Counted from the first letter of the whole stretch, positions 1 through 62,180 are shown. The stretch: 62,180 nucleotides of DNA, filler included, from 7 parts of 7 records of this genome joined end to end with filler, not necessarily neighbours in it, one strand, 5' to 3'. The notes: generated from the sequence alone by a model not told the origin. Program-made: numbers and translations.

Positions 1-1
1 G

Positions 2-1021
2 ATGGAGTGCCTGGACGAGGTGCTGCTCGAAGGCCCCGCGGATGGCGAGCTGCTCACGCTGATCCACGGCTGGCCGGACGACCTCCGTATGTGGGACGAG
101 CTGGCCCGGGCGCTGCTCGCCACCGGCAAATACCGCTGCCTGCGGATTACCATGCCCGGATACGGCAACAGGCACGGCAAAGGCGGCCGGCCTGTGGTGG
201 ACCCCAATTTCCACGAGGTGGCGGCAATGGTAGCGGACGCGATTAGACGAAATCTGAATGAGCCCACGGAGAAGACGAGCCTGGTCATCCACGACTGGGG
301 CTCGTGGGTGGGCGTGCAGCTGCAACGCCTGTTCCCCGGGCTCGTGTCGCGGATGGTCATCATGGACGTGGGGCCGCTCGACGCCGGCAGCAGATTCGGG
401 GCCAATTACTACCAGACGCTGAGTTCTATCATCTCGCTAGGGGTGTACTACCAGTGGATCAACTCAATCGCCTACTGGCTGTGGCGTGCTGTGCCGCTGG
501 TGGGGGCGCCACTGGGCAATCTCCTCCATAGCCTTGAGGTGAAAAGGTTCAAGAGGCTGCTCGACTCTGGCGAGCTGCACCCTCGAACCAACGTCAACCA
601 ATCGGCTTCGGCGGCTTACTTCTACCACTACTACCAAAAGGACTTCTTCCTTGACCAAGCGCTTGGCCTCTCACTGCGCGGCGGGAGTCCGCTCGCATCC
701 AGGCCCTCGGGTGCCGATGGCCTGGTTCGGGAGCCGAGCGTGCCGTGCCTGTTCTTGTACGGCCACAAGGGGCTTGGCCGGGCGTGGCAGCAGTGGATCG
801 AGGCGCTGCTTAGCAGGACTGACTCGGACGTCTTGCGCATCTACGGGACTCATTGGTTCATGCTCGACTCGCCGAATGAGACCGCTGTGGCAGTATTGGA
901 TTGGCTGGACCGTGGGCCGGATGGGGGTAAGATTGCGCCACAAATTCGTGCAGAAATCGAAGCACAACTAGTAGCACGGACCACGACTCGGAGGATCAAG
1001 AATCTTCGGAGCAAACTCTGA
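2..1021 (+). CDS. Alpha/beta hydrolase (epoxide hydrolase-like), predicted peroxisomal
   Basis: HGWPD oxyanion motif, HDWG nucleophile elbow, C-terminal catalytic His (GTHWF), C-terminal SKL (PTS1). Sits at the window edge, so the start may be truncated. Confidence 0.85.
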   Translation: MECLDEVLLEGPADGELLTLIHGWPDDLRMWDELARALLATGKYRCLRITMPGYGNRHGKGGRPVVDPNFHEVAAMVADAIRRNLNEPTEKTSLVIHDWGSWVGVQLQRLFPGLVSRMVIMDVGPLDAGSRFGANYYQTLSSIISLGVYYQWINSIAYWLWRAVPLVGAPLGNLLHSLEVKRFKRLLDSGELHPRTNVNQSASAAYFYHYYQKDFFLDQALGLSLRGGSPLASRPSGADGLVREPSVPCLFLYGHKGLGRAWQQWIEALLSRTDSDVLRIYGTHWFMLDSPNETAVAVLDWLDRGPDGGKIAPQIRAEIEAQLVARTTTRRIKNLRSKL

Positions 1022-1064
1022 CATGAATTGTGGTTTATAAATTCCTTAATCTAGATGGTTCGAA

Positions 1065-3560
1065 CTAATCCGCGATTTTACTATCCTCTAGATGCGCTAC
1101 CTGATCTTGCAAGCTCTCGACTTCATCCATCGTCTCGGCTAGTGTCGCTTTGCAGCCGGTGAGCGAATGCAAGATGTGCGTGAGCGTCTCATTGTTGAGC
1201 GAGTCGTGGATCTCGGCATTCTCGCGCGCGCACTGTCTCCTCAGCTCAAACTGATCCGCAGCACAAGTCTCCTGCTCGTTGGAGAGCTGCTGAGAGAAGC
1301 TCTGCATGTCGGCCCGAACTGCTTTGAGCTGGTCAATGTCTGCGAGCATCTGCAGCTCATCACCTGTCACAATCGACGCCTGCGCCTGCTTGGTGGCCCG
1401 CATTCTCTGCTCCAACCCGCTCGCCTCTTGCCGCTGCTGCTGCAGCTTCGTCTTGAGCTGCTTCTGCTGCTGAGAGAGACCGGCCAGGCTCGCCTGCATC
1501 TCCTGCTCGAATGCTCGTTGCTGATCCCTCACCGATCCGAGCTTCCCGGCCACTCCACCGAGGTCGTGAGACAGCCTGTCGCAAAAGCTGACCTCCAGTT
1601 AGTTGCAGCCGGCCTCGGCCCGCACCTGGCCAACTGCTGCACCTGCTGCAGCGCCGGGTCGACGTGCTCAAACACGTCAGCTGCTGTGCTCTGGTTCAGG
1701 CTCTGCTTGACCGTCGCAATGGTGGCCTTGAGCTTACTCGCCAGCTGGCTGCCCATCCCCTGCTGAGCCGTCGTGGTCTGCTTGAGCAGCATGCGTGCTG
1801 CCTCGGTCTCAGCTTCCCACTCCTCAATTCGCGGGTCGTAAAACCACTCATCCGCGGGCTCTGCCGCCGACTCCTCCGGCTCATGCACCGGATGCACTTG
1901 CCAGCTGGCTGCATTCCCCGAGCCGAGCGCTGCCATGCTTGTCCCAGCCAGCCACAAGTGAATCGGCACCGCAGCCAGCCAGCTCTGGCCACGCGCGGCA
2001 GAGCAGATTGTAACGCATTTTGAGGCCGGCCACTCGTCGTGGTGCACGCCTCGGCGCACCCCGGGTATGGAGATCGCAAACAGCTGGCCCGTCTGCTTCC
2101 GGCAGAAGATCCGATCCACAGAGAAAGGGTCCTTGCTGATCACCAGCTCGCCCGGCGGCCCAGCCAGCACCATCTGCTCAACTAGCAGCCCACGCCCGCT
2201 CGGTGCAGCCATCACCAGCCGGCTCGGCGCGGTACTGGCCCGGCGGAGCAGCCTCGCTGGGGTGGGTTGGGGTGACGATTCCGGCGGCGCCGTCTGTCAG
2301 TCAGTCAGGGCAGACAGGGCGAGGCGGCTGGACCGGGTCGGCCCAGGTTGGCTGCATTTGGTCGGCGAGCAGCACCACGGCCATCCCCAGCTGGAACCCG
2401 ACCGCCAGCTGCCAATCCACTCAGTGCACCGCACGCCAGCCGACTGTCACCGCTACGAGCTGCTGCGCCGGCACCGCACCGTTCGTGCTCCCGCAACTGG
2501 TCTGCAGGCAGAGCAGATTGGATGCGGCCGGGGTGGTGCCATCGGCAATCAGCGGGGCTAGGCCAGCCGACGCCTCACTGGCTTGGAAGATCGGCTGAAG
2601 CTGCGGAACGCCGATCAGTCGCGCCCGGCGGCCCACTACCGCGGGTGCGGTGGCCGTGTGTGGCTTGCGGATGACAGCAAACTGTTGGGTCGAGTCCTGA
2701 GCAGCCCGTGTCGTCGGCGGCTCAGGCCCGGGGCGCACCGAGAGATGATGGCCAATGAACCTGCCATCGGGCGCAAGCACGCCAGTGGTCTCGAGCCAAG
2801 CGACAGCGGAAGCCCTAGCCTCGGCCGGGAGAGAGGGCAGGGTGTCCGCCAGCTGCTGGAGTAAGCTGGTCGGGATCGGCGCGTGGTACGGCAGCACTGG
2901 GCACAGACTCCGTACGCTGCCGTCCGCTGCCAGAAGGTAGATCCCCACAGAGCCCCAGCCACTCGGCTCTGCAAAGCAGAACGAGACCGTATCCCGCCCG
3001 ACCTGAAGCGTCTGCTCCGGCTCGAGCCCGACTGCCTTGCCCGGCTCCCCGTTGAAGTCGAACCGGTACACCTCCAGTTGGCCGCCATCGCACAGCACGC
3101 ACAGGTGGTTGTGGCTCAGAGGGTGAAACATCACCCGTAGGACGGCTGCCCGGGCCGCCCGAACCACCTGCCGGCACCTGCACCCACGGTGAGCTCCTGG
3201 GCCGGCCGGGCCGCACTCGAGCGCCGGCAAGTTTTGGGTAGCCAGCCGGGGGAGCTTGAACACGGCGCAGTTGTTTGAATCGAACCCGGCGAGCAGCGAG
3301 GGCCCGAGCACCAGCTCGCGCGGCTGGAAGTCGAGCTTGTGCCCGGCCACCTCCAGCACGGCGCTCGACACCTGCGGGTCCGGGCCCTGGATGTTGAAGC
3401 AGCGCAGGCTCCGGGCGGCCGGGTCCCAACCCAGCAGCTCGGCCGCCTCCCCGCTCACCGACCGGGCGCAGCCCCACTGGAAGAGCCGCCCGGACGAGTC
3501 GGCCGCCGGGTCTGCTGGCCCCGCCCACGAGCGCGCCAGCTCCTCGTTGATCTTGTCCAT
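1065..3560 (-). CDS. Nup88/Nup82-like nucleoporin (beta-propeller plus C-terminal coiled coil), about 5 short introns
   Basis: Motifs FHPLSHNHLCVL and SFCF..WGSVGIYLLAADGSVRSLCPVLP, plus a C-terminal coiled coil. ORFs 2421-3677, 1529-2215 and 1065-1553 join through 38-42 nt GT-AG introns. Start could instead be the ATG at 3656. Confidence 0.65.
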
Positions 3561-3715
3561 ACGCCCAGCACTCCACCCGACCCGGAGGTGGTCGGTGGTG
3601 TCAAAAACTTGGGGCGGCCGCACGGAAGGGGGGGCCTGCCGACCAAGGTGCTTCATCAGGCGAGAGAGGAAGGGCACTCTTGGCGCTTGGGCTTCCCGGG
3701 CGTTGACCTTGGCCG

Positions 3716-4657
3716 ATGAGCAGTGACGAGCGCCTCCCGATGTTGGCCAGCCGGGACGCCGCAGTTGTGGGTATTCCGCGGCACAGCGAGGAGGCCAAGC
3801 AGCAGACCGCCGGAAACCGGATATGCAGCAGGCGCGACCTGCTCTTCGGCGGGCTTGTGGTGCTGCACGTTGCGGTCGGGGTAGGATTCTTCGCGATCCA
3901 GCGGCGCTGGGGCTTTGTTGACTGTGTCTACTTCACAGTGCTCACACTGACGACGATCGGGTATGGGGACATGGCTCCGGGCACCAACGCGGAGAAGATC
4001 TTCACGACATTCTACGTGCTGATCAGCTTCTGCCTGCTCGGCTATATGCTCGGCCAAGTGGCCCGCTATGTGGCCCGACGAGAGGAGGCACAGTTCCGGA
4101 TGCAGCTGCAGCAAGCCCGCAATGGCGGACAGGTAGCCAGCGCCGAGATGTCGGTACTCGGGCGCGTGGCCTTGGCCGCCCACGGGATGCTCTTCTTCCT
4201 CGCAGTGGGCACGCTGTTTTATTCCCTGGTGGAAGGCTGGACGAGCATAGATGCTTTGTACTTTTCTGCTGTCAGTCTGACCACTGTTGGATATGGAGAC
4301 TTGCAGATCAAGAGCGAAGGGAGCCGCATTTTCTCCATCTTTTACCTGCTGCTGGGCACTATGATGACCGCCTTTTTCCTGGGGACAATTGCCCAGTTGA
4401 CTTTGCAGAGCCAGCCTCGGAGCAGGCTGCTGGATATGCTCTACGATCATGAGACGAATCAGCAGGTCTGGCAGGGCAAATCTGACCAATCCGGCCAAGT
4501 GCCTGTGGTCACCGAGGCCGACTATATGACGTACATGCTGGTCAACTCTGGCCAAGTGGAGTGTGAGACGATCGAGGAGATCAAGTACAGGTACCAACAA
4601 TTGCATCGACAAGGCGTTGCCACCCAGCTAGCTAATCAATACTCATGTCAAAATTAG
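3716..4657 (+). CDS. Two-pore (TPK/K2P-type) potassium channel
   Basis: Two pore loops (TTIGYGD, TTVGYGD), 4 TM helices and a TPK-like C-terminus. No intron needed. Confidence 0.92.
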   Translation: MSSDERLPMLASRDAAVVGIPRHSEEAKQQTAGNRICSRRDLLFGGLVVLHVAVGVGFFAIQRRWGFVDCVYFTVLTLTTIGYGDMAPGTNAEKIFTTFYVLISFCLLGYMLGQVARYVARREEAQFRMQLQQARNGGQVASAEMSVLGRVALAAHGMLFFLAVGTLFYSLVEGWTSIDALYFSAVSLTTVGYGDLQIKSEGSRIFSIFYLLLGTMMTAFFLGTIAQLTLQSQPRSRLLDMLYDHETNQQVWQGKSDQSGQVPVVTEADYMTYMLVNSGQVECETIEEIKYRYQQLHRQGVATQLANQYSCQN

Positions 4658-4831
4658 TACTTATAAAATTAATACATGTATAATCACGTATGATTGCGCA
4701 CACGTTTTCTACCTATGGATGGATTCTGCATTTTGATTACATGTACCATGTAAAATAGATTTTATCTAGACACTACACTACATTACTTGAAATCTTCTTC
4801 TAATCTTCTTCTATGTCGATTCGAACTATGC

Positions 4832-7800
4832 TCAATCTTCGGATTCTTCGATCAGCTGACCCTCTTGGTCGAGCCCCTCCCACTCGGGCAAGATCTTCCG
4901 AGCCATTTCGAGCTTTGGAGTCTTCTTGAGTGGATCGTTGCACAGGTCAATCGTCTGGGCTTTGGGCTTGCTCTCCTGTGAGCACCACGAGCCGCACCAG
5001 AGCCACTCCATTGGCAAGCTGAAGATGGGCACCTGGTGCTGGGCGTAGTTAGGCAAGTCCTGGTCGAGATTGGCCAGACTGTTCTTGTCCTTGCTCAGCT
5101 GCTCATAAACCACCCGGAACTGGTCGCCGGCCGCACTTGCCCGCCACATCTCGAGATCGACAACAAACAAGGCTGAGATGTGGTACGGCTTGCCCGCCAG
5201 GTGCGATTTCCAAAAGCCTTGCTTCCAGAAGCGGAAGCCCTCGACTTCCTTGCGCGTGTCGCACATGGGCGTCATGGCTAGCGGGGCGCCCTGCAGGTCC
5301 AGATCCCACAGCTGCTTGAGGTCGCCGCGCACCACCTGATCGGCGTCGATGTAAATCACTTTCTTGACCGACAGCGGGAAGAGCACGTCCAGGAAAAGGA
5401 TCTTGTGCCCCCAGATGATCCGCTGCCGCTCGCTCTGCTGGTGCAACCAGCTTGGCCATCGGTAGGTGACCAGCTCGTACTTGATGTTGTGCTTCTTGGC
5501 AATCTTTGGCAGAAAGAATTGAGTGAATCGGGACGAAAGGAAGTTCTTGAGGAACCAGAACTTGACCTCTGACTTGGTATGCTTGATCACGCTCAGCATC
5601 ATGATCCGCAGGAACCGCTCGTACAGGTGCCCAGACGCCAGCGAGAACACGTGGATCGTCTCGGCCTCGGAAGCAGCCGCCACCGCCTTCATCGTCGCCT
5701 CTTGCTCTCCACCAAACAACTGGGCCCTGAGCGACTGAAACAGGGAGATTTCCTGGTCGAGCTTGGCACCCTTCTCGGGACCATCAACCATTGTTTTCAG
5801 TTTATCTGCTAGCTTTTGGGCTTCTTTAGTCACCTTCAGGCACAGTTTAGATGCTGCTTGCACAGCACCAGCTCCTGTTACTGCCTTGGCCTGATGGCAT
5901 GTAGTTTCTGCCTTTGACTTTGCAGCTTCATACTGTGCTTGCACTCGTCGTTGTGTCATCTTCACCCCACCTTGCGTCTCAGGTACCTGCAGCAGCTCGT
6001 CCTCCTCCCTGCCTGGCCGTTTGGACACTTCCAGCGTCACGTCCAGCCCCGTGAATGAGTCCACCGTCAGAAGCAGCTCGTCAGGCACGCTCCCGTTCCG
6101 CAGATGCTCTCCGCCCTTCATTTGGTACAGCTCAGTCGAGCGGCCGTCTACCATGTGCAGCGCGAACAGTCCCGGGCTGGCCTTGAGCTGGAAATAGCCC
6201 AAGTTGGCCATCACAATCGTGTCAGACACTACTGCCCGGTCCGGCCCGCTGCTATCTAGCGCCAGCTGCAGGCCACGCGGTGGCTGGCGAGAGGGCAGCT
6301 CAGCAGCGTTGCCCTGCACATATAGCTGGGCGATCCGGTACTTAGCAAACACGGACGAGCTGGGCGCGTCAGCCAGCTTGATATTGTCCATGTCCTGCCC
6401 AGACGTGACTGGTTCCATCTGCCATGCGCCCGGCGTGTCAAGATTGAGCGTGAGCATCTGCTGCTCCGGCAGTCGGTCCCACACCGCCCGCGGCTGCTCA
6501 AGCCCGGCCCCATCCGGCCCGAATTGCATCTGGCTGGCGGGCAGCACGTATCTGTAGAAGTTGTGCAGCGGGAGCTCGCTTAGGCTGCTCGGAGGGTACA
6601 GGATCAGCTTGACCGAGACCGGGAAGAGCTTGGTCAGGTACAGCAGCACAGGGGCCACACGCTGAGCGTCCTGGCTGAGCGGATCTAGAGCAGCCACAAT
6701 GTGCAGCGGGGCCTCGTCGGTCTCATTGGCTGAGCTGGTCGACACACTGATCTCCCTCAGAAGCGGCGTGTCCTTCTCAAACGCCGGTGGCATGTACGCG
6801 GCGCGCATGGCCGAATCAGTCTTCTCCTCGGCTGGCCTGAAGTAGACCGCGCTCGCGAGCAGCAGCTGATCACTTGCAAACCGCTCCTTGGCTGCTGTCC
6901 ATCTTGTGCCACCATACGCAAACTGGTGCCCGAGCTTGCCCCACGAGTGCTCGGTGTGCTCCTCCATGATCTCGGCGAGCTTGCTCGCCCTCAGCTTGAG
7001 CTCGGCGCTGGCCAGCGCGAACAGATCTTGCCCACGCACCGGGCCGGTCACCACCCGGCCGTTGGTGAGCACAGAGTTGGGCTTGAGCCCGAGCTTGGAG
7101 CACATTGCTTGCTGCCGCTCGAATAGTCTAGCCCAGCGTGGCTTGTCCTGGGCCATCTCTAGCAGCTTGTCAGCTGCCTCGGGGACAAACAGCTTAGCCA
7201 TCTTCTCCACCGCCACCAAAGGGACAGACAGGTTCCTATCAGCAAGCTCGAGCAGCCCAGCCGCCAGCCCGGTCGCATTCGGGTAGGTCACTGAAAGCTC
7301 GGCCGCCGCTGCCAGCGCCCGTGGCAGCAGAGAGTCGGCCGCGCCTGTATTCCCTGCCAGCAGCGCCAGCCGGGTGTTTTCAGGCTCGTGCTCACGGATC
7401 AACTCGGTGCCAGCCAGCGCCATCTTGACTCCAGCTGGTGTGGTGAGGTCCAGCACCAGCCAGACAGTCACTTGGCCCACCTGCGACCCCAAGTAGCAGC
7501 TCTCGCCGAGCACAGAGCGCGTGAGATGCCCGAGCGAGATCACGCCAGTCTCTGGCGGCTTGGTAGTGGCTGCCTCGAGCCTGGCCATCTCTGGGGCAGT
7601 GCGGAGCAAGTCAGGATGGAAGTGCTCGAGCGCCTGGTGGTGAGCCAGCACGAAGTCCTCGATGTTGGTCTCGTCGTCCAGCAGCTCCTCCTGCACCAGC
7701 TGCTGCAACTCGCGCTGCTCCATCATCAGCACCTGCATCAGCTGCCGCTGCAGCCCGCCCGCTGGGATCACTCGGCCATTGCACAGCGCCAGAGGCAGCT

Positions 7801-10005
7801 GTGCAAACCCCTTGGCCGCCGCATATTTGCTGGCGCTCGCTACCGGCTGGTTGAACCTCTTAGCAGTCAGCTGGGCTGCAAACAGCTCCGTGTCCGCCTC
7901 GAGCTCGGGCAGAGCCTCCGAGCAAAACTGCAGGAACGCCTCCTCGAGGTCAGCCTTGTTGAGCGGGGGCGGTGCGGCCTCGGTCTGCATTTGGTTCCGG
8001 CTTGAGAAGAGGTGGACCAGCCACCGGAGCGCAGTGATGTTGTCACTCTTAAGCCGCACGAACCGGTAGAGCCTGTACACCATCTCAGAGATCGACTGGT
8101 CTTGCGCCGCGCGGGCCGGCGGGTCGGCCGGGCACTGGAACTGGCCCTGGTGCAGTCCGAGCTGCTCGAGCGACCATTCGTACACACGCGGCTCGTTCGG
8201 GTCTGCAGGGAGTACAGGCACGATCCCGACTCTGATTGGCATCTGTTGCTGGAGCAATTGCCAGGCGACAGCGGCCATCTGGAGCCCCTCGTCGGTGCCC
8301 GGGTCCAGAACAAACATCAGGCTGATCAAATTCTTCCGCACAAAGTACATCTGGCCCGGCCAATTGGGCTGGAGAAGCGCCTTCACAGTCTTGGGCCAGC
8401 GCATGTACTGAGGATCCTTCTCCAAATTGTTTAGCCAGTGCACCAGCGGCGACCGGCCGTCCACGCGCAGCTGGCCGCCAGCCACCTGCCGCTGCTCGGC
8501 CGCCAACTGCTGCAGTGCGCTGGTGGCTTGGCCTGGCAGCAGCAGCGCCTCGATCGACTTGAGTGCCTTGATCTCACGACTGAGCTCCCCAAACAGCGTG
8601 AAAGGGTCGGTTAGCCCCATGGTGAGCGGCTTGCGGTTGAGCGACAGGAAGGTCTCGCCGCCCAGCTGCCGGGTGATCATTTCGGCTTGTTCGAGCGCCT
8701 TGAGCACAGTCTGATTCACCGGCACACGAGACAGCGAACGTGCCGCAATCGGCAGGTTGTGCGAAATGTCTCGGAGCGCCCGGAGCGGGTTGGGGGCGGC
8801 CCGTATCCGTTGGAGCGCCTGGGCCCCGATGTGCTTGAGCTCCCACACTTTGAGCGGCTGGTTGGCGTCCTCGAGCTCTGCTATCAAGTCGTCTTTGAAC
8901 GCTTGCAGCTGGCCTTCCAGATCTGGCCGGAGCCCCGCCAGCCGGTTAAAGTAAAACCTGCCCCGCGTGTGAGCATGCCCCGCCGGGCCGGGTACCCGCT
9001 CGTCTCCTCGTCCATGTCGACGCTCTTCTTCTCGCCGTCCTCCTTTGCACTCTCAACAGGCTGCGGCCCCCGCTGCAGCTCACCCGATGCCCGGACCCAC
9101 CTTGCGGTCGTCGACCGCCTTGTACTCCATGTTCTTGATCGCTAGCTCAGCGCCGTAGCCACTCACGTCCAGCGGCCGGCTGCTCTGGTAGTGGTGAACC
9201 AACGCATACTGCACAGACCTGCCCAAACCCTCGCTCGGTGCCCAGCCCACCGCGCCACCCGGCCGCCGCCAGCTCCTTGAGTCGGGCGTGCAGCGGCCGC
9301 ATCGCGGCCGTCTGCCCGATCGAGCCTACCAGCGTGGCCACGGGCTTGCCAGCAGCACTCTGGGGGTACAGGTGCAGCCCTGTCGTCAGGCCGCCAGCCC
9401 TGCCCCCGCTCGCCCGGCCTAAACGGCCTGCGCCCACCCGTCCGACAGCCCGGCCACCAGCTGCTCCAGCTCGTCCAGCGTACCCGCGGCCGCACCGCCC
9501 AGCAGCACCTGCGGCTGATCGCTCTCGGCCACACCGGCCTCCTCCAGCATCTGCAGGCCGGCTGAGTCACCCCCCCCACGGCGCAGCAGGACCGCGGCGG
9601 CCGTCTGGCGCAGGCTCTCGACCCGCGGCGAGAAGTGCCGGATCCCGAGCCCCATCCGGAACAAGCCAGCCCGGGTCGGACCGCCGAGCTGCTCAGCCAG
9701 CTCGATCCCTATCTCGTGAGCCTGCGTCCCGATTGGTCGGCAGCGCGCGCGGACCGGGCACCGTGCGGTCGGTCAGCTGGTCCTGAGCAAGCACTCGTTC
9801 GACGAACTGCCAGAATCCATCGGCGGAGACCTCGGCAAAGAACTCGCTGGACACAGGTGAGCGCGGCCGGGCGGGCGGGCGACCTGGCCTCGAGCACGAG
9901 CGGGCTGGCGGGCCAGCCGGCCTCGATACCGATCTTGACGCTCTTGCCCCACGCCAGAGGGCCGACCAGCAGCATGAGCAGCAACCCTAGCCTCGGTCGT
10001 CTCAT
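4832..10005 (-). CDS. UGGT: UDP-glucose:glycoprotein glucosyltransferase
   Basis: Signal peptide, SGYGAELAIKNMEYKAVDD motif, GT24 domain (FSLASGHLYERF, DAD, LANLDQDLPN, WLWCGSWC). Six 37-40 nt GT-AG introns lie in the first ~1.1 kb. Confidence 0.97.
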
Positions 10006-10143
10006 TGCCCAGAGTGTTCCCGCCGCGATTCCGCGATCGAGCAACGGCAGCTGCAGCGGCGCGCCGGTCGCCGGTTGCTGGCCTCGCCGGATGGGCCGGA
10101 GGAGTAGCGCTCTGGAAGGCCGCAGCGCTGCAGCGTCTCGCAG

Positions 10144-11868
10144 ATGAAGGCCGCAGTGCTGCGGGCGGCGGTGCTCGCAGCCAGCCTGTCGCTGCTGCTG
10201 GGCTACGGTGTGCCGCCGGCCAGACGCCAGCTGACCGGTGTGTGCAGACATTGGGATCATGTCCGGCGCCAAGCGGTTGATCCGGCGGGAGATGGGCCTA
10301 GCAGATCCGCAGGTGGAGCTTCTGATCGGAGTGTTGAATCTGGCCTCCGCGGCCGGCGGATTGCTGGCCGGGCCGGTGGCCGACCGGATGGGCCGGCTGC
10401 GCACCATCAGCCTGGCGTGCGTTGTCGCGGCAGCCGGCGCGTTCGGGATGGCGGCGGCCGGCGCTTTTGCTGGGCTGGTGCTCGGTCGGGTGGTGACTGG
10501 GCTCGGGGTGGGGGTGGCGTTCGCAGTGTCGCCTCTCTACCTGGCTGAGACGACGCCGTCGGCCGTGCGAGGACAGCTGGTGAGTCTGTTTGATATCATG
10601 ATCAACGTTGGGATTGTGCTCGGGTTTGTGCTCGGATGGGTTCTGGCCCCGGCCGGATGGCGGCTGATGCTGGCGCTGGGCGGGCTGATCGCGCTGTCCA
10701 TACTTTGCGCAGCTGTTCTGTGCAGCTTGCCCGAGGTGCCGCTCCGCCCGTCTGGAGGCTGATGCTGGGCGGCAGTCTCCCCGTTGGCTGGCTAAAGTCG
10801 GGCAGCACGAGAAGGCCGCCGCAGTGCTCCAAGATCTGACAGACGAGTCGGAGCTGGGCGCTGCAGTTGCCGAGCTTGAGCTGGTCTCTGCTCAAGAAGC
10901 GCCGGCAGATGGGTTGCGGGAGCTGGTGTGCCGAGGACTGGCGATGCGCTCGCTGCGGTGTGCGCTGGCAGTTGCGTTTATCCAGCAGTGGACCGGGATA
11001 GAGGCGGCAGTGTACTACACGCCAGAGGTGCTTCAGGCGAGCATGGTTACAGCCAATGAGGATGAGCTGGCAGCGGCCACAGTGGTCGTGGGTTTGGTCA
11101 AAGTTGTATTTATAGTTATCGCCTCTTGCCTCGTGGATAAGGTGGGGCGAGTCCAGCTGCTGCTGCTATCCAACGGCACCATGGCATTGGCGCACGGCCT
11201 GCTTGCACTCAACTTCCAGCTTGAGACGACCTGGCTCGCTCTGCTGGCACAATGTGAATATTGTTATTGATCATTAAGCTACACGCTACCCTCCACCAGA
11301 ATGAGATTGATGGTTGAGGCTGCGCGTGCAGGTCTTTTCATGGCAGGGTTCTCCATCGGCGCAGGCCCATGCACTATGATGGTCGCCGCTGAGGTGCTGC
11401 CTCTGCATATCCGGGGTGTGGGACTCGGTGAGTGGCGTGCTGTTTCAATCAATCTCATTCATGCTTGCAGGCCTGGCGACAGCTGTCAACAGAACCGTCT
11501 CAGGCACGGTTGCGGCTACATTCCTCTCACTGCAAAGCGCCCTCACGCCCACTGGGACCTTTGCTGCATTTGGGCTGGCCTCAATGGTATCAATGGTCTA
11601 TATATATATTCTTGTTCCAGAGACAAGGGGAAGGACACTGGAAGAGATCGAGCAAAGCTTTGCTGCTGCGGGCCGGCCGAGCACTCACGTGATGTTAGAG
11701 CCGCACGAGGAGTGGCGTGACGGAGGCGGCTCTGGATCGACTGATGCGACTCATGGAGAGAAGGAGCACTCGAGGCTAGGCGGGGGCGATGAAGATTTAG
11801 ACAAACAAATAAACGCCGGATATGTGAGGCCTAGCAATGGTCCTCTCTACAGCGAGGCCCCATCATGA
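10144..11868 (+). CDS. MFS sugar porter (polyol/inositol transporter-like), 4 introns
   Basis: GYDIG, DRMGR, PESPRWL, QQWTG, DKVGR and PETRG motifs are restored by GT-AG introns. Confidence 0.93.
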
Positions 11869-12143
11869 ATGAAATATGTCCATGATTCATTTGATACAAC
11901 TCACATTAAATTCGTGAACATGTATGTCTACTAGATTCGTGACCAAAATTACCAAAATGTTATATACATGTAATTGTATACTGACCATAGTTATGCTCTA
12001 GTTAGGATCCGGATTCGCGATCGTGAGTTACTCGCAATCGCATTGGCATCGTCTATGCACTAGTGTCAGCTAGCGCGCTGTGGCTGTACCGTCTGGCAGT
12101 ATCACGCTCAGATGTCATAGCATTCGCTCCAGGGAGCTCGTAC

Positions 12144-13829
12144 TTATGCTCCGTTGAGCTTCTGAAGGATGCGCTCCTGAGTCGCCTCGATCTCGTCAAA
12201 TCTTGCCTGAACATTCGCTCCAGCAGCAGCCGGCTGCATGGACTGGCGGATCTCGCGAGCCAGGTCGCTCACCGTCACCGCCGACTCTGTCACCAGACCC
12301 GGCTGCGGCATGCCAAGATCGCCCCCGCCCAGCCTTGTAATCTTGTATTGAATCTCGAGCAGCACCTTGTACCTTTTGGCAGCCTTCACTTCGTAAAACG
12401 TGTGCAGCGCCCGGTCATCCCAGCGCTGCGCCAACGGTCAGACATGCACGGGGCGCAGGCACCGCTTCGTCCCTGACTTGCCGGCGGAAGCGCACCCAGG
12501 CCTGTAAGATCCGGACTGCAGCTTCCCTTTCGCACTCGAGCAACTCACATTGCTTGAGCCAGTCCACAGCCCATACCTGGCCGGCATGACCGGGTTGGGC
12601 CGGTGGGCTGGCACCTCATATGATGCAAAGGTGGCCGAATCGAATACAACGGACACGAACATACCGACTATCACCATACCCCATACAGCCATCAATGTGA
12701 GCACTGCCAGCCCAAACTGACTCTTCGGGAACATGTCTCCGTAGTCCATGGAGACCAGGCTGAAGATGGTGAACCAGACGCAGTTTTTCAGACCGAATTG
12801 CTCCGGCTGCCAATCGCGCTCGGTCGCATGAATCATGTAAGCAAGTAGCACCACACTCATAACCAACACCGTATTGGTGAAGGCTATCGTGTGCTCATAA
12901 TAGATCGACCTGATCGCCGTCGCCCAGCCGATCTCGCACCCGCCCCCTTCTCGGTGGCTGGCACAGCGCCACTCAGACGGGAGGGAGGGTCGGGCGCTCA
13001 CCCTTCATCGTAAATCATCCGCCGCCTGGCATATATGTCTGTGTAATCGCGGGCGAATCGGATAAACAAGTAAACCCTGAGCATCACAAACACTTCGAGC
13101 TTGTCGGAGGCGAACGGCTTCTGCTGTCCCGAATCCTGCCCACGGGCGTGAGCCCCATGCCCGCTGGGCGGAGCGACCTTAGTCCAAAATTGGAAATCAA
13201 AGTAAGGAGGCGCGTGGAGGGCGATCACCACAAACTCGGCGATAAAGCTCCACATGTGGTGCTGGAACTTGGGTTTGGGCCCTGGATTCTGGCCCGAATA
13301 GAGCGTGACGTACCACTGCTTCTTAGCTCCGGCCACTTTGTACTCATAGTAGTCGTACAAGTAGTACAGCATGAGAACCGTCTCAAAGCTGAGGATCGCT
13401 TTGACCACCTCGCAGGCGGTCCCTCTCTCGTACACCGCCTTCTCGTGGTTGAAAGCCATCTCCATCTCGATCACCATCGTGATGATTGAGAGGGCCGCCC
13501 AAATCGCCAGCCGGGTGTTCTTCTTCTTCATTGCCCAGTCGAACTCCATGTGCAGGATGGAGATCGGGAGCGATGAAAGCAGATACACCCTGCCCCGCCT
13601 CAAGCCGGCCTCCGATCGGCCGGCCCCGCACCCGGAATTCTCCAATGGGGACGACCGCAGGAACGAGCGCTCGATCGGCCTCCATTTGTGCGCGTCGTCG
13701 GAGGTGAGACCGTCGTCCGCCGCAGCTGCCCCCCGGCCCGTAAGGCCTCCGCGCCGGCCGCTGGGCCGCGCGTGAGCAACCACCTTGCGGCACGGCCTTG
13801 GGAATGCCCCCGCTGGGGTCTGTTTTCAT
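12144..13829 (-). CDS. SK/IK-like (small-conductance Ca-activated-type) cation channel with atypical filter, about 6 introns
   Basis: 6-TM layout, LHAPPY, MLRVYLFIR, pore CVWFTIFSLVSMDYGDMFP, IQ-like AAVRILQAWVR and a C-terminal coiled coil. The first exon is less certain. Confidence 0.82.
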
Positions 13830-14773
13830 GGGCGTTGCCTCCTCCCAACAAACTCCAACGGACGGGCCCCGCCAAAGCCCTTGGGCACCGACGCCGATGC
13901 ACCGATCCAAGCCAGCCGGCTGCTCCCAGGAGACGGACGAGACCGGGCGGGTGGTCTGTGGATCCTCGTGCGAGGCGACGGCCGACTGCAGGTTCAACGC
14001 CACCGACGGGTTCCTTCACAAGCTCTGCTCGATCCAGCAGAAGCCGCGGGCAGGCGAAGCGTGCACCCGGCTGGACGGCCGGTGGCAGACCCGGTACGTG
14101 GAGCTGGTGCCCGGGCCGGAGGGGCACCACGGGATGCTCCGGTACCGGACCTCCAAGTACGACGCCGGCAAGGTAACGGAGCTCTCACTCCAGGGGGTGC
14201 GAGCCGTACTGTGGCGGGCGGAGGTGGATGGGGGGCGGGTAGAGCGAGTGCCAAAGGGCCAGCCGGGGCCCGACGCTGTGCACATACTGGTGCTGAGTGT
14301 GGCGGGCCGGTGCGGACCGGTGCGGCTGGGGCAAACGGCCGGTCAGGCTGTATGTGTTTAAGAATCTAGGGGAATGGACGGACGTTGAGATGCCGGTGTG
14401 GTACGAGCGGATCAAAGAAACCATTGCGGGGCCCCAGCACCTGGTGCCCCGCCCGCTCGGCCGGCCGCTGAGCCGTGGGCTGCAGCATGATGTCAGGCGG
14501 GAGCTGGAGCTCCGCGAGAGCCAGGAGGAGTCATTTAGGGAGCAGTACGAGCACAAGAGCACCGGGATTGACGAGCAGGTGCTGAGGCTTTCGGAGAAGT
14601 TTGGGCACGGCGGTGTGGATCTTGAGCCGTGGGTAGAAGATCATCTTACTGTGACTGAGCACTCCGATGACACCTCGGAGCATAGCGAGGTCGTAGACGA
14701 GCAGCCGGCTCGGGCCGAGCAGCCGACGGGTGTCGGGGTGTGCCGCACGTGCAGTGTCTGCGCAATATGCTAG
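13828..14773 (+). CDS. PH-domain protein
   Basis: DGFLHK...WQTRYVEL...LRYR...LYVFK...VWYERIK PH-like pattern across a 37-nt intron. In-frame ATGs at 13804, 13828 and 13897. Confidence 0.6.
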
Positions 14774-14914
14774 CCTTCGACCCGGCAAGCCGGCTTAGTG
14801 GCAGCTTCCTTCACGTGCCATAATTATACTCTAAATACACCTCTACCGTAACATTAATTTAATTATAGCATTACAGCATAGCGGCATTGCTCGTGGTTTT
14901 ATTTAATTCTTCCA

Positions 14915-15615
14915 TCAGCGCATTACGGTATCTGCTATTGCCCCCGGATCCAGCCCGCTGCCAGCCCGCCACATCTCAATCCCAGCTCGGCTCAAGCACA
15001 TACCCGTCACCCTCTTCCTTGCTCTTGCCAGCAGCCCCATTAGTTGCCGCTTTGCTGCGCACCCACTCACCGCCCGCCCGGCCTCGCCCCACCGGGTCGA
15101 CCGCGCGGCGTTCCGGCCCAGCCCGAAGCACTTCTCCAGGTGAGGCGCGTACCTGCTCCGCGGTCGGCCGGCCGGCCGCGAGCGGCCCGCACCGGCCAGC
15201 AGAGACTTTGGTCCCGCAAATGTCGCAGCTGATCGAGGCGCTCGGCACTTTGGGCGGCGCGTTGCCAAAGATATCCACCCCAGCCCGCCGGACCAGCCCA
15301 CCGGCGTTAGGGTCCAGCGGCTCGCCGGGCTTGTTGGCGTCGAGCACAGCGGACCAGTGTGCCGCGAACCCGGCAGGCGGGCCGTTGAGCGCGGTCCGGT
15401 GCGCCTCGAACGCCTGGTCTAGGATGATCTCGTCTAGCAGGTCCTCGAGCAGCCCCGACGCCTGCCCTGGGCTCCCCCCGGGCCCGGGCTGGCCGAGCCA
15501 CCACGCGGGCGGTAGATAGGGTCGGGGTGGCCGCCGCCAGGATCCCGGCGAGCTGGGCCTTCTGGGCCTCGAGCTCCGCGCACCGGGCGGCCAGATCGGC
15601 CCCGGGCGCCTCCAT
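14915..15615 (-). CDS. SGF11: SAGA deubiquitination module subunit Sgf11/ATXN7L3
   Basis: LLEDLLDEIILDQAFEAHR, DIFG, and the zinc finger CDICGTKVSAGRYAPHLEKCFGLGR, reconstructed across 4 short introns. Confidence 0.9.
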
Positions 15616-15886
15616 CAAGCCACGCGATCTGGCTCAAGGCAGCGCTGAACAGCACTCCGGGCAGTCGATCGTGCCGTTACTGTCCGATCCATCCGGAGTA
15701 GCCTGGACCGTAGCTCGGTAGCTGCACCGGTTAAGCTCAACGCATTGTTCGAATCACAACAACGACAGATCTAGACAGATCGGCGCCAACCCATGCCCCG
15801 CCTCACGTGCTCGTGCCGTGGTGCACGCGTAGGCTAGAATCAGCCTGTGGAGAGTAATGTACCCGGAATGCAGATTGAACACGATT

Positions 15887-15986
15887 NNNNNNNNNNNNNN
15901 NNNNNNNNNNNNNNNNNNNNNNNNNNNNNNTTAATTAATTAANNNNNNNNNNNNNNNNNNNNNNNNNNNNNNNNNNNNNNNNNNNN
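15887..15986. other. Artificial contig linker
   Basis: N44-TTAATTAATTAA-N44 (stop codons in all six frames). Confidence 0.98.
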
Positions 15987-17638
15987 GGGGGGGATCGACT
16001 GGGCCGAGCTGCTGGCCTATCAGACGGTCAAAATGGTCCGGATCAAGAGCGTGGTGCTCGGGACCATCCATTTCCTCTTTCTTCTGGCCGTGGTGCTCTA
16101 CCTGGCCATCGTGGTCTTCGGGTGACCCCTGCCCTCCGCGGCAGCCTGACCGGCGCGGCAGGTTCCAGAAAAAGTACCTGCTACTGGAAGTCCCGGAGGG
16201 CACCTCTCGGATCTCGATCGTGGATCCGTGCAATCCGATCAGCGACGCGCAGTACTGCACCGACGGCGGGAACGGCCAGCAGGGGGTGGCCGGGGAATGT
16301 TATGATTATCAACGATTTCGATGCACTCGGCATGCGTACTGCACGGACACGAGCACGACGGAGCTCACCCAATTCCCATCGAGCCTAAACCATGACCTCG
16401 ACGGGCTGGTCCCGCCGTCATTCATCGAGACTTCAGCTACTGTTGGAGTCGGGAGTGCCGCAAGTGAGGGGGGGGACCTGGGCCAGACGCTGAGGTGCCG
16501 ATACTGGGACCACAACTCGCTGTCATGGCCGCCGGGAGAGAATGAAGCCATCACGATAGGCACTCGGGTGGAGATCTATCATCAGAAGCTCAAGGACATG
16601 CATGGGAACACGTGCACTGACCAGCAGCAGGCGGATTGCCAATGGTACCCGCCAACTGATGACCACTCTACCGATGCGGAGACGTTCTCCGGCAATAATT
16701 CATATTATTTGGCAGACGTGGGGAACTTTTCACTCACAATCTATCACCAGGCGCATGGGGTCACCATTGATAAAACAGTTGACTCTGCAACGTCAGGTGG
16801 CTTGCCATGTGTGTCGTTGGTTTATGACTTTCTGTGCGCCTGCAGATGGCTGGCTGATGCAGTGCAAGCCTGGCAAGAACTGCGACCCGGGAGGCGATTC
16901 GTCAGACTACACAAAACTGAAGTACCTGCCATCCAACGGCCGAGGCGACGTGCTACGAGTCCAAGAGCTGCTTGATGCCGCAGCTGTGCCGTCTGGCCAA
17001 GGCGGGCTGGACCTGAGCGCGATCTCGGATGCCTGCCCGTCCAAATGCAATGGGAACTACTCGACCTACAGGCAACCAGCCGGATCAGCGGCGTGGCTCA
17101 TTCAGGTGGCAGGTACGTTGGAGTGATGCTCACGCTATCGATTGTTTACGACAATACTGGGCTGCTGATCCCCGAGTCGGACAATTGGTGGGGGATCGGG
17201 GTTGGCAACTTTAAGTACCAAATTAGGGTCACCACGCAGGAGGCCACCACGTTCAGCGTGCAGGTGGTGCAGCACGGCGATGTTAATGTGGACCGAACCA
17301 TCCACCATATTCACGGGCTGAGATTCCTCGTTTCTCAGACTGGCAGTATCGGGAATCTAGATTTCAACGTACTCTTGCTGCAAGCGACGACTGCCGTTGC
17401 CTTGATTGCAGTAGCGACTACAGCTGTGGATTTCGCCCTTCAATACCTCATGCCAGACAGTGACAAATACACCAGCTACAAATTTCAAGAGGAGGAGGTC
17501 GAAGGTGAGGCAGATTTACTGCAAGCTCTGGTTGGCTCGGCTTCGTTTGGAACTGTGGATTTGAGAGAGAGTGCATTAGATGATCAGGACAGTGATCTAG
17601 AAGAACCACGTCAAGCAATACCTCCGGGCCCTGCATAG
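15987..17638 (+). CDS. P2X purinoceptor-like ion channel (5' partial), 3 introns
   Basis: N-terminal YQTVK, TM1, Cys-rich ectodomain, HGLRFLVSQTGSIG before TM2, C-terminal YxxxK (YTSYK). Confidence 0.88.
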
Positions 17639-17864
17639 CCCTACGCCGGCCTACGGCTCCATGAATAAAACATTTGAATTGATTATTTACCCGGTACACA
17701 TGTACGTTATATGTTACTGTACGCAGCTGAACCCGCTTGTTAGGATGAGAGCGATGAGTAGATTGTAAGTAGATTGAACGTCACTGTCCAGGTACTGTCC
17801 AGGCCGCGCTTCCCCATTGCTCCTGCGGCCGACGTACGACATACGGAGCTCAATAACGGACTCA

Positions 17865-19391
17865 ATGCGCTCGGTCCGGTATACGCTGCTGCTGCTGGTG
17901 ACGGCCACCAGCGCGCTGGACGAGGTGACGCAGCTGCCCGGCTGGCCCGGCCAACTACCGTCCAAGTGGTTCTCGGGCTACATCCCTGTGGGCGGGGGCG
18001 CGCGACAGCTCCACTACACCCTCACCGAGAGCGAGAGCCGGCCGGCCCAGGACCCGTTGGTGCTCTGGCTCAACGGTGGCCCAGGCTCCTCGTCGCTCAA
18101 GGGCGCTTTCACCGAGATCGGCCAGTTGGTCTTTTCGGCCCGTTCGCTCACCCAAAACACCAGCGAAGTGCCCCGGCTGTGGCGCAACCCGTGGGCCTGG
18201 ACCCGCGAGGCTTCGGTGGTGTACCTCGAGTCGCCAGCCGGGGTGGGGTTCAGCTACTGCACTTACTCCCCCTGCCTTGCCAATGACACGAGCACTGCCG
18301 ACGACTCGCACGAATTCCTGCTGGGCTTGCTAGAGAGATTCCCCCAGTTCAAGTCGGTCGACTTCTTCATCACTGGCGAGTCGTACGGTGCTCAACCCAT
18401 CCACTTGTGCTGGTTCTAACAGGTGGCCTGCAGCGGGCATATACATCCCTATGCTGATGGACCGGATCCGCCGACACAACAAGATCCGAAACTTCCGTGG
18501 AGCCGCGATTGGGAATGGCTGTTACGGCAATCAAGTCGGCACCTGTGCCTTTGGGCCGGACCAGAAGCGGATTGTTTCGGACTTTTACTTTGGGCACGGG
18601 CTGTTCCCGGTTTGGCTCAAGAAGCAGCTCGACGCAGCGTGCGGAGACTGGAGCCAGATCAGTCCGGGCTGCGAGGCCGTGTTTAACCAGCTGAATGCCG
18701 CCGTCGGGCCGCACAACTTTTATAACCTGGAAGACTTTTGCAGCACCGCCGACGCTTCGCACGCCGACCGCTGGTCCAGCCTTGGCGCAGCCAAGCCGTT
18801 CGATGGGCTCCCAGTTGCCAAAGAAGCGGCAGACTCCCAGGAAGGCCCTCTCGGCCAGACGCAGCATTGGTGCAACGCTGGGGTGGCGCAAGCCGCGTGG
18901 GAAGCGATCCCGGCGGTGGCAGCGGCGCTCAACGTCAAACCAGGCACCGCGGGGATGAACTACACCCGGGTCGGTGGTGGTGACATGCGGCCGCTGTACG
19001 CCAGCTTGGCCACCGACTACAGGCTTTGGATCTACAACGGCCAGGCTGACGCCTGCCTCCCGTACAATGGAGCGGAGGTGAGCCGTGCCCGGCTGGGCTG
19101 AGCGTCAGCCAGGAATGGACGAGCGAACTCGGGTTCAACATCACAGAGCCTTGGACGCCCTGGCTGGGTGGGGCCGGAGGGGGGCGCGCCTCGGCCGGTG
19201 CGAGCCTCAAGTTCGGCAAGCCGGCGCGGGATTTTCGGTTCGTGACCATCAAGGGCGCCGGACATGAGGTGCCGGCATACAAGCCGCAGGTGTGCTTCGT
19301 GTGCTTGCTGAGTGATCACGCCACACTGAGCCGTGGGGCGCAGGCGGCTTACTCGATGTTTCTCAATTTCATCCGGGGTAAATGGGAGTGA
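17865..19391 (+). CDS. Serine carboxypeptidase (S10), secreted, 3 introns
   Basis: WLNGGPGSSS, ESPAGVGFSY, GESYAG, NGQAD, GAGHEVP. Confidence 0.95.
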
Positions 19392-19560
19392 AACTTAGTA
19401 CGTGAATATGTACGTACTAGTATACTCGTACTCCGTACTTAACCGTACTGCGTACGTCGTACGAGTACTTTACAACGTGAACTAGTATACTAGTATAATT
19501 AAAGTACCAAACACGAGTACTGGTACGTATTCCCGAAACGATTTCGATATCATTCAATCG
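19392..19560. terminator. Putative bidirectional 3'-end spacer, GTAC/palindrome-rich
   Basis: AT-rich region between convergent genes with 12 GTAC copies in 19398-19526 and the perfect palindrome ACTAGTATACTAGT (19481-19494). The terminator function is inferred. Confidence 0.4.
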
Positions 19561-19638
19561 GCTTTAGATTATGGTTGGCTATTGCGTAGGCACTGCCTGC
19601 CGAGGCCCACGACTCGGGCAGCAGTTGGGTGGCCTCGG

Positions 19639-20121
19639 TCACACGCACTGTTCTAGTTGTTCTATCCGCTCGTTCAGCTTACCCGGCTGCGGCTCGCCCA
19701 GCAGCTCCTCCTCCAGCCGCTTCAGCCGGGGCATTAACCCTTTGATCGCCCCCGTGCTATTCACCCCCAGCGCCCCCTCCAGCGCCTGTATGCGATTCCC
19801 GGCGCTCGGCTGGTCCTTGGCCTCCGCTCGCCCCGGCTGCCGATCCGGCTCTGGCCCGGCTTCTAATCCATCCAGCAGCCCCGGTGTTGCCGCTGGACTG
19901 CGCCCGCGTGCGTGCAGCTGCTGATACTCGGTGAGGCTGGCCACGTGCTCCTCGGCCTCGGCGAACAGTGCCCGCAACCGGGCCGGATCGTTCACCCCCT
20001 GGTTGCTCCGGAACTTGAGCTGGGCGTACCGCCACATTGTGTCCCGGCCCGTCCGATTGCGGCACCGCACTGCCGCCCGCAGGCACCGGCGGTACAGCGC
20101 GCGGATCGCCTCCCGCTGCAT
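19639..20121 (-). CDS. LYR-motif (Complex1_LYR) mitochondrial protein
   Basis: MQREAIRALYRRCLRAA...QLKFRSN...DPARLRALFAEAE. Confidence 0.75.
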   Translation of the reverse strand: MQREAIRALYRRCLRAAVRCRNRTGRDTMWRYAQLKFRSNQGVNDPARLRALFAEAEEHVASLTEYQQLHARGRSPAATPGLLDGLEAGPEPDRQPGRAEAKDQPSAGNRIQALEGALGVNSTGAIKGLMPRLKRLEEELLGEPQPGKLNERIEQLEQCV

Positions 20122-20268
20122 ATCACAGTGGCCGGAACGAGCTCGAGCAAGAGCAACGAAACTTCTGCTGCAGTGCGGTCCGGTGGCCACTGGCAGCTGA
20201 CTGGGTGCACGGGGGCGGGTGCGTGTCGCAGCTGGCTCGCTCTTCGGGCAGTTCGCGGCTGTGAGCCG

Positions 20269-21345
20269 ATGAGCGCTCGCACCGGCCTCACGCCCGAGGA
20301 GCGCGCCCACTTTGACGAGCACGGGTACGTGGTGGTCCGCGGTGCGATTCCGGAGGCCGACTTTGAGGGGCTGGTGGCGGACTTGCGGTCGCTGGTCGAG
20401 ATCCAGGCCCGGGCGTGGACAGAGGCCGACCTGCTGCCTGCCGAAACCCTGGACGAACTGCTCCAGTTGCCGTTCGAGACGCGCCTGGGGCGCATTGTGA
20501 CTGCGATGCGCTCGCACGCGCTGGCCACGGGCGGCGACAAAGCGGCGGTGGATGGCGAGATCCAGCGTTTCGGGCAGTCGCTCGACACAATGCACGCGCG
20601 CACCCGTGGCACTTTTGAGTTCTTCTTCGGGAAGGCGCTGCTCGACTGCATCCAGACGCTGGTGGGAGGTGAGATCCTGCTCTCGCCCATCCAACACCTC
20701 CGGCCGTACCTGCCTATGGACAGAACGGGAGTGCCACAGCAGCGCGGTGCGGGGGCGGCAAGTCTCGCTCCCTGGCACCAAGACATGGGAGTGACCCGCG
20801 AGGAGGCCGATGGAACCGACATTGTGACGTGCTGGATCCCGCTGGTCGATGCGAATATGGACATGGGAGCGCTGCGTGTGATACCAGATCTGCACGACCC
20901 CGCGGCTGGCAAAGGTGTTGGTCTGCTCGAGCACATCAAAGATCCGACGTATGGCACCACCATCCGACCCGATTTGATCGCTCCCCACGAGGCAGCGCAC
21001 GTGGGCTGCCCATGCCAGCGTGGGGATTTGTTGTTGATGCACCACTTTACCCCACACAAGACCGGTGGACCGAATGTTGATGAATCAGGTGCAGTGCGGT
21101 GGTCACTGGATGTTCGCTTCCAAAAGGTGGGAACCCCAACGGGACGGCCATTTTGGCCAGGAGTAGTAGTGCGCTCTGTGTCCGATCCTGCCCGCGAGCA
21201 GCGCGACTACAACGAATGGTGTCGCCGTTGGGAGAGCGACCTGAGGACTAGTGTGGGCGAGCGCTGGCATCGTGTGCCCGGCGATGTGGGGGGATTCATT
21301 GGAGGTGCGGCGTCCAGCTCCGATACCACCACGGACAACCGGTGA
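20269..21345 (+). CDS. Phytanoyl-CoA dioxygenase (PhyH)-family 2OG-Fe(II) oxygenase
   Basis: FDEHGYVVV, WHQD, TCWIPLVD, distal His (TPHK), RWSLDVRF. Confidence 0.9.
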   Translation: MSARTGLTPEERAHFDEHGYVVVRGAIPEADFEGLVADLRSLVEIQARAWTEADLLPAETLDELLQLPFETRLGRIVTAMRSHALATGGDKAAVDGEIQRFGQSLDTMHARTRGTFEFFFGKALLDCIQTLVGGEILLSPIQHLRPYLPMDRTGVPQQRGAGAASLAPWHQDMGVTREEADGTDIVTCWIPLVDANMDMGALRVIPDLHDPAAGKGVGLLEHIKDPTYGTTIRPDLIAPHEAAHVGCPCQRGDLLLMHHFTPHKTGGPNVDESGAVRWSLDVRFQKVGTPTGRPFWPGVVVRSVSDPAREQRDYNEWCRRWESDLRTSVGERWHRVPGDVGGFIGGAASSSDTTTDNR

Positions 21346-21506
21346 GAACTTAATCAGTGACGCTTAAGCTTCAGTATAATTATAAATGGTATTTAGTAGT
21401 GATATAACATGATAAATGTGATACGAATAGATAATCATACAGCATGATCAGATTTGTGAATGGAGCTCACGATTCATGATGTCCTCAACTCGTGAGCAAG
21501 ATTGAC

Positions 21507-23215
21507 TTATTGCGGCATACGAACAATGTTTGGATTCGTCAACATGGAGCCCATTTGAGAAGCATCGGCACCAAAGAAGAAGGCTGCCCCACCCGTGTTC
21601 AGTCCAGGCTGTAATTACTATAGCAACATCACCGGCTTTGTTGGATAGCACCCCTTTCAATGCATCTATCTTGGCCAGGTCACTCGCAAGTGCTGAGGAC
21701 TCGATCTGTCCACCCGCTCACCCAGGCAGCACTTCGGGCTCCAGAACCTGTGCCGCTGCCTCCTTCTGGCCTTCGGCCCGAATCTTGGCTGAGGTGGCTT
21801 CAGCCTCGGCTTCAGAGATCTTGTTGCGGTTATCTGTCTCTACCTTGATCGAAGCGGCCTGCAGCCGAGTCAGCCGCAGGCGACCAGAAGCCAGCGGACC
21901 TTGGCTTCAGCCCTAGCTTGTGTCTCGATCTGCTCCGCTTGCGCAGTAGCCAGCGCGCCCTTGGCCAGGTACTCACGCAGCTTGGGGTCGGCCGGGATCG
22001 CGGAGATGATGTTGATGCTGATTATCTCCACTCCATACCTGCGGGTGATTGAGTTGGAGTGGTCCACCGCATTCTCCATCCGCTTTTCATCGAATATCTT
22101 TGAATACTCGGTGTACTCGGGCGGGGCTTCGCCCGAGCGCGTGTTGCCCTCCTTTTGGGCTAAACTAGCCGCCCGGCGCTGCTCCTGGATGGTGGCTGAC
22201 AGGTGGAACGTGTCCATATATCTCAGTTCGCCCACATACATGGCCAGCGACGCTCGGCCCTGCTTGAGCACATCTTCGCGCAGCTTGCCAATGTCCATGG
22301 CTTGACCCCGCCCGTGGCCCTCCATTGTGTCCGCCGCAGTGAGAGCCGCCTGTGCCACGTCCACGATCTGCCACACTATGGTGGCCTCCACGTGCAAATT
22401 CACATTATCGGCCGAAGTAGCCTCAATCGCCCGCAGATCGTCTGAGTTGAGCTTCTTAGACATGAACTTCTCAAACTTTGCACCTCTGTGCTTCAACACA
22501 GTGGTCGTGCCACCTTCGAGGATAATCTGCTTGCCGTTGTCCTGACAGATGGCTGCGTATCCTTCGTCCACCGTCACCACGGTGTACGGCCCGAGCTTTG
22601 TGATATTGGACGAGAGGTCGACCTCGCGATCGAACTTGAGTGTCGGCGAGTGCCACTGGTGCATCCCAGGAGGGAGCAGCACCGGCTGACCCATGTCCTC
22701 GCACACGCCGATGTGCCCCTGCTGAATGGTGCAAATAGTGTGCGGGCCGTTCGAGATCCGAGTGGAGCAGATCTCAACCTCGTTCCCGACCGAAAGGAAC
22801 GGGGCGCAGTACAGGTGCACGCCCGGGCCGTACATTGGGAACCCGCCCGAACCGTCCTCCCCGCACCGAATGTAGCCTTCGTCAACCACAAATGTCCTGT
22901 CAACCCAGTGTCCTCAGATCAGGTGCTAGATGCACTCAAGCACCTGATGCAACAGCAGCAGCAGCAGGCCGCTTTGTTGACCAGCAGGGTAGAATTCGCC
23001 GACTGCACGTCCAGCACGTCGTGCTGCTGGTCGGCGCTGGTGAGTTCGCGGGTGACCCTGTACCGTTCCTCAAGCATCGAGCCGGAGCCATCGGGCGGAT
23101 GGATGAGAGCAGTGTAGGCCGCGTTGCACGGCTGATCGCGGGCTGCGCCCGGCGTGGCGCGGGTGTTGTTGCTCCTGCCATCTGTGGAGCTGAGCTTGTG
23201 GTATTGCGCCTCCAT
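21507..23215 (-). CDS. SPFH/Band 7 family protein with Cys string, 4 introns
   Basis: SPFH core (TSADNV..VEATIVWQIVD, YGVEIISINI), AEA-rich coiled coil, N-terminal CCCCCC. Confidence 0.85.
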
Positions 23216-23331
23216 TTCGTGCGCGGCTCTGAGACGGGTGAGCAGTCGCCCGGCCGTTTGTCGGTTGCTAAAACTCCCAAAGCTACGTGTACAGCTAGCT
23301 GTACGAGCGTAGGCGAAGGAAGACTTTAGTA

Positions 23332-23403
23332 TAGAAGTCAGGTAGAAGTCAGGTATGTACAAGGACCGGAGAGAGAGAGAGAGAAAATTCAGGTAGAAGT
23401 CAG
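23332..23403. repeat. Three TAGAAGTCAG copies plus a (GA)n tract
   Basis: Seen directly, upstream of the SPFH gene start. Confidence 0.7.
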
Positions 23404-23564
23404 TTTGACGCACAAGAGAAGGATGAATTCACCTCACGATCACGTAGCAACCCTAGGCACCTAGGCCCGTTAGGCCTACGACCGTACATGGCCGTTCTCA
23501 AACAACCAGTCGCGACAGACGAATGTTTGACAATACTCATTTAAGCGCGCAAGTATCTATTGGC

Positions 23565-24596
23565 TCACGGTTGAGGGCACTCGGATCCGTTGAGTTGCAT
23601 CTTATCCGCCACAAAGTGCATCATTTGGTCCATGAATGCACTGCCCTTGAGCACCGCCGGTGCCGATTCATCAATCCCAAGCAGCTGCTCGTACGGCACA
23701 TGTCCTGCTCCAGGGACTTGGATCAGCAAATTGTCGAGCCCAGTCCGGTTGGCTACCTCCTGTATGGCCTTTGCCTCGCGAATCGGGACAACCGTATCGT
23801 GCGTACCATGCACCATGACTAGAGGGGGGCGGGCGCTCCCACCTCTAGCCACCTCCGCTGTGAAGTTCCAGCTGCCCAGCACGCACTGGGTGATTGCCCA
23901 TGGTTGCTCCGTATGGTTGCAAAAAGCGTCGTAAGCCAGTGCACCAGAGATCGGCACCAGCACCGATACGTTCGCTGTGCGGTTCACGTATCCAAAGAAC
24001 TCCGTGGTGATTCCACCTGCCGACTCGCCGCCCACTCCGATCCGGGTTGGATCCACCCGCCATTCGACGGCGTTCCGGCGCATGAACTCGACCGCCAGCT
24101 CCAGATCCTGCCTGGCGTCAGACACATACTGATCGCTCCCGAGGCCAGCTGTCCCAGGCCGCTGGCCAGGCTGCACTCCGTAGGCCAGTCCTGTGAGCCG
24201 GTAGTTGATCGACACCGCCACGAAGCCACGCTGGGCCAGCGCGGCCGCCAGATACGCTTCCACCCCTGGTCCCGCCCCGTGCCTGGCCTTGTCGCCTCCC
24301 GTGAACCCGCCTCCGTGTATGAGCACAAAGCCCGGGCGGGCAGTCCGCCGGTCCGATGCTGGTGGCATATACAGATCGAGCAACAGCGGCTGGACTCGCT
24401 TGGTGTACGCGTTGTGCGCTTTGCCATACTCAACATCGGTCCGGGCGGCGGGGAGCGACCAAGCGCAACGGTGGAGCCCGTCGCAGCCGGAGGTATTGAC
24501 GATCTGCGCCGGCGGCCACACCGGGTCGATGAAGCAGCGCTGCTCGCTGCTCGCCAGCACCAGCAGAGCCAGCACACCCACCAGACGTCTAATCAT
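23565..24596 (-). CDS. Secreted alpha/beta hydrolase (HSL/BD-FAE-like esterase), intronless
   Basis: Signal peptide, HGGGF, GESAGG, HGTHD, GAGH. Confidence 0.9.
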   Translation of the reverse strand: MIRRLVGVLALLVLASSEQRCFIDPVWPPAQIVNTSGCDGLHRCAWSLPAARTDVEYGKAHNAYTKRVQPLLLDLYMPPASDRRTARPGFVLIHGGGFTGGDKARHGAGPGVEAYLAAALAQRGFVAVSINYRLTGLAYGVQPGQRPGTAGLGSDQYVSDARQDLELAVEFMRRNAVEWRVDPTRIGVGGESAGGITTEFFGYVNRTANVSVLVPISGALAYDAFCNHTEQPWAITQCVLGSWNFTAEVARGGSARPPLVMVHGTHDTVVPIREAKAIQEVANRTGLDNLLIQVPGAGHVPYEQLLGIDESAPAVLKGSAFMDQMMHFVADKMQLNGSECPQP

Positions 24597-24715
24597 GGCG
24601 CCGGCCTCCAACGGCAAGCAACATCCCTCCAACTCAATGACTCCGTGGCTTAAAGTCATACACACTACGTATGATTGTAATCAATGCACCCTGTATGATT
24701 GTAATAATAGGTGAC

Positions 24716-25597
24716 TCATCCCGGTTCCTGCGCTGTGCTGTGATCCGGCTCTACCAGGTCGGCTGACTGGCCCGAGGCCAAAAAGTCCGTCTGGTTGCTC
24801 GCGCCCACCTCGCTAGGTACGGAATCGAGGTACGGTATGCTCATCTGGCGCATCTCGTGCTCGATCTTCATCTCGCCCTTGCTAATCAGCGACCACCGCT
24901 CGTCGTAGCACACGGCCGGCGCCACTCGGAAATCGAGGCTAACCCTGCAAAACTCCGTCAGGTTGCCCGGCGCCGTGTGCTGCCGCTCCACGCCGTAAAA
25001 CTGCGCAAACTGGCCCACTGCCAGCACCAGTGGCGCCATCTCGCCTTGGCCCGACTCCGGTTCGACCCAGAGCGATGCCCGGCCTTGCCCGGCGTCGGTG
25101 AGGGGTAGCCAGAAGTTTATCTCGCCTGGCTGGTGCCCGTACTCAGCGTCCCGGTGCACCCGCCGGAACTTGCGGCTGCCAGCTGGGTGCACCCGCAGCG
25201 TGGGCGGGAACTGGTACCGCACGCTGAACTGCCAGCCGCCGGCCGAGTCCGGCCTGGCCAGCTGGGCGGCCGCAGGGAGCTGGGCCAAGTGCGGCGCGAC
25301 AACGGTCCGGATGAGCCGCTCGTAGGCCAGGCCGAGCTCACGGTGCACCCGCACCCGCTGCTGCAGCTGCTTCCGGGCGGCCATCGACCAGGTGTCGACC
25401 TGGGGGACCAGCAGCTCCAGCGGCTGCCCCGCGGCCCCGAGCAACTCGCCCACCGCCTCCACCAGCCGGATGTCGGCCGGATCCCAGCGCAGGGTCAGCT
25501 GTCGCGTCCAGCTCGGGCCCGGAAGCTCCTGCTCCGGGCTGGGCCGCTCCTCCGCGCGCAGCGCCGCCAACGCGCGCTCGCCCTTGGTGTTGGACAT
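24716..25597 (-). CDS. StrG-like 2OG-Fe(II) dioxygenase
   Basis: YQFPPTLRV, HRDAEYGHQPGEINFWLPLT, distal His, RVSLDFRV. Confidence 0.75.
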   Translation of the reverse strand: MSNTKGERALAALRAEERPSPEQELPGPSWTRQLTLRWDPADIRLVEAVGELLGAAGQPLELLVPQVDTWSMAARKQLQQRVRVHRELGLAYERLIRTVVAPHLAQLPAAAQLARPDSAGGWQFSVRYQFPPTLRVHPAGSRKFRRVHRDAEYGHQPGEINFWLPLTDAGQGRASLWVEPESGQGEMAPLVLAVGQFAQFYGVERQHTAPGNLTEFCRVSLDFRVAPAVCYDERWSLISKGEMKIEHEMRQMSIPYLDSVPSEVGASNQTDFLASGQSADLVEPDHSTAQEPG

Positions 25598-25618
25598 GCA
25601 AATTCCGTTACTGCGACC

Positions 25619-26862
25619 ATGCGCCTACAGCGTATGATCCGGACGCTGGCTCGGGCTCCAGCATCCCTGCTGGCGCTCCTGCCGCTGGTGGCGCGCCAGC
25701 AGCAGTGTGACGAGCCAGAGATGAGCTGGCACCGGGCCAGCGCCGCCGGGCCTGCCGGGCTGGAGCTGCGCTGGCTGGCTGTCCGGCTGCCTGCAGAGGC
25801 CCGGCCGTTGCTGCGGACAGACCCAAGGTTTGGCGAGCGCGGGATCGTGCTGGGCGGCAACATGGTGGATCAGGCGGCCACTGCCCGGGCCTGGCGGGTT
25901 CCGGCGATAGGCCGCCAGCTGGCCGAGTGGATTAGCGCCGACAGCGGGGCCGTGCTCGGTCTCTGCCCGACAAACTTCGGCTGGCAGCGGCAGGCCTACT
26001 TGTGGTCGGACGGTCAGTTGCATGCAATAGCAGGTGATCGACCGGACCCGAGCGCCCGGTTGTGGGCGGTGAGCTGGGGCCGGGCGGGCTGGGCGGCCGG
26101 CCGGTCGCTCCCGGCTGATCTGGAGCGCTCGGTGCTCGGGCTGGAGATGGCCCCGCTGGTGGAGGCTGGCTCTCGCGTGCCGCTGATACGGCTTGTGGAG
26201 CACCCGAGAGTGCTGGCGGACCTTCGGAATGTGTTCGACTTTGCAGAGGGCCGTGGGCTGCTCGCGCCAGGCCGGTTCTGGGAGCTGCTGCGCAAGTTGC
26301 TGCCGTACCGCCCGGAACAGGCTAGGGCGCTCATCGATGGGCGGGCGGTCGAGGTGGAGCTGGCCGGGCGGGTGTCGGGGGGCGAGGCCGAGGAGCTGGC
26401 TCGGATGATCTCACAGCTCGGGCTCAAGCGAGTCAAGCTCAGCCGGAGTTCAGCCAGGTTCGAGGGCCCATTCGAGCTGCAACGGCTGCCCTTGTTTGGC
26501 ATCGGAGTGCTGGACGACGGCGGGCTGCTCATTGTGGCGGTGGATGGGCGGCAGCCGGGCCTGCCGGGTGAGACGCCGGTCGGTCAGGGAATTGAGTGCG
26601 ACTAGGTGCTACTATTGAGGAGCTCGCAAGCATCATGATCCACCATGGTGCCCGGCATGCGGGGCTAGGCAGCGCGGGGGGAGATGTCGCGGTGGTACTG
26701 AAACAAGAAGGGCTATTAGCCACGCTGAATAGCCCATCAAATAGAGACCGGACCACTCGACCGGTGCCGGCCGGGCTGTTCTTCGGGATGGACCAGAGTC
26801 TTGTGGTGCGCGAGGCCCCTACAGAGCATGTCGATCTCGGCATATACGCTAGTTGCTTTTAA
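25619..26862 (+). CDS. Protein with C-terminal phosphodiester-glycosidase (NAGPA/DUF2233)-like region, 1 intron
   Basis: GIG..DGGLLIVAVDGRQ..G-ATIEELASIMIHHGA pattern. The Arg-rich N-terminus resembles a mitochondrial presequence. Start is uncertain (25619, 25634 or 25721). Confidence 0.6.
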
Positions 26863-27549
26863 ATCCAGTGCTATACTTAGCCTTCTTTGCACGCTTGCCA
26901 TCAAGTGCAGCTGCCTCCTTGCGTATACTTCCACGATCCGGCTCGACAGCGCTACACTTAGGCGCTGGCTCAGCGGTTGGCGTCGACCGCCACCACTTGG
27001 CCACCTGCGCCACAGTCAGCGAGCGCACGGCCGCGGGCAGCCTGCGGAGTGGTTGAGATCGCGAGCGGGAGCCGCGCCAGATCGAGCAGCGAGTTGATTT
27101 CGATCGCGATCAGCCCGTTTATGATGCTCGGATTCCAGCTGTCCAGGCTGATCCCAGTGGCCGTGTCCGCCCCTGCCCCGCCTGCCCGGTGCCGAGCCCC
27201 GCGGGCCACCGAGGTACTTGAGCGCCGCCACCCCGTCGAAGCCAGCCTCGAGCCCGCACCATATCGGGAGTAGCGGCGCGGCCCACAGCACTCCGTAGTA
27301 GCACCCGAAGACCAGCCCATACTCCCGCCAGAGCAGCTTGAGCCGCTCCAGCTTGGACGCTTTCGGCGGCTCGGCAGGATGTGTGCTGAAACCACGCACA
27401 TTGGCCGCCAGGCGCTGCTTAGAATCATATTGAAAGGAAGCGAATGCGCGGTGCTGGCTGTGGGCCAGCCACACCGGCGAGACGAGTGCACTGCGACGCC
27501 CGAGCAACCCGAGCCGGCGCGCCGACGAGATCCACAGTCGGCCGGGCAT
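26849..27549 (-). CDS. DUF1279/FAM210-like mitochondrial membrane protein, 2 introns (one GC-AG)
   Basis: Presequence, KLERLKLLWREYG, and RLPLAISTTPQ|VAKWWR after removing a 37-nt GC-AG intron. Confidence 0.75.
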
Positions 27550-27603
27550 TCACAAGAAATGGCCTGAGCAACGACAATCTGACCAGCCACCTGACGACCA
27601 ACA

Positions 27604-28032
27604 ATGCAGGCACTGGGTAGGGGGGCGCTCCGGGCACCGCTGGGCCGCACTGCGGGGTGGGGGCTGGGGAGGCCCGGAGCATTGGGCGGGTTTACTGGGC
27701 GGGGTCTGGCGGATGGGCCCAAATCGGATGAAAACCCGTTCGAGGCGACGCGGAAGATGGGCGAGCAGCTGGAGGCCAAGCTTAAGGAGAAGATGGGCGA
27801 GCACCAGACGCTGGTGGAGACGATCATGCAGGACACCAAGAATAAGGTGGAGGCCCAGCTCGGGCACGAGGTGCCCAACCCGTTCGAGGCGATGGAACTG
27901 CTCCGGAAGGTCAAGAGCGAGAACGAGGAGCTGCGGCGAGATGTCGACCGGCTCGAAGAAAAGCTGTGTGAGCTCGACGTCCGGCTGGACGAGGTGAGGG
28001 AGAGGGTGCTGGACGCGGAGGACTTGCACTAG
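27604..28032 (+). CDS. Small coiled-coil protein, probably mitochondrial
   Basis: Arg/Gly-rich presequence-like N-terminus, heptad C-terminus, strong GC3 codon usage. Confidence 0.65.
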   Translation: MQALGRGALRAPLGRTAGWGLGRPGALGGFTGRGLADGPKSDENPFEATRKMGEQLEAKLKEKMGEHQTLVETIMQDTKNKVEAQLGHEVPNPFEAMELLRKVKSENEELRRDVDRLEEKLCELDVRLDEVRERVLDAEDLH

Positions 28033-28258
28033 TCAGCAGCCCGAGCTGCGCACTAGCCCTGCCAGGGATAGGATTATGGTAAAACAAGCGGCCAATAACT
28101 GCTCAATCGTGTTTTCATTAATTAATTGTGTGGCGCAACAAGGTGCACACACGTCATAAGGCGTCACTAGCGGTCCGCGCCACTGCCTGACGAGGCTCGT
28201 GTTGAGCCATGGTCTACCTTGTACTAGTATGGCGCATCGGTAGCGCATCGGCTTATGT

Positions 28259-28817
28259 TTAGTAGCCGTCATCTGACCACGTTATTGAAAAATCGCTGAA
28301 GTTCGGAGATTCTGAGACTATTCGGGCGGACTCCTCGTTGCACCCGGCGCTCCGGCCAAACGTCTTGGAGTATCCGAATATCGATATTGTCCGGGCTTCA
28401 GCGTTGAGGGCCAGTCTGCCGCCGCCGATCACTCTGCCCACCAGCCCGCGAGGCTCCAGCTCCTTTGCCACACATCGTTCGTACATCTGTGACCATACTG
28501 AGCTCGGCCAGCAGCGGGGCGACTCACGCTGGCGTGGAACTTGAGGCCCTTGAAGCTACGCACGATGCGTTTGCTGGCGTTCTGCCCAGAGGCCTCGATC
28601 AGCACGACTGCCCACCGCTGCTCAGCCCGAGCCCGCGGCAGGAGGCGGCACATTTCCACTTGCCAGCGGCGATCTGCACGTTGGGGACCGCCTCGAGCCG
28701 ATCGGACGAGGAAGCGCCCGCGGTGGTCGAGGCGTTCCGATTGAGCTCCACGATCCTGTGAGCCGCATCGTTGATCGGCCGGCCATCGTCGTCGAACAGA
28801 GGATCCTCCTGGACCAT
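28259..28817 (-). CDS. PHPT1: 14 kDa phosphohistidine phosphatase (Janus/Ocnus family), 2 introns
   Basis: VPNVQI..GKWKFVLI, FHA, GGGR, IFGYSKTFG, WSDDGY. Confidence 0.88.
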
Positions 28818-28965
28818 CGACCAGCGGGCCGCGGCCAGCCAAAGCAGGCCAAAGCCAGCCAAGACCAGCCAAACCCGCCGGCCCCGCAGCGATGCCAGAT
28901 GGAGGGCCGCGTCACAACGGAAGATCGTTATCGACGGTTGGCCCGGCGTGATCCAGGGACCAGCA

Positions 28966-29252
28966 ATGGCGTGCCAGATATACATCTACGTGGTCGTCGG
29001 GTTCGTCGGGGGCATCGTTGGTATCCTGATCGGTGTGATGATCGGCATCTTTCGCTACGGCAGCTCTGACCGGCTCTCCGCGTGGCACAGTTACACACTG
29101 TTCCCCAGAGTGCGGCCACAAGCCGGGCTCCTCTGAGCGTGTGTGTGGTCTCAGCCCGGAGTCGGCAAGCCAGAGCAATGCTCGTTCGAGTTTCAGACGG
29201 TGGTGGCCCGGCCACGTCAGAAGCTGCAGCCCGGGCTCTGGTCGGCGGAGAG
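28966..29252 (+). CDS. Membrane-anchored protein (probably 3' partial)
   Basis: Hydrophobic segment IYIYVVVGFVGGIVGILIGVMIGIF, then a likely intron and the contig end. Confidence 0.4.
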
Positions 29253-29352
29253 NNNNNNNNNNNNNNNNNNNNNNNNNNNNNNNNNNNNNNNNNNNNTTAA
29301 TTAATTAANNNNNNNNNNNNNNNNNNNNNNNNNNNNNNNNNNNNNNNNNNNN
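29253..29352. other. Artificial contig linker
   Basis: N44-TTAATTAATTAA-N44. Confidence 0.98.
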
Positions 29353-32096
29353 AATCATCTTAGAGCCTGCCGCCAAACCTTGCGATTGGATGTTTGAGTG
29401 CAACCTAGATATTTCCCTTTCAGTCGCTGCATCTCTCACCATTTGTGCTGCATGCTTTGCACTTTGACTCCACACTTTAATCAAGAAAACCTGGATGCCT
29501 TTGTCTAGTCGTTGCTTGACATTCCTGATCAACAGTGCCGAATAAAACTGAATTCGGCCTTCTGTATTCTTTAGAGTCAAGCTAGTACAGCCTGCAACCG
29601 TCCAGTGAGCTCAAGGGGAGGTAATCAGGCATCAGGACCTTGTAGATGACGCACTGCAACCCGTTGTTGTGACCAACATTGCCAGCATACTAACATGCGC
29701 ACCTGCATGACCAGCGTCATCGGACTGGCACGTGAAGCGCGGTGACCTTGACGCCGTGCCCCCACTGTTGAATGACCGAATCGCATTTTTCTGCTCCAAT
29801 TCCAATTTTGCAACGACTAACGGTCTCGAGCAGCTCCTCATTCCTAAGTTGAAGGATTGCTAGCTTCTGCTCCCACTCGTCCTTCGCCTGTTCCGCGTGT
29901 TTACCGTGTTTGCTCTGCATTTCTCTCAACTTACATTCATGCAAGTCCTCCAGTCTATTAATCTGCCACACGTGAACATGTGCTCTTACATGCTCTATGG
30001 TCAATTTTCGAGTCCACGTTCTGATTGCATCAACTGCTCTGGACTGTGCCTGCGTCTTGATTACTTCTCTGTGTTCTACTGCCTTCTTACCCTCTTCCCA
30101 AGCAGCCACTTCGCGACATTTTGCGTCTAACCATTCTTGGTGCCAGCTCTGCAGAGCGTTCAACAGAATGCTGTTTCTGATATGACGAGCAATTCGTGCC
30201 ACACAAGAGGCGCTTGCCCTATGCCGCGTGTTCGTGATGAGGTGACCCTCTCTATATTTCTGACGCCATTGATCTACACAGTCTGTAAGCACTGTCAAAG
30301 TGTGCCGCTTTCGCCAGCCCTTCATCATGAGTACCGCACTGGAGTGCAGCAAGCGACTTCTCAAATCAGTGAGAGCAGTTTGCGTCAACCACTCAGACCA
30401 GGAACATTGTAGCACCATTGCATCACGATGTGTTTTGACTCCCCGCAGCACCATCCCTAGCCAGCGGATCCCACTTCGCTGATGCATCAGCTGTTGTTGG
30501 GCTGTCATTCGTGTCACTGACGCTTCAAGCGCAGCTCCAAGGGTAGCGTGCAGTCGCCACCGGGCATGCCAGTATAGCAACAGCTCCCGTCGCATCGAGC
30601 TGTTCATACCACGTAACTTGCTCAACCCATACTCAAGCGCTGCAGTTGCTTTCGCAACCCCAGAGGCTTGCTCTGCCGCATCCTTTGCCAAAAGCTGACC
30701 TGTCCCCCTAGCTGAGAAGAGGCATAGGCGGGCTGGTAGGTGCACCTGCAGTGACCTGGACAGTATCTCGCCACCACTGAAGTCTTTGCACTATAGCAGC
30801 TGCTGTAATTCTAGAATCAACCCGCTGTAACATTGCGACAGCTTGATGTTTTGTACTGATTGCAAACTGGTGCTTGAGCATCTGATGTTCAATGGCGGCT
30901 TCGAGCTCAACTGCATTCAGCCGAGCTGTCCAGGTTGCCAGTACCAAGTGCACGCTCCACTGCACAACCGCTGCCCGGACTTGGCTTTCTCTCTCCCTGG
31001 ACATAATTCTTGATATCACAGAGCTGCGGTTTGAGGTCACAACACCTTGCAGCGTGTTCTGCGCAATCGTCTGCTCGTAGAACCGACTGAGCGCTGTCTT
31101 AGTGTCACCTCCGGCTCCGGCTCGTTGATGCTGTAGTTTTGACACTGCCAAAGCCAGAGCAAGTCGATGTGCTTTCAATCGACAAGCGGCAGCGCTGTTG
31201 GCCATCCACACCCGTAGGAGCTGCTGGAGCCATTCGCGGGTGTCTGCCTGTTTGGATGCGCTACGCTGCGTCGACATCTGCTGCAGCACCCGGGCACAAG
31301 TTTGGTCATGGTGCTGCTGCACCATACGTGCTTGGAGCTGGTCAACCTTTTCCGCGTTTCTGGCCAGCTCAATGGCTGCCACCCAGGCCCTGACCGCTCC
31401 TCTGGCAGTCCCGAGCATTGACCGGGCCATCACAGCCCCAACCCGCTGCATTGCTTTCTCTGCCATCCAGACCTGACTGGCCACTGCCTGGACCTTCCCC
31501 CGCTCATCAAGCACCATCAGCCACCAATTATTCACAGCGGGCCTCACACAAGACCACAGCCGCATCGTCCGAATTCCGGCCAACCGGCGGCCTGCAGAGA
31601 CCAGTAGCCTGTGCTGCAACCGCTGATTCTCTTCAGCCAGCGCTCCCAGCTCGGTCACAGCCTTAGCCCGGCCGCACCGAGCGCGCCACCGGGCGACCAA
31701 CAGCTCGGTCCTGAGCCTGGCGGTTTCCCAGCGTCTGAGCACCCACTCTAGCCCCCGCAGCCCACCGGACTGGCCGAGCTGCTGGTTGCCGTCGGCCAGT
31801 TGGCGCACCCGGGCCTCCAGCGCGCTGTTCTTTGCCCGGAGCACCGCACGGGCGCCGTCCACCCGCTGCCGCTCGCGCCAAGCCCCGACCGCCGCCGCCA
31901 CCGACCGCGTTCTGAGCTGCTGGAGAGCCCGGGCCGCCGCGAGCACCCCAGGCAGCAGCGCAGGCCGATGGAATGGCGACGGGAGCAGAGTGGGCGCCTC
32001 GGTGACCGGTTCGCGCCGGGCATTCGAACGGTCGCGCAGCAACCGGTACTTGAGCGCCAGCCCGTCCTCCACCCCGCGCGGGGCCGGCAACGGCAT
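29353..32096 (-). CDS. Long helical protein with Trp-anchored Sfi1-like repeats (3' partial)
   Basis: More than 10 recurring motifs such as AAVGAWRER, GAVRAWVAA, DCVDQWRQK and NALQSWHQE, with basic helical spacers. Confidence 0.6.
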
Positions 32097-32191
32097 CGCC
32101 CCCCCGCGATGTCGCCTCCCGCCAGGCACCACGCGCCTCTTCTTTGGGAACGTAACCGCAGCCACTTAGGCTTGCTGCCCGCCGACTGGAC

Positions 32192-33758
32192 ATGAAGTAC
32201 TGCAGCACCCGGGGCGGGGCGTCGGGGGTGTCGTTCGAGACGGCCATCAGCACCGGCTACGCCCCGGACGGCGGGCTGTACGTGCCCGAGCGGCTGCCTC
32301 GGCTCTCGTCGGCCGAGCTCGAGCGGCTGAGCCGGCTTGGCTTCGGGGAGCTGGCCGAGGAACTGCTCGGCAAGTTCATCCACCCAGACGAGCTGCCCCG
32401 GCCGGCGCTGCGCGAGATCGTCCGCGGGTGCTACAGCCAGTTCGGGGCGGCCCAAGTTGTGCCGGTGCGGCGGCTGGCCGGCGTATGGCTGGCCGAACTG
32501 TACCACGGGCCGACGCTGTGCTTCAAGGACCTCGGGCTGCAGCCGCTGGTCAGGCTGCTCGCCCACTTCGCCCAGCGGCGGGGCTGCCAGCGGACCATGC
32601 TAGTGGCCACCACCGGCGACACCGGCCCGGCCGCGCTGCGGGCGGTGAGTGACGTGGGCTGCCCTCAGCTGAAGATGGTCACCTTCTTCCCGAACGGCCA
32701 AGTCTCCGGGCTCCAGCGGAAGCAGATGACCACGGTGGTCTCGGAGCAGGTGCGGGTGGTGGCGTTCGAGGGCGGCGGGGACGACATGGACAAGCCGATC
32801 AAGCGGCTGGCCATGGACGAGCAATTTGCCGGCCGACACGGGCTGTGCGGTGCGACTGCGCAAGGGCCGCCGGGACGGCTGGGCAGGAGTAAACTCTTAC
32901 AACTTCGCCCGGCCGCTGGCCCAGACCGTGCACTACTTCTGGACTTACTTTGAGGTGATGCGGCAGCTGGGCAAGCCAATCGGGACCGAGCTGGAGATTG
33001 TGATCCCGACAGGCGCGATGGGCAACATGACCGCCGGGATGATAGCCAAGCAGATGGGACTGCCGCTCGGCCGGCTGGTGGCCGGGGTGAACGTGAACGA
33101 CATCAGCCACCGGGCGATCCAGCACGGCCAGTTCTGGCGGGCCGATGCGATGCTCAGGACCCTCTCAGAGGCGATCAACATCCAGCTCCCGTACAACTTC
33201 GAGCGGCTGCTATGGTACACCACCGGCGGCCAGCACCGGAAGATAGCCCACTGGATGCGCCAGATGGACCAGACCGGCCAGCTCAGCCTGCCGCCCGATG
33301 TGCTGGCCAAGCTGCAGCAACAGCTCGGGTCGGCTCGCGTGGAGGATGCCCAGATGCTCCGCACGCTCCAGCGGGTGCACCGTCAGTTTGGCTACCTGGC
33401 CTGCCCGCACACGGCCGTGGCGCTCGCAGCCGCCGAGCAGCTCGGGCTGTTCCCTTCTGCAGACCGGCCGGTGGCGGTGCTGGCCACGGCTCACCCGGCA
33501 AAGTTTGAACAAGCAGTCACTGCCGCGGTCGGCCGGCCGGCATGGCAGCAGTTCGTGCGCTCGGCCGAGTTTCCTCCGAGTGCGGCCGCGGTGATGGAGC
33601 TGCCGGAGCAAAGCCCGACGGTGCGGCTGGGCTGGCCAAGGGCTGAGCGGGGGCAGCTGCTGGAGCAAGCGGGCTTGGGGCTGGAGGCGGCGCACCCGGA
33701 GTGGGAGGCCAGGCTCCGGCGGCTGCTGGACGGGCAAGATCTCAAGGCAAAGCTCTGA
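32192..33758 (+). CDS. thrC: Threonine synthase (or threonine synthase-like), 2 introns, C-terminal AKL
   Basis: MKYCSTRG, GYAPDGGLYVP, HGPTLCFKDLG (PLP Lys), ATTGDTG, PTGAMGN, CPHTAVA, ATAHPAKF. Confidence 0.93.
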
Positions 33759-34013
33759 TTGATTAACAAGGCACTTAATTAAGGCATCTTCGGTCGCCAG
33801 ACTAGCAATCAAGATCGCTAATGTTTATACAGATATATGCTTAGTACCATGAATAGAGTTTAGAATAATCGAGTCTACTCAGCAGTTTCTACATGTGAAG
33901 CCGATACGTGTACGTAGAGTGTTGTACTCGTAGGTAGCAGTATGATTGTGCAATCGTACGAGTACGTAGTAAGTACCAACATGCATGAGGCTTGTCAGCG
34001 AGCACCGGCCCCG

Positions 34014-34796
34014 TCACCACCAGGCGGGTAATATGGAGGCCCTGGGCGCCCACTCGAACTCGTTGAGCAGGCTGAGCTGGGCGTGCAGGCTCCGGCCGTC
34101 GTGCACCAGCGCCGTGTTGACCCCAAGGCTAGGGCCAGCCGCCTCCCGCATCCAACCTGGCAGCTGCCTGAGCCACTCGTCTCCCACCCGCCAGCTGACC
34201 CCCACCCGGGCCTGCACCGTCGCCCGCCCGGCCCGCCAGTGCACCAGCCCACCGGCGTGCACCGCGGCCCAGTCTGTGTCTGCCGGGTCGGCCTGCTTGT
34301 TTAGCACCGAGAGCGTGAGTGGGGCCTCCACCGCCCACAGGCCGACCCCGTGCAGCTTGTGCAGCCTAAATGGGGCCAAACCGAGCTCCAGGTCCCACCG
34401 CCCGGTCCGCAGCCCGGCCCGGGCCGCCAGCCCTTGGTGCAGGGTGAGCGGGCAGTCGGGCTTGCCTACCAGGTTGGCCAGCAGCAGCCCCTCCGCGGCC
34501 GCCCGCAGCTCGAGCCCGGCCCAACGGCCCCTTCGAATCGTCAGGGTCTGGATCCCCACCGTGGGCGCCGGCCGGAGCCACCGGTCCGGATCTGGGAGCG
34601 TGCAGACCGATATGACCGGAGCGGTGCCGTGCTGGCGGAGCCAGGCGTCCCCACGGGAGAGTGAGGCCTGCACCTGGCGGGAGAGCCGCTCCAGCTCGGC
34701 CGGGGCCACCGCCAGCTGCTCCCAGGCCTCCTTGGCCAGCTCCTCCCCTGAAGACCAGCCCTCCGCCAGCTCCTCCGATAGCTGCTCCCAGGCCAT
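34014..34796 (-). CDS. Hypothetical beta-strand-rich protein
   Basis: 260-aa ATG-started ORF in the expected head-to-head slot, with amphipathic strand pattern. Confidence 0.55.
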   Translation of the reverse strand: MAWEQLSEELAEGWSSGEELAKEAWEQLAVAPAELERLSRQVQASLSRGDAWLRQHGTAPVISVCTLPDPDRWLRPAPTVGIQTLTIRRGRWAGLELRAAAEGLLLANLVGKPDCPLTLHQGLAARAGLRTGRWDLELGLAPFRLHKLHGVGLWAVEAPLTLSVLNKQADPADTDWAAVHAGGLVHWRAGRATVQARVGVSWRVGDEWLRQLPGWMREAAGPSLGVNTALVHDGRSLHAQLSLLNEFEWAPRASILPAWW

Positions 34797-34828
34797 CCGC
34801 GGCCGTTATTTGTACGAATACGATTCAC

Positions 34829-35624
34829 ATGGCGTCCGAGCCCAACCCCCCGACCCCAAGTCCGGGCAAGCGGCGGGGCTCCGGCAGCAAGGCCGGGTCC
34901 TCCGCGCTGCGGAACCGGGTGCGCAGCAAGGCCGAAGAGGAGGCCAGCGTGAGCAGAATCGAGCAGCGGCTGGCAAAGCTCGAGCAGAGCCCGCTGGTCA
35001 GCCCCGCGCCGTCAGAGGTGGCGGCCCAGGCCGAGGAGCGGTCCGGCGGGCTCGAGAGGTGCCGGCAGGCCGTGCTCCGACTGGGCGGGAGCACTGGTTG
35101 GATCTCGGTCCACACGCTCGACCTGATCGGGGCCGAAGCCGGCTCTCCACTTAGCCAGGTGCTGGCCAGAGTCCGGCGCAGCCTGCAGGACGCCAGCTGC
35201 CAAAAAACCGAGTTCTCGGCTCAGGAGGTGGCTCAGGAGATGGTCCGCCGCTGCCCGTACGACGCCGACGCGCTGCTGCGGATGGTGGCAGAGCTAGAAA
35301 AGGCCAAGCCGGCGCCCAGCCCGAGCGGAGGCCAAGCCGGGCTGAGTGCGGCCCAACTGACGGTGCCGGCTCGGCGGGGGCCGGCCAAGCAGGCCTCAGG
35401 AGATCCCGCTGGAGAAGAAGCTTATGGCCGAGAGCCAAAGCCCCGAGAAGGCCGAGCCGGGGTGCGAGCAGGCCAGCAGTGCACTAGTGTCCTGGCCAGT
35501 GCTGGTGTCGGCAGCTGTGGGTGAGCCCGCCGGTTGGGCTGGCTCTGAGGGCGCCTCAGGTGTGTGCGTGGCCGGCATGATTGTGGTGCTCAGGAAGCAC
35601 AAGAGTGCCGGCAAGTTCTGGTGA
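34829..35624 (+). CDS. Hypothetical protein (3' end uncertain)
   Basis: MASEPNPP... ORF with helical core. The 3' exon structure is unresolved. Confidence 0.5.
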
Positions 35625-35865
35625 ACATCAAGCACGTCGGCCACAGTTAGCGGGCACATCGGCTAGCGTTCTGGTGCCCGATCTAACAGCTGAGCGATTA
35701 TTCCTTGAAGTCACAGATTGAAAATGAATCTTTAATCTTAAATATATCGCCACCTCTGACACATCGACACCACTCAACTGTGACTCGGCATGCCTGACAC
35801 ACTTGATCACCCAGCAGAGCGAGCGCTCATCTCGTATGGAACGGCCCTGTGGAGTCATGCGCGGC

Positions 35866-37020
35866 TCAGTCGGCTTCGTCTGAAATCAGATAAGGCGGCT
35901 GGTCCTCGCGGCAGATCGCGCTGAACGGCTTGTTGCAGCTGGGGCAGACCGGCTTGCTGCTCGCGTGCTGTTGCAGGCAGCTAAAGTGGAAGATGTGCCG
36001 CCGTTTGGCCGGCCGCCGGGTGGAGCATTGGTCCGGCCAGCAAGTTTCTGAGCTCCCGAATCCGACCTGCCCACCCCAGCTCAGCTCTTGAGAGCGTGAG
36101 CGGCACTCGCCTCCAGGTGGCAAAGGTTGCACACGGTCTTGGGCCCGAGCTCGATCAGCTTGCAGCAGCTCTGGACGCACTCGGCCTCGCGCAGCTCGTC
36201 TGGGGACACCTCGAGCTGCCAGCACTCAGCTTGAGCGACAGCCTAGCCGCACCGGGTGCAGAGAGCGAAAGTGGGCCTCGCCGTGCAAGCTGAGCCAGAG
36301 CGTCCGGCCGGCCACGTTCAGGTCGGGGGTGTGCCGGCCGCCGGGCCCATACTCGGTGTACCAGGTGCACTGATGGCTCATGTACCCCCTTGGGCCCAGC
36401 TCGACCAGCACCACCTTGCCCGGGGCGAACCACTTGAGAACCGACACACGGCACTTCATCACGTCGCAGATGGCCTGCAGCGTGATGTGGTCCCCGTCGC
36501 AGCTCAGGTAAGACATCTTGACCAGAAAGTCGTCCACGTTAACCGTCCGCCCCCCCTGCGACTCCTGCCGCCGGGTAGCCGCGTCCGCCACAAGGAAGAA
36601 ATCGGCGAAGCTGTGGTGCCAGATCCGGATCACCTCGAGCGCCAGCCGCCGCAGGTGCAGGTCGGGCCGGAAGTCGGGTGCGGACGGGGCCCGCCACAGC
36701 TGGTCGGCCAGCGAGCTGAACTGGCAGGCCCCGCTGGAGGCCAATTGGTTGAGCGTCTCGGTCTCCTCGAGCCGACAGGCCTGCAGGAAGCTGCCCAGCG
36801 ACGGGTAGCTCTTCTGGTCCGCCAGCTCGGCCTGCACCCGTGCCCGGAGCACCTGGTCCTCCGCCGACTCGCGCACCAGCCGGTCGGTGTACGCCGGGAA
36901 CAGCAGGTCCGCCGGGAAGCCAGGCTTGACAAACTGGCCGAGCGCGTCGCTCTCGCACAGCTCGGCGTGCGGACGCTCCTTACGCGGCCGCTTCTTGGGC
37001 CGGGACCGCTCCTGAGCCAT
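35866..37020 (-). CDS. OTU-family deubiquitinase domain fused to RING-H2 finger, 2 introns (one GC-AG)
   Basis: GACQFSSLADQL, GDHITLQA, WLSLHGEAHFRSL (OTU); CNLC...C...HIFHFSC...CPSC (RING-H2); basic NLS-like N-terminus. Confidence 0.8.
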
Positions 37021-37223
37021 GTGTGCGGTGTGATGGGGCAATCAACGCGGGCCAACACGCTTTGAACACACCCCTTATCTCTGCGGGCAATCTCCAGACT
37101 TCACTCGTCGTGACTGGCAGTCATCGGCTCTGGGGCACAGCCCCGGCGGGGCCCCTGAGTTCGGCCTTGCTGACTAGCAGCCAGACTGCCCCCCCCAGGC
37201 AGCCTCGCCACTGGGCCGCGCCG

Positions 37224-39121
37224 ATGGGGCTCTTCGAGGAGCCGAGCTCTGGGAACCGGTGCGAGGTGCTGATCGATGGGATCCAGACCTTCGAGCGCAT
37301 GTTCGAGTGCCTCACCCGGGCCCAGCAGAGCGTGGCGGTGCTGGCCTGGCAGATCAACCTGGACTTCGGGATGGTCCCGGCCAGCCTGGCCTCCGGGTTC
37401 ATGCTCTCGGCGATCGGCAAGCCGCCGGGCGGGCTGCTCACGCTGGCCGACCTTCTGATCTGGAAGGCGCTGTGCGGGGTGGCGGTCCGGGTGGTGGTCT
37501 GGCGGCACGAGCTGGTCTCCTGGCTCGAGCGGATGCTCCGGGGCAGCGGCTCCTGGAACCTGCAGCAGGCCCTGGCCCAGTTCAGGGCCCGCTGCCGCCG
37601 GCTCGGGCTGCGGGTGGCGCTGTTCGGGCCCGGCGAGTCGCCCACCATGGGCCCGGACGGCCGGCCGACGGATGGGTCGGACATCGTGTTCGTGGTGGTC
37701 GGGTGCCCGGACGGTTATTTCTCTTGCTACCATGAGAAGCTGCTTCTGATAGACGGCGGTGCGTGCTCGGGCTCTGACTGGGCTGATGTGTGCGCAGAGG
37801 CCCCGGAGCGGGCGGTCGGGTTCCTGGGAGGGTTTGATATCGCCACCGGCCGGATAGACCCCGGCGACTGGCTGGCCAAGCAAGGACAGCCCTGGGGGTG
37901 GCCCGCTAGCCCTTCCCCCCTAGCCTAGGGCAGGCCGGTCGAGCCGTGGGAGCAGCACAAGGCGCACCTGGCCGCCTCCTCGGCCGGCGCCATGTATCTG
38001 TGGCACGACCTGCAGCTCAAGCTCGAGGGCCCGGCCGCCCAGCTGCTTTGGATGCACTTCTGCCAGGTCAGTCGCAGCCCGGATGCTCTGACCGAACCAT
38101 TCAGCTAACCCTAACCCTAACCCTGACCCTAAAGCTGCTCTGACCGAACCATTCAGCGGTGGAACTTCCACAAGACCGGCCGACACCAGCCAGTGCGGCT
38201 GTCTGGCCAGCCGGCCGAGCTTGTGGAGGGGTGCGACTCGTCGACCAGCTGGGCCGGCTGCCGGGTCCAGCTATCCAGATCGTGGGCCCGGCTGCTGATC
38301 GGGCACTCGATGCGCGAGCAGTTCGTCCAGCTGATCCTCTCAGCCCAGAAGCTGCTGTACATAGAGCACCAATACATCCAGGACGGCCCGATCGTCCAGG
38401 CGCTCCCACCCCGTCCACCCGCTCACACGAGCCGCAGGCGCTCTGCGACGCACTGGCTCGCAACCGGGAGCTCAGGCTGCTGATTGTTACTTGCATTAAG
38501 ACCGACCTGCCGCGCGGGCTGCTCGGCAAGGCTAAAGGCTGCTCGGCGGTTGGTCATCGGTTGGCAGGTGATCGGGGAGAACGACGCCGAGATCCACCGG
38601 ATGATGTGCAGAGTGCACGCGGCCGCCCCGGACAGGGTGGGCGTGTACGGGCTGTGCTGGGAGGAGCCCGGGACCGGCCGGATTAAGACGATATACGTCC
38701 ACTCCAAGGCCATGATCGCAGACAATCGCTGCTGCGTGATCGGCTCTGCTAACTTGGTCCGGCCTCCCATAAGCCTTGCGCCAGCCCGCGGCAGGACGCA
38801 TTCTCGTTTGAGCACAGCTCGGAGCTGGCCGCGTTCGTGCTCTCGCCCGAGGTGTGCTGCTCTACCCGCGAGCGGCTGGTGCAGGAGCACCTAGGGCCGC
38901 ACTGGAGCCCCGAGCTGACCAACGACTGGCCAAAGCTGTTTGAGCGGTTCAGGACCGTGGCGGCCGAGGTGCTAGAGGAGCTCCAAACCGAACGGCGGCT
39001 GAGCTGGCGGCTGGTGCCGCTGGTGCCCCGGCGCGAGTACCAAGTGGTGCACAAGATAGCTGAGTACCCCAACCTGCTTACCAAGGCGCTCCGCAAAATC
39101 AGACCGGTCTCCGCTCTTTAA
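37224..39121 (+). CDS. Phospholipase D, 6 introns
   Basis: Two HKD motifs (HEKLLLID, HSKAMIAD..IGSANL), WHD, YIEHQY. Confidence 0.92.
38084..38157 (+). repeat. Interstitial telomeric repeat (CCCTAA)n flanked by 22-bp direct repeats, inside a PLD intron
   Basis: TGCTCTGACCGAACCATTCAGC at 38084-38105 and 38136-38157 flanks TAACCCTAACCCTAACCCTGACCCTAAAGC. Confidence 0.92.
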
Positions 39122-39285
39122 TTAAACACATTCACGAGTAGTAATAGACGCCGGCATCGGGATATACTATTCGTTTGATCGTTTACGTACTACAAACGAT
39201 GCATTACGTACGAGTATTAACTACTTGTACTGACTACTACAAAGTACTCGCACGGTCTAGATCTGTGCTTAGATCGTGCTTGCAT

Positions 39286-39385
39286 NNNNNNNNNNNNNNN
39301 NNNNNNNNNNNNNNNNNNNNNNNNNNNNNTTAATTAATTAANNNNNNNNNNNNNNNNNNNNNNNNNNNNNNNNNNNNNNNNNNNN
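39286..39385. other. Artificial contig linker
   Basis: N44-TTAATTAATTAA-N44. Confidence 0.98.
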
Positions 39386-40493
39386 TCAAGTGTGTAATCC
39401 TGCCCTCCTCATCAATGATGAGCTTCGGCCTCTCACGGCGATTGAGCTCCCAGCGCCCCCCACCCTCGAGAAGGACTGTGTTGTTGTAGGCGTTCTGAGG
39501 ATGGTATGTCCAGTTAACGCCATCCTCTGAGAACCCATGACCCCCCGCAGCGCCTTGGCTGGTCTTCTCGCAATCCGCGTGGAAAAGCGCATGGAAACCT
39601 CTCCGGTTCTTGTAAACGAACCCGTCCTCTATGTGGCACCACGAGAAATCTGGAAATATGTTCTCTGTGGAGTAGCTGTACGTGCCGTTCCATGCCGGAG
39701 CCGTTGCCTGTGCGTAGTAAGACTGACCGCTGCCCTTGGTGTAGTTGATGCTCCGCCACAGCATGAGCACTGACCCATTCGGGAAGATCCACGGGGCCGG
39801 ATTCATGTCGTTGCCGTTACCTGGGTAGCTCGCATTCGCTTCGCAGCCCGGCACCTCCTTGCATGTGCCTATTGTTGACTCCTACCAAGGCCCTCCCGGC
39901 GAGTCTGAACGGAGCACAGCCGCCGGGCCTCGGAAGCCGATGCCCGACAGCCACGGGTGGGCTGGGCCGGTGCATCCTTGCGAGCAATTCCGGGTATATT
40001 GGCAGGTTTGGGCTGACGGATCGGGGCACGGCGCGGTGTTGTTGAGCCCCGCGCCCACATGGTACACCAGCCAGCTGCCGTCCATCCCACGCACTACCTC
40101 CGGCGAGTGTGCAAAGTGCGGCTTGATGAGCTTCTGCAGCCTGTACGGTCCGGCAGGGTTCTGGCTGCTCGCGTGTCCGATCGCTGAGTTGGGCCGCCAA
40201 GCGTTGAGCCCGCAGCCGTGTTCCATGACCGCCGCATACATGTGCCACTCTCCAGTGGTGCTATCCCGCTCGACTGAGCCGCCCCAGCTCGAGTAGACCC
40301 CCAACCCGCCGTCCGGCTGGAGCCCTGCGGTGGGCCGGGCCGGGAGCAGGTTGAGCCTCTGGCACTCGGAGCCGGTCCAGGCCGCATCGCAGTGGCAGCG
40401 GCCGCCCAGCCAGTCGCCGTTCAGGCTGCACAGCGGGGCGCCCCGGCCCACCCGAGACAACACCAGCACCAGCACCCCGGCTGCACGAAGCAT
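39386..40493 (-). pseudogene. Secreted five-bladed beta-propeller glycoside hydrolase-like gene (GH43-like) with EGF-like module and one in-frame TAG; 3' partial
   Basis: Signal peptide, CSLNG..CHCDAAWTGSEC, SSWGG, FAHSP, NPAP, EDGFVY, RRERP. TAG at 39882-39884 separates two ORFs in the same frame. Confidence 0.6.
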
Positions 40494-40583
40494 CGAATGC
40501 ACGATGCAGCCAGCGCACCGGGTTTCCGTTGTTTTTTGAGCCGCTGCAAGCAGACGAAGGCCGCGGGGCGTGCGCCCCTGCGA

Positions 40584-41457
40584 ATGGGGGAGCCGGCACG
40601 CGTGATCGCCAGCGAGCTGCTGATCGCACAGCTCAACGACCTGCTCGCTCTCAAGGACGCCGCGCTCCAACGACAGGCCGACCAGCTCAGCCAACTCCGG
40701 CAGGCCCGCGGCCCCGCGTGCCCGGGCTGACCCAGAGGGCAGGCGGCCGAGGCGGCGGCGGCCGAGGCGGCAGCGGCGGCTGAGACGGCGGCAGCGGCTG
40801 AGACGGCGGCGGCCGAGGCAGTGGCCAAGGCAGGGGCCGAGGCCGTGGCGGAGGCGGCGGCCGAGGAGTCGGAGCTGGACGAGCAGCGGAGCCTGCGAGC
40901 ACACCTGGAGGTCTGGGCGGGTTGCCGGCGGGCTGAGCCGGCGGGCAGCTGGCCGTTGCCAACCAGCAGCAGTACCGTGAGGTAGTGCAGAAGCAGCGGG
41001 AGGAGCTACGCCGAGCCCAGCAGGAGCTCAAAGCCCAGCAGGAGAGAATAGAACAGCTGTGCGCAGGCTAGTGCCGGCCTAGCTTATCGGCGGGCGCAGC
41101 TCGGGCGAGATGGAGGCACGCGGTAGCGCGATTCGGCGGGAGACGGAGGAGCGGGCCGAGCGGCGGCTGCAGATTGTGAAACAGGAGCTGGAGGCCCGGC
41201 TGAGCGACCGCGAATTCAAACACGCCGCCGAGCTGGCTGGTAGCTGCGGGTAGCCGGCGAGTGGTCAGCGGCTGGGTCGGCAGCTGTCAAGGCGGAGGGT
41301 AAAGCGGAGCTGCACCGATGCCGGGCTGAGGCCGAGTGCGCCCCGGGTGACTGTAGGCGCTGAGTGTGCCGGCAGTGCTAGACAGGAGGAAGCCAGTCTC
41401 CGACACCAGCAGGAGCTGTACATTGCGAGCAAAGGTATGTCGGTCCAGCTTGAATAA
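40584..41457 (+). CDS. Coiled-coil protein with Ala/Glu-rich tract, about 5 introns (one GC-AG); 3' end approximate
   Basis: A continuous helical reading frame is recovered by removing 38-44 nt introns. Confidence 0.6.
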
Positions 41458-41569
41458 CCCGAAGCGGCGGCTAATGAGCTCTAGTATTCATTCTACCAAC
41501 CACTACGGTATAATCGGTATACGTAATCGGTCTAATGTTACGGTACGAGTAGCATGTCGAAGCGATTCA

Positions 41570-42832
41570 TCAGTTAGCATACATCTCGAAGCAAAAGACC
41601 ACATTTTGATGTTGCGGCCCCTTCGGCCCTGAATAATGGCGCTCCGTGTGCATGTGGGTCGTTGTCCTATCATAACAAACGACTGCGCTCTGCCCATCCA
41701 CTGCCGGCAAGAGCCCCATGTAACCGGTCGTCTCATCGTTGCCCCCGGAACCATTCACTGTGTCGTTGGAAAACCGGTAGACAGAGTCACCGTAGTAGAC
41801 GTTGTGGTGAGCCGCAATATTGAAAACGCTCCACTCTGCATCTTCTAACCCTAACCCGGCGTCTGTGTACCTAGCATAGAGGCCATATCTACCAGAGAGG
41901 ACCACCAGCGAGCTGCCGAGCACGGCCGCCTTGGGCTCGACGCCGTGCGGCCCGCCCGCGCCCACTTGCCTGGGGGCTGACCAGTGCAGCCCCTCATCTG
42001 CTGAGAATTGAACACACAGCGCTACATTCGCGCTCCAGCCTGTTTCTGGCCCGTCCCGATTCCTGTAGAACGCGGCCAGGCGCTGATCCGGGAGCCGCAC
42101 TAGAGCGTTCTCGCTGGGTGTGGAGCAGGGGCCAGTCGGGGTGTCGTCGAGACCGGTGCTGTTCTTGATGAGAGCCAGCTGAGTCCAGCTCTGCCCAAAG
42201 TCTCGGGAGACAATCGCTACAAGAGACGAGTTCGCAGCGCCCGGCCCGGGGCCCGCCTGCGCCCCGTACAGCGTGGCTATCTGGGCCGGCTGGCCGTGTG
42301 GCCGGGCCGGGATGCTCTTGTCCATGTCTGGTACAAACGACCAGTGGCCTTCCGAATTCGTCAACCCGGCAACATCCAGTCGAACGCTGATGTTGAGCTG
42401 GCCCGCAACGAACGTGTGCACGCCCGTCGCGTTCCGGACCGATCGCCACAGCAGCCCGGCCGCAGTCGCCTCTCGAGGGTCGGAGCTCGGATCCAGCCGA
42501 AACGGCAGGCAGGGCATTGTGCCATCAGGCCGGTGGGTGCACAGCACCCCCTTGCGAGGGCTGCCGTCTCGCGGGTCCTGAGGGCCGACCGGCCGCCAGC
42601 CGGCCAGGTCGGAGGCGTTGTCGGTGGCCCAGGCCCGGCCCCAGCCGCCGAGGGGCATCTCCTCGTCCGGGTTGCCCTGGGCGATCAACAGCAATGCCCC
42701 GGTCGGCATACGCTGAAGCGAGCTTGGAAAGAGCGCTAGTTGGCCAGGATCGCCCGTCGCAGCTTGTACCGGAGGCCCCGCGCGCAAGCTCGCGGCCTCC
42801 GTGAGCATCAGAAGCAGCCCGATTGCCTCCAT
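41570..42832 (-). CDS. Secreted BNR/Asp-box (sialidase-fold) protein
   Basis: Signal peptide and Asp boxes SRDFGQSW and SADEGLHW. Confidence 0.8.
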   Translation of the reverse strand: MEAIGLLLMLTEAASLRAGPPVQAATGDPGQLALFPSSLQRMPTGALLLIAQGNPDEEMPLGGWGRAWATDNASDLAGWRPVGPQDPRDGSPRKGVLCTHRPDGTMPCLPFRLDPSSDPREATAAGLLWRSVRNATGVHTFVAGQLNISVRLDVAGLTNSEGHWSFVPDMDKSIPARPHGQPAQIATLYGAQAGPGPGAANSSLVAIVSRDFGQSWTQLALIKNSTGLDDTPTGPCSTPSENALVRLPDQRLAAFYRNRDGPETGWSANVALCVQFSADEGLHWSAPRQVGAGGPHGVEPKAAVLGSSLVVLSGRYGLYARYTDAGLGLEDAEWSVFNIAAHHNVYYGDSVYRFSNDTVNGSGGNDETTGYMGLLPAVDGQSAVVCYDRTTTHMHTERHYSGPKGPQHQNVVFCFEMYAN

Positions 42833-42856
42833 TCCAGATCAAAACAACGGCCATCC

Positions 42857-43787
42857 ATGGCCGCAGCTGCAGGGCTCCAGTCGTGGGCCGACGGCTTCGC
42901 CCGGCGGCCCGCAGCGCCGGCCACACGGCCCGAGCCAGTCGAGGCCGTGCTGGCGCTGGATTCGCCGGCCCGGCCCCGTGCCGCCTCTCCGGCCGCGGTG
43001 CTCGAGCTCAAGCACGGGGAGCTGGACGCCTGCACCCTGAAGCAGAGCCTCACCGTCGGAGACTGTGCCCCGCCGGCCGGCTGCCGGCCTGTGAGCTGCG
43101 TGGCTGGCAGATCCATGGTACACTGCTCCGGTGCCTGAGGCCAGCTGGCGCGAGGACGGGACTGGCCAGACGCGAGGGCGGGGCCCCCGGACCTACCACC
43201 TGGTGGTCGATTTGATGTACTCGGCGCTGCTGGGGGCGGCTGCCCGCTGGGTTGTGGTGTACGAGCAGAATCAGATGCAGGGCTTGCAGATGTGCATCTT
43301 TGGGAGCTGTGTGGTGCAGAATCTGCTCTTTTGCCAGTATGGTTTGCAGCACTGGTTGAGGCTGAATCTACACCTGGCGATGTTTGGATATCCAATTTAT
43401 TGACGCGCGCATCGGTAGAATGTTCACAATTGTGATTGCACTGCTGCTCACATCAAGCATCGGAAATGACTGGTTTAGGATGAGCACGGGATGCAAAGGT
43501 CAGTGTCGTGTGCTAGCCCTGTCTCTCAAGCTGTGCAACAGTATGGACTATGGCCAGTCCAGCTCTGGCAGTGTTCTCCATCCTGCCGGCGGTGGTCCTC
43601 TTCCAACGAGAACCCGGAGCTCAGGAGTACACACACCATGCCATGCACCGCAGCGGGTGCTGCGTGGTCACCTGGTCTGCGTGATGCTTTGCATGTCCCA
43701 GGTTTTATGCAATCCTTTACGTGGCTAGGGAATCAAGAAATCTTAGATGTACTTTACAGCACTGCCCGAACTGTTTTGCGCCTGTAA
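42857..43787 (+). CDS. Hypothetical membrane protein (weak LtrA-like resemblance), at least 2 introns
   Basis: Hydrophobic exons such as YHLVVDLMYSALLGAAARWVVV. Exon structure is only partly resolved. Confidence 0.4.
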
Positions 43788-44360
43788 GCTCCATGGCTCG
43801 AAACAGGATAGCGGGATAGCCGCTAACTCCCCATCTCGTCCGCAGCAAATGACAACTCTGTTATTGTATAGATACGCAGTACCTGGCTCCGTTCACGACA
43901 AGCAGTTATTTGCTGGCTCGAGGATCGGCAATTGCAATTGGACAATTAAAATTCTATGGGAAGCGTAGTACGCGACAAGCTCGCGACAAGCGAGATCGAG
44001 GTGGGCTCAAAATTAACCTAGTAGCAACGTCCTTTCGCGCGTGTCCTACTGCCTCGAGCAATCATTTTCTGCGCCTTCTGTGCACGGCTCAACGGGGTGT
44101 CCGTCTACTTACTCGGTTATGAGTTCAGCGGTCCAGGATACTGCTTGACAGACGCCACCATATATCAGCTGAGATCGCTGGGATACGACCTACAGCTGAC
44201 AGACCAGTCTGCAATGATATGCGCTGAGGACTACAAGGTACGCATAGTCTAGTGGAATTTTCATGTATAATAACAAATATCTGTCCAATCGAATAGTGAG
44301 ACTAGAGGCTGCACCGTGCCAGGAGAGTTTTGAATCTGGGCCTTTGTTCGCTACCCAACG

Positions 44361-45623
44361 ATGGCAGAGCTCAAGACACTCCTGCTGCTCGCACTGATCG
44401 CACCCTGTGCTACCGCCGCTCCGGCCGACCCCAGTGCGGTGGTCCCAGAGATTGAGCTGCTCGAGCGCCGCGCGACGCCGCATGGAGCGATGGCAAAGGG
44501 CACCGAGCTCGCCCAGACGCTGACGGGTAAGGGTCAGATGTCCAGCGCTCCGATCACTCCGGACATTGACGGGGAAGGTTGGAAGCATGCGAACGACGAT
44601 CTCACGTTGTGTTCCTCTGGGATCTGTCACGTCCCAGGTCAGAAGCCAACTCGGTACAGGATGAACGGAACGATCGCAGAGATTGAGCCCGGGACCAAGT
44701 CCATTGGATATGCCGCCTTTCGCCGAAAGGTGCCCGGCTCGCGGTACGGGTACTACCTAGATGAGGAGATCACCGGGGTCGTCATTCCGCACTCCGTCAA
44801 GAAAATCTACAACGAGGCTTTCATGAACACCCGGCTCACCGCAGTGACCGTCCCGGACTCAGTCGAGGAGATTTTCGGGAGGGCGTTTTACAACACTCCG
44901 CTCGAGACCTTGTCCCTTGGCAAGTCTGTGCAGGAGATCGGCGACTTCGCCTTCGCCAATACTCCACGTGACCAACCAGGCTCCAATCGCGAGCGCGAGT
45001 CTAAACTCACCAAGGTGACCGTTCCAGACTCCGTCACGAAGATAGGCCGCGGGGCCTTTGGATGGAACTATGGGCTCACCACCGTCTCCATCGGCAAGTC
45101 GGTCAAGGAGGTCGGCCCCGAGGCCTTCACCCACACCAAGCTCAGTGCGGTCACCGTTCCGGACTCTGTCGAGAAGATCGGATGGAACGCGTTTGCCGAC
45201 ACCCCGCTCAAGAAGGTCTCCATCGGCAAGTCGGTCAAGACGATCGAGCAAGGGGCTTTCATGAAGACCAGTCTCACCGCAGTGACCATACCGGATTCAG
45301 TCGAGGAGATTGGAGAAGGGGCGTTCCACTACACCCTGCTCAAGACCTTGTCCCTTGGCAAGTCTGTAAAGAAGATAAGCAAGTTGTGCTTCAGCGCCAC
45401 CGCGCTCACCGAAGTCACCATCCCAGACTCAGTTGAGGAGATCGATGAGAGTGCGTTTGCCGACGATCAATCTCTCAAGAAGGTCTCCATCGGCAAGTCA
45501 GTCAAGAAGATCCACAAGGAGGCTTTCGGCCACACCTCGCTCAAAGGCGATATCTGCGTCCCGTTCGGCTGCGAGGTGGCAGATGACGCCTTCAAGCCCT
45601 ATGCAATAGGGACGGTCTGTTGA
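44361..45623 (+). CDS. Secreted BspA-like (TpLRR/LRR_5) leucine-rich repeat protein, intronless
   Basis: Signal peptide and about 11 repeats of LxxVT(I/V)PDSVxxIGxxAF alternating with LxxVSIGKSVKxIxxxAF. Confidence 0.93.
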   Translation: MAELKTLLLLALIAPCATAAPADPSAVVPEIELLERRATPHGAMAKGTELAQTLTGKGQMSSAPITPDIDGEGWKHANDDLTLCSSGICHVPGQKPTRYRMNGTIAEIEPGTKSIGYAAFRRKVPGSRYGYYLDEEITGVVIPHSVKKIYNEAFMNTRLTAVTVPDSVEEIFGRAFYNTPLETLSLGKSVQEIGDFAFANTPRDQPGSNRERESKLTKVTVPDSVTKIGRGAFGWNYGLTTVSIGKSVKEVGPEAFTHTKLSAVTVPDSVEKIGWNAFADTPLKKVSIGKSVKTIEQGAFMKTSLTAVTIPDSVEEIGEGAFHYTLLKTLSLGKSVKKISKLCFSATALTEVTIPDSVEEIDESAFADDQSLKKVSIGKSVKKIHKEAFGHTSLKGDICVPFGCEVADDAFKPYAIGTVC

Positions 45624-45945
45624 TAGGGCTCCTCATGCAAGACCATTACTCAACAAACAATCCCGGATTGGGAAATCGAATACGATTCGTCGTTCGTGAT
45701 GAGCGCACCTGCGACCATGTGTGTTGAGACAATCATGTTGGACCATGATTGTGCACATCGCGATATCAATAAACAATTATTGTGTGCAGATAAGTATCAA
45801 ATGCAGAGCTCTGCAGAGCATTTAATTATAGAGGATCATGGGTAGTAGAATCGAGTGGGTCGTGCTCAGTGCGTGCCCGCACAGGTGCGCCGTGTTGTTT
45901 GACGGTTCTGGCCAAAAGCACGTGGAGCCGGATCTTTGCTCGCAT

Positions 45946-46045
45946 NNNNNNNNNNNNNNNNNNNNNNNNNNNNNNNNNNNNNNNNNNNNTTAATTAATTA
46001 ANNNNNNNNNNNNNNNNNNNNNNNNNNNNNNNNNNNNNNNNNNNN
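45946..46045. other. Artificial contig linker
   Basis: N44-TTAATTAATTAA-N44. Confidence 0.98.
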
Positions 46046-46050
46046 GTAGC

Positions 46051-49000
46051 TCATTGTATCTTGGCTTCGGCCACGCCAGTCGTGTGCAATGTATTTTTGG
46101 CATGTTTCCATCCTTTGTTTGCAATGACTGCTCCCCCTACTTGAGCCATGTAAAAGCTGGTTTCCTTGTCCATTTTATCGGTGAGAAGATTCGCACCTTG
46201 CAGGTCGGTTTCCCAACATTTGGCGCCGCGCAGATCAGCATCCTTCAGTAGGGCCAATGCTAATACTGCATTCGAGAGGTTGGCGCCAGCAAGGTTGGCT
46301 CCTGTAAGATCTGCCTTACTCAAGTCGGAATTGGCAAGATTTGCGCCTTTCAAGTTGCAGCCCTGGAGCTTAGCATCTCGCAGGTCAGCCCCAGACCAAT
46401 CCACTGCACCAAGGTTTGCACCAGCAAGCCATCCTCTCTTAGCACAGACCATTTCATCGTACTTGCATGATCGTAAATCAGCGTTGGCCATGCGGCAGCC
46501 CTTCAGATTTGCATGCATAAGATTTGCATCCGTGAAGTCGACTTGCGACAGATTGGAATTTTCAAGCTCACAGCCCTGGAGCTGAGCTCCTGTGAAGTCC
46601 AGACCGGCCCAATCAGAGTTGGGCAGCAATGCACCCTTGATCCAGCCCAGCTTAGCGAACTTTGTATAATCAAATTTAGCTCCTACTAGCGAGACCTTGC
46701 GGGTGACTGCTCCAGTCAGATCGCAGTCGGTCAGGTTTGCCGCATCAAGAACAGCCCCAGCGAAGTTGGATCGCGAAAGATTGGCGCCTTGAAGATCAAC
46801 CCCTTCCAACTTGGCATCTCTCAAGTCCAGCCCCGCCCAGTTCACTGGGCCAATCAGAGCGCCGCGAAGCCAGCCTCTGCGGGCGAACTCTTCAACTTCG
46901 AAAATAGCCTCGTTCATATCTGCATTGGCGAGATCCGCACCCATCAGCTTGGCACCCGTGAGGTCCGCACCACTTAAATTGGAATGAGCAAGATTTGCCG
47001 CCTGCAAATCACAGTGCTGTAGCTGTGCCTTCGCAAGTTGCTTGCCACGCCATTCCACCGCACCCAGATGCGAACCTTTCAACCATCCACGGCGAACAAA
47101 TGCAAGATTAAAAGTGGCTTCCACGAGAATCGCACCATCGAGATCAGTCCCATCAAGAGTAGCATCGGTCAAGTTAGCTTTGGTGAGATCGCATCCCGCT
47201 AGATTAGCCCCAGAGAGATCACAATTTTGCAGTTTGGCGCCTCTCAGGCTCCTTCCTGCCCATTGGACCGCCCCAAGGCGCATTCCACGAAGCCAGCCTC
47301 TCACAGCGCCGACCTCCGGGTCAAAGACAGCCTTGTCCAGCTTGGTGTCTTCAAATTTGGCACCTTCGCAGTCGGCATTCATCAAAGTGGTGCCGGTCAT
47401 GTCGGCGTTCGAGAAGTTGGCATCTTGAAGAGCTGCGCCGGAGAGATCGGCTCCAGCTAGACAGGCCCCAACCATTGACACTCCCTTGAGCTGGGCACCA
47501 GCCAGAGGTTTGCCCTTCCAGTCTACCTCTCCAAGCACCGCGCCTTGGAGCCACCCCTTGGCACAGAATTCATCTACATCGTACTTTGCCTTGACGAGGG
47601 AGGTACCAGCCATATCGCATCGATCAAGTACCGTCCCAGTCATTGACGCAAACGAAAGGTCGGCACCGGCGAGGCTTGAGCCGGAGAGATCACATCTTTG
47701 CAGTTGTGCTTGCGACAGTTTCTTGTTGCTCCAGTCCACTCCGTGCAACGTTGTTCCTTTCAGCCATCCTTTTGAAGCCCATGCCTCTACGTCCAACACT
47801 GCCTCGGAAAGATTTGCCTTGGATAAGTCAGTGCCCTCCAAGTCAGCCTTCTGTAGTGAAGACTTGCTTAGATCGGCCTTGCTCAAGTCTGCGCCTGCCA
47901 AGACTGCACCATCCAAATTACATCCAGACAGGATGGCTCCACGCAGCTTGAGGTCTCTCCAGTTCACAGCTCCTAGCACTGCACCCTGTAGCCATCCCTC
48001 CTGTGCGGCCTGCTCAACAGCGTATACTGCGCCAGATAGGTCAGCTTGACGCAGTGTCGCGTTGCTCATTAGCGCTCCCGTAAGAGACACCCCACAGAGC
48101 TTAGAGCCTGTGAGATCGGCTTCAGCAAGGTTGGAACCTGCAAGATTGCCGCCAGAAATGTCCACCTCGCGTAGCTCGACCCCGCATAGGTCCATCTGAG
48201 ACCAGTCTACAGGTCCAAGCGCAACACCCCGCAGCCAGCCTCGCTCGGCAAACACCTGCAAATGCTGATTCGAGCAGAATCCTAGAGCAGACACACCTTG
48301 ACGTCGAACCGTGCTCCTGCCAGCTTGACATGCAACATGTTGCAACTGTCGAGATTTGCACTCGTGAGGTCACTGTTGGAGAGGTCAGCGCCCTCCAAGT
48401 TGGAGCCGCATAGATCGCAGTTGGACAGCAATGCGTCGCGCAAGTCTTTGCCCGACCAGTCAGCTGCTCCAGTCTTGGCATTCTGGAGCCAACTGCCCGT
48501 CAAAAGCGTCAAACGCCAGCCCCACTTATCAGCATTTACCCAGCACGGCAGAATTCCTCTACGTTGTAAGTCGCTTGTGAGAGGTCAGCATCGTGCATAT
48601 CGCATCCAGTGAGATTACAATCGGTTAGATCGGCAGCAGTCAAGTCTGCCTGGGCCAGAATAGCACCTGTGCCCTAATCAGCCGCCTCAATTGACGTGAA
48701 GCAGAATACCACGTAAGTTAGCGCCTCGCAAATCAAGCCCAGCAAGGCATGAAGCAGTCATATCCTTGCCCCTCAGGTCGGCGGGGCCAAGCTTGCAGCC
48801 TCGGAGCCAGCCATTTGCCACCCACTTTTCGAATTCGTACTTTGCGCCGGATAGATCTGTGCTGTTACATGTAGCACTCTGTGATACACAGCAGCGGTGA
48901 GTGGACTGAGTTAGGACAACGTGCCTGGAGCGAAATGCCGGTGAGATCGCTCGAGACAAGCCGTGTTTTGACCAGCATCGCCCCATCGAGGTTGACATCA

Positions 49001-50383
49001 CGAAGCTTGGCCCCACTCATATCCAGCCCCGACCAGTCGACTGCCCCGATCTTGGAACCAATCAGACAGCCACAAAGGGCGAATTGCTCGGCTGGGAACG
49101 AGCTGTCACTCAGAAGCGCATCCACGAAGCATGTAGTGCTGTCCGCAGTGCAGCCGTCCAGTTTGGCTCCTCGCAAGTCGCACCGGGCCAGCTTGGCCCC
49201 TCGCAGGTCGACCCCGGTCCAGTCCACGTCTCCAAACCTCACCCCCTCGAGCAGGCCGGTCCGGAGCAGGTCGGCCAGGTCAATCTGGGCCCCGTTGAGC
49301 TGCGCGCCGTCCAGACTGGCCCCACTCAGTTCGGCCCCGACCAGATTGGCCTCCCTCAGGTCACAGAACGTGAGGTCAGCCCCACGCAGCTCGGCTGCCT
49401 GCAGCTGGGCGCCGTGCAAGTCTTTGCGACTCCAGTCCACCGGGCCAAGCTGAGCGCCTTTGAGCGCGCCCGACCGGGCCCACTCGCGCAGGTTCGCTTG
49501 CCCGCTGGCTCCCATGGTGGCCCCTGTCATCTTGGGCCCTGCAATGCTCGATCCTGCTGTCTCGGCGCCATCGGTGGCAGCCCCATTGCCTTGCACCTGT
49601 GGCTATGGTTACAGGCGGCAGCGGGTGGTGCGGCGCCTGATCGAACACGACCTCCTTGAGGTTGGCGTCGGACAGATCGGCCTCGTTCAGGCTGGTGTCG
49701 ATCAGCGAGGCGCCTTCCAGGTTGGCCTCGAACAGGTTTGTGCCTGCCTCAGTCAGCCCAGACAGCTGCACACCGCCACCTGTCATGTCACAGCCAGAAA
49801 GCTTGGCGTTGCGCAGGTCGGCGTGCTGCAGGTCGGCTCCAGCGAACGAAGTGTTGCTAATTTGGGCGCCGGCCAGGCTGACCCGCTCCATCTTGGCGCC
49901 CTGAAAGTTGCTCTGGCTGATCAGGGCCTTGTCCAGCGCAGCCGATTCAAACTCGCACTCCACAAAGCTCGCCTCGTGAACAGTGGCCCCGGTCAGGTTG
50001 GCTCGGGTGAACACCGCCCGCTCAAACTTTGCGCCTGTCCGGCCATCAGGCCCCGGCTAGCCCGGGCGCACCGGTCAGGTCTGCCGAGACCAAGTTTGCC
50101 GCCCTGAACACGCTCTCAGTCCCACTCACGCCCGCGAGCACGGCGCCCTCGAGCTCGGCCGCCTCGCACGAGCTCTGGTCCAGCTTGCTCCCCCGGAGCA
50201 GCACCCCCTTGAGCTCGCGGCTGGACAAGTCGACTCGGCTCAGGTCGCACTGTTCGAAAGAGGCGCCACACAACTCCACAGCGTCCAGGCACGCGCCGCT
50301 CAGGTCCACCTGCTGGAGCACCGCCTTCTCGAACGAGGCGCCCACCATCGAGGCCCCGCTCAGCTTGCACTGGCACAGCTTGG
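46051..50383 (-). CDS. Very large pentapeptide-repeat protein (5' partial, >1300 aa), 7 introns (two GC-AG)
   Basis: A(D/N)LxG-type pentapeptides run throughout. Five ORFs join in register through 36-47 nt introns. Confidence 0.92.
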
Positions 50384-50483
50384 NNNNNNNNNNNNNNNNN
50401 NNNNNNNNNNNNNNNNNNNNNNNNNNNTTAATTAATTAANNNNNNNNNNNNNNNNNNNNNNNNNNNNNNNNNNNNNNNNNNNN
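50384..50483. other. Artificial contig linker
   Basis: N44-TTAATTAATTAA-N44. Confidence 0.98.
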
Positions 50484-53400
50484 GTGCACAAGACCAAGTT
50501 CACAACAGAACTCAAATCAGGATACATTGTTGTTCCTTATCTGGGGGATGGGGGCAGCCACCCTTACACTGTGCAGTCAGTGCAATCGGACACCCAGCTA
50601 GCTACCACCGAGCTCCTTGCATCGAGCTTTTCCGATGTGGAGTACCAGGTTGGTAACTACAAGTGCTCGGGCACAATTTCTTACCCGGACACTTCGAAGA
50701 CAACCCTGTACGGCTCCTGGGCACCGAACCCTACCAAGTTCACGACGGAGCTGAAAGATGGCCACACCATTAATACGGCGGCCCACGGCACCCCCTCTGC
50801 AGCTGATGCCCGGATTGGGAGCGTTGTGAATGACCAGCACGCTCATCTCATCCACAAGTTTGACCACACTTTTGCCGATCAGGACCTCTACGTCAAGATT
50901 GGTAGCCGTGGTACCGGACTTATCTCTGGCGTTCAGGGCACCAGCCGTATTACTGGTTCTGATCCTTGCAAGCCGGGTAATCCGTGCGCCTTGCCGACAG
51001 TATTCACCGAGCAGCTTATGGTCAATGATGTCATTGAGATTCTCAACAACACTGACACCAGCCCCAACCGCGACCGGCACTATTACACAGTTGCTTCAAT
51101 TCAGGATAACGCTCACATGACAATAAACGAATGTATCCTCCAGGATGGAGATAACCAGTTTGATGCCACTACTGCATGCACTGGCATGTCTGACTCCATT
51201 CAGGATGGCAAGCTGCCTCCGTTCACAAGATTCATGATCCGCTCTGTTCATGCTCAGGGTTACCTGATTGCCAAGAAGGCTGATGCTGGTCTCTCGTACG
51301 ACTACACTGGCGATGACGAGGCAGCAACCTCAGTGGTTACAACAACAGCTGCCCAAGCGTCCACAGGCACCCTGACTTCATACATTTCGAAGGGCTACGC
51401 TGTCATCGCAAAGGTCAAGGAACAAGATACGGAATATTCCACCGACCCAGACCAGAAGCACCCATATGCTCCAAAATACGAGCGGCGGGTTGTTCATCGC
51501 GTCACTGGACCATCAACATTTGAGATCACTCGCAAGTTTTCCCAAGGCTTCGACAACGCTGCTGACGGCACAACTGACTTTCATTTTGAGTCTTGCCCCA
51601 CAGCTTCTAATGAGCTCGGCGAAACACGGACTGAGGTTGGCCCTGGCTTTATCAGCAGTGCTGGCAGTACTGAGGTGTACGACAATGTACAGTCCTGTGT
51701 GGTCACATCGCCGCAGTCTACTACGACTCCACAGGAGAACATGGCCCACTTCACTAACTGGGCTCACGTGGGATACCACCTCACTCTGAGCTCAACTGGC
51801 GTTAGCCGCACAATCACCCGGGTTCTCAGCGACACCCAAATTGAACTCAACAGATGTTTTGAGGAGGGAGTGACATTCAACAACTACGCATACTCATACA
51901 CTGTCAGGAAGGGCAAGGACGTGAACAAACACATGATCAACAACAGCTGGGTCAATGACAATACAGTTGTTGCCTCCAACCATTTCCTGTACTGGAAGCC
52001 AGCTTTTGCCACTGGTGGTAGCAATTCTCGCCAGCAGCACCCAGTGACTCAACCGAAGCAAGTGTATTCCAATGCCCTCCGTGCCTCTGAGAACAAGCCT
52101 CTCAGCGAGGGCTACGTAATTGAAAGCCAGGATGCTTACCTGCTGTATGCACCTGTGTGCTATGGCAGTGGCCGCTGTGTGGCCAAGGCATCGCACTCTC
52201 TGGTTGGTCTCGAGGGGTACAAGAGCACGGGCGGCGCCATCTTCTCATCCAGCCCCCCACCTGTCAGAAACTATGACTTTGTCAAGATTGGTACCGACGA
52301 CCCTAATGCCCCCGTGGTCAATGGTATCACCATGTACACTCAGCCGTACTACACCAACTGCAAGCCTGTGTGTACCATCACCGCCTACTACGAGGGCGTT
52401 GCCGAGACTCACACTGTGGTTGGCACCGTCACTTCACACAACAGCACTCACTTGAACACTGAACTCCCATTCGCTGCAAATAACATGAGCTTGTACAACA
52501 ACAAACCAGTGCCGGCCTTGACTAGCGATGCTACGACACTCTACGCTCCACAGGAGGGCATTTCGTTCCGTGTGCGGTATGTCACCGGCACTGGCACTGT
52601 CAACTGGTGTCCCAATGGAGCGTATGGCGAGCTCAACTGTGGTCCAGGAACCTGTTCAACCAACTACCGTACCTGCTTTGCGGACCCGGCACAGAATGGC
52701 ATCTTCAAGCTGACTGGAGCTTCCAAATCGACCAAGACCAAGTTCAAGTCAGAGACTTCAGCTCAGTGGTCCCTTACTGTCCCCTGCACAACCTACTGCA
52801 TCAACAACTCGACTGGTGAGACCTCAGCACCCAACGACGTTGCGAATGGCCACACTGCCAGCACCCCAATGTGCACATCGGATTTGACACAGGTCAACCC
52901 TGAGAACGTGACCATCTCTCAGGTCCTCTCAGACACGTACCTGACTGTCAGCACCCAGTTCAGCCAGTCAAATTACAAGCAGTGCTACAGCATTGGCACC
53001 ATCCCTGGCTTGGGCCATGTCACTTCGCCTGCAGGCAGCACCAACGTGAATGGCGACACCCAGACCCGGTTCCAGTCGCAGCTCAAGGTTGGTTACAACA
53101 TTCAAGTCGGTGGAATCACACAGAAGATCACTTCCATTGCATCGGACTCTGCATTAACCGTTGGCAGTCCATTCGCAGGAGGTATTAACCAAAACAGCCG
53201 GTACCATTTTAGTGGCAAGCTCGGCACTGGAGAGGTCTCCACCTCTGAAGGCCAGACAGAAGTGTACGGAACTCTCGACGTGACTGAGACCAAGTTCAGT
53301 GAAGAGCTGGCAGAGGGCTACCTCTTGATGGTTGGCTCCCACTACAAGGTGGTGACTGCCATCAGCTCGAGCACTGTCTTGTATGTCGACACTCCCTTTG

Positions 53401-55643
53401 AACTCTACACTATGACAGGATCGCTGGCTGGTGAGGATCGCTATGGCAAGACTTTTGGCATCTGGCGCAACTCATTCAACTATGACTCGTGCTTCACGTA
53501 TGATGTGGACTCGGATGATGACTCTGGACTCGGATTGACCAATCTGTACGCAACCAAGCACGTGTATGTGGAAGATGCATGTGAGATTAAGCCAGGGTGC
53601 TGTGGCTACAAGATTTCTGGCACTGTGTACCCCGACAAGTTTGCCTACTACAAGATCCGGCCACCGCACTCTAACGTGAACATCCACGTCCGGGCTAAGA
53701 CAACAGAGGATAACATTGATTTGGTCTGGAGGAAGGATGCTGTGCCTACTTACACGACCTATGACAACACGTCTGTGCGGGAATCCAACCCGTGGGCTTT
53801 CACGATCCCATCCTCGGCCATCACCTGTGGCGAGACCTATGTCGGGTACGACTTTGGCGCCACCATGGGTACTGCTGCAGGAGTATCCCAGACTCATCTT
53901 GCTGCTGCGTTTACTACCATGCAGACCGAGCTGGAGGTTGACTTCAACAGTAACACTTTTGGCAAGGGTCCTGGGTGCCAACAGGGAATCGATAAGAAGG
54001 GGCAAGATGCCACATGCGGGAAGGCTGACAACAACCATAATGCCAACCCAAGGTCATGGACTGGCATGTCGGCGGCCACCAGCTTTGCGCCCTCCAACTG
54101 CTCTTTCTTCTACATTGGCGTTCGTGGCGACAACAGGTACCCCCAGAAGACAGGTGCCTCAGAATACGATATGACTGTTTTCATGGAGCCCTATTATCCC
54201 AACTTCCTCTGCTCCGATGCCAATGGAAAGGACACTTCCGATGGCACTGAATCGGACCCTGCTGATGCTTGCGTCTTCCTCGGGTTGACACTGGTGGAAG
54301 ATGCTGCCTTTGTGCTGAATGAGGACGACGACCTTGCTGTGCTGCGGCTCACTCCCAACACCAACATGCGCAAGGGTGCCATGTACCACTCGATCAAATT
54401 GCACATTTACGATGGATTTGAGGTAAGATTCACCTTCAGGATGAGTGGATTTAGCGTTGGCTGCAACTCGGTGCTTTACCCATCAGGCTTCTGCGGTGGT
54501 GGTGATGGTCTGTCGTTTGTCATTCACGATGCCATTGATGGCGACATGGACATTGGCTGCTACGGTGCAGCCATGGGCTTTGCCACTATTGCTGCCGAGG
54601 CTCAGGGTGATCACTTCCAGCGGCCGCGCTGCATGGAGGTCAGCAGCCCTACCTCAAACTGCGACTCGGGCCTCTCTACCTCCGACATCTTCACGACCGA
54701 TGCGGCCACAGCTGATGATGGCAACTTTGATGAGCTGTGTGTGAAGGGAGCGCTCTGCTGGAACTACCCGAACGGCTCCAGTGGATGTGGTGATAGCCCA
54801 GGCCTGTGCGGTGCCATTTCGTGCACCAAGGCCATCCCAAAAGTGTTTGCTGTAGAGTTTGACACCTGGAACAACCCCAACATCTACGACCCCAAGCAGG
54901 GTAAGAGCAGGTGGTGGATCAATGCGACCGCATTCGTTGGGTACAATGATAACCATGTTGCCATCTTTTCGAATGACAACGATGCTACGTTGTCTGGAAC
55001 TAGCAATGACCATTCTGGCGCTGACCACTTTGCTGCAACTCCATCGATCCCTGCTATGGCTGATGGCCAGTCGCATGAGGTGAAGATCAAGTACTGGGCA
55101 GCCAACCCTGCAGGGTCACATAAGCTGCAGCTCAAGAAGAACCGTGGTCTTGGTTACGACACGCCTGTCGCAGCAACGCTGGATTGCCAAGACAGGACTG
55201 CTGATGTCGACGCGTCTCTCAGGAGTCCGGCTCCCGACCACTGCTATCCAGGCACTGTTGTCAACAGTGAACCGGGCACAGTGTCGATTTACATTGATGA
55301 CATGCAAAAGCCCGTGCTTCAAGCCAAGATCTCTTTGATGAAGGGCAGCAACGCCAATCATGTGTCTGATGTTGATACCGACCGCTACGTACTGGATCTG
55401 TTCGGCAACGGCTATGTGGGCTTCACAGCTGCCACTGGTGGCGAGCGTACTGGTGTGCACATGAACGACGCGGGTGTATCCCGAACCTTTGACTACACCA
55501 AGCCTGATACTAGTGCCGGGTATGGGGCAAACACACCTGCGCAGTATGCCAACGAAAAGGCCAAGAAGCGGGAAGGTGCGGCACAGAGGCATGAGATCCT
55601 CAGCTGGACGTTCTGCAATAAGATTGGCTGTGTGCCAATCTAA
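50484..55643 (+). CDS. Large extracellular repeat protein: tandem beta repeats, PPC-like domain and C-terminal L-type (legume) lectin domain (5' partial)
   Basis: Repeats TKFTTELKxG...V.SI.SD..L; lectin motifs LRLTP, GGDGLSFVIH, FAVEFDTW, NHVAI, GYVGFTAATGG, HEILSW; uninterrupted 1719-aa frame. Confidence 0.85.
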   Translation: MHKTKFTTELKSGYIVVPYLGDGGSHPYTVQSVQSDTQLATTELLASSFSDVEYQVGNYKCSGTISYPDTSKTTLYGSWAPNPTKFTTELKDGHTINTAAHGTPSAADARIGSVVNDQHAHLIHKFDHTFADQDLYVKIGSRGTGLISGVQGTSRITGSDPCKPGNPCALPTVFTEQLMVNDVIEILNNTDTSPNRDRHYYTVASIQDNAHMTINECILQDGDNQFDATTACTGMSDSIQDGKLPPFTRFMIRSVHAQGYLIAKKADAGLSYDYTGDDEAATSVVTTTAAQASTGTLTSYISKGYAVIAKVKEQDTEYSTDPDQKHPYAPKYERRVVHRVTGPSTFEITRKFSQGFDNAADGTTDFHFESCPTASNELGETRTEVGPGFISSAGSTEVYDNVQSCVVTSPQSTTTPQENMAHFTNWAHVGYHLTLSSTGVSRTITRVLSDTQIELNRCFEEGVTFNNYAYSYTVRKGKDVNKHMINNSWVNDNTVVASNHFLYWKPAFATGGSNSRQQHPVTQPKQVYSNALRASENKPLSEGYVIESQDAYLLYAPVCYGSGRCVAKASHSLVGLEGYKSTGGAIFSSSPPPVRNYDFVKIGTDDPNAPVVNGITMYTQPYYTNCKPVCTITAYYEGVAETHTVVGTVTSHNSTHLNTELPFAANNMSLYNNKPVPALTSDATTLYAPQEGISFRVRYVTGTGTVNWCPNGAYGELNCGPGTCSTNYRTCFADPAQNGIFKLTGASKSTKTKFKSETSAQWSLTVPCTTYCINNSTGETSAPNDVANGHTASTPMCTSDLTQVNPENVTISQVLSDTYLTVSTQFSQSNYKQCYSIGTIPGLGHVTSPAGSTNVNGDTQTRFQSQLKVGYNIQVGGITQKITSIASDSALTVGSPFAGGINQNSRYHFSGKLGTGEVSTSEGQTEVYGTLDVTETKFSEELAEGYLLMVGSHYKVVTAISSSTVLYVDTPFELYTMTGSLAGEDRYGKTFGIWRNSFNYDSCFTYDVDSDDDSGLGLTNLYATKHVYVEDACEIKPGCCGYKISGTVYPDKFAYYKIRPPHSNVNIHVRAKTTEDNIDLVWRKDAVPTYTTYDNTSVRESNPWAFTIPSSAITCGETYVGYDFGATMGTAAGVSQTHLAAAFTTMQTELEVDFNSNTFGKGPGCQQGIDKKGQDATCGKADNNHNANPRSWTGMSAATSFAPSNCSFFYIGVRGDNRYPQKTGASEYDMTVFMEPYYPNFLCSDANGKDTSDGTESDPADACVFLGLTLVEDAAFVLNEDDDLAVLRLTPNTNMRKGAMYHSIKLHIYDGFEVRFTFRMSGFSVGCNSVLYPSGFCGGGDGLSFVIHDAIDGDMDIGCYGAAMGFATIAAEAQGDHFQRPRCMEVSSPTSNCDSGLSTSDIFTTDAATADDGNFDELCVKGALCWNYPNGSSGCGDSPGLCGAISCTKAIPKVFAVEFDTWNNPNIYDPKQGKSRWWINATAFVGYNDNHVAIFSNDNDATLSGTSNDHSGADHFAATPSIPAMADGQSHEVKIKYWAANPAGSHKLQLKKNRGLGYDTPVAATLDCQDRTADVDASLRSPAPDHCYPGTVVNSEPGTVSIYIDDMQKPVLQAKISLMKGSNANHVSDVDTDRYVLDLFGNGYVGFTAATGGERTGVHMNDAGVSRTFDYTKPDTSAGYGANTPAQYANEKAKKREGAAQRHEILSWTFCNKIGCVPI

Positions 55644-55880
55644 GCCAATCTAAGCCAGACAATCAATTGCGGAAATACAGGAATATGGCGCATCAATCTT
55701 TATGTGCCTTATTCCCGTATCAGAAGCTCATTGATAGAACCATCGTAACAAATGCATGTGAACACGTCACATTCACGGAAAAAAGGTTGAAATGTAACCT
55801 TTCAATAATAAATGACAACCTCCGCCAAATTCTCGAAATAGCATAATTACTAATGTTGTTCACTTTGTTGTGGAGGGCTC

Positions 55881-55980
55881 NNNNNNNNNNNNNNNNNNNN
55901 NNNNNNNNNNNNNNNNNNNNNNNNTTAATTAATTAANNNNNNNNNNNNNNNNNNNNNNNNNNNNNNNNNNNNNNNNNNNN
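55881..55980. other. Artificial contig linker
   Basis: N44-TTAATTAATTAA-N44. Confidence 0.98.
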
Positions 55981-56243
55981 GCTGGCGCCTGTGGGCGGGC
56001 GGTGCGTGATCTTTGAGAGCCGGCGACTCTGGCACGAGGTGCTCCCTTGCCGGTTACGGCATCGATTCGCAGTGACGCTCTGGGTGGAGCGATGCGAATG
56101 AAGGACCTAGGTATCGTCGGTACAGCCGGCTTGTATGCTCGCCAATAAACTCGCAAAATGACTATAAGATGATACGTGCATAGATATCTATGACTACTTG
56201 ACAACGATCTAGCTAAACATACGAGTACGATCATACTGCATAA

Positions 56244-59200
56244 TCATAACACTCGATCTGAAGCTTCTATGGCATCATAGTACTCACTAGACTCATCGCT
56301 TAAGGTCAGCTCGTCCACAACTTTGTCCATTTGAACAGTCTGTTCAATCTCAGACACCCGTTGATCAAAATAGTCCATCGAATTTGTGTAGAAAAGTGTG
56401 CCTCGACGATCACAGGTACTTGAAACTCTTGTCAGACTCGACTTCTCTTCTTTATATTTGCAGTAATACTGCTTGGCAATCGCCTTGGTTTGTTCTTTTT
56501 CTTCATCAGTTTTGCCTTCAAGATTTGCAGTCTGCATGACAGGCGTACCCGCCAAGAAAGCATCCCATTCCTCGTCTGGAGCATCTCGGGCCGGGATTGA
56601 AGTCAGAAAATCCGCCAGGTCACCCATCTGGTGTGCAGCCAACTCCTCCAGTGCGTGTGCCCGGAGATACGCCTTCCGGTTATACGCACGCCGAGCCTTG
56701 ACCGCAACAACGATCAACGCGAGCACTATTGTCAGAGCCCAGCCAACCATGAGCCAACCCATTAAAAGAAAATTTCGAGCAACATCATAGGTTATTGTGT
56801 CGCCCGTGATCTCATCACGCACCACGTTCCAGCCAATCGCGTCACCCACAATGATCCAGCATGGAATTATCACGCACACAAGCGCTGCCGTGAAAAGAAG
56901 CGACCATTGCATTGCTGTTGGGTCCCACTTTGGTTTTAGCGCCTTCAAGCTCTGGGCGTGTGACCATGAGGTCACGGCGTCCTCTTCACATAGGTCGAAG
57001 TCCGATTCGAAAGGTAGATCAATCAGCTGTGGCGCATCAGCTTCTGGATGCCAGAGCACCGGGAAAAAGTCAACTATCCACACTCTGCCTTGGGACAAGA
57101 GCGCAATACCGGCCATTGATATTCCTGCGATCAGAGCAGACGTCCAGCCCCTTTGATCTGGCTTGCATGAGCAGGTGCCACCACCCAACACATAGGTGTT
57201 CCATTCCCTTGTGTCACATACAGGGTGACCGTCCATCTGTTGCGTGGACTCTTTGGCGCTTCCAAGCAATGCTACCATCAGCATACCCTGGATGCCAACC
57301 ATGACACTCGCGAGCCTGGTGAGTCGAGCTCGATGCTCGTCTGGGGGCTTGAGCATTTTGTGGGGCATTCGCCAGAAAAGCCGTAGATTGATTAGCCACA
57401 GCAGCTCACCACCGACAAAACAGACAAGCAGAGTGAAGTTGAGCATGTTGTCTACCCCTGAGGATTCGCTACTTGAGGCGTTCGTGATCCAGTCGAAGCC
57501 ATCGTTGCTCCTGTACGCAACAAGGATGAGGCAGAAAATTGCTGCTGAGCTTCCATATATCCGCAGTCCGTAGCCAGTTAGAGCATAGCACACCCCTGGG
57601 GCGAGCAATAGTGTGATCACAGTCAGTAGTATGCCTATGGTGAAGCACACAACCTGCGCGGGGCACTTTGTCTGGCAGGCCACGCTCGTATACAGGAAGG
57701 TCAGAAAGGCAAGCATGCACACAAGCAGGTCCAGTCCCAGGAAGAAGATGCACCCGACCCAAAGCTTCTTGAACATATTGCGCCACTTCCCATCCAAAGT
57801 ACTGTACTGGCTGACGCCTAGCCAGATCCCGCTCCTGTTGAGAAAGCCAAATGTCGGGTATAGATTATGAATTCCCACAGAGAGCCGGTCCAATCCGATA
57901 AGCTGCCAATGGAATTCACGTGACTCGGAGGTCTCCTGCTCGCTCTGCTTGCTCCGCTCGCCCTCCTCGTCGTGGCTGTTGTCCGATATACAGCAACTCA
58001 GTGCACGTATCGCGTCACGCAGGTTGGCAACTGCAGGTGTCGTCCAGCTCACACTGAGTATTGCCCGTCCCTGGCCCTCTAGAATACCAGATTCAAAGAG
58101 CTTGTTCTTCGCACCAAAAGTGATGGCCAAGTTGGGCTGGTCTGGCGGTGGGTCTAGGAGCAGGGTTACCAGCGGCAGCCTCGGGTCTAGCTGCAGGTGC
58201 AACCATCGATCGACATCCTGCTCGTGCACAACCGATGCAAGAGATATCTCATCGCAGCCAATTGTCAACTGCTGGCCAGGTTTGTTGTATGTGAGCACTG
58301 GCCGAGTTATGTCGATATTCATTTCGCCATGCATGGCCGTGTGACAGCGGAAGGTGGGTAAATTGATTACGAGCTGGCCGTTGCTAAAGCTTGCGCGGCA
58401 ATCAAGCAAGCCAGCTGAATCACTTGCTCTCAAGCTGATGTCGCAAGAGTGCCCGTCAGCCACCTTCAGCTGCCCTTTCAGAGCCTCCAGCTCCTCTCCA
58501 AACAGCTGTGACCCTTCAGACCCACGTGACTCGCCGCTCTTGACCAAATTGATATGATCTGCCAGCATCTGTGAAAGCTGCTGCGCCGCAACCGCGTGAC
58601 ATCTGGCGCACTCATTTAATTGCTCGCGGAGATCCTCCCTAAACTGCTTTTCATCCATATGAACTGAATCACGGCCGTCGAAAGCTTGACTGATTGCTTC
58701 TGTCAGCTTGCTAGAGCCATCTGTGCAGCTTCTCTCCCGCTCGGGGATCTGGCCAAGCAGCTTTGGGCAGTGCGCACCAAACTTGCCCTGCTGAAGTATA
58801 ATCTCCACTGGAGCACACGCGGCAAGCGAAAGTGCTGGTGTATGCACCGCGGCTGAATTATACACCAGCTTGATTCCATGTTCAACCAAGATCTCGACGG
58901 GGATACTCGTCTCTAAGTTGCGCATAGTCTTCCAAACCTATCCAAGCACGTCAGGCGCAACCTTGGGCTAAGGCTCACCCGGGCACGGACTTGTCGACCC
59001 AGCGAGCCGATAGTCCCGATAACGGTCGACTTAGTTGCTCCCATCTCCACGGCCATATGATCTGGGCTCAGGGTTGGCGAAATGGGTGGCGAGCTCAGAC
59101 GAGAATCCGAACTGGGCTGGGCCATCTCAGCATTTAGGCCGACGATGAACGCATTAAGAGCGCTAAGCTTGGTTTCATCGAACCGGAGAACGAGCTGCGA

Positions 59201-61786
59201 GCCACGTGGGAGCATCAAACTCTCCACCCTGCCGCAATTAATCAGACCGTATTCAGCAGGCTGGACCGACCTGTGACTCGTCCTTCTGGCCACGTATCTC
59301 ACGAAGGCTGCCACTTCCACTTGTGAGTTGTGGTCTGGCGGGTCCATGTACAGCACCCGCTGCTGCAGGCCAACTGCGCTCTGATCCTGGCTCACAAGCA
59401 TTTCTAGCAGCCCGCGCCGGCTCTTCTTCCATTTGAACTGCCCGAGGTACACCAACTGCTGTCCCGCCACTCCCTGCAGCCCCATGCTGATCGACTGAGT
59501 TGCGAGCCGTTTGGCCTCTTTGCCTTCATTGTACAGCTGCTGCTTGGCGGCAAATGTGCCCTCGTTGTCCAGGCTCAGCATCCCGGGTGACATGACGAGA
59601 CACCCAGTGGCGCATTCGCCCTCTGCGTGCTCGCCACTGGGCGTTGGCGGGAGCACAACTGATGGCACTTGCACGGTGCACTTGAGTCTCAGCTGCTTGC
59701 GCTTTCCAACTGGCCAGCCCTGGAACGCAATGTAGTAAAGTCCCACCTCGCTCTCCGGTGGCGCGTACAACAGCAGCTTGACATACTGACAGCGTGTGCT
59801 CTTGCCAATGCAGTGCAGAGATGTGGGCTCTTCGAGCTGGAGTTGGCTCCTGGGCACGAGCTGCTGCCAACTGCCTCCCACGTCAGGGCTGTCTGCCGAC
59901 CCGAGCAGCTGCACTTCAGGCACTGTCACTGCATTATCCGGGGCGGGGCACAGCTCGATCGTCCTCACTTCGAATATGTCTTCTAGATCAAGCACTATCT
60001 GCACCTCACTCTGGTTCGCAGTCAGCCTGTGCTTGTAGTAGGCGCCCTGCTCGCTACTTCGGCCAGTCATCTCTAGCGATTCCCGACCCGACTCGCGGAG
60101 CGTCTCCCGATGGCGCCTGAGAAAGCTCCATCTCTTGTCCTCGATGAGTGTGGTCAGGTGCCGAGCGCTGAAGTGGTCTTCCAGAGCGGACCTGTTCCCC
60201 TCCTAGCACGCGAGCAGGCTCCCAGACTCACCGGCTAGTGCGCGTGCAGAAGCTCATCATAGGCTCGGCCCAAATCTCCCTGCAGATCGGCTTGCTCGGG
60301 CTTCTCGGGCTAGAGTCGGCAGGGCTCAGGCCCGGGCTTGCTGGGGCACTGCTGGCATGGATGTTTTCAATTATGTAAACCAGCCCGTGCTTGATGTGCT
60401 CGACGAGCAGCACAAACTGGAGCGGAGCCTGCCCCCGGCTCAGCTCGGGCCGGCCGTTTGTTGTGCCTGCACGCTCAGCTGGAGGTTGGCGTTGAACCGA
60501 TCCTTGTGGGCGTCCTGAAGCAGCTGGTGACTGAACCCTCGAAGCACTGCTCCGCGCGACGGGTCGTCCAGCTCTGTCCTGCGGCAAAAGTCCTGCCGGC
60601 CGCATGACGGCTAGCCCGGCACTGGCTGCCCGCCTGGTCAATGTTTGTCACAACGAGCTCAACTAGCTCCGTCCCTCGCTCCAGAGGCCCTGCCAGTCCA
60701 GCAACCCGGCGAGTCTGGCCCGGCGGCCCCATCCGCAGCTGCAGCCCGGGTCTCAGCCGCATGGGTGAGACTTCCAGGCACCGCGAGAGACTTCCAGGCG
60801 ATCGAGAGCAGGAACTTGCGCTGGTATTTGACGATCAAATGCACCAGCAGCACTGGCTCGCCGCCGTCTTCAAGCTCGTCGTCCCGGCCCATTTCTAGCT
60901 GCGGCCGCAGCCCAGCCCACACATCGTCCCGGCACGCCGGCGGGCCCATTTCCAGCTGCATGCCGAACCTGCCCCGAGCAGTCAACCGTGACTAGCCCCC
61001 GCAGCGCACAGGCTAGCAGTGAGTGACAGGTGGTCCCATTCAAACATCCGCCCGGCCCGGCTATCGTGGTTGAGCTCCAGACGGTCAAACCGGGCGATCG
61101 CAGCCCCGCCAAACTTGAACGTGCCTTGGTGGCCTCGAGGGTGCGGGAGCAGCACGAGCGTGATGTCGGATATGACGATATCGATATTAGCGATCGCTTC
61201 CTTCAGGTACTTTTGCACCTCGCCCACCACACGAGCCGGCGCCAGCGTGGCCTGCACCCGTGCAAACAGCCCGGGCGGCTCATCCGGCCCGGGGCCAGCC
61301 TGTTCGGCTGCCTGCTCGGCCGCCTGCCGCCGAGCCCTCGCGGCAAGGAACTCATCAAACCTGTCGGTGCGCAGTCCGAGCCGGACCCGCTCCAGCTGCC
61401 CCACAGTCAGCCCGTCGCCGGCCGGCCCGCACCAGGATCTTGGAGCGCTCCTCCTTGGCCAATCTGAGTTCGATCCGTGCAGCCCCGATCTGGCCGCCCC
61501 CGTCCGGTGGCAGCGTGAACTCGATCCCGGTGTGCTCGAGCAGCTCGCGCACAAGCTCGGGTTGGGCGGTCAGCCGCTCGGCCTCGATCCGGAACCCGCC
61601 CCGGTGATTGTGGACCCGGAGCTGGCCGTCGGCCGGCCGGACCCAGTCAGCGAGCAGCCGGGCCAGCTGGGCATCGATGCTGAGCTTCTCGTCGTACAGC
61701 GCGGCCACCAGGGCCGACGAGCCCAGCCCAATGTTCTTGACTGCGCCCAGCGCGTTGTTGCGTGCCCACTCGCCCCACGAACCCAT
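56244..61786 (-). CDS. About 1750-aa protein: Chorein-N (VPS13-like) N-terminus, discoidin/galactose-binding-like domain, about 8 C-terminal TM helices; about 7 introns
   Basis: ORFs 61355-61786, 60982-61554, 60659-60985, 60475-60762, 60228-60641, 58913-60070 and 56244-58925 join through ~36-43 nt introns. Domain calls are by eye. Confidence 0.65.
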
Positions 61787-62016
61787 CTTGTCAGCTGATC
61801 ACGAACCCAGCTGCCGACGAGCCCATCATCAGCGAGGTGGCAGCTGATGTTTTGTACAGCTTTATTATTCTACCATGATCTACCCGACTTGATAGTCCAA
61901 ATTGTAGATTTCCAGCGAGGGGGGCGTTAGGAATCGATCGATCAAAATCCCGCTTTGGCTCACCAATCGATTGCTCGAGCCTGCGGAGTCAGCGGGAGAG
62001 GTGAGCAACCCAAGCC

Positions 62017-62180
62017 ATGAAGACGCCTCTTGCCGTGTCGTTGCTGATGCTCGCACTCGCCACCGGTGCGTCAGGCTGCTCGCCCCGGCGGTTAGCGGGC
62101 GGGGCAGCGGGCCCGACCCTCCAGGGCTTGTACGAGGAGTTCCACAGCGAGCACCACCACCACCACCACCACCACCACCA
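62017..62180 (+). CDS. Secreted or membrane protein with poly-His tract (3' partial)
   Basis: MKTPLAVSLLMLALAT signal peptide, 42-nt GT-AG intron, then (CAC)n running to the window end. Confidence 0.55.
   Translation, partial: MKTPLAVSLLMLALATGASGCSPRRLAGGAAGPTLQGLYEEFHSEHHHHHHHHH

Follow-up and report, generated by a model that had tools for sequence, protein, structure and literature searches.

The window analysed here, that is the whole stretch of 62,180 nucleotides, is gene-dense DNA from a marine protist and consists of seven contigs joined via N44-TTAATTAATTAA-N44 linkers, the contigs being 4-16 kb in size with at most 12 genes each. Genes were predicted with a self-trained gene HMM, in which either strand was entered equally and no strand memory was kept, and the models were then curated by hand. 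The resulting genes, together with the spacers discussed below, are collected in Table 1. Several ATG positions are uncertain. The median intron measures 40 nt and the GC content drops along the genes, the 5' part being richer than the 3' part in 23 of 24 genes. RNA cover consists of sparse contigs (those listed are 100-310 nt long), the depth of which is not usable for ranking, and the uncovered parts of contig 2 are uninformative.

Table 1. Genes and selected spacers of the window
Feature	Position	Strand	Evidence and remarks
Alpha/beta hydrolase	2..1021	+	Contig 1, 5' end is the contig edge; Pfam PF12697
Propeller-like and coiled-coil protein, 3 introns	1065..3656	-	Gene model, codon score; no Pfam match at 1e-3; tentatively Nup88-like, no match
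Two-pore K+ channel, intronless	3716..4657	+	PF07885
UDP-glucose:glycoprotein glucosyltransferase (UGGT)	4832..10005	-	PF18404 and others; homologues
Sugar transporter	10144..11868	+	PF00083 across three exon ORFs
SK-type K+ channel	12144..13829	-	PF03530, PF07885
Hypothetical gene	13897..14773	+	Gene model and codon score alone
Sgf11-like	14935..15615	-	PF08209
P2X receptor-like, upstream member of same-strand pair 1	15987..17638	+	Contig 2; PF00864; RNA contig cover
Serine carboxypeptidase S10, downstream member of same-strand pair 1	17865..19391	+	PF00450
LYR protein, intronless	19639..20121	-	PF05347; RNA contig runs through finder-proposed intron
PhyH dioxygenase, intronless	20269..21345	+	PF05721
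SPFH/Band 7 protein, first in minus-strand run of three	21507..23215	-	PF01145; intron 21859-21899 RNA-spliced
BD-FAE esterase, intronless, middle of minus-strand run of three	23565..24596	-	PF20434; homologues
StrG/PhyH-like protein, intronless	24716..25597	-	Atlas matches 0.94-0.98; PF05721 E=0.016
Hypothetical gene	25619..26862	+	Gene model, codon score; alternative start 25634
Hypothetical membrane protein	26970..27549	-	Intron 27173-27209 RNA-spliced
Small coiled-coil protein, intronless	27604..28032	+	Codon score; RNA contig 27710-27860 (no strand information)
Janus/Ocnus protein	28259..28817	-	PF05005; two RNA-spliced introns; start uncertain
Hypothetical gene, truncated by contig end	28966..29252	+	Gene model alone
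Long helical-repeat protein	29717..32096	-	Contig 3; ORFs of 357 and 485 aa; lowest codon score of the long genes; tentatively Sfi1-like
Threonine synthase	32192..33758	+	PF14821, PF24857; homologues
Hypothetical gene, intronless	34014..34796	-	Codon score; Atlas matches 0.84 at most (lead)
Hypothetical tail-anchored-like protein, 2 introns	34829..35624	+	Gene model, codon score
OTU-like and RING protein	35866..37020	-	Weak PF02338 and PF13639, under curated cut-offs
Phospholipase D family protein	37224..39121	+	PF00614
Secreted EGF-domain protein	39386..40493	-	Contig 4; weak PF23106
Coiled-coil protein, 5 introns	40584..41457	+	Gene model, codon score
BNR-repeat protein, intronless	41570..42832	-	Weak PF13088
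Hypothetical membrane protein, upstream member of same-strand pair 4	42857..43968	+	Model, codon score; 3' part hand-curated
BspA-type leucine-rich-repeat protein, intronless	44361..45623	+	PF13306
Pentapeptide-repeat gene	46051..50383	-	PF00805; fills contig 5, no countable pair
Large lectin-domain gene	50484..55643	+	PF18483, under cut-off; fills contig 6, no countable pair
2OG-Fe(II) oxygenase, 3' end	55982..56101	+	Contig 7; PF13640
Large gene, 7 introns	56244..61786	-	ORFs of 897 and 429 aa; codon score; tentatively Vps13-like, no match
Probable secreted-protein start, truncated by stretch end	62017..62180	+	Sequence alone; weakest gene call
Head-to-head spacer, the shortest at 21 nt (36 nt if the gene starts at 25634)	25598..25618		CCGTTA at 25605
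Head-to-head spacer, 24 nt	42833..42856		CAACGG at 42845
Head-to-head spacer, 32 nt	34797..34828		CCGTTA at 34803
Head-to-head spacer	10006..10143		CAACGG at 10042
Other head-to-head YAACGG sites	13856, 28915, 40526		
Head-to-head YAACG sites without final G	3701, 20154, 27569, 37043, 61925		
Shortest same-strand spacer, 119 nt	24597..24715		AT-rich putative terminator half, GC-rich putative promoter half; CAACGG at 24609
Same-strand spacer	17639..17864		TAACGG at 17854, ATG 5 nt downstream
Same-strand spacer with short repeats	23216..23564		CCGTTA at 23467
Same-strand spacer upstream of BspA	43969..44360		CAACGG at 44090
Typical AT-rich tail-to-tail spacer	33759..34013		

The alternation of strands in the stretch is confirmed. 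Opposite-strand neighbours were found in 25 of the 29 adjacent pairs (p=5e-5 against 50%; 95% interval 68-96%). When the partial gene at 62017 was left out, 24 of 28 pairs switched (p=9e-5); the sequence-only reading had arrived at the same count, with a probability of about 1e-4, and its counts per contig were reproduced identically by the memoryless HMM and curation (7/7, 8/11, 5/5, 3/4 and 1/1, the last becoming 2/2 with the partial plus-strand gene). All five multi-gene contigs alternate, and the longest alternating run, of eight genes, takes up the whole of contig 1. The longest same-strand run consists of three genes; long same-strand blocks of the kinetoplastid or dinoflagellate type are absent here. 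The layout had been called the opposite of kinetoplastid strand clusters, and rightly so, since Leishmania switches at 2% (Table S1 of PMC2871058).

Such a pattern would also arise if antisense shadow ORFs in GC-rich DNA had been taken for genes, or if same-strand neighbours had been merged. About 14 of 34 genes are without outside support, and among the Pfam- or RNA-supported genes alone 9 of 16 pairs switch; thus the high switch rate hinges on the hypothetical genes being real. Where both genes have outside support 7 of 10 pairs switch, against 18 of the 19 remaining pairs (Fisher p=0.10), and dropping the short hypothetical genes leaves 21/26. In a synthetic control of six contigs the finder did fuse three same-strand neighbours, but it predicted 19/63 switches where 19/66 were true, so that alternation was not invented by it, in a test that was lenient, the model having been trained on the same genes. 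Against an artefact, all Pfam matches of 295 strand-blind ORFs (at least 95 aa) fell on the predicted strand, none on the other, and with a leave-one-out codon model trained on Pfam-supported genes alone the sense frame exceeded the best antisense frame in 35 of 35 models. Four of the introns predicted for the minus strand are spliced out in RNA contigs, their ends reading CT..AC. Among the hypothetical genes, one is spliced on the predicted strand, one is RNA-covered and one has family support. Moreover, the GC content of the junctions separates the classes without recourse to reading frames (head-to-head 0.54-0.72, tail-to-tail 0.39-0.61). An annotation artefact is already largely refuted, and we consider it very improbable.

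The spacers differ by class. The 13 head-to-head spacers measure 21-230 nt from ATG to ATG, all of them below the 1 kb used to define bidirectional pairs, with a median of 90 nt and a GC content of 0.62; the 12 tail-to-tail spacers measure 43-275 nt (median 168 nt, GC 0.43). The four same-strand spacers, two of which are stretched by repeats, have a mean of 272 nt. This fits the sum of the head-to-head and tail-to-tail means, 279 nt (resampling P=0.57), the length to be predicted if the genes in those two arrangements have a promoter or a terminator in common; under a half-sum model of 140 nt, 272 nt was reached in none of 20000 resamplings. All four same-strand spacers contain an AT-rich stretch of 60 nt (GC 0.28-0.40), while the GC content directly before the ATG is 0.50-0.72.

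The word YAACG(G) had been adopted in advance, which is a reservation about the counts; we take YAACGG to be a Myb consensus. YAACG occurs in 12/13 head-to-head, 2/12 tail-to-tail and 4/4 same-strand spacers, figures which were unchanged after start corrections. It is missing from one head-to-head spacer (32097-32191), is usually single and lies in either orientation; the shuffle mean for the head-to-head class was 3.5, and none of 1000 shuffles matched the observed 12. The longer YAACGG is present in 7/13 head-to-head, 0/12 tail-to-tail and 4/4 same-strand spacers, that is in 11/17 on the promoter side against 0/12 (p=4e-4), at a density of 4.5 per kb of promoter-side spacer versus 0.6 elsewhere. 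CAACG and AACGG rank at the top of all 5-mers in head-to-head spacers, the top count of 9 being near the shuffle mean maximum of 8.0. Where the spacer is just 21, 24 or 32 nt long, both ATGs are 7-20 nt away from the word. On the terminator side, AATAAA was found in just 2 of the 12 tail-to-tail spacers, and none of the listed RNA contigs bridges such a spacer. Palindromic 6-mers are in excess in the tail-to-tail spacers (76 versus 48±7, each of the 12 exceeding its own shuffle mean), but they were rejected as a terminator signal, since introns show an excess too (67 versus 46).

Our preferred explanation, which the anatomy of the spacers makes probable, is a streamlined protist genome in which the genes mostly stand in pairs, the head-to-head ones round a single, very short promoter and the tail-to-tail ones round a single AT-rich terminator. 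The proposal that divergent pairs share a promoter and convergent pairs a terminator, already made in the sequence-only reading, is supported by spacer length, GC content, motif and the additive length of the same-strand spacers. YAACG(G) would be a putative core-promoter element, Myb-like and active both ways, with very short 5' UTRs, and the AT-rich block would terminate transcripts arriving from either side. A same-strand junction would then require a full promoter and a full terminator, at a cost of about 130 nt extra each, and might in addition see its promoter drive transcription in the reverse direction, into the gene lying upstream. The excess of opposite-strand neighbours could be maintained because compactness is selected for and such interference is selected against.

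It had further been suggested that the exceptions may be recent insertions; on this reading the alternation would be ancestral and strict, and the inserted genes would be intronless ones of secreted proteins. The esterase and BspA genes are indeed intronless, and both products begin, as judged by eye, with a hydrophobic, signal-like stretch. One insertion creates exactly one same-strand junction, which suits the P2X/S10 pair and possibly BspA; short repeats lie in two of the same-strand spacers; and three of the four privately promoted genes start with a signal-like stretch by eye, a proportion (against about 5/27 of the others) that was noted post hoc and is not relied on. However, intronless genes are not enriched among the exception genes (3/7 versus 7/24, p=0.65). 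GC3 is native-like, and so are the codon scores, among them those of the esterase and BspA. The minus-strand run of three requires two insertions or one inversion: removal of the esterase leaves one same-strand junction, while a single in-place inversion accounts for both. The nearest relatives of the esterase are unnamed marine sequences (53-55%) and a choanoflagellate protein (Bicosta minor, 42% over 94% of the length), above named bacteria (32-35%). For BspA, of the 36 plasmid records from a tblastn the 8 listed gave matches of 31-38%, and the search of the representative set was dominated by giant repeat proteins. Recent insertion of the exceptions is not supported, and we regard it as improbable.

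Opposite-strand layouts of this type are already known, and the present lineage is a further case. According to the available text of PMC3566019, gene orientation alternates in Nannochloropsis gaditana and in further photosynthetic stramenopiles, with runs of up to 15 genes, and non-photosynthetic ones show no such preference. As in Nannochloropsis, most neighbours are divergent or convergent in our single window; unlike there, where many pairs are described as less than 1000 bp apart, the head-to-head ATGs are separated by 21-230 nt with one shared word, and nothing found here links the source organism to stramenopiles. A survey of 64 species reports non-random orientation, with opposite-strand neighbours in excess, for Cyanidioschyzon merolae (65.8%), Monosiga brevicollis (64.7%), Cryptococcus neoformans (63.2%) and Thalassiosira pseudonana (61.1%) (PMC2871058); these are genome-wide values of 61-66% with median spacers of 0.5-1.5 kb, compared with 86% in one window here. 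Opposite-strand packing of compact algal genomes is also described for Micromonas (convergent pairs, overlapping 3' UTRs and, in contrast to the short ones here, long upstream spacers, in one low-GC region; PMC4815162) and for Vitrella and Chromera, where head-to-head pairs are in excess (PMC4501334). For O. tauri 2288 bidirectional pairs are given in the accessible text, without a rate (PMC4035068). Gene orientation is not treated in the available parts of bioRxiv 10.64898/2026.04.17.719054 or PMC6731263. The word itself resembles the core-promoter Motif 3 of Trichomonas vaginalis, which is bound by the Myb-like M3BP (PMC4450334): both are Myb-recognition-like words near a protist gene start. 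The Trichomonas motif replaces the initiator and is not described, in the text available, as bidirectional or linked to gene order.

Control loci were obtained by scanning a metagenome with the UGGT domain, which yielded 80 loci. At L005, called Bathycoccus prasinos via an identical NCBI protein, 11/12 pairs switch, and in a joined map of L037 and L039, termed Ostreococcus-like from synteny, GC content and tree position, 10/13; the picoalgal controls represent one syntenic locus, and their species are not independent samples. They share with the window strong alternation and short AT-rich tail-to-tail spacers, but have few introns and rarely YAACGG; in L005 the head-to-head spacers measure 87-940 nt, and one of six has the word. 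Thus neither tiny spacers nor YAACGG are required for alternation. Less compact loci gave 2/4 (L053), 1/1 (L057), 3/6 (L060) and 2/4 (L061), with gene finding incomplete or unverified. The control locus suggests that well-sequenced picoalgae may switch at high rates, for which a published value was not found in our literature search. Neither the metagenome UGGT scan nor the viral collection gave a second genomic locus of the source lineage, the two closest UGGT loci (89% and 76%) resembling transcripts without neighbours.

Since several compact genomes stand at 61-66% and a picoalgal locus is equally extreme, the 50% adopted earlier is an unsuitable reference for surprise. It is quite possible, and compatible with the explanation preferred above, that the bias is a moderate and familiar one of about 60-66%, the stretch standing at the upper end of what many windows yield by chance, while short contigs break at tandem duplicates, with a loss of same-strand pairs. 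Were the true rate 65%, 25 or more switches in 29 would have a probability of 0.010, which corresponds to about 2 of 209 windows, and at 60% to about half a window; the 7/10 among doubly supported pairs, the published rates and the contig size of merely 4-16 kb agree with this. The 95% interval narrowly leaves out 66%, for an unselected window, and the recurrence in every contig with more than one gene also speaks against it. The genome-wide rate of the source genome is probably about 65-85%; a rate beyond that of other genomes is not demonstrable from one window of 209. A rate of at least 80%, above all those in the 64-species table, seems to us unlikely, together with the cause proposed for it, a promoter reduced to a single orientation-blind word for two genes whose start codons can be as close as 21-32 nt; two polymerase start complexes would then have to share that DNA or use it alternately, and promoter chemistry would set the order of genes.

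As to the cause, space saving may be incidental: with inherently bidirectional promoters, antisense or read-through harm to same-strand neighbours would alone select alternation, or new genes would survive best where they take over the unused direction of a promoter already in place. This is conceivable but rather doubtful. The orientation of the motif relative to the gene varies in same-strand spacers, the Bathycoccus locus alternates in spite of long head-to-head spacers, and in E. cuniculi, whose spacers are very short, the rate is just 51%; the 21-32 nt spacers and the short introns, on the other hand, indicate real length pressure. Alternation by itself is a further instance, in another lineage, of a pattern already described. 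The spacer anatomy is of greater use: promoters, terminators and same-strand junctions are short enough for the price of every orientation to be taken straight from spacer length, which makes testable the old question of whether space saving or inherently bidirectional promoters drive alternation. A distance of 21-32 nt between two start codons would represent an extreme for initiation by RNA polymerase II, and spacers of this size might serve protist engineering as minimal promoters working both ways.

In a quick tree the UGGT and five marine sequences without a name form one group (support 96), which stands beside Spironema sp. BW2 (85, with a long branch), a position too weak for naming a group. 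Telonemids are not placed with hemimastigotes in the available text of PMC12432456. No named stramenopile occurs among the 120 UGGT matches listed, many of which are unnamed. An affinity to Picozoa, to which partial esterase matches alone point, was rejected. For the threonine synthase, diplonemid and dinoflagellate matches (53%) stand above named diatoms (46-50%).

Genes were predicted with a self-trained HMM, in which either strand was entered with equal probability and no memory of the previous gene was kept, and the gene starts and ends were then curated by hand. In the seven contigs (4.3-15.9 kb each, with a fixed linker between them) neighbouring genes lay on opposite strands in 25 of the 29 pairs (p=5e-5 against 50%, interval 68-96%), the strand strings being +-+-+-+- (7/7 switches), ++-+---+-+-+ (8/11), -+-+-+ (5/5), -+-++ (3/4) and +-+ (2/2). 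Without the last partial gene the final string gave 1/1 and the total was 24/28 (p=9e-5). The switch counts of the sequence-only reading were thus reproduced by a finder blind to the preceding strand plus curation, and the alternation is confirmed.

Pfam matches occurred only on the predicted strands in a strand-blind scan of all 295 ORFs of at least 95 aa, and the sense frame was preferred in 35/35 models by a leave-one-out codon model built from the Pfam-supported genes. Four predicted minus-strand introns were skipped in RNA contigs, one of them in a gene without known family; a further predicted intron proved to be retained in RNA and was dropped from the gene models. On synthetic contigs 19 of 63 predicted pairs were switches against a true 19 of 66, with three merges, and same-strand runs were recovered by the finder. 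Some results go the other way: the pairs with outside support for both genes switched in 7/10 cases and the remaining pairs in 18/19 (p=0.10), while dropping the hypothetical genes altogether left 9/16. The window is one of 209, among which about two would look like it at a true rate of 65%, and short contigs probably tend to break at tandem duplicates. A genome-wide switch rate of at least 80%, with one promoter word shared between genes as its cause, is considered unlikely.

The window, which belongs to a gene-dense eukaryote, has a GC content of 60% and short spliceosomal introns (median 40 nt, 60 predicted introns below 60 nt), with GT and some GC donors. Small shares of its sequence occur in public marine DNA and RNA runs, and pieces from these match contig 2 at 95-100% identity. 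For the UDP-glucose:glycoprotein glucosyltransferase (UGGT) no close named relative was found among the 120 matches listed; in a quick tree the sequences grouping with it were unnamed marine ones, and its placement next to Spironema was weak.

The spacers fell into three classes: head-to-head (n=13, 21-230 nt, median 90, GC 0.62), tail-to-tail (n=12, 43-275 nt, median 168, GC 0.43) and same-strand (n=4, 119-392 nt, mean 272). With only four cases, the same-strand mean is close to the head-to-head and tail-to-tail means added together (279) and not to their half-sum (140), as expected if promoters and terminators are shared. These spacers also look composite, an AT-rich stretch being followed by a GC-richer end before the ATG. 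The word YAACGG was present in 7/13 of the head-to-head and 4/4 of the same-strand spacers but in 0/12 of the tail-to-tail ones, and YAACG in 12/13, 4/4 and 2/12, respectively; the head-to-head counts were reached by none of 1000 dinucleotide shuffles. Mostly one copy per spacer was found, and both orientations occurred. Where the spacers were shortest (three cases), the word lay 7-20 nt from both start codons. GC drops from 5' to 3' in 23/24 genes, giving a saw-tooth along the window with peaks at the head-to-head junctions; it falls from about 70% to 50-60%, most steeply in long genes. Self-complementary words, abundant in the tail-to-tail spacers, were rejected as a terminator signal since introns are rich in them as well.

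The spacer anatomy fits the shared promoters and terminators proposed in the sequence-only reading. The strands and the spacer classes are observed; we infer the functional sharing and the selective cause of the alternation. Most likely, a single short promoter built around an orientation-blind Myb-like word serves two genes, and one AT-rich block terminates two transcripts. A same-strand junction would cost about 130 nt extra, and its upstream gene may face backward firing; either pressure would favour alternation. The promoter anatomy is unusually compact and merits a genome-wide count.

The other part of that interpretation, namely that the exceptions may be recent insertions, is not supported. 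Intronless genes were not enriched among the exceptions (3/7 vs 7/24), the codon scores of the exception genes were native-like, and unnamed marine and choanoflagellate relatives of the esterase ranked ahead of named bacteria. The StrG/PhyH-like gene, third among the minus genes of the run around the esterase, is genuine. If the esterase is deleted, one same-strand junction is left, while flipping it removes both; therefore a single inversion would be the simpler history of this run. The repeats in the adjoining spacer are possibly a rearrangement scar. Homologue searches provided no dating for BspA.

As control, loci from picoalgae, as long as 20 kb, were taken from the UGGT scan and annotated in the same way. 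The B. prasinos locus showed 11/12 switches, with Pfam matches on the predicted strand for 8/12 genes submitted, and its switch rate did not differ from that of the window (p=1). Further Bathycoccus-like copies gave 10/11, 10/11 and 6/7, and an Ostreococcus-like map 10/13; all are copies of one syntenic locus and therefore count as one control only. Genome-wide switch rates of Bathycoccus and Ostreococcus-like algae are worth counting.

The layout is a known kind of genome organisation, to which the window adds a further case. According to the available text of PMC3566019, Nannochloropsis has the same divergent-then-convergent arrangement, in runs of 15 and common to photosynthetic stramenopiles; the rates there may exceed the others quoted here. 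The accessible part of PMC2871058 (Table S1) lists four species at 61-66% switches and most at about 50%. Likewise from partial texts, a head-to-head excess is described in chromerids (PMC4501334), convergent overlapping pairs in Micromonas (PMC4815162) and a Myb-like core-promoter motif in Trichomonas (PMC4450334). Beyond these papers, a mostly title-level search, thin on subscription journals, turned up no protist described with near-strict alternation or with a two-way promoter based on AACGG.

Among the other features, the insert in the phospholipase D intron looks, from its sequence, like a scar left by repair with telomere repeats and accompanied by a duplication. The extra RNA base upstream of the chosen Ocnus-like start means that the true start may be further upstream.

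Coordinates of the features discussed
Position	Strand	Feature	Observation
4832-10005	-	UGGT gene	query for the control loci
15794-15886	+	possible gene start	37-nt intron; head-to-head with Sgf11 at contig end; left out of the counts, would give one extra switch
23216-23564		same-strand spacer by esterase	a 10-11-nt unit present three times, plus a GA microsatellite
23565-24596	-	esterase	middle of three minus genes
28845		extra base	in one RNA contig (depth 2)
34014-34796	-	intronless hypothetical protein	nearest Atlas clusters bacterial beta-barrel proteins at 0.84, lead only
35866-37020	-	OTU-like deubiquitinase domain and RING finger	one gene; both Pfam matches below cut-off
38067-38156	+	predicted 90-nt intron, phospholipase D gene	about four telomere-like units (CTAACC/CCCTAA, one altered) flanked by two copies of a stretch of about 20 nt
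43969-43990		short direct repeat	opens BspA spacer, adjoining the stop predicted for the upstream gene
44361-45623		BspA	exception gene
46051-50383	-	very long pentapeptide-repeat protein	at least 1290 aa; fills contig
50484-55643	+	intronless ORF	>1700 aa; repeated beta-rich modules, C-terminal legume-lectin-like domain
L005 (B. prasinos) 1-20798; L039; L037; L051		picoalgal UGGT locus	enolase, phosphomannomutase, UGGT, KH protein, GAPDH, CRAL-TRIO, prefoldin-like, carbamoyltransferase, rhodanese; syntenic between Bathycoccus and an Ostreococcus-like alga, alternation almost perfect
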